Origin: Chlorokybus atmophyticus
Lineage: Eukaryota > Plantae > Mesostigma and Chlorokybus algae
Direction of reading: 5' to 3'
Length of the DNA stretch: 64,000 nt
Assembly: GCA_009103225.1 (NCBI GenBank)
Contig: RHPI01003788.1
Location: forward strand, 88,839-152,838
The translations under genes and the position numbers were made by a program. The notes under the pieces are model-generated. The model was not told the DNA's origin, did not search any database, and worked only from the letters and a program-made list of their open reading frames with translations. Each line of letters opens with the position of its first letter. Within the stretch, counting starts at the first letter, position 1. Below are positions 1 through 64,000 of this stretch, in pieces.

Positions 1-1540
1 GGGGCGGGCAAAAATGGTACAAGTATGGTCGTAATGAAGCAGAGAATCATTACATGTTCGCTTGATAATTAATATGACATTCAAGCACATCGAGTTGTAT
101 CGAGATGAATGCTAATGAATGCTAATGTTCGTGCTGTTGATAGCAATTCGACATTGCACTACATGACATTAAGAGTGCAAAATGCCATACATATTGCTTT
201 TTGGATATTTACAAAATGTCCATGCATTCATGAATCATCACATTTATAATAAATGACTTCAGTGCCGGTACCATAACTCGTTCTGCTGTCACTTATGGCT
301 TGAAACACACACTATAATACGAGATGGCCTTTATTGTACCACAGCTTTAAGCATGCAACATAGTGTAGTTACGCGCTTGAAGCTAAAAAATCTTTTTAAA
401 GAATAGATGATAGGTGCGCTGCGTGTACGCTGGTTGAGCTGAACTTTGAAGTCATGGCTATATGCTATTAGTTACTTTACCACGATCACAAGATTATCTC
501 AACGAGCTTGCCTCTGACCTTATAGGTCACGTATACTCTCAACAACATTGTAAGAGACTACCAATGTCAAGCTTCATAAATAACCCTATGCTATTACACT
601 ACATCACTTGGTGTTGTTTACCCATCTGCAAATGACATAAAATAATAGGCTGCTGTGAGCTTGTTGATGCACATGCCACAATTGGCATCGGAGTATCTTG
701 CAAGTCGGAAGTTTCAATAAGACATTTTATCAAAACTACTTGCCTGCACCATTACATGTTATACATTGTTGATGTCACCAATGCTATCAACACCAGTTAG
801 CCAATTCTGATACCTAAAGTTTTTACATCTGTCAATAACCTATTTAGCCTATCATTCACACACAAATGCGATGAGAACAGCACGCGTAAGAGCGTTTGCA
901 TTACACAATGCAAGGCATGTATAAAGAATGACTTGACTGGCTGTAATGGTTGCCGACAATTAAGGAACCCCTCACATCGTTATGCCACACTCCCGCATGT
1001 CAACGTTTTGACTATTTTCAGAATTGAAAACAAACCAATTTTTCATGTGGAAAACAATAACTAGACAACAACACTTACTAGATTGGGCTGCGCCCCAATT
1101 GTTCTTGCATGAATGAGAATGTGCACACCCTTGGCGAGGTACCTGCTGAGCGTCCCTCGCAGGTACAGTACACAATTCAAACATTTATTAACAGTACGCC
1201 AGCTTCACATGGTATACATGTCCCTGCATTCAGCAAAAAGTGGGGCATTGTGTGCTTGCCTACGCATCAGACAGAATGTGTGTCAGCAGCATGGTAATGG
1301 CGGTCAACGCACAACATACACGACTGCATGCAAGCAAACACACACAGGGCATACCTGAAAGCGCTGTGACACCTCCGCTTGCATCCAGCATATGCAGCAG
1401 CATACATAAACTCAAGCAGCTGTCCTGTCAAGACACAACATAAAGTGTGTCAGCTTCAGCAAGACAACAAGACAACAAGCCAACATCATCACCTCTTGTC
1501 GGGCACACACCTTAACTGTCACACCAGGAAACCATATCTC

Positions 1541-2795
1541 TCATGACTTGGGTATGCGTTTCAGCCCGTGTTTGTCGGTCAACACGCTGCAAGTCTCGGC
1601 GAGTGCGCTGCCGTCGCGAAGGATGCGAAACTGTCCCTCTGCGGTGAGGTCGACGATGGTCGAACCCGCGCGCCCAGAAGCCAGACGGCCGCCATCGAAC
1701 ACGAGAGCGCACTGCGGCCACAAGTCGCGGAACTCGTCGACGGCCACCGTGCTTGGCTGGGAGCTGTGGAGAGAGATGTGTTGTTGTGTGTGCATGTCGG
1801 AAAGGCTTTGGTTTGTGTGAATGCACGATTGATGGCGGCAGACCTACGTGCTGCAGCATGTGCGAGTGGTATGCTGTGCGCGCGCGCTTGTGTGTGCTTG
1901 TGTTTCCATGTGCGTCACGGCGTGTGCATGCGCCACACATGAGTGTCTAAGAGTGTGTACGGGTACATGCGCTTGCGCCTGAGCGTGCCAGCAAGAGCGA
2001 GCGCACACCTGTGCACACATGTGGACGCACGAGCGTGTGCATGTATGTGTGGGCGCGTGTATAGGTGGGTGTACATGCCTGCATGCGCAAATATGCATGC
2101 TTGTGATTGACGATTGACACAGCAGCGCGTGCGCACACAGCAGTGTAAACAGGACAATGCACAACGAGTCAGAGAAGACAACACGCCAACAACACGTAAC
2201 CACACACACGTTCCCACCTAAAGTTTGCGCTTGTGAGTGCAATGGGTCCATCCAGCTGCCTGGCAACCTCCCTAACAAACTCAGCGTCCGGCACTCTCAC
2301 TCCAATGGCTTCCAGGCCAGGGTTGAGCTGGGCAGCTAGCTTGCCGCCTCTATCATCGCTGTGTCGACGTGGCAGCACCAGCGTGACTGGGCCAGGGAGG
2401 AGGTCGGCGAGGAGGCCGGCGGGGAGGTGGGCCACCTCCGCCACGTCGACTACGGCCGAGGAGGAGGCGACGGAGACGGCCAGGGGGTTACCTCTGTCAC
2501 GGCCCTTGATGGCGTAGAGACGGGCGATGCCGGCGGAGGAGGAGGCGGAGGCGGCGAGGCCGTAGAGGGTGTCCGTGGGCAAAGCGACGACGTCGCCACG
2601 AGCAAGAGCCGCCGCCGCCGCTGACGCCGCAGCACGACCCTCCGCAGGCAGCACCTTCCCCGCCGCCGCCGCAGCAGCCATGCAACACCGAGCGGCCGCC
2701 CTCCTGGCCCTCGCCGGCACCCTGAAGGCTGACAAGGAGGAGGGCAACGATGACAACCAGGAGGAGGAAGGCGACAACGACACCGCCGCCCACAT
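1541..2795 (-). CDS. YRDC: YrdC/Sua5 threonylcarbamoyl-AMP synthase with probable organellar transit peptide; exons 2795-2218 and 1763-1541 (266 aa)
   Basis: Sua5/YrdC motifs VALPTDTLYGLA, RLYAIKGR..NPLAV, LLPGPVTLVL, IGVRVPD, ALTSAN, then STIVDLT..FRILRDG in exon 2. GT-AG intron (TTTAG|GTGGGA ... CCACAG|C) keeps frame; spliced length 801 nt. The Ser/Ala/Arg-rich N-terminus suggests targeting; the start codon could instead be 2852. Confidence 0.93.
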
Positions 2796-2912
2796 GTAGA
2801 TTCCCAGCCCTAATGCGGATTTGTGTGGCCACAACGGCGGCATCGAAGACATTGCGGGCGAGGCGGCGGCGGCGGCGGTGAGGGCGGCGGGGTTGGTGTA
2901 GTCGTCGTCGTC
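2796..2912. promoter_or_regulatory. Very short GC-rich intergenic region between divergent YRDC and SEP5-like genes (putative bidirectional promoter / overlapping 5' UTRs)
   Basis: Only about 117 bp separate the two inferred start codons (2795 minus, 2913 plus). Confidence 0.5.
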
Positions 2913-4502
2913 ATGGCCACGGGGATGTGCTGCGCCGTGGTGGCACCGGCCGCGGCAGTGGCATTGAGACTACCGGCGAGGCGAAGCAGGGTGTCGCCCT
3001 CCTCCTCCTCCTCCTCCTCGTCGTCGTCCAGGCGGCGGCATGGATCGTCGACCGTGCGTCCTGCCCGTGCCATGGCTGCTGAGGAGAGCACCTCCGTCGC
3101 CGACAACGAGGCCGGCGGCGACGACGAGGACTTCGAGGCCAGGCTGCAGCGCCTCTCTGGCCGCACGGGAAGCGGCAAGGGAAAGAAGGCGGAGAAGCGC
3201 AAAGGCGCGGCTGGGGACGATAGCTACGTCGGCGCCAACCCAGCAGGCAGCGCCTCATCTACCGCCGGACCACCCATGACAAGCTTCATTGGTAGACACT
3301 TGATTGATTGTTTAGTTGTGTACTGTTCACGCGCTCGGTGGTTTCTTGCTTGCATTGTCGTTCACTTCTGTAGGATTGTTTGATGTGTTTTGTGTGCACC
3401 ACCTAGTTGCTGCGATTGTGCAGGCTTTGAGGGGTGTTGAGCTTGTGCGTTGGTTTGTGCATTGTTTGTGAGTAGAAGTGCGCTGCACACTGTTGGTGGC
3501 GGGTTACTGCTTTGTATAGATGAGAAGCATCACAGCGAGATGTATTTCATCAGGCATTGTGACATGTGCACTTTTTCATGTTCTATGTGTGTGTGTGCGC
3601 GCAGACTCAATTCCAAACCCGCTGAAGCTGGAGCCGCCAACGACGAAGGATGGCCTTCCAGGTGAGTCAAATTGCAATTGTTGGTTTACTCACCATACTG
3701 GTTCCCTAAACCATGCACTGGCGCGTATAAGTGGTCAATCAGCCAGTCGGTCACTCAGCAATAGTAATTGTGTGCGTGCATTCGTGCATACAGTCTCTTA
3801 CGCATGGATTACGTTCATTGATTCGCTTATCGATGTATTCATGCCCTCATTCGTAAAACAGTACTTGTACATTGTTATGTTTGATCACACTCTCGTGCCC
3901 ACAGTCACGCACTCATTCACTTGTATATATATATATATAAACACATATATATCATGTGTCCACCAACTCTGTCCCACACAATGTCCAGTGTCCTAACAAT
4001 GTCCACCAACTCAGTCACTCAGTCGTGCAGTCATTCACTGACAACAGTTGCATAATGGCGTGATTAATATGAACCTTATGCGACATTGCTTCTTTCTGCA
4101 GTTGAGCTCGGCTTCAACGCACTCTCGGAGCGCCTGAATGGGCGTTTTGCAATGGTAAGCAAGCATTGCTCTTAGCGTGCATGGTTATACGATGACGCCA
4201 TTTGTCTCACACACTCACACATGCATATGCCTTCAGGTCGGGCTTGCAGCTGTCATTCTTATCGAGCTGTTCACCGGTGATACCGTGTCTCAGTTGCATC
4301 CAGCTGGCACACTCGCAGCACAGGTACTTCTAACCATAATACCACATTGTTAATAACCGAAGAATGTTGGTCATGTCCCTTGCATGAGGGTGTGAGTGCT
4401 TTTGGTCTCATTACCTGATGACAGGTGTACCTCATCTTGGGTGGAGGTACTATTATGGTCAAGCTGCAGAGGGAGCGCACTGCCGTCTGGCCCAAGGATT
4501 AG
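2913..4502 (+). CDS. SEP5: LHC-like (Lil) stress-enhanced protein, SEP5/At4g28025-like; exons 2913-3291, 3605-3661, 4102-4154, 4237-4323, 4425-4502 (217 aa)
   Basis: All four introns are GT-AG and phase-compatible (654 nt total). The spliced product has a transit peptide, EDFEARL..GSGKGKKAEKRK, and the LHC motif VELGFNALSERLNGRFAMVGLAAVILIEL followed by QVYLILGG..VKLQRERTAVWPKD. This layout matches the plant SEP5-type two-helix protein as I recall it; the symbol is less certain than the family. Confidence 0.85.
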
Positions 4503-5055
4503 ATACATGGTTTTTGAGTCACTCTAAGTTAGTAGTGCAACTCTTCTGCTCACGCACTCGTTACGCCATCTCCTACGTAGGGTACTACTTACCTGAGACA
4601 TGTACTACTGCAGTGAGTGCATCACTCACATACGCATGTTTGCGTATTTGCGTTCTATGCTATATGCATCGCCGGAAGCTGTAAAACATGTGCCCAGGCT
4701 CTGCTCTTGCAATAATGGCTGTGGTTGCTGCCAATTGTTTGCGGTGATGTACTACGCATTCCTCATCGCAGCATCCCTTGTGCAATCCAGTGCCAGCAAT
4801 CCATCAGTATGCCATGCTCTATATGTACACCACAGCACACCCACTTAGCCAACAATACGTGTCGCTTCTGTTGGACGACCACAAGCTGTGTCTCAGTCTG
4901 CTTATCAGTCTTGCTCATGCAAAGGTCCCTGTTAAAAATCGTACACTACTAACAGCAAAATCGTCACACCAAGCTATGCACTGTCATCCCTGCCTATCAT
5001 TGCACAAGCGTACTCACACGCATGTCAGCGGCATGCAAGCACGCCTACACAACTA

Positions 5056-5385
5056 CACTGCCGCAGCTGCCAGCACAGCGTCCGCCGTTGGCGCCGCCGT
5101 CTGGACCGGACCCCAGCCTGGTACTGCCGCCCCCCGCTCCAGGATGGTGATGCCCTGGGCGCGCTGCAGCGCGCAAGACACGCGCTGCCGGTACAGAGCC
5201 AAGTAGCCCGATAGCCTGCGCAATGGCAGGTCACGTGCAGCCAGTGCCCTCCTAGCGCATGTGTCGATGACGTCGTGAAAACTCTGGCCCAGGGTGCCGT
5301 GCGTGTCGGCGGCGAGGGGATGGAATGTGTCGGCGGCGGGGTGATCGTGGCATTTCCGCCGCTTCGCCTGCTCCGCTGCGCCCTG
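5056..5385 (-). mobile_element. 5'-truncated non-LTR retrotransposon remnant encoding the C-terminal restriction-like endonuclease (RLE) region (CRE/NeSL/R2-type)
   Basis: Translation AAEQAKRRKCHDHPAADTFHPLAADTHGTLG..RRALAA..YRQRVSCALQRAQGITIL follows the typical RLE C-terminus pattern (AE..K..KY..F.P.A.ET.G..G..RQR.S.ALQR). Confidence 0.65.
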
Positions 5386-6040
5386 TACCTGATAATGCAC
5401 ACTTCACAACACAGCCGTGGTGCAGGTAACAAGGGCTGCACATGCATAGTCCACTGGTCAAGTCCTGGTCAGTCGGATTTAACCTCTTCCTCCGCCACTC
5501 CTGTGCTTCGCAGGTAGCTAAGCTGCTGCTCCTTGTTCTTGCTCAAGCTATCCACCTTTGCACATACCATTGCACGCACATAGGGTCCAGCCCCCCATAG
5601 TGTAGTTGTGTCCGTTGTGCTTGGTTGTGCGGGTTTGTGCTTGGCTTGTGGCCGTTTGATCAGTTTTGCTGTGCGGTGTGATGCTATGCCTTGTCTACTA
5701 ATGGCCCCAAATGCTCTACCATATGCATAGCGCCCCCGATTCTGGTGCAGTAAGCAGCGCGCGAATGAGCGGCTCAACTCCCATCACCGGGTGCCCACCC
5801 TAAGTACATGTACTGGGGTGTGTCCGTCTTGTCGGTGTCATTCTTGGGTTTTGCGTGTGTTTGCGGTGTGCATATGCAAGGTTAATTTCCATTTGTGAGC
5901 GCGTTTATTGGGGGCTGTACCTACTGCGCACTAGTCACGTTGGCCACGTAGTTGCATCCACATAGTGGCTGCCACCTCTGCGGCGCCATTGGAGCTGGAG
6001 ATGGAGATGGAACTGGAGATGGAGTTGGCAGTGGACGAGA

Positions 6041-6430
6041 CGCACATATGACTGGAAGGCGGTGGAGAAGCATGTCTCCAGAGCCCATCACCAACTGCCG
6101 TTGGCTATCTCACAAAAAATCAGGAAGAAGCGTGCAGAGTTGTTGGGTTTGGTTGACAAGCTGAGTCCCACTAAGAGCACGCATGTCTTCTTTGTGATGT
6201 ACATGTTGAACGGTAGTAGAAATGCCTATGTTGGTCTCACTAGCCACTGCTTTTTACCGTTTCAAGCAGCACATGCAGATGTCAACCCATGCAAGAGCAA
6301 CCCCGCTTGAGCTGCTGATGGGAAGGACGGGTGTATGGGCGTGGGGCATCACGCCTGTGGAGTTTGTTCCATTCACGCCATTTGCGGTCAATGTAGCAGG
6401 GCGCACAGTGTGCAGCTCAAGTGCAGCTCT
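6041..6430 (+). pseudogene. Frameshifted GIY-YIG endonuclease-like fragment (possible Penelope-like element remnant)
   Basis: Joining ORF 6062..6310 to ORF 6222..6443 across a +1 shift near 6250 gives VFFVMYMLNGSRNAYVGLTS-x-TAFYRFKQHMQ...LELLMGRTGVWAWGITPVEFV, which has the YVG.T, R..QH and G...W.I.P.E pattern. The C-terminal catalytic Glu helix is not seen. Confidence 0.45.
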
Positions 6431-8350
6431 ATGCTCCAGGTAAGGGACCCACGACAATGCCCGGTAATCTGTCAAGTGGTTTGACTTCCATGTCGCGGTA
6501 AGGAGGTCTGACAAAATTGAGGCCTTGACGGACTGCATCTGTCCAATGCTCCATGTACTCATTGCATGCACCGCTGAAAGGACTCACGTACTCGTGATGA
6601 TGATCATCACCCAAGTCCTTCCAATGAGCGAAGTACAACTGTGTGGCCCAACTGTCACGAGGACTTTGCGCGGATAATTCTGCCGTGCACAAGACACAGA
6701 GATTATCAACGTATGTATGAATGCATGCGTGTGTTCGTGCGCGCGTGCATGCGTAGGTGACACAACGGCAAGGGCACAATGTGGCATCCGTTTGAGAGTG
6801 CACTGGAGCATGTTTATAACATTCCATAAACATGCTCCAACTCAACGCGTGCATGTGCATGTCGCGCACTGCAGATACACACAGGCACCTTACATGGTAT
6901 ACAAGGTGCCTGTGTATATCTGGTCGTGCGTGCGTTCTCAGCTTTATGCCAACAGAGAAGCATTGTCGTACGCTGCGATTGAAAAGCCAAACGAACGCTG
7001 CTCCGTGCGTTTGCTCGGGGATCCCATGAACACAATCACCGAGGCATCGTCAAGCTCTCGCACTTCATGTAACTTTGCTCTCACACCCAAGAGCCGTGCG
7101 ATCCCAACTGCCATGATCTGCTGGCTGTAGTCAAGGTAATTGTGTATCATATTGTCATCGGAGTGACTGAACAGCAGTGCCTAGTCTTGCTTCCTCAACT
7201 CGGTTGTACGTTTGTTAGCATATGGTCCTGCACCCAACATGTCTTTCCCGCGCAGAGCGTAGCGCACGACAATGCTGGCCTGCTCCTTGCTGCCAGCTGG
7301 CACACAGTCGCATACCCGCTGAATCAAATTGATGTTGAGATTGGGCTCGAGCTTGCACGGGAACAACACGGCCGAGACTAAGTTACCAGCTGGAGGATGC
7401 CACAAGCGTAAATGCTTGCCCGCCCCTGCATGAGGCGTATCCTTTGACAGGAACCGCTTGTTAATAATAGCATATTGGCTTTGCATTTAACAAGCAGAAA
7501 GCGGTGAATGATTCTCAAGCAACATCTAGAATTTGCACTGATTGGGCGTCCAGACTTGCCTGGATCTGTTCAAAGTTTTGCTCTTGTTTGCAATTGACTG
7601 GAACGAGTGCATGTTGGTCTGTGCTGGACCCGCTGCTGTCACTGAAGTCGTCGCCTACAAGCAGCAACAGTCGTCAATCAGTGCACGTGAGGCAAGCATG
7701 GCTATACATGTTCTCACGCGCATGCACGCACACACACACACGCTCGCCTGCGCAACAGTCTGCAGTGACACCATGGGTAACAATATGCGATAGTAGTTGG
7801 CTGTGCACAAGTGTTATGCAAGCGACAAAACGGAAAATATGGCATTTCATCCGACGTACTGCTTCGTACTTTGCAAATTAGCGCAAACTGGGCGCAACTG
7901 TCGCAGCTGAGTCTCGAGTTGGGATCCGTGCAAACAGACTGTCAGCTGCCCATGAACTTGGACACTGTGTCACAAACATAGGGTCAAAACTGTGGTAACA
8001 GCTGACAAAAGACGACAGTTCTGGCAACTCTAATCACAATACAATACACATGCGTCTGGCACTTTAACCATGTGACATGCTTTTGCGGCTACTGCCTGTG
8101 CCACAGACAGCGCAAGCGATTGCTTGCAAGAGCGCAACCACTTGGTGACAATGCATGTTGGGCTGTGTGTTGACAGCCGCCTGCGCATTGCAGTTTCGCT
8201 TCAGCCGAGACGGCTTCACTGACATGCGCGAAAGCATGCTGCCGCTTTGTGTGCTCGTCTGCTTACCTGAGTCCAACTGCTGTTAGCACCTCAGCTGTAA
8301 CAACTTCCATGGGTTGAGCGACACGTCAAAGAGTCCTGCTATTGATGTGC
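6429..8350 (-). pseudogene. Family-1 copy A (frameshifted core)
   Basis: Core LWHPPAG..PCKLEPNLN..QRVCDCVP ends at a stop near 7181 and resumes in another frame (AVGIARLLG..FMGSP). Last exon EHWTDAVRQGL..LDRLPG. Upstream exon blocks are recognisable at 7560-8290. Confidence 0.8.
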
Positions 8351-9279
8351 AATTAGCTGATAAATCTGAAACAAAAACACCAAAAGAAGCAGGAAAAGGC
8401 TGAGGCAAAGCATGCGACGTGATCTGGCAGCTGTCAGCCTGATTCTTGCACGGACAAACTGTGCTGTCAACAGCAAAGCTAGTCGCAATGCAGCACAACA
8501 GTAATGTACAAGCAGCAAATCTGGCAAGTAAGTAACTTCTATGCATCAATCAGTGCCACGTGGTTGGCAACAGTGGGTTGTGAGCCATGATATCAATCAA
8601 TTCATTAGCCCCAACCAAGAGGCTCTCCTGACCAGCGATGTTGTAGCCGTGCTTTGGGCAAGCATTTGTACGACTGGGATAGTTTCCCACCTCAGGCAGG
8701 CTACCACATGCATATACCAGCAGCAACTAACCACAAAGCAGCCCACGCCAAGCTGAACATGGTAGCTTTTGGTACAATGTAGCCATATGGCCACAACCAC
8801 AAGTGCATGTCACGCACGTTGCAGTGTTTATATGGTGCAATTGTGGTCATGCACACACAATCTGTGGCAAGTTGCAGGCAGCAGACTACGCAGTGACAAT
8901 CTGTCAGCACTTGCTGAGCATTCATGTTACGTATATGCTGCTAATGGACCTAATTAGACACAGACGGCGCACACAGGCTGCATGATGGTCTATGAGCATG
9001 CACTTTCATACCCAGCCTAACATTGGCTCGGCACACTTCGCTGCAACTGGCTGCTTCAGAAGTGACCAAGAACCACTGGCTACCCAAACTATTCCGGTCA
9101 TTCTCTTAAGCATACCTCAGTCAGTGCAAGTCAGCATAGCAAGCTTCTGCTTTGCTGAACCGCAATGTCTAGTTTTGATTCTGTCCCTTCCTCGTCCTCC
9201 GGATTCGCCGCCGCCGCCGCCGCCGCCCGCCTCCACGCCCGCAGTTGCCACAGCTTGCTGCTCTGCACAAGACCCTTCT

Positions 9280-9470
9280 CACCGATATCGCGGGAGGCAT
9301 AGATGTCAATCTGTGTCGCCCCCTATCAAGCAGACACAATCGTTAGCAAGCTGCGTCTATATCCGCTCTCTCAGCGTTGCTGCTTATCAGCAAAACAGCT
9401 GCTGCTGCTGCTTGACGCTGCGCTTGTTGCTGCGCTGGTCGCTGGTGGCGTCGGCGGGCAGGATGTCTTC
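9280..9470 (+). repeat. Shared GC-rich central element between divergent copies A and B
   Basis: Motif gctgcgcttgttgctgcgctggtcgctggtggcgtcggcgggcagg plus a GATATC box; recurs across the array. Confidence 0.75.
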
Positions 9471-10061
9471 AGCTAAAGCCGAGAGTGAGTGTGCCCTGTC
9501 TTGTAGTAAGGTTTCTTAGAAAGCACCTGCGAGGTGGCAGGCGCTGCGGAAAGCGTTTACCGGGGAGCTGCGGCTTGGCGTGCGAGGAACGTGGCTAGCA
9601 GGCTACCAGCAGGCGCAGGGCAAGTAAGTTTGCGTTTAATCCAGCTGTGAGCTACTAAAGCAGCACAAGATGTGCAGAAATACTGGCTGTGGCTGACAAG
9701 CATGCTTGTGTTATTATGTATTGCTCTTCGTGTGATAGATGTTGTCTTTGCACACATACCAATGCACAAACGGCACTGCATAATGAGCAATCTATGCGTA
9801 ACTCGCCCTGCTGTGTGCAAACCGAGCTTGTTGGTGCAAGCTTGTGTTGCGCTGACAGCTTTCACATCTTGCAAGCTTTGCCTTAGCCTGTCGCATTTGT
9901 GCTACGGTAGTTGTGACAATGCTTCATACCAGCAGGACTTCAAGTGGCCACGCTCAAACCATGGACTTTTTTCTTGCTGAGGCGGCAAACGCTTGTGGAT
10001 TCAGGTAAGCCGCACAGGCACACACAAGCACACTGTTGATTAGCACACAGTCAACGTCAGC

Positions 10062-11840
10062 ATGCACTTGCACAGTGCCAGTGAAGTTGTCTTGGCTGAA
10101 GCAAAGCTACAATGCGCAGGCAGCTGTCAACACACCACAGCCGACACACATTGCAATCGAGTGGTTGCACCGTTGCAAGCAGTCACTTCTACCAGCAACC
10201 ACGGAAAAATGTCAGGTGGTGTGAGTGCCAGAAGCGTTTGTGTTTGGCGTCAGCTGTTACAACAAGTTTATGACGTCAAATGTATGTATTACAGTGTGCA
10301 AGTTTATGGGAAGCTGACGGCTTGTTTGCTTGGGACCCGACTCAAGACTCGGCTGCAACAGCTGCGGCTGCTTTCTGGACAACCGCAAAGTACGCAGCAG
10401 TTTGAGCGCACCCCATAGTTGCTTGCTGAATGCTTAAGCCTGGTTTGCAGCGTGCCAGTTACACAGTGGTTGTCATTACACATGCTGTCCTTGCTACACG
10501 TGTGTGGACGCCCACACGTGCTTGTGCGCGCATGCGTGCATGTACCTGTCTGTACGACACACAAGAAGCACAGCTGACCAACGGTGGTTGTCTGTAGTTG
10601 ACGACTCAACCAACAGTAGAAACCAGTACCAGCATGACAAAGACGGCAGCAAGCATAAACAAACCTCCGATCAGAACCAGGTAAGTAGTAGCATGTGCTG
10701 CGCGAGTCAACCAGTGGTTTATCAACCAACAACAGCTTGATCTACAATAAGCAACTTCACTGTCCCCCAAACCGCTTCCGTTCTCTCAGGAGGATGCACG
10801 TAACGAGGGGGCAGAGGCTCCCAAGTGCTTGTGGCAGCTGCCAGCTGGCATCATGTACACCGCCTTGTTGGTCCCATGCAAGCTCGAGCCCGACTTCAAC
10901 ACCAACTTGATCAAGCGGGTCTGTGACTGCGTGCCAACTGGCAGCAAGGAGCAGGTCAACACTGTCGTGCAGTACGCTCTGCGCGTGAAAGACAAATTGG
11001 ACGCAGAACCTCAACCCAACACACGTGCAACCGAATTGAGAAAGCGAAACCAGGCCCTGCTGTTCAGTTTCTCACATGACAACGAGATACGCAACTACCT
11101 TGGTAGCAGGGAACAGGCCATTGCAGTCGGGGTCGCACGGCTCTTGGGTGTGAAAGCGACGATGTATGAAGTGCGAGAGCTAGGCAATGCCCGGACAATT
11201 GTGTTCACGGGATCCCCCGAGCGAGCGCATGCAGCAGCGTACGTGAGTGGCTTTGCAATCACAGCACTCAGCAACGCCGAACGCAACTACAATGGGGTAA
11301 GCTGATTGGTACTCAACACGAAATGTTGGATGTTCTTGGCAGATAGGTCATATGCCACCGACAACTACTCCTGTTTAAATTGCTGAAGTTGAGAACACAT
11401 GTGTGCACACACAGGCGCACACAAATAGACACAGGCACCTTGCATGCATGCAAGGCACATGCACGCATTGAGCAAATCACACTTTCGCACACACGCACAG
11501 ACCCGCATGGTGATTGTACACTGTGTCACATGCGAGCGCATGCATGCACGCACATGAGCACGGATATGTGCAATGAACAATCTCTGTGTCCTATACATGG
11601 CAGACCGGTAAGCGTAAGGTTTTTGTGCCGGTCGGGACCACAGATCTGTACTTTTCTGTCAAGGAGACATGCGATGATTACTTGGAGCAATGGACGGACG
11701 CAGTCTTTCAAGGTCTCAAAATTGTTAGACCTTCCAACCCCAGCATGGAAGTCACATCACTTGACAGACTACCAGGCGCTGCCGTGCCTCCCTACTTGGA
11801 GCATACAGCTGCACTACAAGTCGCCCTTGGCAAACCATAA
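10062..11840 (+). CDS. Family-1 copy B, open spliced frame; exons 10062-10389, 10598-10680, 10790-11296, 11604-11840 (384 aa from ATG 10062; true start may be upstream)
   Basis: Three GT-AG introns with compatible phases (1,0,0), 1155 nt total, no internal stop. A small indel alters only the last residues relative to the consensus ..PPLFGA*. Confidence 0.7.
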
Positions 11841-12929
11841 CGGACTTTCAAGCTGTACTCTTGGATTGACATTGCACTCAGTGGTCGCTTCTTGAGTTCC
11901 AAGCATGCACGGAGCTGCCATTTAACATCTGGACAACACCAGTAGTAGCAGCTGTGACATCTTCAAGTGGTGGCTTGCAATTCACACATGCGTGTGTGCG
12001 ATTTGTTACAATTTCACAGCTTGATCCAGGCACGCATGTACGACCACCTCATGCGCAGCGTTGCTGTGATTGACTTCATGTAAGCAGCAATGGCAGTGTC
12101 AGTAAGCAAGCAACACTTGTTGGCTCGGATAGCCTCGACAGCAGGAATTGTATGGCTACACATGGCTTCTTCGGCCTGTTGCTGATGCGTGCATGCATAG
12201 CAACTAGCAGCTTTACAGTGCCCTGCTATCAACTATGAACAACAGCCTCATGCTGCGCTTCATGTTGATGTTAAGGCATGTGCAGCCGTTTGCAGAAATG
12301 TTTGGTTAAGTATATATGAAAAAAACAACATTGGTTGCAGTGGTTGGTTTGGGCAGAGAGGCCGGGAGGAGATAAAATAAAAGTTCCACTCGCGCTCCCC
12401 GTGAGTTGTGGTAAACGTCAACCGGCAATTAGGCAATGAATTGCTAGCTGTTTACATAAAGCCTATATACATTGTATACATCATGTAGTACACAAAATAT
12501 CCCTTATAGGACATAGTATTCATATAAGCACTATATACATATAGCATACATAGTATCAACAAATATATATGCATATAGACACATAGTAGCACACCCCTTT
12601 TGTACACGCACACACACGACAGGGATCATCGCAACTGCAAAGGTGACGTGTCATGTTGACGTCACACATGCATGCTGTGCGATGGCTAACCTTAATTGGC
12701 CTAGCGGTAGCGCCGGCGGTGCATTGCAGCGGGCGGGGAGTGGAAGGCGGCAGAGCTAAAGGGGAGGGCGGGGGAGTCCGTTGGGTCTGCTGCGGCTGCC
12801 TCGCCTAGGATGGGCTCGCGAACCAACCGCCGTTGTGCATGTGACCAACCTGACTATGCATGCATGCATGACTGACGGGGCAAGTAGTGTTAGTGTCTGA
12901 GTAGTAGATAGACGTAGCCCGGTGGTGTT

Positions 12930-15575
12930 TTTTTTGGTTTTTGTTTTCACGCAAATCAATGTTGTATTAAGAGCGAGCAAAAGCGTTTGATGTTGTGAGC
13001 TAGCTAACTATTAGAGTAGTAACAGAACAAGACATACAACAAGAGGGTAGTAGGTAGTGTTTGAGAGTAAACTAATTGTGCTAAGTTGAGTATGTCCACG
13101 TCCGCTAGTAGAAGGAGGAGAGTCGGATGATTATATTGGGAAGGGGGGGCTGCCTGTGCCACAGACAGCGCAAGCGATTGCTTGCAAGAGCGCAACCACT
13201 TGGTGACAATGCATGTTGGGCTGTGTGTTGACAGCCGCCTGCGCATTGCAGTTTCGCTTCAGCCGAGACGGCTTCACTGACATGCGCGAAAGCATGCTGC
13301 CGCTTTGTGTGCTCGTCTGCTTACCTGAGTCCAACTGCTGTTAGCACCTCAGCTGTAACAACTTCCATGGGTTGAGCGACACGTCAAAGAGTCCTGCTAT
13401 TGATGTGCAATTAGCTGATAAATCTGAAACAAAAACACCAAAAGAAGCAGGAAAAGGCTGAGGCAAAGCATGCGACGTGATCTGGCAGCTGTCAGCCTGA
13501 TTCTTGCACGGACAAACTGTGCTGTCAACAGCAAAGCTAGTCGCAATGCAGCACAACAGTAATGTACAAGCAGCAAATCTGGCAAGTAAGTAACTTCTAT
13601 GCATCAATCAGTGCCACGTGGTTGGCAACAGTGGGTTGTGAGCCATGATATCAATCAATTCATTAGCCCCAACCAAGAGGCTCTCCTGACCAGCGATGTT
13701 GTAGCCGTGCTTTGGGCAAGCATTTGTACGACTGGGATAGTTTCCCACCTCAGGCAGGCTACCACATGCATATACCAGCAGCAACTAACCACAAAGCAGC
13801 CCACGCCAAGCTGAACATGGTAGCTTTTGGTACAATGNACACATATTTAAGGAAAGCAGTAAGCCAGTTGTCGTCTGAATGAACTGTTGACTGCACTCGT
13901 GACCACTCACTTTTTGCCATCTCCAGGATGGCAGCGGATATGGTTAGGATGCAGCGAGAGGGAGAGGTAGGAGTCAAAGCGAAGGCGGTTGCGCGCCAGC
14001 CAGATGTGTCATAAGATTAGTGGGAAGAGCTTTCGCCAGAGTTCCTTAAGCGGTAGGTCCGGGGAGGGAGAGTGAAAGAAGACGGTGTGGAGGGATGATG
14101 TGAAGGGGAGGCCTCCTACGTGAGTCCATCATGTGCACAGCTACTTCCACACCTGCATGCTGTAGGAGCAGTCGATGAAGAGATGTGAGGGGGTTTCTAG
14201 ACGGGGAGTTGTGCCAAAATGCAGCTGCCCTCAAACATGTCAAAGCGCTGGAGGCCATCAGCGGTGTAGTAAGCATGGTGTAAAAGTAGCCACATAAAGG
14301 ATTTGATTGATCCTTTATATGATGATGAGTGAACCAACTGCCAAGCTGTTGATCATAGCTCGCCTGGGGCTAGTGTCTGCGGTCATCTTCTCGCAGCAGG
14401 AGAGAGATGCGCTTGTCTGGAAGCTAGAAGGTGGTAGCCTAGTTTGGCTCTGTATTCCAGAGAGAGCCAGGTTGAGAGAGTGTGGACTCGGGAATCCAGT
14501 CTGTGGCTATGGGGTCAATGTGCAGTGAGCGGAGGGGTGCGGCGCCAACTACTTTCTAGCCTGCATAGCGCTGAGCTGGGGGAAGTGCTTGCCAAGTTGC
14601 GCTACTAATTAGAGCGGTGGAGCGAAGGAGGCGCCAGTGATGTGGAGGGGGTAGGACTCATATGCGGACAAATTGACGAAGGCCGTACAAAGAGGCAAGG
14701 GGGAGGCCAGTGTATCTTCTTTCGGATCTTTCAAGGTGAAGGCCGTTGCTGTAGAGCGGTTGAGTGATGAGTTGCCAATGCGAAGCGCTCTAGTGATGGA
14801 CAATGAGGGAGAAGGCACTCCCCACCATTTGCCTGATGACGAGGTGCCAGTTCCCTCCTGTAAGATTGTTCGCAATTCAGCGGGGAGGGCTTGTTGCAGA
14901 ACTGTAAGCTGTTCCTGCGCTGTAGTCAGAGATAGTTAGAGTCAGGGTTCTAGCGTTGTTGCTAGGCGAAAGGACCTGGTCGCTGTGCTCCACAGATCTT
15001 GCACAACCAGAAACTCTACTGAAGCCTAGCGGCGCCGGCGATGGCGGGAGGAGCTGCTGGAGCCAAGGGGCTTGCCTCCAGCATCCAAGATGAAAGGGTT
15101 AAGATATAGGGATTGGCGAAGTTCCTCATCATATGTAATGGGTGGGAGGGGAGAGGAAGGCCGCACCTTCAACCAAGATTTGAAGATGCGCTTCCAATGC
15201 GGGGGGAGGTGGTGCGTTGGTAGTCCTTCTGCAGAGTAGAGGGCTGCTCCATCGGGAGCCAGCGTATCAACTGCGCAGGGGTTCGTGCTCTAAGGGGAAG
15301 CTGTTCGCAGCCCCATAAATCTAAAGAACGGTGGCCTAGTACTTTTCATGTTGCTTATGTTGGATCAATCGGTCTCGCTGCCCATTTCGCAAGCAGCGCT
15401 GATGATTGCCATCCAAGATCATGGACTCCAAGCCCTCCTTGTGAACGGCGTTGGCAAACTGTTTGCCAGTTCACTAAGCCTCCTCCGGTGCTAGAAGAGC
15501 GTTTCTACAAGAAGGCTCGGACGCTGGAGGTGATGGACTTTAGCGCAGCCGCTGGCGGAGAAACTATTGCAGCTA
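12930..15575 (-). mobile_element. 5'-truncated, degraded L1/Tx1-type LINE (ORF2 C-terminal region, 3' UTR, A-rich tail)
   Basis: Minus-strand translation gives PPHWKRIFKSWLKVRP..EELRQSLYLNPFIL..VQDLW (about 15.2-15.0 kb) and a zf-RVT-like KSFMWLLLHH..C..ETPSHLFIDC..VW (about 14.3-14.1 kb), with stops and frameshifts. A-rich tail aaaacaaaaaccaaaaaaaa at about 12930-12950. Interrupted by 13150-13837. Confidence 0.75.
13150..13837. repeat. 688-bp apparently identical copy of 8092-8779 lying inside the LINE (probable misassembly)
   Basis: No differences seen by eye; bounded by a G run on the left and a single N (13838) on the right. Confidence 0.85.
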
Positions 15576-15929
15576 GGTGCCACATGCATGATCAATTCGT
15601 TATAGCCAAGCTGCAGTAAGCATTAAGCTGCTGCTAAGCAGCATGCAGTGCCATGTTTGCAAAGGCAACATCGACCACACGAAGAGCAATACAAAATAAT
15701 ACAAGCATGCTTGTCAGCCAGAAGCTTCTGCACATTTTGTGCTGCTTTGCAAGCTCACAGCTGAATTGAAAGCAAACTCAATCCCCCTGCGCCTGCTGGT
15801 AGCCAGCTAGCCACCTTCCTCACACGGCAAGCCGCAGCTCCCCGGTAAACGCTTTCAGCAGCGCCTGCCACCTCGCAGGTGCATTCCAACCTTAACACAA
15901 GACAAGGCAAGTTCACCCTAGGGTTTTAC

Positions 15930-16120
15930 TGAAGACACCCTGCCCGCCGACGCCACCAGCGACACCAGCGACCAGCAACAAGCGCAGCGTCAAGCAGCAG
16001 CAGCAGCAGCGCCTGTTTTGCTGATAAGCACAAACGCTGAGAGAGTTTGCGCGGATATTGACACAGTTTGTGGCCGAATGCCTGGGGACACAAAGGGCTG
16101 ATATCTAGATGCCGGCAATG
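15930..16120 (-). repeat. Central element copy (reverse orientation) upstream of copy C
   Basis: cctgcccgccgacgccaccagcgac..caacaagcgcagc..cgcctgttttgctgataagcac followed by GATATC. Confidence 0.75.
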
Positions 16121-16999
16121 TCGGGAAGAAGGGTCAGCTGTGCAGCGCAGCCATTCCATCTTGGCAGCTGCGGGGCGGGCGGCGCCGGCGGCGGAGGACG
16201 ACGAAGGGAGAGAGCCCAAGCTGTAGAACACTCTCTTCAGCAAGTACAAAGAATTTGTCCGCTGATCTGCAGGAAGTGAGGTATGCATAGCAAGCTGGAT
16301 GACAGCCACTAGCCAATTGTTGGGCTAGTTGCTGGTTGACAGGTTTCTGAAGCAGCTGGGTGCAGCAATATATGTCGGGGCAGCTGCCAGGCTGTGTGTC
16401 ACAGTGCATGCAAGCTACATGCTGTTTGACAGCATGCAGCTTTGTGTGCGTGTGTTGACTCAGGTCCACTTCTAGCTAACTTGCTTTGGCGTAAGTGCTC
16501 TGATCAACTGCCACTGCGTAGTCTAGGTCTGCTGCCTGCAAGTGTGCCACAGTGTGCATGACCGCAAATACACCATCTTCACACTGTGCATGAATTGCAA
16601 TTGTTATTGTCATCAACATCAACTAATACCGGCTAGATTGCCAATGCTTCCATGACCAGCCATGCTGCTTTATGGTCAGTCGCTGGGTGACAGTGTATGC
16701 ATGGGGTGTGCAAGCCTACCCTTTGTGGGATGCTTGCCTACAACACGGTTACAACATTGCTAGCCCAGGACAAGCTCTCCTGAGTGTTATTTGGTCTCTC
16801 GGCTCAAACAAATTGTTGCCAAATGTGGCATTATACAATGCTTAGAAGCAACATGCTTGCTTGCCGATCGATAGCTGTGCTGCACTGCAGCTAGCTATCT
16901 CATAAGCATACACAATTTGTCCGTGCAAGCTTCACGCTGATAGCTACCACATGTCGCATGCTTGGCCTCATTCGTTTCGCCTCTCCTAGTTGACAATGC

Positions 17000-18799
17000 A
17001 TTGCATCAGCAGGACTCTCTGCGACAGCAGCTCAATCCATGGATGTTGTTTTCGCTGAGGCATCGACAGCATGTGGACTCAGGTAAGCCACACAAGCACA
17101 CACTCAACGGTAGCCTACCTTGCTGAGCATGCACTTGCGCATGCCAGTGAAAGCTGTCTTGGCTGAAAAACTCAAAGCTGCAACCCTTAGGCGGATGTCA
17201 ATGCGCCACAGCCGGGACGCATTGCAACGGAGTGGTTGCACTGTTGCAAGTCGCTTCTATCGGCAGCAACCACGAAAGCATTCCAGGTGGTATGACTGCC
17301 AGCAGCAAATGTGTGTTGTTACCTTTGTGCGCTAACACAACAGGAGGTATGACAGCAAGTGCGTGTGTTGCAGCATCCAAGTTGACAACAAGCTCACGGC
17401 TTGTTTGCTTGGCACCCAATTGCAATTGAAACATCGGCTGCGGCACACGCAGCTGCTTTGCGCTCAGAGTAATCAGCAATGTATTGGTCATAAAAGTTTG
17501 CTAGAGTGTTGTTTGCTTGACTGGTTGTATGCGACATGCTGACTGAAGAGTATGAGTGTTGTTACCTGTGCTGTCAATCCAGTATGCTCTGTGCGTGCGT
17601 GTGTGTGGACAAGCGCGCATGGATGCACATGTTTAAGCATGCATGCACGCGCAAGGGTGTGCACCCACCAACTGTTGCTGTTTGTAGACGACGACTTGAG
17701 TGACAGCAGCAGCGAGGCCAGCACACATCGACATGCACTTGTTCAAGGCGGCGGCAAGCAAGGACGCAACTCCAGTGAAGACCAGGCAGGTCTTGCCATG
17801 CATTCGGCGCAAGTCATACTAGCTTCTGCTAGTTTGGCCAACGTTGGCAGCTTTGCTATAAGTAAATCATTCGTCCTCTCAGGCTGATGCGTCTCATGGA
17901 GGGGCTGGCGAGCGCTTGTGGCAGCTTCCAACTGGCGTTTCCACCTCAGCCGTGATGGTCCCGTGCGAGTTTGAGCGCGACTTCAACATCGCTTTAATTC
18001 AGCGGGTCTGTGACTGCGTGCCCGCAGGTGACGAGGATTAAGCCAGCGTGGTAGTGCGTTACACTCTGCGCATAAAAGACATTCTGGACGCAGAACCGTA
18101 TACCAGCACGCTTGCAACCGGGTCAAGGAGGCGTGACCAGGCACTGCTGTTGAAGTTCTCGTTCAATGAAGAGACGCGCAAGTTCTTTTCAACAACGAAC
18201 GCCCTATTGCGGTCGGGATCGCATGGCTGCTGGGTGTGACAGCGGAGATGTATCAAGTGCGAGAACTTTGCGATGCCCCAACTATCATTTTCACGGGATC
18301 CCCAGAACGAGCGCATGTGGCAGCGTACTTGTGTGGCTTTGCAATCATATCATACAACAATGCCAGTCACAACTACATTTACAAGGTAAGCTGGCTGGTA
18401 CACAACATTCAATATCATCTGCCACCCAGCATTTTTCTTCTGTGCTAGCACAAAGCGGAACACGCATGCGTATGTTCAGCTTTGAAAAACGCAGACACAC
18501 GCGCACACACGCATTGAGAAAAACGCGCGCACACACACGCATGTGCGCATGTGCGTGTACATGCACAGATGCATATGTTGACAACTTGTGTATATTATGC
18601 ATGGCAGAAGGATACCCGCAAAGATTTTGTGACAATCGGAACCAACAAAATGTACTTTTCTGTGGATGATCACATGAAGCGATGGACGGACGCAGTCCTT
18701 CAAGGCCTCGATATTGTTATCCCTTCCGACCGCAGTATGACAGTCAAACCACTTGACAAATTACCGGGCGCGGCCGTGCCTCCCTTGCTCGGAGCATAG
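17000..18799 (+). pseudogene. Family-1 copy C (in-frame stop and frameshift in core exon)
   Basis: GAGGATTAA stop near 18040 where the twin copy G has Gln; frameshift near 18200; the last exon to ..PPLLGA* is intact. Confidence 0.85.
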
Positions 18800-20189
18800 A
18801 GCTGTACTACAAGTCGCCCATTGCACACAAAAAGCCCCCATCTGGTCTTCTCAGCTGTACCGTCTGATTCAGTCTTAATTCAACGATTGATACTCAGTCA
18901 AGGCTTGGGTTCCAAGCAAGCTTGCTGGCGCAAAGCTGACACTAAACACTCAGTTGCCACTGGAAGTAGTTGTAAATGTGAGAGCTTCAAGTGGCTGTTG
19001 TGACAAGCACCTGTGTTGGCTTTGGCGTTGCTTGTTGTAACACATTATTCATCTTGCTGCATCGCATATGTTACACATACATCATGTCATGATAATTTGT
19101 CGTGCACATGAGGCTCATGCGCACGACAGTCAGTGACAGCAAGTTGACCTTGGCACGTGTACAAAATGCTGGACACAATTGCCCATACATAAAACATGTA
19201 TGGGCAATCAATAGTAGTATAGCATCACACGCCAACCAACCATATTATCATTCAAGTCGATCACTGGGCTACACAACTACATCGCTACTCCACTGCCACT
19301 ACCTCATGTGTATAATATATGCACTGAGATGATGATGACACGCAGCAACTCATCATTCATTCACTACTTACCTTCCACGTGACCACCGAGCTAAGCACGC
19401 ATTGTTAAGCTACTTCACTACTTCTAACCCTTCTATTGCCCAACCCTGTTGACCATGCATGCATGGATGTGTGCACACGCGTTGTAAAGCGCCTTCCTGC
19501 ATGGACGCGGAAGACTCACGCACTCCCCGGCTGCAGCTCCCAACCCTCCGTCGCCCACGATTGCAGCGCTTGCGTCACTGTTGTACGTAGTCATGCTGCG
19601 CTTTTGGGCTTCATCAGCTACTGCGACGCATGTCGACGTCTGCACGGCACTCCCGGTCGTTGAAGCTATCAAGCTGAAGTGTTGTGTTCCCCATCGATGA
19701 CGCTGGCAGACTGCACTGCTCCCCATGCACTTGCCGCTGCAAGTTGTCTTCGGCTTTGGCACTGCCCTGCACGACCAACAGAGCGGGCACCAACACCTGA
19801 CTACTTACACTATCCTATGTGTACATGCATGGTGCTCCCGGTCAAGCACCAACTATCCATATACCCACGTGCAAACAGCACAAGCTGATTCATCATGCAC
19901 AACCAACAAACCAAGCATCACGGAGCATGCATGTGCTACGTATATCATAGCATAGGGTGTGTCACACAATTAGTCGGATCAAGTCCCTGAGCACAGCTTT
20001 GCTTCAGCTTGTCGGACTTCTTGTGACATCATGAGTTGATGATCATAGGTCTGTGAAGGACTACATCTACGTGTATTCGTACACATGCGCACTCATGCAC
20101 ACGAACATGCAGACAACTTACATGCACGCACATGAGAGCACTCGCATGCACGGTTGCATACGTTAACAACCCCCGTGTCTTATGCGTGG

Positions 20190-20835
20190 TTGACGGACAC
20201 CCGGAAAGATTGTGTGACAATCGGAACAAAAGTTGTTTCTTTTGGGGGGGGGGGACTACAAATGTTAATTTTTTNNNNNNNNNNNNNNNNNNNNNNNNNN
20301 NNNNNNNNNNNNNNNNNNNNNNNNNNNNNNNNNNNNNNNNNNNNNNNNNNNNNNNNNNNNNNNNNNNNNNNNNNNNNNNNNNNNNNNNNNNNNNNNNNNN
20401 NNNNNNNNNNNNNNNNNNNNNNNNNNNNNNNNNNNNNNNNNNNNNNNNNNNNNNNNNNNNNNNNNNNNNNNNNNNNNNNNNNNNNNNNNNNNNNNNNNNN
20501 NNNNNNNNNNNNNNNNNNNNNNNNNNNNNNNNNNNNNNNNNNNNNNNNNNNNNNNNNNNNNNNNNNNNNNNNNNNNNNNNNNNNNNNNNNNNNNNNNNNN
20601 NNNNNNNNNNNNNNNNNNNNNNNNNNNNNNNNNNNNNNNNNNNNNNNNNNNNNNNNNNNNNNNNNNNNNNNNNNNNNNNNNNNNNNNNNNNNNNNNNNNG
20701 GACTACATAAAAAAGCGACCGATGGATGCAATTCTTAAAGGCCTTGATACTCTTACACCTTCCCTCTGCGACATGGAAGACAAACTCTTTGACAGGTTGC
20801 CGGGTGCAGGTGTGCTTCCCTTTTTCGGAGCATAG
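20190..20835 (+). pseudogene. Family-1 orphan last exon (copy D), spanning the N gap
   Basis: TDTRKDCVTIGTK before the gap and MDAILKGLDTL..LFDRLPGAGVLPFFGA* after it; no core exon upstream. Confidence 0.7.
20275..20699. other. Assembly gap (425 N)
   Basis: Run of N in the sequence. Confidence 1.
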
Positions 20836-21919
20836 AATTCACTACAAGTCCCCCCCTTGCACACCACAGTAAACTTTCAACTGACCCTCATTATCGACTC
20901 TGCACTCAATGGTCGCCCTTGACGCCATTAGAAGTATGGGAAGCTTCAAGTCAGTGTTGTGAGCAGCAGCAGCTGATGATGATGATGATGCATGCATGCA
21001 ATGTGGGTGGTCACACACAAAGTGACAGATTGACTCGGCACGTGCGTGTAGCCAACTCACGCAGCACAGGTTTCTTGGTATGAGTTTGAATGAGCAGCAA
21101 CGAGTGTTAACATTGATAGAACTGATTGCTGCAGTAGTAATCAAAGCAAGGCCTACAGATGTGTTTCTCAGTCTATTTTTGGGTGCATGCTCAACATACA
21201 GCCTCATAGAGTGGCTGGCAGGGTGAGGGGCCCAAACACAGCAAGTGATTTGCGTTGCAGCACAAGACATCAATGTCCTCCAAGAGCCACCTGGTATTCA
21301 CAATGTGTGCATGCCCGCGTGCGATCCATATGGCAACACACGCAGTCCACTGGACACTCGTACACTCGCACTCACCTTGACATGTGACATGTCAAGGTGA
21401 GTGAGAGTGTATGAGTGGTGAGCATGATCTATGCGGTGAATGCAACACACTTGCATGCAGACTACATGCGTTGCGACTTCCGTACACACTTAACGTCCTA
21501 TACGTTTATACACACCGTGCCTTCCTTGTCGTAGCCACCACCTCACACTACGCAACTTGCTAAGAGGCATGTAAATCAATTCACATGCCAAGGGCAAAGT
21601 TTATGCATATGTTGAAGAAGCGTCTCCTCCCTCGCCTCACTCCACCCTTACGAGTCGTCAGATACGACTAACTGCACTAACCGCACGCCAAAAATTGCAC
21701 GTTTCAAACCCACTCTATGACAGGCGGGCAGCATGCTGATAATGCTGCGTAGCAGTGGAGAGATAACGGCGCTTCCCCTCCTTAATAACCGAGTGCTGCC
21801 AGCACTTTACTGTCTAACAGCACGACAAGCCTGAAGAAGCTTATTTTTTAATTTCGTCTCGTCGTCCTTGTCAGCCACCGCTCTCACTGCAGCTGCACGC
21901 AAAAGCAAGAGAGCGCAGG

Positions 21920-22150
21920 TTCTGTCGATATCGCGGGGGCTGGCTGACAACGATTGAAATCTAATACTTCCCCCTTCTCACCGCCGATATTCTTTGAAGT
22001 GTGCGTCGATATCTGGACTGCGGAATGCCCCTGTCAGCTTGTGTGCCCCTATCCGCAAAGCACAGGCGCTGCTGCTGCTGCTTTGTGTTGCTGCGCTTGT
22101 CTCTGCGCTTGTCGCTGGCGGCGTCGGCGGACAGGAGCGGGTCAGGAAGG
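21920..22150 (+). repeat. Central element copy upstream of copy E
   Basis: GATATC boxes at about 21927 and 22007, then ggcgctgctgctgc..gctgcgcttgtctctgcgcttgtcgctggcggcgtcggcggacagg. Confidence 0.75.
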
Positions 22151-22559
22151 ATGGTTGAGCTTTCCTGCCTTGTCAAGCTTGCTGAGAGCGCCAGGTTGAC
22201 CACGTTACGGCGCTGCTGCAACGGTACGCTGCTGCGGCTTGGCGTGTAAGTGTGGTAGCTAGCTAGCTGCCAGCCAGGCCACAACAGGCCACAGGAGGCA
22301 AGCTGCTGCCTGTTAGTTTTGAAAAGCTGCTGGCTGCAGGCTGCTGCCGTCTCAGTCGGAGCAAGCAATGCATGGCTCATGCAGGATTGCTGTCTCTCCG
22401 CAAACGCACTGTTGCTAACGGCATTGACTGATGCTCAGCCGCGACTTGCATGCTTGCCGAAAGCTAGCTCAGCAGCGTATGTCACATGGTTTGACTCACT
22501 CGCCTTTGGCCTCTTTCTTTCAGTGATTGTGGTGAAAATATCTGCTATACGACAACGCG

Positions 22560-24310
22560 ATTTACCCGCAGGACTCATTGTCGAGTGGCTCAAGCAGCTG
22601 GACTTTGTTGTAGCTGAGGCGGCAGCAGTAAGACCATGTGGAGGCAGGTAAGGCTTCACGCAAGCAAACAGCCACACAAGCAATACGCATTGGCAGAATG
22701 CTACAGAGCATGCCACTGACATTGTCTTGGGTAAAGCAAAGCTGGAATCCGCAGGCGGCTGTCTATGCACTACAGCCGACCCGGGGACGCATTGCAGTCA
22801 AGCCGGATGCGCTCTCACGTTGCAAACACTGGCAGTCGCGTACACACAGGCAGCAAGTGCAAAAGCATGTCAGGTAGTATAATTGCCAAATGCATGTGTG
22901 CTGTGTTATATTGCAGCTTGCAAACACTGCTGGGTTGTGCAACAATATTGTCACCCGTTACCCACTTGTTGAACAGCTTCTGAATGTAAGTGTTTCTGTG
23001 CATCCACTGCGTCTCAAGTTGTAGGAAGCTGACGCCTTCTTTGCTTGGAATCCGAATCAAGACTCGACTGCGGCCGCTTCTTGCTCAAAGTACGCAGCAA
23101 TGTTGTGCACGAATTGTCGTTTTTTGTTGTGTTGTTGGCTTGCTTACATGCAGCGTGTTAACTGGCACGTACGCTTGTAAAGCATGGGTGCGTGCGTGTG
23201 CACTCACCAACTACTCCTGTCTGTAGACGATAACTCCAGTGACGGCAAGCAAGAGCAAAACTTCAAAAAGAAAAAGGCAAGTCGAGCCATGCAATCGCTG
23301 CAAGTAGACTGTGCTGCATGAAGAGACCACTGCGTCTTCTAGCGTGACCAGCTTGAGCTTCTGCAAGACCAAACCCTTTTGGCTGTTCAGAATGATGCGC
23401 CTCATGAAGGAGCTGCCGATCGTTTGTGGCAGCTTCCAGCTGGCCGTGTGGTCGACGCCTTGATGGTCCCGTGCGAACTCGAGCCCGATTTCAACACCAC
23501 TTTGATTCAACGAGTGTGCGACAGCGTGCCAGATGGCAGAGAGGACCAGGCCAGCGTTGTTGTGCGATACGTTCTGTGCGTGAAAAACATGCTGAACGTA
23601 GCCTGTTCGGAACCGCATACCAACATACCTGCAGCCGAAACGAGGAAGCGAGATCAGGCCCTGCTGTTTGCTCACTCATATGACCATAGGTTATACAGAA
23701 ACTTTTGAAACTGCGAACAGATCATGGCAATGGGATTGCACAGCTGCTGGGTGTGAAAGCCCAGTTGTTTGACGTGCGAGAGCTTGACAATGCCCGGAAA
23801 ATCATGTTTACGGGATCCCCCGAGCGAGCGCATGCAGCAGCGTACGTGAGTGGCTTCACAATCACTGCCTCCGCCAATGCCAGCCGCAAATACGACGGGG
23901 TAAGCTGGCTGCTGTACAACATTCAGTGTTATCTGCCACCACCAACAACCCTAATCTTTTGCACAAACAAGAACACGTGCGTGCATGCACACGCGGAGGC
24001 ACGCAAGCAACGCATGCGCGCGCGAGTAAGCACGCGAATGCACATGGACAGATACATGTGGATACAAATCTTTGTGTACATGATATATGACGTGCTGTCT
24101 TTTGCATAGCAGAAGGGTACGCGCAACAAATTTGTGCCAGTTGAAACACCAAACCTGTACTTCGCTGTTGCGAACTCACTTGACGAGTACATGGAGCGAT
24201 GGGCGCGCAGTTCGTCAAGGTCTCAATACCATTAGACCTTCTAAACGCGACCTGACAATCTTGGACCTTAGACAACTTACCGGGCGCTGCCGTGCCTCCC
24301 TGGGATATAG
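22560..24310 (+). pseudogene. Family-1 copy E (stop and frameshift in core, disrupted last exon)
   Basis: DAPHEGAADRLWQLPAG..PCELEPDFN..RDQALLF stops at 23708 and resumes in another frame (GIAQLLGVKA..FTGSPERAHAAAY). Confidence 0.85.
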
Positions 24311-25599
24311 AGCTGCTCCGTGCGGCAGTAGTACAAGTTGTCGCTCTTGACATACACAACAGACTCTGGTCTTCTCAGCTGTAGTGACATGTGCATATAA
24401 ACAATGCGAAACGCAATGTGCATTTGCGTTTCGCATTGTTTATACACTGCACTCTTGATTGTGCAACTCGAGTGTCGAGAGTAAGCCTTCATGGCAGGAA
24501 GCAAAGCTGTTACTCAGGAATCGGACGACACCAGAATATAGCAGCTGTGAGATCTTCCAAGTAGACGCTTGCAACGAACCTGATCAAGCATACTGTCTAT
24601 ACACATGTGTCGTGGTCACAGGATAAGTTCTTGACCTGAGCACGCGCGTGTGACTAATTCCCTCAGTTTTGCTGTGATTGACTTCTTGTAAATAAGTGGC
24701 GATGTCATTGCTGCTGGAGTGCTCAGATAGCCTCTATAGCAGGACTTGTGTGACTACAGCCTCTTCGCCCTACCCTGGCGACTACCAGCAAACCGCCACC
24801 CGCGACAAGCTTGCTTGTGCAATGCAGAGCCTGTTGCCTTACACAAACAGTGTGTATAGCCCGGTGGTTGTGTTGTAATGTGCTTGCATGTTGCTGTTTG
24901 GCATGCTGTGAGTGAGGTCATGCATGTCTCCAACTACTGCCAGCATATCCTGTACACCCCTTGCAGCAGATACCGACAAGTCCAGAGACAACCAATGGCA
25001 GGGCCAGCTACAGAAGCGCGTCTGATATGAAAGCCAGCACTCGCAATATGCGCCCAGATCCCTGCTGCTTTGCCTGAGGGGTTTATCTTGGCGTTTGCTG
25101 CTGCAGAGGAGGAGCATAAAGAGAGGAGCGGGAGGAAGAGGAGGGGTGGGGTGGAGGACAAGGGGGAGAGGAAGGCCAAAATTCAAAGGGCGCTGCCAAA
25201 ACCGAGCATGTTGGAGAGGTGACCTGCTTGAGCGTGCCTGTTGTGGGTTGAATTGTTGGCTGGCCGGCCTAAGGGCTCAATTCAGTCACACCATTCAATT
25301 CATTACGTGAGTGCGTTATTAGTCCAGCACTTGCCTTTGTAGTCTTTATCTGCAAGTGCTGAGGACAATGGCGCGCATGCGAGTAGTACCAGACAGCTCG
25401 CACAGAGCTGCCTTTCGATTGTACAAAAGCAGTGCAAAGGCAGCACACAAATAGTGCCTGACTGTTCCAAACATGCGCACACATGGACATTGTGTACACA
25501 CAACAGTCACTACGGTCTGTAGCAAGTGAAGTGGTGATGACGCACAGGTAGTCCGACTACCTATGCGTCATGGATGCTAGTAGAGTCTACTAGCATCCA

Positions 25600-26800
25600 C
25601 ACCAACTCTCTAGTTTCTTACGTGCTGATTGACAGACACAACATCCCATTTGCGGGCGAGCGCAAGTGCTTTTTCTTCTTCTTCTTTGTTTCTCCTTCGG
25701 GCACCTCATCGCGAGCCACCGCCACCGCCATTCATGAGGCGTCGTTCTCCAATTGGAGCAAAGCACCTCTACACTTTGTCGCGCGCAACACAGTATCAGA
25801 ATGGAGTGTGATATCAACTCCAACTGCGGCGGTGATCTGTACGAGGCCTTTGCAGGTGGCATTGGATGGGACGCAACTCTTTTCAAAACGCATGAATGGC
25901 GAGTCCAGGTTGATAAGGATGTCGGTAACCGCGTCTACAATAGCAATGTCGTTTACTTGCTCGGGTGAGGCGCGAGTCCTGCAAACACACACCCAATCAC
26001 ACACACACATACTCGCGTACGTATGCGCGCGCTCGCACGCACGCGTGTCTGCATGCAGCACATATATATGTGTGCTGCGTGCACACAGCACTCTGCTGCA
26101 CGCAATGGCCAACAGCAACGACAGCGAGATTGTTGCAAAGTTGTGGCACTAGCTACTGCATCAACCTGAATGGCGTCAAGTACTATACCCGTCTTGCGCT
26201 TTTATGCGAGTCATGAGCTCCGGTAGATATAGATCGGGCATTGCCACAAACTTTCGCTTGAATTGCAGCCTTTTCGTTGGCTAGGCAGTAAGCCTTGATA
26301 TAGCGGATGTCTGAAGCGATGGACCTGATGATTGCCAAAATCATATCGAAGTCGGCATTCATTTGCTTGACCTTCTCATTTGCGGATTTGAACCAGCCTG
26401 GCATGGCTGCGGAGAACAAGCAAACAGTGCCTTCAAGGGTGAAAGCGTTGCGAGAGATGCGTGCATGTGCAGACACACTTTAACACACAGCACTGCAGTT
26501 GCATTTCAAGAACACACACCTTCAAGCGCTCGATTTTGTACACACATGCGCGCACACACGAACCCTCACCGCTGTCATCTTCATCTTTGTGGCTGCCTCC
26601 TTCAGTGCAGCAAATTGTGCGCCTCCTATATCCACTGCGCCAAATAGATGGCCGAGCACCAGCAGCAGCACGATGATAATGCGGGGCATTAGTAGAGGTG
26701 GCAGAGTTTCCCCCCGTTATCAACCTTGGGCTGTGCAGGCTTGTTCGGTCGTTGTGACCGACGCCATCATGATGATTTGCACAAAGAGGGTGACAGAATT
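25600..26800 (-). pseudogene. Family-2 copy P (coiled coil + PD-(D/E)XK-like domain), disrupted
   Basis: Exons encode ..TICCTEGGSHKDEDDSG|, AMPGWFKSANEKVKQMNADFD..IASDIRYIKAYC and SPEQVNDIAIVDAV..QITAAVGVDITLHSDTVLRATKCRGALLQL, with stops and a frameshift near the C-terminus. Confidence 0.7.
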
Positions 26801-28939
26801 ACGCCTGCTGCCACAGCTGACTCTGCGTGTTCATCTGGCCAGCACCAAGTAGTGCACATCAAACTGGTACACAAACATAGACATGCTGGCAGTGGTTGCC
26901 AAACGGAAGATTCAACGCCTTGCCAAACGCCGTGTGCACACACAACCACATGCACAGATTGCCCATACCCAAAGCATGGGCTTGAATTCTAAGGAAGCAT
27001 AAGAAATAAATCTAGCTGTGGTCTTCCTGCACTGCACTTGCATGCGACAGCTGTACATGTCAGCTTGCTCTGGCGTGACCCAGCTGCGGCAGCACTAGGA
27101 CCATGCAGTCACGCTTCAACGTCACACCAACTGGCACAATCAGCTGCGTCAACTGTGATCGGCTGCTTGATCAGCTAGCCAATTGACAATTAACAAGTAG
27201 AAAGATCAGCTTACGCTGTACCTGTCAAGCGGCTGGTCAACTGCGGCAAGCCGCCCATTAGCCTTCACAGCAAAGCGACCAACCGGCTACGCGGTGTAAA
27301 GAATTCGAGCAGAGGCACGAATACCAAGCTTACACTCTCTCTTCCTCCCCTTCCTCCTACTCTTCGTCCTCGTTCTCCGCCTTCTCGTCCTCCTCCGCCG
27401 CCTCCGCCGCCGCCGCCGCCCTCAGGCCAGCCGCATGCAAGACCGAGAGCTGCAGCGCAGCGCAGGTCCTGTCCACACTGGCCGTCATATCGGTGGATGT
27501 CCCTTTCGGAGCCGCCGATATCGGTGGAGGTGTCTGTCGATCACCTGCTGCGGAATGCCTCACACATATCCCAAATGGCAACCGCTCATGGTCAGAAGCA
27601 GGGAAGGGAGGGGAAGGCTGTTCCATGCGTGCAGGAACTTGACCAAGCTGTCAGCACGTGCAACAGTCTGCGCGTGTCATTTGCTTTGCACCAATGTGCT
27701 GCCTAACTAGTAAGTGCGTGAGTGTAAGGCTGCAGCTAATTACAATCTCACGCAAGAACATACTCGCATATGCATAGGCAAAGACTGTAGCAAGTCAAAC
27801 GCTGACATGCACACCTCAAACTGCCTTACACAACCACCACACTATGCATGTGACAAAGCAAGGTCGACATCAACCAGCCTCTTGTACAACCAAAAGTAAA
27901 CACCGGAATCGTTTTGACAGGTAGATGTCAACAAGTACATGTCAGCTACTGCCAAGTCCTATCTGCCTGCTAATTATGCATGCGATTAGCAGGCAGGCAG
28001 CACGCACAGAGCAAAACATCAGTGCATGAGCACAGTAACTACAGTTAATCAGTGGTTAAGTGCACTCAAGGACCATGCCTTGCAGCTGAGCTTTGTCGGC
28101 GCACTACCATCTGATACCCGGGAAAACAAGCAGCTGTCTGAGAGCCTCAGCAAGACCAAGGCTGTTTCACTGCCAAGCAAGCACGAGCAAGCTACACGGT
28201 GGCAGTTGCTTTGTTGCAAGCACTTGCGCACGCTGTTATCTCTGCCAAGCTGCTGAAAGCTCCTACTCAACCAGCTGAACTGCAATGGCGCAGGCAACTG
28301 TGGCGAGAGACACAAAGTGCATTTGCCTGTTGGGGTGCGCGCGCAAAGCTTGATACCGCATCATCGTGTACACTACTGTCTGTGCCTCCTCTACACACAT
28401 GACACTCATCACGCACCTGCACCTTCCCTGTTGTGCTGTGCTTGGCTGGTGACAAGGACATGGGTGCAGACAAGCACACACGTAGCGCGGTGGGTGGCAC
28501 AGGCGTATGCGTGCACTGATTGCATGTTCTAAGAGTAGCCGTGCCGGTGCATACTGACCTGCTCTCCGAGGCCATCAACAGGCAACCTGGCACGCGGGTA
28601 GGACTGATGGGTGTATGCGTGTACAGGTAGTTGATGGCTCGTTAGTGACGGCGTATCTATATCACCTTACAGACAACATATGTACTGGTATGCGAGGTTC
28701 AAATGCATTGCGGCCATTTGCCCACATTCCCACCGTGCCACACATGCAATCACGTGCGCGCACAAGCACTGCCCAACTGTTCTGCACACGCACACACGCG
28801 TACCCTTAACACTGTTCGCAGGTCACCACTTCCCGGCACAAGCAAGCACCCGCGCACCTGCGTACTACTCCACAGTCTTTGTAGCCTGAGGGAAGGAGTG
28901 GTCACACACGTGCGGTCTGCTTGCACCCACCCCAACACT

Positions 28940-29940
28940 TCAATTCTTTGCTTGCCGCTTGACGAGCACCACAACACCCAACTCGCGGGCGAGCGCGAGT
29001 GCTTCCTCTTCCTCTCTTCTGTCTCCTTCGGGTTCGTCGTCCCGAAGCACCGCAACCGCCAACAACGTCAAGTCTTGGCCGTATAGTTGGAGCAACGCAT
29101 CTCTACACTTGGCCGCGCGCAACACAACATCAGAACGGAGTGTGATGTCAATACCAACCGCGGCGGTGACTTGTATGATGCCTCTCGGTGTTACTCTCAT
29201 GGCGCCTTTGCAGTAGCGTATGAACGGGGATTCATTGTCCATGCGCGCGAAGACGATGGCGTCCACGTTTGCAATGTCGTCCCATTGTTCAGGCGTGATG
29301 CACGTGTCCTGCACACATACGCACAAACAGCACTTTGCTCAAGCTAGCCAACAGCAACAGGAAAGGGCCTTCACGCAACACATATGTAAAAAACAACCTC
29401 GATGGCGTTGAGTACAAGTTTGGATGCCATGCCATCTTCCGCGCGAGTGAGAGTCATAAGCGCGGACAAGAATAGGTTGGGCATTGCGAGAAACTTGCGC
29501 TTGAATTCTAGCTTTTCAGTTGCTTAGCAGCACGCCTTCACATAGCGCATGTCTGAAGCGATCAACCTCATGTCGGACTTGAGCGACCCGATGTCGGTCA
29601 CCGCCTGACTCCAAGCCAATTGGTTTTAGCTAGCTTATCGTATGTGGCATGGGTGCGGATAACAAGATGACATATTATATAGCACGCGTGCGCATACACA
29701 CATATGCGCATGAGCGCGTCCACGCTCTCACCGCTCGTCATCCTCTTTTCCGTTGCCTCCTCCAGAGCAGCAAGCCGTGCTCCTGTTACATCCACTGCTC
29801 CAAGCTTTGGGCGCAAAGAATGGGCGAGCAGCAGCATTACGGTGATGATAATGCGGAGCAGTAGATTGCCGAGCTTCTCCTCGTTATTAACCCTGTGCTA
29901 TGCAGGCTTACCGCTGTGGCCAACGCCATGGCTTGCAAAA
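28940..29940 (-). pseudogene. Family-2 copy Q; last exon (about 29308-28940) open, upstream exon disrupted
   Basis: Last exon DTCITPEQWDDIANVDAIVFA..QVTAAVGIDITLRSDVVLRAAKCRDALLQL..LAVAVL..EEEEALALARELGVVVLVK. Upstream exon AVTDIGSLKSDMRLIASDMRYVKACC* contains a stop. Confidence 0.72.
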
Positions 29941-30639
29941 GAGGGCAAGCTGAACGACTGCTGCCACAGCTGAGTCTGCAAGATCATCATCTAGTGAGCA
30001 TCCAATACACTTCGTACTGACTGACTCAGCTGTCCGTATTACTGACACCAACATAGACATGCTGGCAGTAGTAACTTTACTGCAAATTTCAATGCTTCAA
30101 AGTGCCTTGCACACACAACCACATGCACAGATCGCTCACACCCAAAGCATGGGCTTGACCCTAACAACAATATCATGCCTGATGCATGAGGTTCGGACTT
30201 AGCTTTGGTCTGCCTGCACTGCACTTCCTTGCAACAGCTATGAGCTGCAGCTGTCAGCTTGCTCTGGCGTGACCCAGCTGCGGCAGCACTCGGACCATGC
30301 ATTCAAGTGTTCGCGTCAGAACTAACCCGCGCGTTCATCAAGTAGTGACACTGGTTGCTTGAACAGCCAGCCAGTTGACATGCAACAAGCTCAAGGGTCA
30401 GCTCAAGCAAGCCCACTTGTCAAGTGCACGGCTGATCGCCTCGGCAAGCCGCCCTTTCGCCTTGAGAGCAAAGCCACTAGTAGACCAAGCGAGTGTGAGG
30501 AACGCACGGACCAGAAGCTTACATTCACTCCTCCTTCCCGTCCTCCTCCTCCGCCGCCGCCCTCAGGCCAGCCGCATGCCAACCAGAGAGTTGCCAAGCA
30601 GGTCTTGTCAACACTGGACGTCAAATCAATCGCTGCCCC

Positions 30640-30790
30640 TTTCGGACCCGCCGACATCGTTGACAATGTACTGCAGAATGCCTCTGTCTCGCACAGCTTC
30701 GTGGCTACTGGAAGGTGGGGAACGGCGCTGCTGCTTTGCTGCTGCTGCTTGTCGCTGCGCTGGCGGGCAGGAGGGTCCAGGACGGAGGGC
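30640..30790 (+). repeat. Central element copy between family-2 copy Q (left, minus) and family-1 5' half M (right, plus)
   Basis: ggcgctgctgctttgctgctgctgcttgtcgctgcgctggcgggcagg. Confidence 0.65.
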
Positions 30791-31249
30791 GCGCGTAGGT
30801 GCTTGCTGGCTCTCTCAAGCGTTTCTGAGTGGGGTGAGGCGCAACCGCGTTGGAGGCGCTTGTTCAACCAAATGGCGTGGCTGGCTTGCTACCTGCCAGG
30901 CCCACAGGCAGGCGCAGTGCGTGTTGAAGCATGCTGCATGCTGTTCTGAAGGCTTCATATCAAGCAAGCTTAGTATGGCTACAGCCGTTGCTGGTCTACA
31001 AGGGGCTTTTCTGAGTTGCATGGTCTCTTGGCTCATTATTGCATTGATTGTTTTGCTGAGAAGTGACTTGCTTGCTTTTCATATTGGCATTTCTACATCG
31101 CTCTTCTCGTGCACATACGCTTACCATCTGCAGGCACAGATTGTCCGTGCAAGCCTCATGCTGACAGCTACCACATGTCGCATGCTCTGCTTGTGACATT
31201 CTCTATCTATTTACGATTGTTGCTGAAAAGTTTTGCTCAACACCACAGC

Positions 31250-32012
31250 ATGCTACTAACAGGACTCTGTGCTGTGTCGCTCAACATGGATGCTGTTTTA
31301 GCAGAGGCGTCAACAGCATGTGGACTCAGGTAAGCGAACAAGAATATCGCGCAGCATGCACTTGAGCATGCCAGTGAAGCTGTCTTGGCAGAAGCAAGGC
31401 TACAATGTGCAGGCGGCTGTCAAGGTACTACAACCAGGATGCATTGCAATCCAGCGGCTGCGCTGTTGCAAGTCGCTTACACAGGCAGCAACCGCAAAAG
31501 CATATCAGGTGGTGGAAATGCCAGCAGCGTGTGTGTTACCATGTGAGCTGTGTTTCAGACTTGGAAAGACTGTTAATTTCTGCGACAAGACCTGTTACAC
31601 CAACTTCTGACTGTGAGTGTTTCTGTTACATCATCCAAGTTGGCAGGGAGCTGACGGCTTGCTTGCTTAGAACCCGACTCAAGACTCGGTTGCGCCACTT
31701 GCAGCCTCTTTGCGCGCGTTCGCAAAGTACGCAACGTTGTCTTGACTGGAAAAGTTGTTGACATGCTGTTGCTTGAGACTTGTACGCAACATGCCAATTG
31801 GAAACTATGAGTGTTGCTACCTGTGCTGTCGTTGTAATATGTGGTGGGGGGGGGGGGGGGGGGGGCGNGCGGACATGCATGCACGCGTGCGCATGCGTAA
31901 CCATGTGTGGGTGCACGTAAGCACATGCCAGTATCTCTCACAGCGTTTCAAATTTAATGGCAATATTTGCTTCTCCTCCGCAGCCATGCCGGCCTGGTTC
32001 AAACCCGCAATT
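31250..32012 (+). pseudogene. Chimeric fragment M: family-1 5' exons joined to the start of the family-2 AMPAWFK exon, truncated by the gypsy remnant
   Basis: HALEHASEAVLAE.. and QVGRELTACLLRTRLKTRL..SQ exons (phase-1 donor AAA|GTACGC near 31728), then CTCCTCCGCAG|CCATGCCGGCCTGGTTCAAACCCGCA (phase-1 acceptor at about 31983). Confidence 0.65.
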
Positions 32013-33238
32013 GAAGGGCAACGTGCGCAACGGTTTCGGTGGGAAGGAGGCCACCTTGTGCGCTTGATGCCTGATGGAGGTTTGAGGATTGTGCCTCAAC
32101 CACATGAGAGGAAGCCGCTTGTGGAGCTGCTTCATGAGAAGATGGGCCACTTTGGTGTCAAGAGGACACTTGGGCTTGTGCAATTAGCATATTGGTGGGC
32201 TGGCATGCAGTCTACCGTGGCGGGAGTGGTCGCGAGTTGTGTGGAGTGCGACAGGGTGAAGGCGAGCTTCAATGCCAAGCACCCATAGCTGCACCCTCTA
32301 CCAATACAAGGAATATTCTATCGATGGAGCCTAGATCTGGCCAGAGACCTACCAGTCAGCAAAAGAGGCAACCGCTACGTGCTCGTGATGATTGAGCACT
32401 TCTCAAAGTGGGTCGAGGTGGTGGCGTTGCCGTCGAAGAAGAGCAAGCTAGTTGCTGAGGCTTTCCTTGACCAAGCGCTGAGCAGATTCGGAGCCTGTGC
32501 CGAGGTCTCACTGACCAAGGCACTGAGTTTCGTGGCCAGTTCGATGACTTGTTGGCGCAAGCCTTCATTGATCATCGCAGGACTTCCCGTGATCATCCCC
32601 AAGCTGATGGGCTTGCGGAGAGAATGGTACAGGTGGTGAAGAAGGGGCTTCGCAAGTATGATCTCACTCACAACAAGAGAGACTGGGACTTGGCGTTGCC
32701 GTGGCTGGCGATGGGCTACCGCATGACGCGACAAGCTGCGCTGAGCTCATACAGCCCCTACTTCTTGTTGTATGAGAGAGAGCCCATACTGCCAACATCA
32801 ATCAGGAGGCAGGTTGAGCAGGAGCTTGACTTGGAGGATCCCAATGTGTGGGAGAGAGAGATAGCAAAGCGTGCAGAGCTGTTTTGGCGTGTAATGCCAA
32901 TGGCACTTGGCAACCTGCAAGTGGCACAACACCGCGACACGCTGCGCTATGCCAGGGTGAGGAGTGGCTTCTACAAGCCAAGACTGCAGGAGTTTCAGCC
33001 TAGAGACTTCATCTATCTGCAGGCGAAGACCAAGGACACATTGGACACGAGTGCGAGTCGCACCATTCTGCATGAGAAACAGGTCCTCAGCAACGGAGTG
33101 TTGCTGCTGGAGGGAGCTGATGCTTGCACTACCAAGGAGCACATGAAAAGCTGCGCTCCTTGCCATCTGCCCAACGTGGATGACCACGTGGATCCGTCGA
33201 CGGCAATACCAGGTGTGGATCACCGTTGTGAGCGGTGT

Positions 33239-33912
33239 TGTGACGGTGCTCGTGCCTTGTCACCTGTGAGTTGGTCCCATCAACAACCCTCTCACCAAGA
33301 CACGGTATTCACACCGGAACCTTGCCCCCTCTGCCAAGCACACACGCGCGCCCCGCCACTCGCGTACGCACGCGCATGCGCTCGAAGCTACACACCGACT
33401 TGTGTAGCGCCTTGAATCGTCACACAAGCAAGCACACACCAGTGGCCACACGCTAGCAACCCCTGCTAACCACCACCAAGCTTGCACACCAGAAACTAGG
33501 GAGCTAAAGGTTCTATTGCACATTGTAGAATGTCACTTTTATACCTACCAGTCTGCACATGCTACTGTCTAGACAATTCTAGCGCTGAACGAAACTAGAA
33601 GCTAAGATATTCTTGCAGAATCTTGTAGTACACTTCTAGACCTTTCCAACGCACCAAAGATCTCCTAATATGCTGCTCATATGGTCAAGTTATACTACTT
33701 GGCGCCAGGCCCTTCCAGAAATCTGGTCGAGCCCTTCTCGACTGGCCCTCCGTTTTCTGGCACCTTCCGGACTGGTCTTGGGGCCCCGGTCGATATCCGC
33801 GGCAGACTCATAACTCGCCGATATCCGCCACAAGTCATAAAAAAACATGTACCTTACAAATAAGGTCTAAAATGGCCATGAAAATCACACAATTATGGCC
33901 TTGACTGTTACA
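33239..33912 (-). repeat. 3' LTR of the chromovirus (674 bp)
   Basis: About 12 substitutions and 2 single-base indels versus the other LTR by eye (about 98% identical). Confidence 0.95.
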
Positions 33913-33925
33913 CTCCTTCCCCCCT
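33913..33925 (-). other. Polypurine tract of the chromovirus
   Basis: Minus strand AGGGGGGAAGGAG directly abuts the 3' LTR. Confidence 0.9.
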
Positions 33926-33929
33926 AGGT

Positions 33930-36900
33930 GAGCTTCGTCCTCGAAGCTCGCGAGGTTGTCGTCGAGCAAGATAGTCACGCACAACGTCTTGAGCATGAGT
34001 CAAGTGTGCCTCTGGCTCTCAGGATGCTTCATGCAACGGATAGCCCTTCCATTTCACTAAGAACTTGCGTACGCCATGCACAAACTTCTCACCAAGGATG
34101 TCTTCTACCTCCCACTCTGGTTCACCATCCGTGCCAACTTCGGGGGGCGGCCTTTCTGGCGGTTGTCCTCGATATGCTTTCAGAAGGGAGACGTGAAAAA
34201 CGGGGTGCACACGCATGGTGTCGGGTAGCTCCAGCATGTACGCCACATCCGAAATAACTTTGCTGACCTTAAATGGTCCCAACCAGCGTTCATTCAGCTT
34301 GCGAACTCCCATACGCACCTGGACGTGCTTCGCGGAGAGTAACACAATGTTGCCTTCCTGAAACGTGAGGTGTCGGCGATGCGCGTCTTCGTACTGCTTC
34401 TGCCGATTTTGTGCCACCAATAGCGCCTCCCTAGCTGCCTTGTTAATGTCCGCGCACTTTGTAAGGAAGTCATTAGCTGCCTCCACGCACGTCATGTCGT
34501 CGCGGTGTCCATGACGTCAACGGTATCAATGGATATTGCCCGTAGTTTATAAGGAATGGAGTGACACCTGTGCTTGCATTGTGGTGGTTGTTGATCGCAA
34601 ACTCCACCAACTCAAGCAGCTCCGCCCAATTGTCTTGTCGCGCGTTAACGTAGCAACGCAGCATGTCCTCAATCACACGATTGGCCCGCTTCGTTTGCCC
34701 ATCAGTTTGCGGGTGGAATGCCGTGCTAAACTTCAATGTGGTACCAAGTGCACTATGCAGCGCCTCCCAAAACTTACTCGTAAAGCGCGGGTCGCAATCA
34801 CTCACAATGCTTCGTGGTAATCCATGAGAACGAAATACATGCTTCACGAACAAGCGTGCTGCCTCCGGTGCCGTGCAAGACTCACTACACTGTGCCAAGC
34901 GTACCATTTTGCTGGTTTTATCGACGAACACAAGTATAGCGTCGTACCCTTCTTTTGTCTTTGGTAGCCCCGTGATAAAGTTCATGGTAACTTGCTCCCA
35001 CTTGGACAATGGCACAGGGAGAGGTTGCAGCAACCCACCTGGCTTTTGGTTGCTTGCCTTCACCCTTTGGCATGCGTCGCACAACGCCACGTAGTCGCGC
35101 ACATCGCGATGCATCTCTCGCCAGTAAAAACGCTGTTTTAAGCTTGCCAAAGTCCTTTCCAACCCTTGGTGACCAGCAATGGGCACGTCATGAGCTTCCT
35201 TCAGCAATCTCACGTGGATATGCGCAACGTTATGGATGTACAAGCGCCCGTGGTGCCACAGCAGCCCGTCGCATTGACCAGTGCCCACTTGTGTCCGTAG
35301 CTGCATTTTCCAGCTCTTGCAACACTTTCATACCCTCCGTGTCTTCACGAAGCACTTGCCAAATCTGGTCGGTCCACTCGGGCTGCACTTGAGCGAGTGC
35401 CTCAATTGCATTAAGCCGGCTCAGCGCGTCAGCAACACCATTTGACGTACCGGGCTTGTACTTGATATCGAAGTCAAAAAGTTGAAAGAACTCAAGCCAT
35501 TGAGCTTGTCTGCGACTTAGATGAGGTTGTGTTTGTAAGTACCTCAGTGGAGAGTGATCCGTCTCAAGCACGAACTTTTTGCCTTCCAGAAAACAACGCC
35601 ATTGTGGTAGCGCCATGACTTGCGCCAAAAGTTCCTTCTCGTGCACGGGGTAATTCAGCTCCGCACCACTCATCTTCTTGCTGAAGAATGCTACTGGTTG
35701 AAGGCCGTTGCCATGGTCTTGCTGCAAAACAGCTCCTACGGCTGTGTCGGACGCGTCGCAAGCCAAAATAAATGTCTTTTCCATGGCGGGGTGAGCCAGG
35801 ACTGGTGCCTCCGTCAGCGCCTTATTCAACGCAGCAAATGCATGTTCCTCTATTGCTGACCAGCTTCAAGGCTTTCCCTTCTTAAGTAGGGCAGTCAAGG
35901 GAGCAGCTATTCGCCAAAACCCCATGATAAACTTGCGATAATACCCCGCAAGGCCTAAAAAGGACATCACCTCCTTTACGTTGGTTGGGGAAGCCCACTC
36001 GCGCACCACCTGCACTTTGTTGGGGTCCGGCTTGATGCCTTCATGCGACACAATGTGGCCTAGGTACTCCACCTCTTGAAGCAAAAATTTGCACTTTTGT
36101 AGCTGGGCGACAACTTGTGTTCGCAAACGCTGCAACACGCGCCGTAGAAGTGCCACGTGCTCCTCCTTTGTTATCGCATACACCAAAATGTCGTCGAGGT
36201 ACACGAGAATTCCCTTACCAATCAAGTCAGCAGAAACGCTGTTCATAAGCGTTTGAAATGATGCCGGTGCGTTTTTAAGTCCGAAGGACATGACCAACCA
36301 CTCGTAGTGCCCATAACGTGTGTTAAAAGCTGTTTTCTCCACATCCTCGGGCGCGATGCGGATTTGGTGATAACCTCCAGCAAGATCAAATGTTGTGAAG
36401 TACTGCGCACCTTGCAATTGCTCCAGCAACTCGTCGATACGTGGGAGTGGAAAGCAATTCCTCTTCGTGATGTTGTTGAGAGCTCGGTAGTCGACGCACA
36501 TGCGCAAGCTCCCGTTCTTCTTTCGTACAAACAAAATAGATGCACCATAGGGGGACTTACTAGGCCTGATGTAGCCTCTTTTCAGCAAGTCCGCCACCTG
36601 CCTCTCGGCCTCTTCCAGCTCCAAAGGTGACAACTTGTATGCGGGTCGATACGGTGGCTTGTGCACGCCCTCAATCAGCTCCACCCGATGGTCTACGCTC
36701 CGTGGAGGTGGTAGACCAGATGGAAGTCCGTCCACCATGATATCTTGGTATTCTTTAACAAGTTTATACACCTCGGGGTCCATCGTAGCCGTCTTAACAT
36801 CGTCACTCAGCTCTGGTGCTGACTTTGCAGTGTTTTCGCGCACCACGCACAACCATGCAGCCTTTGCCTCCCGTGGAGACAATAACTTGCTCAATTGCAC

Positions 36901-37300
36901 ATAACAGATCTGGGCAATTGTCGTACCACCTGATTGTGCGTGCCGCGCCTCGATGACGTCCGACGCAGCTTGAATGGATTCTCCACCATTTCGTTCGATG
37001 GTGAGCGCGCGCTTCCTCCAATTGATGGATGGATTATATTGCCATAGCCACGGTAGTCCCAATATCTCGTCAAACCCGTTCCGTAGGGTAATGCAGCAAA
37101 ATCGCATGTTCTCCTTTATCTTCCCAATGCGAACGCACAACTCTTTGGTCGTAAATGCAGCGCCATCACCTCCAGAGGGTAGCTCTCCATTAGCGAGCTT
37201 CACTTCACCTCCTCGTAATGACGAAAGCCAACCGTAACGCCGCGATATCAATACTCATGAAGTTGCTGTTGACACCGCTATCAATCATGAGCTTACACTC
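33930..37300 (-). pseudogene. Chromovirus pol (protease-RT-RNase H-integrase-chromodomain), broken into several ORFs
   Basis: ORFs 35866..37251 (ILGLPWL, LRMCVDYRALN, YLDDIL), 35230..35829 (LACDASD..HEKELLA), 34473..35306 (HDVPIAGH..CDAC, AFHPQTDGQ) and 34019..34495 (HPVFHVSLLK, EWEVEDIL..FLVKWKGY); TGA replaces the chromodomain Trp after EAS. Confidence 0.92.
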
Positions 37301-37312
37301 TCTCAATCGTCC

Positions 37313-38490
37313 TTAGTCATCGCAAATGTGTGCTCGAAGCTCAAAGTACTTTGTTGTCTCCTCATTTGCATAACTCACCACCATTGGCGCGTTCAAAGCC
37401 ATCTCCTCTTGCTTCTTTAATGGAAATGTCACAGCATTTGTCCATGCATGAGGCTCCTTCCTATCCCCAGCAGTAGCCTCCTCACCTATTAGGGGAAGTC
37501 GTTTTCCTGCTCCACGCCATTTTGCTCCATGGTGTTGACGCGACGATCGGCGAGGGTTGCCATCCGGTCTTGGCCTTTGCGTGCTTCGTTTGGGGCATCC
37601 GTACGCCAAATGCTCCGTCGACCCACACGCATAACACTTGCGCACACCTTTACCTCTTTCACCACGTCCGCCGTGCTTCGCCGCACTTCCATGCGTGTGT
37701 ATGGCACCCATTGGTGCAGGCCCAGAGTCAGCTCCATCTCCATTGGCAAGTGCTAAACTTGGCTCTCCTCGTCTCCATGCATGTTGAAAGCCTCCCCGGG
37801 GCTAATCACCATGCCTTTGCCTCCAGTCAGTATTTCTTGTGGTGGACTTGAAGTACAACGCGTCGAGACGCTCCGCGATGCGTATAGCCTCCGCGAGTGT
37901 CTTAGGGTCCCGTAGCTCCACTTCTTTACGCCCCAAAGGTTTTAAACCACGTGTATACCTGTCCAACTGCTCCTCCTCGGTCATATTGGGTATGGACATC
38001 ACTAATCGCTGAAACGCGGCCGTGTACGCCATCACCGACCCCATTTGCACAAGGGCTGCAAATTTGTTGCGTGCGGCCTTTACGCTCTCAACGGGAACAA
38101 ATTGATGCCTGACCTCCAGTGCCAAATCTTCCATGGTGGTCAATGGTAGCGCCAACTCGTTTGCAACACGCGTACATCGATGCCTCCACCACACAAGTGC
38201 TGCACCTTCAAGCAATGTCGCTGCAACCTCCACGTGCAGATGCGTGGGCACCTCCATGAGCTTCAACTAAGACGATACTTGAAAAATCCATTCATCCACT
38301 GCATCTCCATCACGTTGACCCCTGAATGGCTTGGGCTTTGGCACCTTCACATGCACGCGCGAGCTTGATGCCATGGGAATTTGTACATGCGCCATCGCAT
38401 GCTCATACGCCTCGTGTTGTGCTTGTGCCGCCGCTTGCGTGTGATGAAGCTTTTCTCTTAATGCTAAGATGGCAGCTTGAAACTCTTCCA
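37313..38490 (-). pseudogene. Chromovirus gag with CCHC zinc knuckle, disrupted
   Basis: PKPKPFRG..VDEWIF, LLEGAALVWW, RELRDPKTLAEAI, PMEMEL and CYACGSTEHLAYGC across several ORFs. Confidence 0.88.
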
Positions 38491-38580
38491 TGCGAGCATC
38501 CTCCATCTCCACTAACACACTACACTCCGCTTCCGAATGAAAAGTGTAAACGCCCACACACTTCCTCTCTCACCTTCGTA

Positions 38581-38598
38581 AACCGCGCTCCGATACCA
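38581..38598 (-). other. Primer-binding site complementary to a tRNA 3' end (initiator-Met-like)
   Basis: Minus strand TGGTATCGGAGCGCGGTT, 2 nt inside the 5' LTR; close to the plant tRNA-iMet PBS TGGTATCAGAGC. Confidence 0.8.
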
Positions 38599-38600
38599 GT

Positions 38601-39272
38601 TGTGACGGTGCTCGTGCCTTGTCACCTGTGAGTTGGTCCAATCCACAACCCTCTCACCAAGACACGGTATTCACACCGGAACCTTGCCCCCTCTGCCAAG
38701 CACACACGCGCGCCCCGCCACTCGCGTACGCACGCGCATGCGCTCGAAGCTACACACCGACTTGTGTAGCGCCTTGAATCACCACACAAGCAAGCACACA
38801 CCAGTGGCCACACGCTAGCAACCCCTGCTAACCACCACCAAGCTTGCACACCAGAAACTAGGGAGCTAAAGGTTCTATTGCACATTGTAGAATGTCACTT
38901 TTATACCTACCAGTCTGCACATGCTACTGTCTAGACGATTCTAGCGCTGAACGGAACTAGAAGCTAAAATATTCTTGCAGAATCTTGTAGTACACTTCTA
39001 GACCTTTCCAACGCACCAAAGATCTCCTAATATGCTGCTCATATGGTCAAGTTATACTACTTGGCGCCAGGCCCTTCCAGAAATCTGGTCGAGCCCTTCT
39101 CGACTGGCCCTCCGTTTTCTGGCACCTTCCGGACTGGTCTTGGAGCCCCGGTCGATATCCGCGGCAGACTCATAACTCGCCGATATCCGCCACAAGTCAT
39201 AAAAAACATGTACCTTACAAATAAGGCCTAAAATGGCCAAGAAAATCACAAAATTTGGCCTTGACTGTTACA
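38601..39272 (-). repeat. 5' LTR of the chromovirus (672 bp)
   Basis: Direct repeat of 33239-33912, flanked by the PBS inside and the TSD outside. Confidence 0.95.
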
Positions 39273-39462
39273 GGTGTGGTCGAGCAGACGGCTGGGACAG
39301 CATGCTGCTGTGCGACAGGTGTGTTGCCGGTTGGCATATGGAGTGCCTCCGCCTGCCATTGGATGAGATTCCTGATGGGGCATGGTACTGTCCGGCATGT
39401 ACGAGTAGCATGTGAATCAGCTGCAGGCGCACAAGGACGTTGGCGCTCAGCTGCAGGGGGTG

Positions 39463-39617
39463 GTGACACGCATCTTTCATGTGTATGTGTCTACCTCGTG
39501 AGATGAGTGGTGATTTGAGACAGCACAACACTGTCTCATGGTGTACAATAGCATGCTAACATGCATGGCAAGGAGGTTGTACGACGAGTTCAAGCAACGA
39601 GGAGTGAAGGCACGACA
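39463..39617 (+). repeat. 155-bp direct repeat, copy 1 (start of the PHD-gypsy terminal region)
   Basis: Matches 40293-40447 with about 8 mismatches; contains hairpin TGAGACAG-cacaaca-CTGTCTCA. Confidence 0.9.
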
Positions 39618-40292
39618 GCTGTCATGCGCGAGCATATAGTGTCATGTGCATGGTGCCCTCGGGGCTGGCAGCATACATGGGCCCTATAACTTTGGAGCCC
39701 TCAGCCATTATAGAGGCTCTTTATGTTAGGTTTTCACTTGGGACTCGAGTTTGGGTCGTCCTTTACGAGTGGAAGGCGTATTTGAGGCGTATCCATAGCC
39801 AGATACAGAGTTCTCGGCGTAATCGAGTTAGTAAGGTATCCCGCGCAGCTGTTTTGGAGTCATGACTTGTAACAGATGTACCTGACAGTTGGAGTGGTGG
39901 TTTGGCGTGGGGATGGACTCAAAAGATGCGTCTTAGAGTGTACTTGAAGAGGATAAGCTTTGGGGAGCCATTGCTATCCATTTACTACCATTTATCGGCC
40001 TCATAATGACTGTTATGTAGCTGGTGCAGCCTGTAAGTCATTAGAAGCTGAAGAATTGGTTAGGAGTTGGTTGGGCATAGACTCAACGGTGGTATATAAG
40101 CCTTAGCTAGCTTGTGTTACAGTTGGTTGAATGCAAGTTGGCTCACTGGAGTGCAAGCAAAGCCTTCAGGAAGAGGTTCTTGGCTGAGTGTATGCGTGTG
40201 TGCATGCTTGCGTGTGTGCGCGCGTGTGCCTTGCTTGGTTGCCTTGCATGAAGGAGTGTGTATCATTGTTGCGACCTTGATGCACCGTATGA

Positions 40293-40447
40293 GTGACGCG
40301 CATCTTTCATGTGTATGTAACTACCTCGTGAGATGAGTGGTGATTTGAGACAGCACAGCAGTGTCTCATGGTGTCCAATAGCATGCTGACATGCATGGCA
40401 AGGAGGTTGTACGACGAGATCAAGCAACGAGGAGTGAAGGCACGACA
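40293..40447 (+). repeat. 155-bp direct repeat, copy 2
   Basis: Ends ..GGCACGACA exactly where homology to the inverted-duplication arm begins. Confidence 0.9.
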
Positions 40448-41367
40448 CTCTCCACTGCTACGCAGCATTATTAGCATGCTGCTCGCCTGTCATTGAGTGG
40501 ATTTGAAACGTGCTTTTTGGCGTGCGGTTAGTGCAGTTAGTCGTACCCGATGACTCGTAAGGGTGGAGTGAGGCGAGGGAGGAGACGCTTCTTCAACATT
40601 TGCATCGACTCTGCCCTTGGCATGTGAATAGGTTTACATGCCGCTTAGCAAGCTGCATAGCGTGAGGTGGTGGCTACGACAAGGAAGGCACGGTGTTGAT
40701 AGTCGAATAGGACGTTAAGTGCGTACGGAAGTCGCAACGCATGTACTCTGCATGCAAGTGTACTGCATTGACCCTATCGATCGTGCTCACCACTCACACA
40801 CTCACACTCACCTTGACATGTCACATGTCAAGGTGAGTGTGAGTGTATGAGTGTTCAGTGAAGTGCGTGTGTTGCCATATGGATCGCACGCGGGCATGCA
40901 CACATTGTGAGTACTAGGTGGCTCTTGGAGGACATTGATGTCTTTGCTGCAACGCAAATTACTTGCTGTGTTTGGGCCCCTCAACCTGCCAGCCACTTTA
41001 TGAGGCTGTATGTTGAGCATGCACGCAAATAGACTGAAAAAAACATCTGTAGGCCTTGGTTTGATTACTACCGCATCAAGCAGTAGCATCATTGGTGACA
41101 CTCGTGCTGCTCATTCAAACTCATACCAAGAAACCTGTGCAACGTGAGTTGGCTACAAGCACGTGCTGAGTCAATCTGTCACTTTGTGTGTGACAACCCA
41201 CATTTCATGCACACATCATCATCGGAAGCTGCTGCTCATAACATTGACTTGAAGCATCCCATACTTCTACTTCAAATGGCGTTAAAATCGACCATTGAGT
41301 GCAGAGTCAATAATAAGGGTCACCTGAAAGTTTATTGTTGTGTGCAAGGGGGGACTTGTAGTGAACT

Positions 41368-41560
41368 CTATTCTCCGAACAAGGGAAGCACCCGGCAACC
41401 TGTCAAAGAGTTTGTCTTCCATGTCGCAGAGGGAAGGTGAAAGAGTATCAAGGCCTTTCAGAGTTGCATCCATTGGTCGCTTTGCTCCCCCACCCAAAAA
41501 AAGTAACTTTTGTCCCGATTGTCACACAATCTTTCTTTCCGGGTGTCCGTCAACCACGCA
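41368..41560 (-). pseudogene. Family-1 orphan last exon (copy F, twin of D)
   Basis: RKDCVTIG..PMDATLKGLDTL..LFDRLPGA, frameshifted. Confidence 0.7.
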
Positions 41561-42986
41561 TAAGACACGGGGGTTGTTAACGTATGCAACCGTGCATGCG
41601 AGTGCTCTCATGTGCGTGCATGTAAGTTGTCTGCATGTTCGTGTACATGAGTGCGCATGTGTACGAATACACGTAGATGTAGTCCTTCACAGACCAATGA
41701 TCATCAACTCATGATGTCACAAGAAGTCCGACAAGCTGAAGCAAAGCTGTGCTCAGGGACTTGATCCGACTAATTGTGTGACACACCCTATGCTATGATA
41801 TACGTAGCACATGCATGCTCCGTGATGCTTGGTTTGTGGGTTGTGCATGATGAATCAGCTTGTGCTGTTTGCACGTGGGTATATGGATAGTTGGTGCTTG
41901 ACCGGGAGCACCATGCATGTACACATAGGATAGTGTAAGTAGTCAGGTGTTGGTGCCCGCTCTGTTGGTCGTACAGGGCAGTGCCAAAGACGAAGACGAC
42001 TTGCAGCGGCAAGTGCATGGGGAGCAGTGCAGTCTGCCAGCGTCATCGATGGGGAACACAACACTTCAGCTTGATAGCTTCAACGACCGGGAGTGCCGTG
42101 CATACGTCGACATGCGTCGCAGTAGCTGATGAAGCCCAAAAGCGCAGCATGACTACGTACAACAGTGACGCAAGCGCTGCAATCGTGGGCGACGGAGGGT
42201 TGGGAGCTGCAGCCGGGGAGTGCGTGAGTCTTCCGCGTCCATGCAGGAAGGCGCTTTACAACGCGTGTGCACACATGCATGTAATCCATGCTACATGCAT
42301 GCATGCATGCATGATCAACAGGGTTGGGCAATAGAGGGTGAGAAGTAGTGAAGTAGCTTAACAATGCGTGCTCTCGGTGGTCACGTGGAAGGTGAGTTGT
42401 GTAGAACACTTAGGTGATTTGTGAATGAATGATGAGCTGCTGCGTGTCATCATCATCTCAGTGCATATATTATACACATGAGGTAGTGGCAGTGGAGTAG
42501 CAGTGTAGTTGTGTAGCCCAGTGGTCGACTTGAATGATAATGTGGTTGGTTGGCGTGTGATGCTATACTACTATTGATTGCCCATACATGTTTTATGTAT
42601 GGGCAATTGTGTCCAGCATTTTGTACACGTGCCAAGGTCAACTTGCTGTCACTGACTGTCGTGCGCATGAGCCTCATGTGCACGACAAATTATCACGACA
42701 TGATGTATGTGTAACATATGCGATGCAGCAAGATGAATAATGTGTTACAACAAGCAACGCCAAAGCCAACACAGGTGCTTGTCACAACAGCCACTTGAAG
42801 CTCTCACATTTACAAGTACTTCCAGTGGCAACTGAAGTGTTTAGTGTCAGCTTTGCGCCAGCAAGCTTGCTTGGAACCCAAGCCTTGACTGAGTATCAAT
42901 CGTTAAATCAAGACTGAATAAGAGGGTACAGCTGAGAAGACCAGATGGGGGCTTTTTGTGTGCAATGGGCGACTTGTAGTACAGCT

Positions 42987-44660
42987 CTATGCTCCGAGCA
43001 AGGGAGGCACGGCCGCGCCCGGTAATTTGTCAAGTGGTTTGACTGTCATACTGCGGTCGGAAGGGATAACAATATCGAGGCCTTGAAGGACTGCGTCCGT
43101 CCATCGCTTCATGTGATCATCCACAGAAAAGTACATTTTGTTGGTTCCGATTGTCACAAAGTCTTTGCGGGTATCCTTCTGCCATGCATAATATACACAA
43201 GTTGTCAACATATGCATCTGTGCATGTACACGCACATGCGCACATGCGTGTGTGTGCGCGCGTTTTTCTCAGTGCGTGTGTGCGCGTGTGTCTGCGTATC
43301 TCAAAGCTAAACATACGCATGCGTGTTCCGCTTTGTGCTAGCACAGAAGAAAAATGCTGGGTGGCAGATGATATTGAATGTTGTGTACCAGCCAGCTTAC
43401 CTTGTAAATGTAGTTGTGACTGGCATTGTTGTATGATGTGATTGCGAAGCCACACAAGTATGCTGCCACATGCGCTCGTTCGGGGGATCCCGTGAAAATG
43501 ATAGTTGGGGCATCGCAAAGTTCTCGCACTTGATACATCTCCGCTGTCACACCCAGCAGCCGTGCGATCCCGACCGCAATAGCGCATTCGTTGTTGAAAA
43601 TGAACTTGCGCATCTCTTCATCGAACGAGAACTTCAACAGCAGTGCCTGGTCGCGCCTCCTTGACCCGATTGTAAGCGTGCTGGTATACGGTTCCGCGTC
43701 CAGCATGTCTTTTATGCGCAGAGTGTAACGCACTACAACACTGGCTTGATCCTCGTCACCTGCGGGCACGCAGTCACAGACCCGCTGAATTAAAGCGATG
43801 TTGAAGTCGCGCTCAAACTCGCACGGGACCATCACGGCTGAGATGGAAACGCCAGTTGGAAGCTGCCACAAGCGCTCGCCAGCCCCTCCATGAGACGCAT
43901 CAGCCTGAGAGGACGAATGATTTATAGCAAAGCTGCCAATGTTGGTCAAACTAGCAGAAGCTAGTATGACTTGCGCCGAATGCATGGCAAGACCTGCCTG
44001 GTCTTGACTGAAGTTGCGTCCTTGCTTGCCGCAGCTTTGAACAAGTGCATGTCGATGTGTGCTGGCCTCGCTGCTGCTGTCACTCAAGTCGTCGTCTACA
44101 AACAGCAACAGTTGGTGGGTGCACACCCTTGCGCGTGCATGCATGCTTAAACATGTGCATCCATGCGCGCTTGTCCACACACACGCACGCACAGAGTATA
44201 CTGGATTGACAGCACAGGTAACAACACTCATAGTCTTCAGTCAGCACGTCGCATACAACCAGTCAAGCAAACAACACTCTAGCAAACTTTTATGACCAAT
44301 ACATTGCTGCGTACTCTGAGCGCAAAGCAGCTGCGTGTGCCGCAGCCGATGTTTCAATTGCAATTGGGTGCCGACAAAACAAGCCGTGAGCTTGTTGTCA
44401 ACTTGGATGCTGCAACACACGCACTTGCTGTCATACCTCCTGTTGTGTTAGCGCACAAGGTAACAACACACATTTGCTGCTGGCAGTCATACCACCTGGA
44501 ATACTTTCGTGGTTGCTGCCGACAGAAGCGACTTGCAACAGTGCAACCACTCCGTTGCAATGCGTCCCGGCTGTGGCGCATTGACATCCGCCTAAGGGTT
44601 GCAGCTTTGAGTTTTTCAGCCAAGACAGCTTTCACTGGCATGCGCAAGTGCATGCTCAGC
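42987..44660 (-). pseudogene. Family-1 copy G: 3' exons open (44095-43998, 43904-43401, 43178-42987), 5' exon frameshifted
   Basis: The spliced 3' chain is stop-free to ..PPLLGA* with a GC donor at 43997; the HASE-type 5' exon carries small insertions that break the frame. A shorter product remains possible. Confidence 0.65.
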
Positions 44661-45679
44661 AAGGTAGGCTACCGTTGAGTGTGTGCTTGTGTGGCTTACC
44701 TGAGTCCACATGCTGTCGATGCCTCAGCGAAAACAACATCCATGGATTGAGCTACAGCAGAGAGTCCTGCTGATGCAATGCATTGTCAACTAGGAGAGGC
44801 GAACGAATGAGGCCAAGCTTTACGCTGATAGCTACCACATGCGACATGTGGTAGCTATCAGCGTAAAGCTTGCACGGACAAATTGTGTATGCTTATGAGA
44901 TAGCTAGCTGCAGTGCAGCACAACTATCGATCGGCAAGCAAGCAAATTGCTTCTAAGCATTGTTTAACGCCACGTTTGGCAACAAGTTGTTTGAGCCGAG
45001 AGACCAAAAAACACTCAGGAGAGCTTGTCCTGGGCTAGCAATGTTGTAAGCGTGTTGTAGGCAAGCATCCCACAAAGGGTAGGCTTGCACATTCCATGCA
45101 TACACTGTCACCCAGCGACTGACCATAAAGCAGCATGGCTGGTCATGGAAGCATTTGCAATCTAGCCGGCATCAGTTGATGTTGATGAAGGTAACAATTG
45201 CAATTCAAGCACAGCGTGAAGATGGTATATTGGTGGTCATGCACACTGTGGCACACTTGCAGGCAGCAGACCTAGACTACGCAGTGGCAGTTGATCAGAG
45301 CACTTACGCCAAAGCAAGTTAGCGAGATGTGGACCTGAGTCAACACACGCACACAAAGCTGCATGCTGTCACACCATGCAGCTTGCATGCACAGTGACAT
45401 ACAGCCTAGCACTGCCCCGACATATATTGCTGCACCCAGCTGCTTCAGAAACCTGTCAACCAGCCACTAGCCCAACAATTGGCTAGTGGCTGCCATCCAG
45501 CTTGCTATGCATACCTCACTTCCTGCAGATCAGCAGACAAATTCGCTGTACTTGCTGAAGAGAGTGTTCTACAGCTTGGACTCTCTCCCTTCGTCGTCCT
45601 CCTCCTCCGCCGCCGCCGCCCGCCCCGCAGCTGCCAAGATGGAATGGCTGCTCTGCACAGCTGACCCTTTTCCCCGACA

Positions 45680-45850
45680 TTGCCAGCATCTAGATATCAG
45701 CTTTTTGTGTCCCCAGGCAATCGGCCATAAACTCTGTCAGTATCCGCGCAAACTCTCTCAGCGTTTGAGCTTATCAGCAAAACAGGCGCTGCTGCTGCTG
45801 CTGCTTGTTGCTGGTCGCTGGTGTCGCTGGTGGCGTCGGCGGGCAGGGTG
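45680..45850 (+). repeat. Central element copy between divergent copies G and H
   Basis: GATATC at about 45693, then caggcgctgctgctgctgctgcttgttgctggtcgctggtgtcgctggtggcgtcggcgggcagg. Confidence 0.75.
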
Positions 45851-46379
45851 TTTTCAGTAAGCCCTAGGGTGAACTTGCATTGTCTTGTGTTAAGGTTGGA
45901 ATGCACCTGCGAGGTGGCAGGCGCTGCTGAAAGCGTTTACCGGGGAGCTGCGGCTTGCCGTGCGAGGAAGGTGGCTAGCTGGCTACCAGCAGGCGCAGGG
46001 GAAGTAAGTTTGCTTTCAATTCAGCTGTGAGCTTGTAAAGCAGCACAAAATGTGCAGAAGCTTCTGGCTGACAAGCATGCTTGTATGAATTTGTATTGCT
46101 CTTCGTGTGGTAGATGTTGTCTTTGCAAACATGGCAATGCACAAATGGCACTGCTTGCTGCTTAGCAGCAGCTTAATGCTTACTGCAGCTTGGCTATAAC
46201 AAATTGAGCAAGCTCTGCGTGGCTCACCTGCTGTTCGCAAGCCGAGCTTGGTGGTGCAAGCTTGTGTCGTGCTGACAGCTTTCACTTCTTGCAAGTTTTG
46301 CCCTTAGCCTGTCGCATTTGTGTTACGGTAGTTGTGACAATGCTTCATATCAGCAGGACTTTGAGTGGCCGTGGCTCAA

Positions 46380-48170
46380 CGCATGGACTTTTTCCTTGTT
46401 GAGGCGGCAGCTTGTGGATTCAGGTAAGCTACACAAGCACACACAAGCACATTTTTGTGTGGCACACAATCAACGTCAGCACTTGCGCATGCCAGTGAAG
46501 TTGTCTCAGCTGAAGCAAAGCTGCGATGCACTGGCGGCTGTCAACACATCACAGCCGGGACGCATTGCAAATCAGCGGTTGCACTGCTACAAGCAGTCAC
46601 TTCCGCCAGCAACCACGAAAGCATGTCAGGTGGTGTGAGCGCCAGAAGCATGTGTGTTTGGCGTCAGCTGTTACAACCAGTTCATGACGTCGATCGTTTG
46701 TATTACAGTGTCCAAGTTTATGGGAAGCTGACGGCTTGTTTGCTTGGGACCCAACTCAAGACTCGGCAACAGCTGCGTCTGCTTTCCGCACAATCGCAGA
46801 GTACGCAGCAGTGTGAGCGCACCTCATATTCGCTTGATGAATGCTTAGGGCTAGTTTACAGCGTGCCAGTGGCAGTTACACAGTGGTTGTGATCACCGTG
46901 TGACACATGCTGTCTTTGCTCAATGTGCGTGTGCACGCGCACACGTGCTCATGCGTGCTTGCACGCATGCGCGTGCGCACGTGTGTACATGTATTTGTCT
47001 GTATGCCACAAGAATACAGATCAACGGTGGTTGTCTGTAGATGATGACTCCACCGACAGCACAGACCAGTACCAGCATGACAAAGCCGGCAGCGAGCACA
47101 AAAAAAGCCTCCGATGAAAATCAGGCAAGTAGCATGTGCTGCGTAAGCGAACAACGCACAGCTGATCAACAATAATAGCCATATCACTGTCTATCAAACC
47201 GCTTCCGTGCTCTCAGGAGGATGCGCGTAACGAGGGGGAAGGGGCTCCCAAGTGCTTCTGGCAGCTTCCAGCTGGCATTATGTACACCGCCTTGTTGGTC
47301 CCATGCAAGCTCGAGCCCGACTTCAACACCATGTTGGACGCAGAACCGCAACCCAACAACGTGCAACCGAGTGGATGAAGCGTGACCAGGCGCTGCTGTT
47401 CAGTTACTATGACAACGAGAGACGCAAATACCTTGGTAGCAGGGAACAGGCCATTGCAGTCGGGGTCACACGGCTCTTGGGTGCGAAAGCGATGATGTAT
47501 GAAGTGCGAGAGCTTGGCAATGCCCGGACAATTGTGTTCACGGGATCCCCCGAGCGAGCGCATGCAGCAGCGTACGTGAGTGGCTTTGCAACACAGCACT
47601 CAGCAACGCCGAACGCAATCACAACGAGGTAAGCTGACTGATACACAACAACCAACATTCAATGTTGGATGTTGGTGGCAGATAGATTAAGTGCCAACAG
47701 TTTCCCTTCCTGTTTTGCAATAAAAGTTGAGACCACATGCGTGCATGCATGCACAGGCACACACACACGCGCACTCGGATACACAGGCACCTTCCATGCT
47801 TGCAATGCACACACACGCATGCACGCACAGCCCTGCCGAATATTGACTGTGCCATGTGTCACTTATGCATACGTACTTTGTATACTACGAACGCACACAC
47901 GTGTGCACACAGATATATTCGTTGATCAACACCTTATGCATGGCAGACCGGTTGGCGCAAAGTCTTTGTGCCAGTTGGAACACCAGAGTTGTACTTCTCT
48001 GTCAAGTAGACAAGTGATGATTACTTGGAGCAATCGACGGATGCAATCCTTCAAGGTCTCAATAGCACTCTCAATATTGCTAGACCATCCGACTGGAGCA
48101 TGGAAGTCAAACCACTTGACAGTCTACCGGGCGCTGCCGTGCCTCCCTTACAACTAGTAGAGGCATAGAG
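46380..48170 (+). pseudogene. Family-1 copy H (close relative of B; internal deletion and frameshifts)
   Basis: Core jumps from EPDFNT straight to MLDAEP (about 30 codons missing near 47330) and shifts frame; the last exon is also disrupted. Confidence 0.85.
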
Positions 48171-49559
48171 CTGCACTACAAGTCGCCCTTGACAAACCAC
48201 AACCAATTTTGGACTGTCAAGCTGTAATTTTTTATCAACACTGCACTCATTGGTTGTGCTACTTTGATTCTGAGCAAGCACGAAGCGAAGCTGCCACTTG
48301 GACGGACCCCAAAGTAGTAACAGCTGTGAGAGTTTCAAGTGGTGGCTTGCATAAAGTCATGATATGTTCTCTGTCAAATATATAGGCTTGGCCCGGGCAC
48401 GCGCGTAAGACTAATCCCCTCAGCACAGCACTGCCGCAATTGACTGTTTCTTCAAAAGCAGCAATGGCAGTGCCACACTTCCATTGCGCATTGTTTGTAC
48501 ATTGCTGCTTGATTGCTCGGAAAGCCAAAACAGCAGTAGTATGGCTACAAATGTTTGTTTTTCGGTCTGTCTCTGCTGCGTGCATGCGTAACAAACAGCA
48601 CCCTCACAGTCCCGGGTCTGCTAAGCTGGGGTCCAAACACAACAAGTACTCTCTGTGTCGCAACGGCATCGGATCACTCTAAACAACCTCACAGCGGCCG
48701 GATGACCTCCACAGACTCAGCATCCAGAAAGCTTCATACACAATCCTCATGCCTAAGCTTGTTCGTAGCTCCACCACAGCAAGCACGCACAAGAATGCTG
48801 TAGCCACGCAGCAAGGCACGTACCGGTAACTGGATCGCATGCGAAGTTCATAAACCCTGTGTGCACAAACGTCTCCACTCTGACCAACTACCTGCACACC
48901 GCCACCGCCGACAGTGACAAGTTTGTTCAGTGCAGGGCCTGTTTTGTGCTTTAAGCACCAATTGCCACACAAGCTATCGGGAGGCGATCTATTATCACAG
49001 CCAGCACGGGCCTCTCTGCCCTTTTGCTCGAGGAAAAGGCTCCTCCCATTTGCGCGGCGGCGGCGGAGGAGGAGGAGGAAGACGAGGAGGAGGACGAGGA
49101 GGGGTGGGTGGAGGAAAAGGAGGAGATGACATGCCAAAGGTGAAGGGGCGCCTCGCTAAGAGATGAGGGGCTTCAACTTGCTTGTTATGTGCTGATCAGC
49201 TGGTCGTTGAAAGGGCTCAGTGGATCAGTTTGAGCCAGACTTGGACTGGGTAGCCGCATTTTGACTCATGGCATGCCCGCACTTGGGTAACTTTGCCCTG
49301 CTTGTGCTCAGCAGGGCAATGCAAGCGGGAGGATCAACCCTCCCGAAGTTGTGTTTCAAGAGTTTGTTCGTATTGTAACAGCATTTGTTTGGTGCACACG
49401 CCTGCACCGAGCAACATTTTCAACTCCAAACTGGCAATTGTATTGCTATAAGAAGCAATGCAAGTCACGGCGTTGACAATACCTCTTTAAGTTGCAGCAA
49501 GCCTGCACGGTCTTGGGTATTCCACAATGAGGAGGTCCATCGACTTCAAAACGCTGAAC

Positions 49560-50580
49560 CATCCTCTTGTTGTTGCTGCTATTGGTGCAGCATACTGGCG
49601 TGGCTGTAAGTGGGCGGCTGCTTGTTGCTCGCAAGGAGGCAACCACAAAGAAGATGATGGCGGTAAGGGTTGGAGAAATACACTGTACCTGTGCGCGTTC
49701 GCATGTGCGTGTATGTCTATACATGTGCATGCTTGCGTGTATGCACATATGTGGTTGTATATGTGCATGTGCGCGTGTGCGCGTGTAAGTGCATGCGTGC
49801 GTTTGTGTGTGAGACAGCTTATGCATTCAATATCGCTGTATTGCTGAGTGTGCACAGAGGTGCTAGTCTGGAACAGACGTGCAGACGATCAAAGGACTAC
49901 CAACAAACTGTCATTGTTGCAGTCTGGTTTGGAGTCGTTGCTGTCCAGTTTAAACATGCTTGTCAAGTTGCAATTTCAGAGTGCAGATTGCTTGAAAGGC
50001 CCGGGTCATTTATGTTTAAGCTAGTGATTGTGATTAGCGTAGAAGAGGGAGCGCCAGATCACATCTTGTATCACGCCCTTCAAGTGCTGTGCAAGTGCGT
50101 CCGCGCATGTCTGTGTTTGTGTATGCGACCTCCCCGCGCACACGCGCACACGTGCGTGTGTGCATTTGCATTTGCGTGTGCGTGTGCGTGTGTGAAATTG
50201 ATGTGTGCGCAGGAGCGCCTGACACCCGAGCAAGAGGACGCCATTTGTAATGTGGACGCCATCATTATCGGCTTGCAACACAGTTGCCCTATTTGCAGTA
50301 TTGCAGACGCAACCCAAGCATGCCATCAGTCATTGACAGACACTCCATACTGGTTGATATTGCCGTTCAGATCGATGCAACGCGTTGTGTCGTGCGCACC
50401 CAAGTGCAAAGATGTTTTGCTCCAAATGGACAAAGACGTGACATTCTTGGCGTTCGCGTTGGTAAAGGAAGAGGGCCAACATGAACGAGGGGCCAGAAAG
50501 AGACGAGATAGCAGAAGCAGCACTCGCGCTCGCCCGCGAGTTGGACGTTGTGGTGAACATTAAAGGGAGCACAAGGTAAG
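49560..50580 (+). pseudogene. Family-2 copy R (divergent, multiply frameshifted)
   Basis: AACCSQGGNHKEDDG| exon; last exon ERLTPEQEDAICNVDAII..LVDIAVQID / APKCKDVLLQM..LAFALV / EAALALARELDVVV spread over three frames. Confidence 0.65.
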
Positions 50581-50899
50581 AAACCTAAGTGGTGTTGAAG
50601 TGTTGGTGTGCATAGCAAGCACACCGCAATTGTCACCATTCTCTGTGTGAGTGCATGTGTGCTTGAGTGTGTGGGCGTGAGCGCGTACGTGTATGGGATG
50701 GGGGCTTGGATGGGTGTGGCTTGCATTGTCCGTGCACAGCGTACGTGTGCACTGTCGCTACACACCTCGTCCGCAATGTGCAAGTCACAATGAACGAGTA
50801 CTGCTGAAAAGACCTAACGAGAGTATGTTGTGGTGTGCAGAGGGAGACATGTATCACAAGTTTCCCTTATAGCACAACTAGCCTAGCTGAGTACTTCAG

Positions 50900-52900
50900 C
50901 TGTATAGCTCCAAGTCAAGAAAGTACAGTCGCGCCTGGTAGTCTGTTAATCGATTTGGCTTTAGAATCGCGGCTGGAAGGTGTTGCGCAATCAAGGCCGT
51001 CAAGGACTGCGGCCGTCCATTGCTCCATGTATTCATCATAGAAGAAGTACAAATTCTTGGTCCTATATTGTTATAGAGTCTCTACGCATATGCTTCTGCC
51101 ATACTTCAGATACCAAGGTTATCAACATCATGTTGAGAATGCATAGTTTGCATTTGTGCATATACTATGTAGTACGCACGCGTGCCGACGTGTGCATGCA
51201 TGCAATGCATGTGCACGCGCAGTGCGTGTCTGATGTCATGCCAATGTGGCACATATTGCATGTGTGCGTGTGGCTCACTGCGTGTGTACGCGTGTATTAT
51301 GCAAGGGGTCTGTGTGTGTCTGCGTGCCTGCCTGTGCGCCTGAAAGGGTGCGTGCACGTGTGCACGAATGTGTTAAAGCTTTGTGCCAAGAAGGAGTGAT
51401 GTTGGGTGGCAGATGATAATCAATGTTATGTACAAGCTAGATTATCTTATAAACGTAATTGTGTCTGGCATTGTCGTACGCTGTGATTGTAAAGTCACAC
51501 ACATACGCTGCTGCATGCGCTCGCTCGGGGGACCCTGTAAACACGATAGCCACAGCATTGCAAAGCTCGCGCACTTTATATTTTACCGCTTTCACACCCA
51601 GCAGATGCGCAATCTCAACCGCAATATCCTCTTGGCCGCTCCAAAGGGTTTCGAATATCACATTGTCGTGCGAATAGCTGAACAGCACGGCCTGGTCTCG
51701 GCTTCTCAAGTTGGTTGCAAGCAAATTGGAATGCGGTGTTGCGTCCAACATGCCTTTCACGGGCATAGCGAGGCGTACAACAACATTAATTTATTCCTCG
51801 CTGCCAGCTGGCACGCATTCGCAAACCTGTTGAATTACAGCGCTGTTGAAGTCGGGCTGAAGTTTACAAGGGACCATCATGGGCGAGATTACTATGCCAG
51901 CTGGAAGATGCCAGAAGCTCAAGCGCGCCCCTTCATGAGGGGTATCCTTTTAGCAGGATGGGACTAGTTTGTAGCAATAGCAAAGAGTGCATTGCAAGTG
52001 ACAAGCGAGCACCAAGCAATGACTGGTTTCCAAGCCACATACAGTATTTGCTGATTGCACGTTATAACTTGCCTGGTTCTGATTGGCGTTTTGCTCTTGC
52101 TTGACATTGGCTTCGACAAGCACATGTCGACCTGTGCTGGTCTCGCTGCTATCACTAGAGTCGTCTCCTACAAGCACCAACAGTTGGTCAGTGCACACGC
52201 ATGCAGGCAAGCATGCCTGGACAACTTGAACTACACACGACAACACACGCACGCACACACGTATGTGCGCGCAGGCGCACAGCATTCTGCAATGACAGCA
52301 CGGGTAACTGCACTCGTTTCTTCCTGACTGCGCACAAGCACCAAGCAAGCGACAACCAGGCCAAGAACGGCACGCCATCCAAAACATTACGTACTTTGCG
52401 AATGAGCGCACTGTAGCCGCAATTGTCGCAGCGGAGTCTTAAGTCGAGTTCCCAGCACACTGGCTGGCAGCTTCTGGTGATCTTGCACACTGTTACACAA
52501 ACGCATACCGTCAAACATGTTGTGGTAGCTGACAAAAGACTGTTGCACAAGTCAACAGTGCTTGCAACCTGACATACAGATCGACACACAGGCTTTTGGC
52601 ATTCTCACCACCTGACATGCGTACGCGGTTGCTGCCTTTGTAAGCGGCTGCTGCCATGGGCGCAACCGCTCCAGTGCAATGTGTCCCAGCTGCGGTGTGT
52701 TGACAGCCGCCTAAGCGTTGCGACCTTGATTCAGCCAACACATCTTCACTGGCATGCGCAAATGCATGCTGCCATTGCGTGTCCGACAGCACACAAGATG
52801 TTTCACTTGTGTGCCTGTTTGGCTTACCTGAGTCCACAAGCTGTTGACGCCGCAGCTATAACAACATCCAAGAATTGAGCGACACGGCTAAGAGTCCTGC
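50900..52900 (-). pseudogene. Family-1 copy I (in-frame stop in core)
   Basis: FWHLPAG..PCKLQPDFN..PAGSEE* then VKGMLD..RDQAVLF..FTGSPERAHAAAY; 5' exons recognisable at 52050-52830. Confidence 0.8.
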
Positions 52901-53429
52901 TGACGAAATGCGCTGTCATTTGACAGAGAGTTGTATTAGAACTATGTAAACTTGTGGCGCAAGGCTTAGGCAAAGCATGCGACTTGTGGCAGCTGTCAGC
53001 CTGAAGCTTGCAAGGACAAATGCTTGCATAACGAAGATGCCAGCCGTATTGCAGCACAAACAGCGACGCACAAGCGCTAAATTTGGCAAGCAAGCAAGTT
53101 ACTTCTGAGCGTTAATCAATGGCACGTGTTAGCAGCAGTGTGTTTGTGCCAAGAGACCATGTAGTCAACGAGAGTGTCTCCTGAACCAGCAATGTTGTAG
53201 CCGTGCTTAAGCAAGCATGCTTGCTTACACAGACATGGAGATAGCGAGCGGCTGCAACACACACTGCGCCTGCTGCTTGCAACCTTACAGCCTACACTCT
53301 CAGTGCCTGTTGTGGCCTGGCTGCAGCTGATAGCTAGCTAGCCACGCCAAGCCCGCAGCTTGCGGTTGAACAAGCGCTTTCTCCTCATCACTCAGCCGTC
53401 ATAGCACAAAGAGTCTACGAGGGCCCCTC

Positions 53430-53650
53430 TGTCCTGACCCACCTGTCCGCGGACGCCGGACAGGTGGGTCAGGACGAAGCGCAGCAATAAGCAGCAGCAG
53501 CGCCTGCATTGCGGATAGGCACAGAAGCTGAGACAGCAGTCTGCAGCGGATATCAACATACATGTGCAACGATATCGGCGGGTTAGAAGGGGGACCTTGG
53601 GAGAACCGACCGACTTGTCAGCCAGCGTCGGTGATATCGACAGGACCTGC
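53430..53650 (-). repeat. Central element copy between copy I (minus) and chimeric copy J (plus)
   Basis: cctgacccacctgtccgc..gcagcagcagcgcctgcattgcggataggcac plus three GATATC boxes (about 53549, 53571, 53634). Confidence 0.7.
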
Positions 53651-54315
53651 GCTTGTTAATCAGACTGCAGCTCTCTCTGTTACAGGCAGCTGCCGTCAGG
53701 GCGGCGGCGGTGGCAGCGGCGAAGGAGGTGGAGAACGACAAGCGAGAGCAGAGGGAGGAGGACCAGACGCTGATTGTCTACAATCCTGAGGTTTGTATAC
53801 TGAATAAGCTGCCTCGGCTCGGTCTGCTGGTGGCTTTGTTCGCCAGACGAAATGGCGGCTTGCATTGTGGATGGTCTGCTTTGAAAGTGATCTTGTTTGT
53901 TGCGATAGGCTGGCCACTCATTGAGCCGGAATTTCGGTTGAAACAGCTTCATGAGCCTGCAGCTGGCTTAACGCCTCAGATGACATGCATTCAAGTTGAT
54001 TGCATGATCAGCCCCGAATGCTGTAGCAGCATGACTTAAGAAAGCGCGAGCTAACAGCTGCAGTTGAAAGCTGTTGCAAGTCGAGTGCAGGCAAAGGCTG
54101 GCTTCAGCTTATGCATTTTAGTTGGTGTGACTATCAAACTCGTGCGTTGAGTGTAACCGGTCTGAAAGTGTGATTGTGTGTGCACACATGACGTTCTACA
54201 TGGCGTTGAATAGCCACTGCCAGCATGTCTGACATGCTGTTGCTTGCCTCATAACTGCATGGTGACTACGCAGAGTCAGCTGTGGCAGCAGGCAACTTTC
54301 TGTCACCCACTAGTC

Positions 54316-56059
54316 ATGGCGTTGGCCGCAGCGACAAGCCTGCACAGCACAGGGGTGACAAGAAGGTTTTCTGCTAACTCTACTGCTGCTCCGCATCGCC
54401 GTGCTGCTGCTGCTGGACCGTCATGCTGGAGCCGTGGGTATAGAAGGAGCACTGCTTGCTGCTCTGGAGGCAGCCAAAAAGATGACAGCGGTGAGTGCGT
54501 GTGTGCAAGCGTACGCATGTGTGCGTGCACGCACAGACAAGCACACTCAATTCAGAACAACTTGACACTGATGGCGTTATTGCTATTGTTATCCGCAGCC
54601 ATGCCAGCCTGGTTCAAACCCGCAAACGAGAAGCTCAACCAACTGACTGTCGACATTGGGTCCATGGAGGCGTATATAATGCCCATCGCTTCAAGAAAGT
54701 CAGGTCGATCGCACGCGTGCAGATGTCCAAGCATGCCTGTCCGCGTGTGTGCTTTCTTGTGCACTTATCAACTGTTGTGGTTTGTAGATGATACCTCAAG
54801 TGACACTGGCCTCGCTACCGTAGTGACTGGCAACGAGGCCAGCACCAATACGCTTGTTCAAGGAGACAGTACCGGCAAGTCAGAGCACAATCCCAATCAG
54901 AACCAGGCAAGTTGTGCATGCAATTGCCAGTAGCCTGTGCTGCCTGAGGAGACCACTGCTTCCTCTGTCTTGACTAACATAGGCATCTTCGCCATGTCTC
55001 AATGTTGAGACGCGGGAGGGTTAACCCTCCCGTCCTCTCAGGTCGATGCGCCTCATGGAGGAGATGGCGAGCGCTTGTGGGAGCTTCCAGCTGGGAAACC
55101 AGTCTCAGCCTTATTGGTGCCGTGCAAACTCGAACCCGGTTTTAGCACCGCTTTGATTCAGCGGGTGTGCGGCATAGTGCCAGCTGGCAGCGAGGAGCAG
55201 GCCAGCGTTGTCGTGCGCTACGCTCTGCGCGTTAAAGACATGCTGGACGCAGAACCGCAACCCAACATACGTGCAACCGCAACGACGAAGCGAGATCAGG
55301 CCCTGCTGTTCGGTTACTCTTCTGACCATAGTCTATACAGTGACCTTCGTAGCAGGGAACGGACCATTGCGGTTGGGATCGCACGCCTCCTGGGTGTGCA
55401 AGCGAAGATGTATGAAGTGCGAGAGCTTGGCAATGCCCCGACAATTGTGTTCACGGGAACTCCCGAGCGAGCGCATGCAGCAGCGTATGTGTGCGGCTTT
55501 GCAATAACAGCATACGGCAATGCCAAGTTCAACTACCGCGGGGTGAGTTCACTGAGTGACATTTGATAATCAATGTTACCCAGTGGCAGGTTGATGATCT
55601 GCCACCAAGTACCAACGTAATCTTCTTTGTTTGCGCCTGGAGTTTAGAACGCATGCGAGCATGCACAGGCACACACACATACGCACCTTGCATGCTTATA
55701 ATGCACACACCTGCATGAAAGCACAGCCTGTGCCCTGCGCATGATTCGTGAAATGTGTCACGTATGCATACGTGCATCAGATTCACGCACGCACGCACAC
55801 ACACGTGCACGAACATATGTTGACCAACAACTTGTGTGTGTCTCATGCATGGCAGACCGGTTGGCGTAAAGTCTTTGTGCCAGTTGGAACATCAAAGTTA
55901 CACTTCTCTATCAAGGAGACACTTGATGATTACTTGGAGCAATGGACGGACGCAGTCTTTCACGACCTCAACATCAGTAGACCTTCAGACCGCGACATGG
56001 AATTGAAACCACTTGACAGATTACCGGGCGCTCCTGTGCTTCCCTTGTTTGGAGCGTAG
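54316..56059 (+). CDS. Chimeric copy J: family-2 5' exons fused in frame to family-1 3' exons; exons 54316-54490, 54599-54703, 54788-54906, 55042-55542, 55856-56059 (367 aa)
   Basis: Phases 1,1,0(GC donor),0 are all compatible, 1104 nt total, no stop. N-terminus MALAAATSLHSTG..TACCSGGSQKDDS/AMPAWFKPANEKLNQL is family 2; DDTSSD linker, LWELPAG core and ..LPGAPVLPLFGA* end are family 1. The start codon is uncertain. Confidence 0.65.
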
Positions 56060-58149
56060 AGCACAACAAGTCGCCCTTGGCTGACCACAAGCTCTTGTTT
56101 TTTTAGCTTTTCAGTGTATTGTACTTTGACTGAATTATCTCTTGGTAGTCGCTACTGACGATCACCAGCACCAGCAGTATTCGGACAACTGTGACAGCGT
56201 GAAGCCACCACTTGAAGTTCAAGTGGTGGCTTGCAATTTATCATGGGAATTCACACACGCGTAACTGGTTCTGTTACAGTACAACGTTACAGCTCAACTC
56301 GGGCACGTGTGTGTGACCACCTCATGCATAGCGTTGCTTTGAATGACTCGATGTAATCAGCCATGGCTGTGTCGTTAAGCAAGCACTGCTTGATTGCTCA
56401 GATAGCCTCCACAGGAGGAGTTGTATGGCTACAAATGGCTTATCCGGTCTGTCTATGGTGCGTGCATACATAGCAAACAGCAGCCTTACAGTGGCCTGCT
56501 AGGCCGAGGCCCAGACACAGCAAGCGACCTCTGTGTGCAACATTCCACTTGCCGCTGCAAGTGGCAGAGACAAGAGACACCAATTGGATTGAAAGCCGGT
56601 TGGTCTACGCAGACTCAGTATTCAGTACCTGCATACACACACACTTCCACTGCCTGAGTCTTGTCGCTAGCTCCACCACTACATAAGTACCGTAGCTACG
56701 CAGCTCGCTGTCAGGTGCGTCAACTAAGTCGCTTGACAAGCAGAGAACTCCCGTCAAGTAGCGTCTCCCCGTCCTGACCATCACGCACGCCGCCGACACC
56801 GACGCCAGTGACAAGGCGTGTTACGTGCATCAGTCGCTCCCTTACAACAAGTAGGCCTATCATAGGCTTAAACCCTTTGCACGAGTCCAGTATAGAAGCC
56901 AGTACCCGCCATGTCGTCTGGACCCCTCTCGTTATGTGTGCTACCGTAGTGGCCGTGGCGGGGGTCGAGGACGAGGAGGAGAGGGAAAAGCGAGAGGACA
57001 GCCATTGCCAAAGCTGAAGGGGCGGATTGCTGAAAGGCAATGTCTGTCACAATAGCGAGGTCCACTGTGGGTTGGTGCCCTGGTAGCTGCCCTCTGAAAA
57101 GGGCTTGGCCAGCTCAACCGCATCCAGATTGGTTGATATGAGGGCGCAAAAAAGGCACATGCATAGCATGTGCTCTTTCTTTCTTGAAGTTGTTGTACTT
57201 GTTTCTTGTTGCAATTTGGTCTTCCGCTGCAAGCATGCCCGCACTTGCTGTGGCTGCAATGTGAGTACACTACAGCAACGGGAGGTGGAGTTGTGATGCA
57301 ACGCCTTGTTGGAACAGCAGGCATTGGGAGAATACATGCAATGAACACCAATGATGCTTAATAAACGCTTGTCAACAGTGTTGAATGCACATTTGCGCAC
57401 CCTTGCAGGCAGGCGGGCACGCAGACACACAGCCTACTCAATTCTGTACGCAGACACCTTGCATGCACAATACACGCGTTGAGCAACACGTGCACCGGCA
57501 CGTATGCACCAAGCGACATGTCGTACACGCTCATACGGACGCAATGCAGTGCATTTGCGTATGAGCGTTAACGACTTATCATAATGCTGGCATGCACAAC
57601 TGTACTTTAAATGCATGTGCACGTGGACATGCGCATCCACACACGGATGTTTATTGTACATGCACTTGCCAGAGACAGGCCCAGACACACTACTAGCCTT
57701 TAGACTGAAAGTAATGAAGTACTGTAGCCCGGTGGTCAACATGAACTTATATTGAAGGTTGGCGTGTGCTGCTCTTGCTTGCATGTTGGTTTTCAATGCA
57801 TGCGCACTTGTATCACGCATTTACTATACAAAACATGCAGGCATTCAAGCCCTGTGGCGGCTGTGGCGGCTCCGAGCAACCAAACAGCAACGATAACACT
57901 GTCATTGCTGCTTTCCAAAAAGTGTTTACAGCAAGGCTCAGCCAGTGTGCTGCGGATTGGTCGCACATCCCTTGATCTCGTTGTCGCTGTAGCACAGCCG
58001 CAAAGACACAAGCTATGTACCATGCTTTATCCAAGGAAACCACCACGGCTGCTGCTCACAACCACTGGAAGCGCTCACAGCTACTACTACTTCTGGTGGC
58101 TGGCCTGTTGTGTGTCAGGTTTGTTTCGCACTAGCTTGCAACCCAAGTG

Positions 58150-59230
58150 GCTGGCCTGATCCTCAATGCCATCTGGCACGCAGTCACAAACCCGCTGAAC
58201 CAGATCGGTATTGAAATTGGGTTCGGGTTCGCATGGGACCATCACGGCTGAAATGGGAACGCCAGCTGGAAGCTGCCACAAGCGCTCACCAGCCCCTGCC
58301 TGAGGCGCATCAGCCTGAGAGGACGGGAGGGTTCAGCCATAGTGGGAGGGTTCAGCCATGGCGCAGATGCCTAGGTTGACTAAGCTGGCAGAATATTTGA
58401 ACGCAGCACATGCTACTTGCACCAGTCGCATAGCTGAACTTGCCTGGTTCGAATTTGAGTTTTGCTTTTGCTTGCCGTGAACAAGCGCGGGTTGGCCCGT
58501 GGTGCTTTTACTTGAGTCGTCGTCTACAACTGGAAACAGTTAGCCCGTGCATAAGCACACATGCTTATACCCGTGCGTGCGAGTTCACACAAGCGCGTGA
58601 ACACACACGCGCACACACACAACACTCAGCAAACGACGGCATGGGTAACAACACGAAGTTTTCAGTTGGCATGCTGCATACAGGCATACAAGCAAGCAAG
58701 TTTGCAATAAAAGCCTGGTCCATAGAACACTGCTGCGTACTTTACACATGAGCGCAAAGCGGCTGCATATGTCGCAGCCGAGTCTTGAGTCGGGTTCCAA
58801 GCGAACAAGCCATCAGCTCCCTGCAAACTTGGACGCTGTGACACAATTACTCGTTAAAACACATCGTAACAGGTGAACACAGCTTGTGGCAAAACCAGAC
58901 AGCTATTTTGAGCTGAGTGAATACTACTCAACCGTTGAGCTGTATTTTCAGAAGCGTGTGTGACTTACGCTTCTGGCGCAAACCACCTGAAACGCTTTTG
59001 TGGTTGCCTATGTAAGCAACTGCTCTCAAGAGCGCAACTGCTCAATTGCATTCCGTCCGGCTACGGTGTGTTGGCAGCCGCCTGCACATTGCAGCTTTGC
59101 TTCAGTGGCATGCCCAAGTGCATACTGCCAGTGTTTGCTTACCTGAGTCCACATGCTGTTGACGCCTCGACTACAACAGCTTTCGTTGGGGGGGGAGTTG
59201 AGCGATGCATCAAAGAGTCCTTTCTCTGAA
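58150..59230 (-). pseudogene. Family-1 copy K (core truncated by a deletion that joins directly to the 3' flank)
   Basis: LWQLPAGVPISAVMVPCEPEPNFNTDLVQRVCDCVPDGIEDQAS then loss of homology; the conserved 3' flank block follows at about 58090-57800. Confidence 0.75.
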
Positions 59231-59324
59231 ATGCATGCTTATTTTAAAGTTTATCAAGGAGTGTTCAGAGCGAGTACAAATTATACAAGCTTGACAACGC
59301 TTGACAACGCAAAGAGAGTCTATG

Positions 59325-59520
59325 CCTCTCCTGACCCACCTGCCCGCTGACGCCGCCAGCGACGAGCGCAGAGACAAGCGCAGCAGCAGCGCCTGTGTTT
59401 GCGGATAGGCACAAAAGTTGAGAGGCTTGTAAGACATTCAGTGATATCCGCACATTCGAAAAGCAAATCTCGGAGAATGGACTGGTTTGTCAACCAGCCC
59501 CGGTGATATTAACAGGATCG
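59325..59520 (-). repeat. Central element copy between copy K (minus) and a family-2 5' fragment (plus)
   Basis: cctgacccacctgcccgctgacgccgccagcgacgagcgcagagacaagcgcagcagcagcgcctgtgtttgcggataggcac, then GATATC. Confidence 0.78.
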
Positions 59521-59559
59521 GCGTTTCAAGAAATTAAAAGTGCAGCTCTTTCCGTTGCA

Positions 59560-59770
59560 TGCAGCTGAAGTGAGGGCGGTGGCGTACGAGGAGAAGGAGG
59601 AGGAGGAGTTAATCTAAGCTTCGGCGGGCTTGCCGTCGCTTAGGAAGGGAGGCGCAGTTACTGCTACTGCCCCGCATCATTGTCGCCATGCTGCTCGCTT
59701 ATCATGCTGGAGCAGTGGGTATGAAACGAGCACTGCTTGGCGTTGGCGTGCAGGGAGAAGGCGCTTCTTG
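59560..59770 (+). pseudogene. Family-2 5' fragment
   Basis: GC-rich acidic block followed by TAPHHCRHAARLSCWSSGYETSTA, homologous to the first family-2 exon. Confidence 0.5.
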
Positions 59771-60609
59771 AACTGGAGTTCTGTCCTCTTGGCTCATGAC
59801 GTGGTTGACGTGCCCGCAAGGCTGCATAGCTACCGACGGTGGTGGAGCTACAGACAAGGCAGGCGGATTGTGTGAAAGCATACTGGACGTTGAATGTACA
59901 GAAGTATAAAGCGCAACATATGTACAGACGTCTCAACGCGTATAGCCAGCATGCAAGTGTGATGCATTGATAACGTCATCATGCCCACCACTCATCCAAT
60001 TACACTCTTCAATACATGTCCGTCGGTGTATAAGACATGTGAGGTGCAGTTGTGCATGCAAACTGCCAGCAATCATATTCTACTGTGTTGCAGTGCTTGA
60101 CACGCACACACACACTCTGAAGACCAGCTGGCTCTGAGAGTACTACTCTCCGTAGTACGGAGTAGTGACTTTTGCTGCATCACAGAGAACGCTTTCTGTT
60201 TTGGGCCCCAGCCTGCCAGGCCCTCTGTGAGGCTGTGTGTTGAGCATGCACCCACCGGAGATAGACCACGAAACACATCTGTAGGCATGCAGGCCCTGCT
60301 GTGGGTACGACCTCAGCAGTTGAGGAGCATCAACACTGACATTGCTGCTGCTGTGAACTCAGACCAAAAAGAGCTGTGCTGCGTGTGTCAAGCTGACACT
60401 TTGTCACATCCCACACATGTGTATGTCTTGTTTTCAAGCAAGCACCACCAGCTGCTGCTGATCACAGACACATGAAGCTTCTTACATCTACTTGTGGTAC
60501 TACTTTTGGTGGTGTCCAAGGCGACCCAGAGCAAAGTGTCGTTTGGAGGGTTCAGCTGAAAAGAACAGTTGAAAGTATGTTGTGGTGCAGGGGGACTTGT
60601 AGTGCAGCT

Positions 60610-62333
60610 TTATGCTCCGCCTAAGGGAAGCACTGCAGCGCCTGGTAACTCGTCAAGCGGTTTGACTTCCACTTCGCTGAGGGAAGGTCTAACAATATTG
60701 AGGCCTTCAAAAACTGCATCCGTCCATCGCTTCATGTAGTCTTCCACAGAGAAGTACAGTACTTTGGTCCCGACTGTCACAACATCTCTGTGGGTCTCCT
60801 TCCGTAATAGCTAAGACACAGAGTTTGTCAACATATGCATATGCGCGTGCAAGTGCGCGTGCTCCATTGCGTGCATGCAAGGTGTCTGTGTGTGTGCGTG
60901 TTTGTGAGCGCATGTGTATGTGTGCACGCATGTGCAATCAGCTTTGTGCAGGCGCAAATGGTATTTGTGAGGTGGCAGATGACACTGTGTACCAGCCAGC
61001 TTACCCTTGGTGTGCACAAGTTGAAGCTGGCATTGCTGTATACTGTGATCGCGCAGCCACACATGGCCGCCGCTGCATGCGCTCGTTCAGGAGATCCCTT
61101 GAACACGATTGCTGTGGCATTGCAAAGCTCTCGCACTGTATATATATCTGCTTTCACACCCAGCAGCCGTGCGATGCCAACTGCAATAGCCTTTTCGGTG
61201 TTATTAAGGAACTTGAGTATTTCATCGCCAGATGAACGATAGAACAGCAAGGCCTGGTCTCGCCTCCTTGACTCGTTTGCAAGCATGCTGGTATGTGGTT
61301 CTCCGTCCAATATATCTTTAACCTGCAGAACGGAGCGCAAGACAGCGCTGGCCTGCTCCTCTTTGCGACCTGGTACACCGTCCATGACTCGTTGAACCAA
61401 AGCGCTGTTGAAGTCGGGCTCGAGTTCGCACGGGACCATCACGGCTGAGATGTAATCGCCAGATGGAAGCTGCCACAAACGCTCGGCAGCCCGTGCTTGT
61501 AACGCATCAGTCTGAGAGGGCAAAGTTTAGCCAAAGTAAAATTTGCTTTTGTTGGTCAAGCTAGAAGCAGCAGTGGTGTCCTCGTTCAGCACATGCTACT
61601 AGCATCGATTCACGTCAACCTTGCCTGCTTCTGACTGGAGGTTTGCTCTTGCTTGCCACCGTTGGCTTGAACAACTTTGTGCTGATTCGTGCTGTCCTCG
61701 CCGCTGTCACTTGAGTCGTCATCTACAAACAGTAACAGGTCAGTGCCCACGCGCGCATGCACACGCGTGCTCACGCACGCCAACAGCATTCAGCAGTCAT
61801 ATCCTGCGCAATGACACTCGCAGTTTTCAATTGGCGTACTGCACAAGCAGGCAACCAGCGTTTAACAAACTTTTTCATTAAGGACAGTGCTGCGTACCTT
61901 GCGAAGGAGCGCAAACCGGCCGCAACTTTTGCAGCCAAGTCTTGAGTCGGTTTCTGAGCAAACAAGCCGTTAGCTTGCCAAATACTTGGACATTGTTGAA
62001 CACACAAACACATATTGCAAGAATCTGGTGTAGTGTCTGACCAAGCTTGCTGAACAACACGACAGTGCTTGCAAGGTGAAACACAATACGCACATGCTTC
62101 TGGTCACTGACCGTCACACCACCTGCCATGTTTATGCTGTTGCTGCAATCGCCTGTTTGCAAGTTGAGAGCGCAGGTGGATTGACTGCAACTCCTTCCCG
62201 GGCCGGCTGCGCAATGCAGCATTGCTTCAGCCAAGACTTCACTGATACTTGCTGCGAATGGGTATTGCTCGTGTAATTGTGCGTAAAGCCTTACCTGCCT
62301 CCACCTGGTTTTGCTGCCGCCTGAGCTAGACAT
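60610..62333 (-). CDS. Family-1 copy L, open spliced frame; exons 62333-61898, 61722-61625, 61511-61005, 60810-60610 (413 aa from ATG 62333)
   Basis: Phases 1,0(GC donor),0 are compatible, 1242 nt total, no stop. The consensus last-exon acceptor is mutated (cag to cgg) but an in-frame AG lies 9 nt upstream. Ends ..LPGAAVLPLGGA TAA. Confidence 0.68.
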
Positions 62334-62814
62334 AAAGGATCAAAGTCCATGGCTTAAGCCACACTGTTGCTCGGCCGCCGGACTGCTGTCGAACAACGAG
62401 TCCTGCGGATGAGACGCGTATGGCAAAGATTTTCAAATGGAATTACGGAAACACGGACGCCATACGCTGTACATGTGTCAATGCATGCAACATATTGTCT
62501 GCATGCTTGTCAGCAATCGCATGTTGCAGAAACATGAAAGTTGTCTGGCAATCTTTTTTTGTGTGCTGCAAGATCCGTGAGCAAACGGAGAGCCAGCAAG
62601 TTATCAGTCATGCACGAATAATTTGCCCAGCCAGGCAGTGCAACAGCATGCAGTAACGCAGCCTGCCTGCACTGCGCCTGCTGTGCCAGGCTGGTAGCTA
62701 GCTACCTTACTTACACAGCAAAGCGGCAGCTGCGTACCGCTGAAGCAGCGGCGCAAACTGGTCACGGGCTTCCCTCAGCTTACAAGCAAAGCTTGACAAG
62801 GCAGGAGCAACGTC

Positions 62815-63050
62815 CTTGCTGACCTGCTGCTGTCCGCCGACGCCGCCACCGGCGAGCGCAGCGATGCACAAGCATAAGCTTATGGCTTACGCATACAAGC
62901 CATAGCCGAGACATAGACATAAGTCTCGGCTTATAAGCTTGAGTCTCGGCTTATAAGCATAGGATCCGGCCATATCAGCTCAGGCTATATCAGCACACAA
63001 TAGAAGAGGCAAAACTGGGAGAACTGACCGCGATATCATCAGAACCGCGC
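62815..63050 (-). repeat. Central element copy between copy L (minus) and a family-2 gene running off the window (plus)
   Basis: ctgacctgctgctgtccgccgacgccgccaccggcgagcgcagcg, with GATATC near 63033. Confidence 0.65.
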
Positions 63051-63703
63051 TGCAGGCTGCAGACTGCAGCTCTCGTTTTGACATGCACCTGATGCCGTGA
63101 GGGCGTTGGCGTTGGCGCCGGCGGTAGAGGACAAGAAGGAGGAGAAGGAGGTACTCACCTGCGCTCGAGGTCTGCGCTTTATCTGCTGGTGTGCAAAGGG
63201 TGGTTTGCCGAGTTGACTGGCTGCTTGACAGGTCAGCTTGCTGGACCATGCCGAATGTCAACTGGCTGTCCAATCAGCTATCCAATAGCACAGTCGACAC
63301 AACTTGATGATCATGCTAGCTGTCTTAACACCGAAGCTTGAATGCATGCTCCGATTGCTGCCGCAGCTGAGTGACGCCAGAGCAGCGGACCGTCACAGCT
63401 TGCTCTGAGCTGCAGCGGACAACTATTGCATGCAAGTCTAGTGCAGGCAGAGCAAAGGTGATTACGGCACGCATGTTGTGAGTTAATTTCGAATCCATGC
63501 TTTGGGTGTGAGCGGCTCTGTGCATGTGGTTGCCTGCGCACATGATGTTTGCATGGCATTGGAAACCGCTGCTAGCATGTCTGTCTTGTTGTCAGTATGC
63601 AGTGCACTACTTGATGATTATCAGATGACTGCATGATGACTATGCAGAGTCCAACTCTGAATCAGCTGTTGCAGGAGGCGTTACGTATATCTCCACCTTC
63701 TTC

Positions 63704-64000
63704 TTGCAAGTCATGGCGCTGGCTGCAACGACAAGCCTAAGCAGCACAGGGTGGATCACGAGAGTAAACTCTTTTATCTGTATTGCTCCTCATCATTGTC
63801 GCCGTGCTGCTGGCCCGTCATATGGGAGAGGTGGTAATAGAAGGAGAACTGCTTGCTGTTCTGGAGAAGGCAGCCGAAAAGATGAAGTTGACAGCGGAGA
63901 GGGTTAGTGTGTGTGCGCTCGCATCAACGTATACCGGCATGTGCGTGCATGTGTGCATTCGTACAAGCTCACGCATGTCAGAATTTGCGTATGTGGAGAT
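63704..64000 (+). other. Family-2 first conserved exon; gene continues beyond the window
   Basis: QVMALAATTSLSSTG..APHHCRRAAGPSY..RRRTACCSGEGSRKDEVDSG, homologous to 54310-54490. Confidence 0.6.

Follow-up and report, generated by a model that had tools for sequence, protein, structure and literature searches.

A fast-changing array of two gene families in Chlorokybus atmophyticus, one of them a probable remote relative of phage and plasmid DUF7168 proteins

Introduction

Plant NLR genes, including the paired NLRs RGA4/RGA5 and RRS1/RPS4, form birth-and-death clusters with head-to-head pairs. The HET-domain genes of fungi and the Crinkler genes of oomycetes represent lineage-restricted, rapidly diversifying expansions, and some of these families carry domains of prokaryotic ancestry. 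Among prokaryotic and viral proteins, DUF7168 follows DUF2786 in proteins that belong to the replication modules of phages or to conjugative plasmids. The sole context of the DUF2786/DUF7168 family is the replication module in Stenotrophomonas phage AXL1 (gp74, OL674541) and conjugative plasmids.

Here we describe a two-family array of ~58 kb on scaffold Chrsp171 of Chlorokybus atmophyticus. It lies in the window, the whole analysed stretch of 64,000 nucleotides, whose numbering is used throughout. The array resembles plant NLR clusters in its local tandem and inverted duplication, its divergent pairs with a short common intergenic region, its mixture of intact genes and pseudogenes, its chimeras and its TE insertions. 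It differs from them in the absence of the defining domains and of visible positive selection, and functional pairing and an immune role are speculation here. It shares with HET and Crinkler expansions the lineage-restricted, rapidly diversifying families, but Pfam detects neither HET nor Crinkler domains or motifs, and the N-terminus of the first family, F1, is not signal peptide-like. The C-terminal core of F1 aligns with DUF2786/DUF7168 proteins over ~90 columns, with a common order of helix, strand pair, helix and helix. Unlike those proteins, F1 is eukaryotic and array-expanded, has five introns and a long disordered N-terminal tail, contains ~90 extra structured residues ahead of the shared core, and shows no detectable DUF2786 motif; most of its members score under the threshold of the family.

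On balance we favor the view that this is a Chlorokybus-specific multigene locus and not a mobile element, composed of divergent F1/F2 or F1/F1 pairs, evolving by birth and death, and encoding in F1 a probable remote homologue of DUF7168.

Results

Composition of the Array

The array is a real, fast-changing cluster, and its two families, F1 and F2, are unrelated to each other. Copies of both occupy both strands. Exon-by-exon blastn and tblastn revealed 10 F1 loci that contain the core exon (A, B, C, D, J, H, I51, Ch55, K58, and L) and four F1 fragments, of which two come from the 5′ part and two are solo terminal-exon pieces. F2 is represented by seven copies or fragments in the window. The two-family array proposed in a first-pass annotation is confirmed by this mapping, while its counts of at least 12 F1 copies and about six F2 copies are replaced by those above.

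Three EukProt/JGI Chlat1 proteins are placed on the window at 99–100%, with GT/GC-AG introns. F1 is already present in the JGI/EukProt annotation as five unnamed gene models in the window and three more on other scaffolds. Literature searches found no paper on the F1 family. The array was previously called undescribed, a term too strong in view of these gene models. The JGI models for F1 may be purely ab initio. The assembly was made from short reads (SOAPdenovo + GapCloser; PMC7027972); therefore, near-identical repeats, single frameshifts and chimeras are treated with caution, as they could partly be artefacts of the assembly.

F1 Copies

A six-exon layout (e1–e6) with a core exon e5 of 504–507 nt is common to A, B, C, D, H, I51, J, and L. 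Its recurrence in eight loci, with five GT-AG introns conserved across the copies, agrees with the conserved exon-intron structure noticed earlier. The core exon is open in four of the 10 loci (B, J, L, and Ch55). Copy B (9961–11840, plus strand) has six open exons and a complete JGI model, Chrsp171S02336 (P0002, 353 aa). Copy L (60589–62350, minus strand) also has six open exons, and corresponds to Chrsp171S02340 (P0001, 333 aa; CDS 60610–62350). In copy J (42953–44743, minus strand), the core and terminal exons are open; its model, Chrsp171S02350 (P0009, 267 aa), is shorter with four exons, while the models of B and L are complete with six. Ch55 is the chimera described below. B, J and L had been recognized as open at first, with all others considered disabled; the open core of Ch55 is an addition.

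In the other six loci, the core is broken, deleted or truncated, with just one or two lesions in each broken copy. Copy A (6420–8340, minus strand, exons e6 to e1) has one stop in the core. Copies C (17039–18833, plus strand, e1–e6) and D (22025–24301, plus strand, including a 5′ GC-rich element) each have one frameshift and one stop there. A partial JGI model, Chrsp171S02337 (P0004), corresponds to C. The model of D, Chrsp171S02349 (P0003), has an extra intron splitting the core exon, which is absent from every other copy. Copy H (46383–48202, plus strand), the nearest to B (94% in the core), has an internal deletion and a frame change in the core. Copy I51 (50891–52870, minus strand, e1–e6), the most divergent F1 copy, has a core broken by one stop. 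Copy K58 (58150–59189, minus strand) retains e1–e4 and the first third of the core, and its 3′ part is absent. Open and broken copies are intermixed, in line with the pseudogenisation claimed earlier.

One 5′ fragment is e2-like (13172–13238, minus strand), and the other consists of e2 and e3 (31413–31726, plus strand). The solo terminal-exon fragments are at 20192–20854 (plus strand) and 41335–41534 (minus strand). The former contains an assembly gap (N run 20275–20699), which accordingly sits in a fragment and not in a full gene, and the latter is its uninterrupted inverted paralogue. The flanks of the gap abut within ~3 nt in this paralogue, and hence they are homologous and collinear. The gapped fragment also contains ~32 nt of unmatched sequence plus the N stretch; for a fragment, the reading frame across the gap is of no consequence. 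N sites in the window lie close to poly-G runs or duplication edges.

F2 Copies and Chimeras

F2 is a separate multi-exon gene family without a recognisable domain; no match was found in Pfam, NCBIfam, PADLOC or PDB. Its start (ATG) and splice signals are conserved across copies, and statistical analysis of exon 1 singled out no coding frame. F2a (25585–27197, minus strand) is full-length relative to F2b, and the shared exon pattern gives no frame open throughout. F2b (28915–30350, minus strand) is full-length but not open throughout, and forms a divergent pair with the F1 5′ fragment located at 31.4 kb. F2c (49473–50563, plus strand) is the most diverged and has lost the conserved start codon. 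F2e (59618–59760, plus strand) is an exon-1-like fragment. F2f (63629–64000, plus strand) has exon 1 open from the conserved ATG and is cut by the window end. No complete open F2 copy is present in the window, and therefore no working F1/F2 pair is seen there.

Two loci join the families, in line with the chimerism suggested earlier. Ch55 (54214–56090, plus strand) starts with F2 exons 1–2 (F2d), followed by an F1 e4-like exon, the open core e5 (55045–55536) and e6 (55856–56090); no JGI model was found for it. The reverse fusion (31413–32014, plus strand) consists of F1 e2 and e3 and an F2 exon-2-like piece (31884–32014), with a single N at 31868.

Divergent Pairs and Their Shared Element

Six divergent pairs are seen: A/B, J/H, I51/F2d, K58/F2e, L/F2f, and F2b with the F1 fragment. 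In the basic divergent pair, the two genes are ~0.5–1.7 kb apart, with one conserved GC-rich (GCT)n element between them. This ~110 bp element is found in seven intergenic regions: between A and B (9357–9477, plus strand), upstream of C (15925–16085, minus strand, the inverted copy of the J/H element), at the 5′ end of D (22030–22150), between J and H (45720–45860, plus strand), between I51 and F2d (53470–53590, minus strand, partial), between K58 and F2e (59315–59435, minus strand), and between L and F2f (62815–62935, minus strand). Its 21-nt core occurs six times, against 0.00 expected from 100 shuffles. The GC content of the patches is just 60–71%, against a background of ~52%. The array contains head-to-head gene pairs whose short intergenic regions carry a conserved element, as had been described for most copies. 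The element is most likely a candidate shared promoter or 5′-UTR region.

Duplications of Different Ages

F1 copies are 67–81% identical to one another, except for two young pairs, B/H (94%) and C/J (96%). Duplications thus differ widely in age. An inverted segmental duplication has arms of ~6 kb at 15592–21762 and 40448–46207; the first arm is 94.8% and then 89.5% identical to 46207–40448. A 697-bp direct repeat is present at 8092–8788, where it holds the 5′ exons of A and their upstream region, and at 13150–13846, where it carries the e2-like F1 fragment and a single N at 13838. The two copies are 99.6% identical, and their ends are not LTR-like.

Retroelements in the Array

A chromovirus-type Ty3/gypsy LTR retrotransposon is inserted at 33236–39272 (minus strand), with LTRs at 33237–33912 and 38599–39272 that are 98% identical. 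It has the full chromovirus domain order (gag, CCHC, RT, RNase H, integrase, SH3, and chromodomain), and its gag-pol is broken up into six or more stop-free segments. In contrast to the repeated F1/F2 module, it is a separate insertion into the array with a reading frame interrupted several times. An older retroelement has left an integrase remnant (Integrase_H2C2 and rve) at 32100–32760 (plus strand). The TE load reported before corresponds to these two insertions.

With retroelement sequences in the window, DUF7168 relatives that are phage and plasmid proteins, and the 697-bp repeat flanking copy B on both sides, the F1/F2 unit might be considered the cargo of a transposon or endogenous virus, its copies being insertions and not host gene duplicates. 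However, the 697-bp repeat lacks LTR-like ends and corresponds to the 5′ end of copy A, and no terminal repeats are common to the units. The F1 copies bear five conserved GT-AG introns, are locally clustered, and show 67–81% identity instead of near identity. Hallmark genes are restricted to the chromovirus and the integrase remnant, both separate and interrupting the array, and the other large ORFs in the window are free of viral and transposase domains. Searches of IMG/VR and of phage genomes retrieved no relative, and the base composition matches that of the flanking host gene region. The cargo interpretation is already largely refuted and we consider it very improbable. No TE or virus signature was found in the unit, and so it does not appear as the ORF set of a known transposon or virus, an outcome that the first-pass annotation had considered.

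F1 Protein and Its Link to DUF7168

The F1 protein is predicted to be intracellular and ~330–350 aa in length, to be disordered, polar and acidic in its N-terminal third, and to form at its C-terminus an alpha/beta domain of ~210 aa, whose core is probably remotely homologous to DUF7168 (PF23771). DUF7168 is the sole or top Pfam match for seven of nine F1 sequences, always in the same profile region. With the gathering cut-off at 25.5 bits (whole-protein score), P0007 scores 28.9 bits and P0002 just under it at 25.4, while scores of 13.6–21 bits, below the cut-off, were obtained for P0005, P0006, P0003, P0009, and the cores of Ch55 and B. P0001 and the L core ORF have no match to this profile. 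AXL1 gp74, a bona fide member, scores 67.2 bits.

Profile-profile comparisons of F1 with bona fide phage and plasmid members by hhalign gave E-values of 5.2e-4 (probability 31%) and 2.3e-4 (probability 44%) over 87–95 columns, with a common G-x3-R-x3-A-x-Y motif. Two independent AlphaFold models of F1 have low mean pLDDT values (56 and 65). In Foldseek searches of BFVD, both retrieved the same top phage proteins (probability up to 1.00, E 4e-3 to 5e-2, TM 0.3–0.45); entries named DUF2786 or DUF7168 appear lower in the match list. The models had no match in PDB. The DUF2786 motif (PF10979), which AXL1 gp74 has, is absent from every F1 sequence at E up to 1–5. Each of these lines is weak taken singly, and all three (Pfam, hhalign, and Foldseek) point to the DUF2786/DUF7168 group and to nothing else.

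As no catalytic motif is apparent, F1 might function not as an enzyme but through binding to a protein or nucleic acid partner. Two prokaryote-like domains had been proposed for the array, one possibly of nuclease fold. F1 as a probable DUF7168 relative fits the first part of this proposal, F2 with no match does not, and nothing points to a nuclease fold.

Searches of 1.84 billion representatives, 5.8 billion clusters, IMG/VR, JGI metagenomes and GTDB genomes yielded no relative outside Chlorokybus. By sequence comparison, all detectable relatives of F1 come from Chlorokybus.

Selection on Open Copies

The protein identity between open cores is 57–64%. Their dN/dS is 0.44–0.67, below 1 in every pair, with bootstrap intervals that mostly lie below 1 and exclude it in most pairs. 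A ratio near 1 in the core exon, considered earlier, is not observed, and the earlier statement that differences are often synonymous is just moderately true. At the resolution of pairwise dN/dS, no sign of positive selection was seen among open-core pairs. Similarity at aligned positions is about equal in introns and exons, which indicates that the constraint is weak.

Alternatively, the array might be mostly dead, an old family in decay whose few open frames are leftovers or short-read assembly artefacts without present function. The fairly high dN/dS, the introns aligning about as well as the exons, the six of 10 cores broken or truncated and the window without a complete open F2 copy are consistent with decay, as are an assembly method error-prone in repeats and N sites near poly-G runs or duplication edges. 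On the other hand, the four open cores are 22–25% diverged from their nearest open relative and yet free of stops and frameshifts. Under neutral substitution, the chance of a stop-free core is ~0.11–0.135 each, and the product for four is ~2e-4. The dN/dS intervals excluding 1 in most pairs, the one or two lesions only per broken copy, and the full-model F1 members on two other scaffolds also argue against decay. We regard a mostly dead array as unlikely. The coexistence of local duplicates of differing age, open copies beside disabled ones and purifying selection on the open ones characterizes the array as a birth-and-death tandem multigene family.

Discussion

For the Chlorokybus-specific multigene locus that we favor, the following history can be proposed. 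The most economical origin would be an old uptake of the F1 gene from a bacterial, plasmid or phage source, after which it gained introns and expanded. The building block is a divergent pair, in which an F1 gene faces either an F2 gene or another F1 gene. Tandem and inverted segmental duplications have multiplied this block locally for a long time, as observed in the window. Copies then drift under weak purifying selection, and are lost via the events seen here: stops, frameshifts, deletions, retrotransposon insertion and unequal recombination. Unequal recombination has also yielded the observed F2/F1 chimeras.

The first-pass annotation suggested a function in defence, recognition or conflict, a suggestion that is left unsupported and is an analogy drawn from the dynamics of the locus. 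Searches for NLR, HET, Crinkler and PADLOC domains gave none. F1 and F2 might constitute a paired defence, recognition or genetic-conflict system, in which one partner senses and the other executes, with arms-race selection driving the turnover. The points in favor of this all concern locus dynamics: divergent pairs with a shared element, open and broken copies mixed, chimeras, restriction to Chlorokybus, fast protein divergence (open cores 57–64% identical, dN/dS ~0.5), and an F1 domain whose known relatives reside in phages and plasmids. However, scanning the F1 proteins and the exon ORFs of F2 against Pfam detected no NB-ARC/NACHT, HET or Crinkler N-terminal domain, nor is there an LRR, TIR or nuclease domain, and PADLOC models gave no match at E up to 1 for five F1 proteins and four F2 ORFs. 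The dN/dS below 1 in every pair reveals no positive selection at this resolution, and fast-evolving lineage-specific clusters are common without an immune role. We consider such a paired system improbable, and an immune or conflict role of the array is speculation.

A longer shot is that a DUF7168-type gene of a phage or plasmid was taken up, gained introns and the partner F2, and became a divergent, rapidly turning-over two-component system for conflicts in which viruses, mobile DNA or other cells are the opponents. If so, the array would be an algal locus of a new kind, serving immunity or incompatibility and based on a domain without known function.

Organization of the Array

The array is best read as a lineage-specific family whose starting unit, a divergent two-gene module, has undergone birth-and-death evolution. 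Exon-wise blastn and tblastn detect ten family 1 (F1) loci with the core exon (A, B, C, D, J, H, I51, Ch55, K58, and L) and four F1 fragments in the window. Family 2 (F2) is represented by seven copies or fragments. The order in the left part of the window is A(-) and B(+), then a fragment(-), C(+), a fragment(+), and D(+). The middle contains F2a(-), F2b(-), and an F1 fragment(+), and then retroelements. The right part consists of a fragment(-), J(-), H(+), F2c(+), I51(-), F2d-Ch55(+), K58(-), F2e(+), L(-), and F2f(+).

The divergent pairs are A/B, J/H, F2b/F1 fragment, I51/F2d, K58/F2e, and L/F2f. Their intergenic regions have in common a conserved element of ~110 bp that includes a (GCT)n run. 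The orientation of the element is that of one F1 gene per pair. The 21-nt core of this element occurs six times, versus none expected, and the GC enrichment is modest (60–71%). Homology from module to module extends to the half of the intergenic region nearest to F2. This indicates that the pairs were inherited via module duplication and did not originate independently. The partners of a pair are not mutual closest relatives: A and B are 77% identical and J and H 73%. The close relatives are instead B and H, and C and J.

Two chimeras are seen. One is composed of the 5' part of F1 followed by an F2 exon-2-like piece. The other, Ch55 (54214–56090, + strand), fuses F2 exons 1–2 to F1 exons e4–e6, with an e4-like piece, an open core exon (e5), and a terminal exon. 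Its first 239 codons are a single stop-free stretch, and no JGI model matches it. Ch55 could be a working gene of the F1 type, which would be the fourth, with an N-terminus unlike the others.

Intactness and Constraint of Family 1

The e1–e6 layout is repeated in eight F1 loci, with a core exon of 504–507 nt and a terminal exon of ~200 nt. B, J, L, and Ch55 have an open core exon. A single stop interrupts the core of A and that of I51, and C and D each carry one frameshift plus one stop, as counted by tblastn frame; a DNA-level count over-counts compensating indels. The core of H carries an internal deletion and a change of frame, and K58 is without the 3' two-thirds of the core. The core identities are 67–81%, with the exceptions of B/H (94%) and C/J (96%).

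The first-pass annotation proposed dN/dS of the core exon as a check on its reading. Between the open copies the ratio is 0.44–0.67 (dS 0.45–0.64), not near 1, and the bootstrap intervals are below 1 in most pairs. The terminal exon, which is short, gives 0.64–0.73 with wide intervals. In a simulation of neutral substitution, the probability of being stop-free is 0.11–0.135 per open core and ~2e-4 jointly, indels not counted. Therefore, at least the open F1 copies were kept open. Among F1 copies, the similarity at aligned intron positions roughly equals that at exon positions, and introns contain more indels. The constraint on F1 is weak. Third-position periodicity of mismatches has too low power even on the F1 core.

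Five models of the JGI Chlat1 annotation are placed in the window at 99–100%, with GT/GC-AG introns: P0002 (S02336; 9961–11840, +), P0004 (S02337; 18248–18799, +), P0003 (S02349; 22025–24235, +), P0009 (S02350; 42987–44711, -), and P0001 (S02340; 60610–62350, -). F1 is therefore already annotated, as unnamed gene models. The array had been called undescribed. Our literature searches found no publication on the F1 family, but the gene models exist.

Family 2

In the multiple alignment of F2, an ATGGCG start, a GCG|GTGAG donor, and CCGCAG| and TGCAG| acceptors are common to the copies. From these conserved signals, F2 is a multi-exon gene at present or was one in the past. Substitutions counted by frame speak for coding in the last exon (pN/pS ~0.5) but do not single out a frame for exon 1. 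There is no complete open F2 copy within the window; F2f is cut off at the window end. Long F2 ORFs, including one of 297 aa, are rejected as real proteins because the ORF passes through GT-rich introns. The 297-aa ORF had no homologue in one length-limited search, whose range excluded shorter or longer kin. Two prokaryote-like domains had been supposed in the array. F1 is probably a distant relative of DUF7168, while the exon ORFs of F2, searched exon by exon, have no match in Pfam, NCBIfam, PADLOC, or PDB.

Similarity of Family 1 to DUF7168

F1 is quite likely a remote homologue of DUF7168 (PF23771), a phage and plasmid domain that follows DUF2786 in bona fide members. The Pfam, hhalign, and fold lines are each weak but concordant, and there is no competitor. 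DUF7168 is the only or top Pfam match for seven of nine F1 sequences, always at profile positions 16–108. One member is over the Pfam cut-off of 25.5 bits and one is 0.1 bit under it; the DUF2786 motif is absent from F1 in the Pfam search. The comparator, gp74 of phage AXL1, contains DUF2786 and DUF7168 (67 bits).

F1 was compared by hhalign, alignment versus alignment, with a set of phage and two environmental-plasmid relatives. The E-values are 5.2e-4 and 2.3e-4, with probabilities of 31% and 44% over 87–95 columns. Only alignment versus alignment gave a match; single-sequence hhalign of F1 versus AXL1 gp74 gave none. F1 and DUF7168 members show a matching order of secondary-structure elements and a common G-x3-R-x3-A-x-Y motif. 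Two AlphaFold models of F1 have mean pLDDT of 56 and 65, and ~70–90 in the domain. The top BFVD matches of both models are the same uncharacterised phage proteins, with entries named DUF2786 or DUF7168 lower down. Sequence, profile, and Foldseek searches against PDB give noise only, such as glutamine synthetase matches at TM ~0.16. F1 has no match in NCBIfam or PADLOC, and its PHROG matches are sub-threshold and limited to one unnamed family, phrog_421 (E 0.005, P0007).

The probable ancestor of F1 is a DUF7168-type gene from a bacterium, plasmid, or phage. In AXL1 (OL674541), the DUF2786/DUF7168 gene (11735–12418) is located in the phage DNA replication module, with DNA polymerase I on one side and the DUF2815, Cas4-like nuclease, and primase genes on the other. 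Among 305 plasmids with a match, 244 are conjugative. These contexts are a hint at a role of the domain in DNA replication or establishment. No function is known for the bacterial and phage family.

The longest F1 ORF as a query matches only Chlorokybus atmophyticus proteins (JGI Chlat1, scaffold Chrsp171). The relatives of F1 in 1.84 billion representatives and a 5.8-billion-cluster collection are all from Chlorokybus: five in the window, one on Chrsp2, and two adjacent genes on Chrsp175. No relatives are seen in phage genomes by tblastn, or in IMG/VR, JGI metagenomes, and GTDB genomes by pattern and tblastn scans. One of the two adjacent genes, P0007 (Chrsp175S00138) and P0006 (Chrsp175S00139), has a C-terminal hydrophobic tail. 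By this feature, some F1 members may be membrane-anchored.

Mobile Elements and Surroundings

A chromovirus-type Ty3/gypsy element (33236–39272, -) has LTRs that are 98% identical and the domain order gag, CCHC, RT, RNase H, integrase, SH3, and chromodomain. Its reading frame is broken into at least six stop-free pieces, and no clear target-site duplication is seen at the bounds used. An older integrase remnant (32100–32760, +) adjoins this element and interrupts an F1 5' fragment. The remaining large ORFs in the window contain no viral or transposase domain.

The F1/F2 units could alternatively be accessory ORFs of a transposon or endogenous virus, a case raised by the first-pass annotation. 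Domain, repeat, and relative searches lead to its rejection: the units have introns and old divergence, and they have neither common terminal repeats nor viral relatives. One domain had also been considered possibly nuclease-fold. A faint match of this kind is NUMOD-like (I-HmuI) and sub-threshold (57050–57433, -; E 0.002, 17.9 bits versus the cut-off of 27), and is probably due to chance. It lies in a non-repeated ORF that belongs to neither family and is not protein-like, and thus gives no support for a nuclease.

Left of the array, an ORF with a Sua5/YciO/YrdC domain (2172–2969, -; E 1.6e-31) is an ordinary host gene, which places the array in normal nuclear DNA. tRNA genes, Rfam matches, and tandem arrays are all absent from the window.

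Assembly Quality

An inverted segmental duplication relates 15592–21762 to 46207–40448, with 94.8% and then 89.5% identity. The N run at 20275–20699 is inside a solo F1 terminal-exon fragment (20192–20233 and 20713–20854). The fragment in the opposite arm (41335–41534) is unbroken, and there the gap flanks meet within ~3 nt; thus, the flanks are collinear. Besides the unread stretch, ~32 nt of the gapped fragment are without a match in the paralogue. An insertion or a gap-filling artefact occupies the gap site. Since this copy is a fragment without the core exon, no argument rests on the gap. ORFs spanning the N run are artefacts of it.

A 697-bp direct repeat (8092–8788 and 13150–13846, three differences) flanks copy B on both sides. 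This repeat arose very recently by partial duplication, or else it is an artefact of the assembly. It is not an LTR pair, because it has no TG...CA ends, corresponds to the 5' end and upstream region of A, and encloses an intron-bearing gene. Three N sites are close to poly-G runs or at duplication edges (20253–20274; 13138–13149 and 13838; 31845–31868), and look like gap-filling or sequencing artefacts, not biology. The Chlorokybus assembly is based on short reads, with SOAPdenovo, GapCloser, and Pilon (PMC7027972). Given this and the positions of the N sites, near-identical repeats, single frameshifts, and chimeras are provisional.

Biological Implications

The array had been proposed to be a paired defence or recognition system. 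A defence or conflict role is argued by analogy and has a low probability. None of the domains that define immune families occurs here, neither F1 nor F2 has a PADLOC match, dN/dS is below 1, and the window contains no complete open F2 partner. On present evidence the array is an uncharacterised lineage-specific family, and an immune system is not demonstrated.

Chlorokybus is placed at the base of streptophytes, and its lineage-specific gains thus inform how early relatives of land plants acquired genes. In compact form, the locus also illustrates how a two-gene module evolves by birth and death. If the link to DUF7168 is true, a domain otherwise seen in phage replication modules and conjugative plasmids would have in F1 an expanded eukaryotic branch with introns, which was probably acquired horizontally before it expanded. 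F1 would then offer a second biological setting for learning the role of this uncharacterised domain.

Follow-up and report, generated by a model that had tools for sequence, protein, structure and literature searches.

A repeated, intron-containing gene family of Chlorokybus atmophyticus as a probable divergent branch of the bacterial and phage DUF7168 superfamily

Background

Proteins in which a DUF2786 domain (PF10979) is combined with a DUF7168 domain (PF23771) occur widely among phages and bacteria and are without an assigned function. A literature search for DUF2786/DUF7168 returned incidental annotations alone and no functional study. The bona fide DUF2786+DUF7168 proteins of phages make up PHROG 421. 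DUF7168 is common in this setting, as a tblastn search with one query gave 258 phage records and a word-index search for DUF7168 proteins gave 275 proteins at E <= 0.001; among the best matches listed, 120 out of 120 had both PF10979 and PF23771. Two members named in papers, JJ01 gp41 and AXL1 gp74, possess both domains as well. With respect to gene flow, transfers from bacteria to streptophytes generally take the form of a prokaryote- or phage-type domain that is found in one algal lineage, with introns and nucleotide composition of the host type.

A stretch of 64,000 nucleotides of Chlorokybus atmophyticus DNA, referred to below as the window, contains a repeated gene family. A sequence-only reading of the window had proposed that a domain of ~235 aa, said to be conserved in all copies, is a eukaryotic, intron-containing homologue of the DUF2786-DUF7168 proteins that has been domesticated and amplified. 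The comparison of this family with the phage and bacterial proteins is reported here.

Gene structure and copies in the window

The sequence-only reading had placed the domain of copy 9 at positions 55042-56059 (+) and had quoted three segments from it, all of which were correct when exons and motifs were read in the sequence. This span, stop codon included, encodes a domain of 234 aa in two exons, e1 and e2 (Table 1). In the first exon, a strand specific to the family (W.LP.G...LVPC) at the N-terminus is accompanied by a helical hairpin and by the first half of a DUF7168-like core (IAVGIARLLGV, IVFTGTPERAHAAAY). The second exon encodes a family-specific beta-hairpin (VFVPVGT..LHFS), a Y..xWTDAV helix, and an LDRLPGA tail. 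The motif blocks of copy 9 are LIQRVC..PAGSEEQASVVVRYALRV; IAVGIARLLGV...IVFTGTPERAHAAAY...AYGNAKFNY; and DYLEQWTDAVFHDL. Together with e1 and e2, three putative 5' exons give an in-frame, open product of 367 aa. The first two of these exons are themselves members of a second repeated exon family, of which the window contains at least five other copies, so that the 5' model of copy 9 may either be a chimera or fuse two genes. The window is nuclear DNA of a eukaryote and has ~52% GC, with a uniform GC content throughout, GT-AG introns, and CA/CG-rich intron sequence.

Table 1. Coordinates of the family copies and associated features in the window.
Feature	Position	Strand	Description
Copy 1	6432-7441	-	Decayed; e1 (7441-6953) with an in-frame stop; e2 recognisable in its last 44 aa only (6563-6432)
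Copy 2	10790-11840	+	Intact; e1 10790-11296, e2 11604-11837 plus stop; 5' exons from near 9961
Inverted duplication (4.7 kb)	15586-20252 versus 46213-41487		94.7% identity
Copy 3	17886-18796	+	Decayed; stop and frameshift in e1; JGI fragment model P0007 spans its 3' part
Assembly gap	20275-20699		Immediately before copy 4
Copy 4	20701-20832	+	End of e2 alone visible
Copy 5	23394-24284	+	Decayed; e1 with a stop and a frameshift, e2 with a frameshift; breaks bridged by the JGI model P0003
Ty3/gypsy-type LTR retrotransposon	33237-39272		Separate from the repeat units
Copy 6	42990-43901	-	Open e1 (43901-43407) and e2 (43178-42990)
Copy 7	47220-48150	+	Decayed; internal deletion of the hairpin region in e1; stop in e2
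Copy 8	50906-51946	-	Decayed; in-frame stops in both e1 and e2
Copy 9, putative 5' exons	54316-54490, 54599-54703, 54788-54906	+	Last exon with GC donor at 54907
Copy 9, exon e1	55042-55542	+	167 aa, phase 0; preceded by acceptor ...ctctcag/gtc
Copy 9, intron	55543-55855	+	GT-AG (gtgagt...cag), phase 0; splits the DUF7168-homologous region
Copy 9, exon e2	55856-56056	+	67 aa; stop codon ends at 56059
Copy 10	58150-58311	-	Truncated; retains the first 54 aa of e1 only
Copy 11	60613-61508	-	Intact; e1 61508-61005, e2 60810-60613

Searching the window by tblastn with both exon products of copy 9 revealed ten more copies that have e1 and/or e2, hence a total of about 11, which bears out the amplification described by the sequence-only reading. 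The e1 regions of these other copies are 55-71% identical to that of copy 9 at the amino acid level (E-values down to 1e-71), and this repetition far exceeds chance. The e1/e2 intron position is identical in all window copies that retain both exons. The domain is thus shared among the copies, but the claim of conservation in all of them went too far, since both e1 and e2 are open in four copies only (copies 2, 6, 9, and 11). Of the other seven, five have decayed through stops, frameshifts, or a deletion; copy 10 is a truncated fragment, and copy 4 borders on an assembly gap. Four window copies are represented by JGI gene models, namely copy 2 (P0001; Chrsp171S02336), copy 11 (P0002; Chrsp171S02340), copy 5 (P0003), and copy 3 (P0007). 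Copies 2 and 11 form the C-terminal domains of P0001 and P0002, respectively, with a 100% match, and both models splice exactly at the e1/e2 junction, in agreement with an intron-containing eukaryotic gene. The N-termini of P0001 and P0002 differ from each other.

Self-comparison of the window indicated that the repeat units are segmental duplications that carry flanking sequence along. For example, copy 6 sits within an inverted duplication of the copy 3 region (Table 1), and the e2 products of copies 3 and 6 are identical. Among the four open copies, dN was 0.22-0.34, dS 0.47-0.61, and dN/dS 0.45-0.64. Given these values and the frequent decay, the copies form a birth-and-death family of old duplicates under weak purifying selection. 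Domestication is weakly supported and uncertain, the dN/dS ratios being high and over half of the copies found here being pseudogenes.

Similarity to DUF7168

The sole Pfam match of the family at E <0.01 was PF23771 (DUF7168), with no competing family. PF23771 matched three of the four window e1 translations (alignment A1) and four of the five full-length paralogues, the match region being the same in all matching members. The curated gathering cut-off of 25.5 bits was passed by P0006 (28.9 bits, E 1e-6), a paralogue encoded on another scaffold than the window, and was missed by 0.1 bit by the window gene P0001 (25.4 bits, E 1.2e-5). Lower scores were obtained for e1 of copy 9 alone (21.1 bits, E 2.6e-4; aa 99-154 aligned to profile positions 17-69), P0004 (19.6 bits, E 7.7e-4), and P0005 (17.8 bits, E 2.6e-3), and P0002 had no match to PF23771. 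In the case of P0001, aa 214-313 aligned to positions 24-108 of PF23771, across the intron junction (aa 275/276) and taking in the Y..xWTDAV (DYLEQWTDAV) helix. As P0006 not only passes the Pfam cut-off but was also matched by the window e1 profile (E 1.9e-17), the window family can be placed, by transitivity and at the profile level, in the DUF7168 superfamily, of which it would represent a very divergent branch. The identity between algal and DUF7168 proteins amounts to ~13-15% over ~95 aligned columns.

A search of the PHROG library gave PHROG 421 as the best match for P0006 (E 0.005, positions 62-134 of 241). For e1 of copy 9, PHROG 421 (E 0.26) came second to another PHROG (E 0.23), and the four other paralogues had no PHROG match at E <= 0.1. 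The positive controls phiA8-29 gp040, AXL1 gp74, and JBD25 gp06 scored 181, 152, and 233 bits against PHROG 421, respectively. No match was found in NCBIfam, and a sequence profile search of the PDB returned noise alone (PhoU at E 0.7).

For profile-profile comparison, a reference set was seeded with JJ01 gp41 and AXL1 gp74 and enlarged with eight diverse phage homologues (tblastn) and ~115 proteins from the word-index search. Alignment of the algal family with 14 diverse members by hhalign covered 120 columns (Prob 50%, P 1.6e-4), and alignment with 140 phage and bacterial members covered 98 columns (Prob 69%, P 4.4e-5, score 37.9). Controls in which either alignment was reversed, or in which the algal columns were shuffled (40 shuffles), gave scores of at most 19.4 and P-values of at least 0.04. 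When the C-terminal halves alone were compared, the P-value was 5.3e-5. With a narrow alignment (A3), made up of 15 DUF2786/DUF7168 proteins of the Pbunavirus type, hhalign gave no match; the signal thus appears with a diverse or deep alignment and not with one narrow subfamily. Two of the three motif correspondences proposed by the sequence-only reading were recovered in register. Indeed, in the second motif, the algal IAvGvArLlgV is aligned with the phage LA..VA.af.C and the algal vvFtG..RAHAAAY with the phage v.F.G....lA.Y, as proposed for the LA..VA.AFGC/F.G/A.YA pattern. Similarly, the algal Y..xWT.AV is aligned with the phage aF..GW..V, so that the DYLEQWTDAV helix corresponds to the phage F.EGWV.AV helix.

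Predicted structure

An AlphaFold2 model of residues 116-340 of P0001, built with ten family sequences, had a pLDDT of 74 and a pTM of 0.80. An earlier AlphaFold model of e1 alone with four sequences (pLDDT 56) was left out of the fold search. The domain was modelled as a single compact alpha/beta unit of ~225 aa, with the order strand, hairpin, strand, helix, beta-hairpin, long helix, small beta-hairpin, helix, and strand. The small beta-hairpin (VFVPVGT..LYFS), at the start of e2, is an insertion with respect to the phage proteins.

A Foldseek search of BFVD with this model returned phage proteins of 240-320 aa on top, with E-values of 8e-3 to 8e-2, probabilities of up to 1.0, and TM scores of 0.3-0.47; none was found at E 1e-3. 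The proteins at ranks 9 and 16 are named DUF2786. Rank 7 was a 237-aa protein of Delftia phage PhiW-14, which is probably the product of gene 202 of that phage, a 237-aa protein with PF10979 and PF23771. These matches, obtained with a predicted model and not significant by themselves, are supportive of a relationship with DUF7168. Foldseek against the PDB gave noise (glutamine synthetase, TM 0.2), and no DUF7168 family member with a solved structure was retrieved in the PDB search. A better match to an unrelated known fold was found neither in Pfam nor in the PDB sequence and fold searches.

Distribution of the family

When 1.84 billion representative proteins were searched exhaustively by hmmsearch with a profile of the four e1 products in alignment A1, eight proteins matched, of which seven were real, all of these from Chlorokybus. 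The eighth, P0008, was rejected as a spurious match to an Ala-rich repeat protein. Besides the four models of window copies, the real matches comprised P0004, P0005, and P0006, which are more distant paralogues with 29-36% identity to P0001. Family members were present on the scaffolds Chrsp171, Chrsp2, and Chrsp175 of Chlorokybus atmophyticus (JGI Chlat1), and P0001, P0002, P0004, P0005, and P0006 were traced to this species by exact look-up. Since P0001 and P0002 are encoded on Chrsp171 and match the window at 100%, the window belongs to this scaffold, and a human origin of the contig was rejected. Within the protein library searched, the family is confined to Chlorokybus. No bacterial or phage protein was matched at E 1e-3 in this search, so that no donor lineage can be named. 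Likewise, neither fungal nor other algal relatives, which the sequence-only reading had expected for a phylogeny, were found among the 1.84 billion proteins. A word-index search with e1 among proteins of 92-292 aa gave no match, because the family products, with 333-386 aa, exceed this length range. Finally, no relevant match emerged when 50,697 phage records were searched by tblastn with the algal domains.

Alternative explanations

The scores that relate the family to DUF7168 are marginal (17.8-28.9 bits in Pfam, an hhalign Prob of 50-69%, and Foldseek E-values of 8e-3 or higher), the matched segment is Ala-rich (RAHAAAY), and hhalign failed with the narrow Pbunavirus-type subfamily. Such a pattern might also be produced by an orphan, fast-evolving Chlorokybus family unrelated to DUF7168, the matches then being due to convergence of amphipathic, Ala-rich helices and to a frequent alpha/beta motif. 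This explanation is unlikely, however, as five paralogues with a mutual identity of 29-56% choose PF23771, in one and the same register, and have no other match at a comparable E-value, and as PHROGs, an independent library, gives the same family. In addition, HMMER bias terms in the profile comparisons did not exceed 0.6 bits, the hhalign controls stayed far from the P-value of the real comparison, three separate motifs are collinear, and the list of structural matches is enriched in DUF2786/DUF7168 proteins. A relationship with DUF7168 still leaves room for the inheritance of the complete phage architecture, in which case the algal hairpin would be a true DUF2786 that has diverged past recognition. 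The AlphaFold2 model contains a hairpin (H29-37 and H47-63 of P0001:116-340) at the right distance upstream of the core, one hhalign run was collinear through this hairpin (query columns 40-169 to template 4-134), and the Foldseek alignments to phage proteins span 180-200 of the 225 columns. Nevertheless, an intact DUF2786 is doubtful. The 40-residue hairpin profile PF10979 (cut-off 23.9 bits), against which phage controls score 33-43 bits, had no match at E <= 10 in the nine algal sequences scanned. Furthermore, hhalign of algal residues 1-95 with the N-terminal 62 residues of the phage proteins gave a P-value of 0.09 and a Prob of 0.6%, and the conserved W.LP.G...LVPC strand that precedes the algal hairpin is absent from the phage proteins aligned. 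At the sequence level, the DUF2786 part of the algal domain is thus not demonstrated. The two-helix hairpin predicted in the algal model resembles PF10979 in its similar length and its place upstream of the DUF7168-like core; it differs in that it is without significant sequence similarity and is embedded behind an extra conserved beta-strand. Consequently, the homology proposed by the sequence-only reading stands, at the profile level, for DUF7168 and not for DUF2786, and its comparison of the LIQRVC segment with the spacing of the DUF2786 hairpin KIRKLL was not substantiated beyond the presence of a hairpin in the model.

A different origin of the multiplicity might be considered in view of the numerous, often broken copies, which lie amid LTR retrotransposon insertions and whose relatives are viral proteins. 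Instead of being host genes, they could have been carried along by a mobile element or by an integrated virus and have spread by transposition. This is very unlikely, since protein identities of 55-71% and a dS of ~0.5 reflect old duplications and no recent burst, and since the duplicated units carry host-like flanks, share GT-AG intron positions, and are without bounding terminal repeats or a transposase. The sole LTR-bearing element is a separate Ty3/gypsy-type insertion (Table 1). Moreover, the GC content is uniform and paralogues occur on two other scaffolds too.

Proposed origin

The family is probably specific to Chlorokybus, with a core derived from bacterial or phage DUF7168 through an old horizontal transfer, after which it was remodelled and amplified by birth and death. 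In this scenario, the central alpha-beta-beta-alpha-...-alpha core of ~100 aa would descend from DUF7168 (PF23771, PHROG 421) and would have passed from a bacterium or phage to the Chlorokybus lineage. Both the direction and the age of the transfer are deduced indirectly. The direction from prokaryote or phage to alga is the parsimonious one, because DUF7168 abounds among phages and bacteria and the algal branch occurs in one genus. The transfer would not be recent, given that the domain contains an intron, that its composition resembles that of the host, and that dS between copies is ~0.5. Subsequently, the gene may have gained spliceosomal introns, including the one that interrupts the domain, and may have acquired the family-specific N-terminal strand-plus-hairpin and the beta-hairpin insertion. 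The domain would also have been joined to variable, low-complexity 5' exons. The family has been amplified by tandem and inverted segmental duplication and turns over by birth and death. A literature search combining Chlorokybus with horizontal gene transfer yielded no title or abstract about this family.

Possible function

Where the algal and phage families agree in sequence, the residues are hydrophobic, Gly, or aromatic; no polar residue is conserved between the two, which argues for a non-enzymatic binding or scaffold module rather than for catalysis. The phage homologues are encoded in replication, recombination, or early-gene modules. The homologue of AXL1 is located in the replication module, that of PhiW-14 between exonuclease A and DNA ligase, that of Dfl-JY45 between thymidylate synthase and RdgC, and that of JBD25 in a Mu-like early region. 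By analogy with these gene neighbourhoods, the algal proteins might, speculatively, be accessory factors that bind a partner in DNA metabolism. No relatives of the AXL1 gp74 locus were found in viral contigs.

The first 55 aa of the putative copy 9 product contain no acidic residue and are rich in Ala, Ser, Thr, and Arg. The N-terminus of P0006 resembles that of this product, and P0006 also has a C-terminal hydrophobic tail. Some N-termini of the family resemble organelle transit peptides. As a far-reaching conjecture with little probability, a captured phage replication or recombination accessory, rebuilt with introns and new N-termini, might be diversifying in a Chlorokybus-only system of genetic conflict or organelle genome maintenance.

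Comparison with known systems

If true, the proposed origin would add a further case of gene flow from prokaryotes or phages to an alga, in a lineage that is important for plant origins, and would offer a second, independent biological setting for asking what the DUF7168 fold does. Its practical value is limited, as the function is unassigned on both sides, the homology is at the profile level, and the family is seemingly present in one genus.

The closest described proteins are those with PF23771, such as AXL1 gp74, JBD25 gp06, and PhiW-14 gene 202 of Stenotrophomonas, Pseudomonas, and Delftia phages, respectively. Their core is collinear with that of the alga, consisting of a helix, a beta-hairpin with F.G at its end, a second, long helix (A.Y...), and a later helix with an aromatic-x3-W-x2-V pattern. 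In contrast with these proteins, the scores of the algal window copies fall short of the cut-off by 0.1-4 bits, the algal domain has a beta-hairpin insertion and an internal spliceosomal intron, and the C-terminal G..aG tail of the phage proteins is absent and replaced by the LDRLPGA tail. Also, whereas the PF23771 proteins belong to phages and bacteria, the algal members are eukaryotic, nuclear, and multi-copy. Compared with bacterium-to-streptophyte transfers in general, the algal family is without a nameable donor clade, and it is amplified and decaying instead of being a single conserved gene. What was already known is an uncharacterised prokaryotic and phage domain family; what is new is its eukaryotic, intron-bearing variant.

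Gene models and splice sites of the family copies

In copy 9, the family member under study, the intron upstream of the first exon of the DUF7168-like domain (e1), at 54907-55041, started with a GC donor (CAG|GCAAGT); the counterpart donor in copy 2 was GT (CAG|GTAAGT, at 10681). The copy 9 sequence points to a GC-AG intron or, alternatively, to a lesion of the splice site. The public JGI annotations P0003 and P0007 probably describe pseudogenes, as both were built on decayed copies, and the P0003 model omits the frameshifted stretch of e1 and terminates in a shifted frame.

The inferred gene of copy 9 takes its two most 5' exons from a second family of repeated coding exons, characterized by MALAA.TSLHSTG...TACCSGGS.KD, followed by MP.WFK.ANEK, and found at further sites in the window. 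The N-terminus encoded by this family lacked acidic residues and looks like an organelle transit peptide.

Further features of the window
Feature	Position	Strand	Basis or remark
Exon with Sua5/YciO/YrdC domain	2172-2852	-	Pfam E 1e-31
JGI model P0007	18248-18796		based on decayed copy 3
JGI model P0003	22571-24232		based on decayed copy 5
Second exon family	26744-26312	-	
Second exon family	29929-29740	-	
ORF	31755-33415	+	exon motif MPAWFKPA of a local gene family at start, then directly Integrase_H2C2 zinc finger
Ty3/gypsy-type LTR retrotransposon	33237-39272	-	domains and flanking LTRs
Second exon family	49494-49655	+	
Second exon family	54316-54703		part used in copy 9
Second exon family	59642-59737	+	
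Second exon family	63713-63886	+	

Duplications, retroelements, and cluster border

Family copies 3 and 6 lie on a large inverted segmental duplication (15586-20252 versus 46213-41487, 94.7% identity; 20712-21762 versus 41483-40448, 89% identity), one arm of which is split by a 425-N assembly gap (20275-20699). Furthermore, a direct repeat of 697 bp (8092-8788 versus 13150-13846) displayed 99.6% identity, far higher than that of any other duplicate in the window, and its second copy contained a single N at 13838. Either an error of assembly or duplication in the very recent past may account for this repeat.

The ORFs of the Ty3/gypsy-type element (34473-37251) encoded RVT_1, RT_RNaseH, and integrase (H2C2 and rve) domains. 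This element inserted fairly recently, since its two LTRs (676 bp; 33237-33912 and 38599-39272) are 98% identical. The make-up of the ORF at 31755-33415 suggests that a fragment of a second retroelement landed in the MPAWFKPA exon, nested beside the complete element. The Sua5/YciO/YrdC exon, which also encodes an alanine-rich N-terminal extension, belongs to an ordinary host gene that borders the cluster.

Genomic setting of the phage relatives

The DUF2786-DUF7168 genes of phages AXL1, JBD25, Dfl-JY45, and PhiW-14 were repeatedly located within DNA replication, recombination, or early-gene modules, with neighbours including DNA polymerase I, DUF2815, exonuclease A, DNA ligase, thymidylate synthase, RdgC, and Mu-like early genes. 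These phage neighbourhoods may provide a lead to the function of the uncharacterised DUF2786-DUF7168 family.
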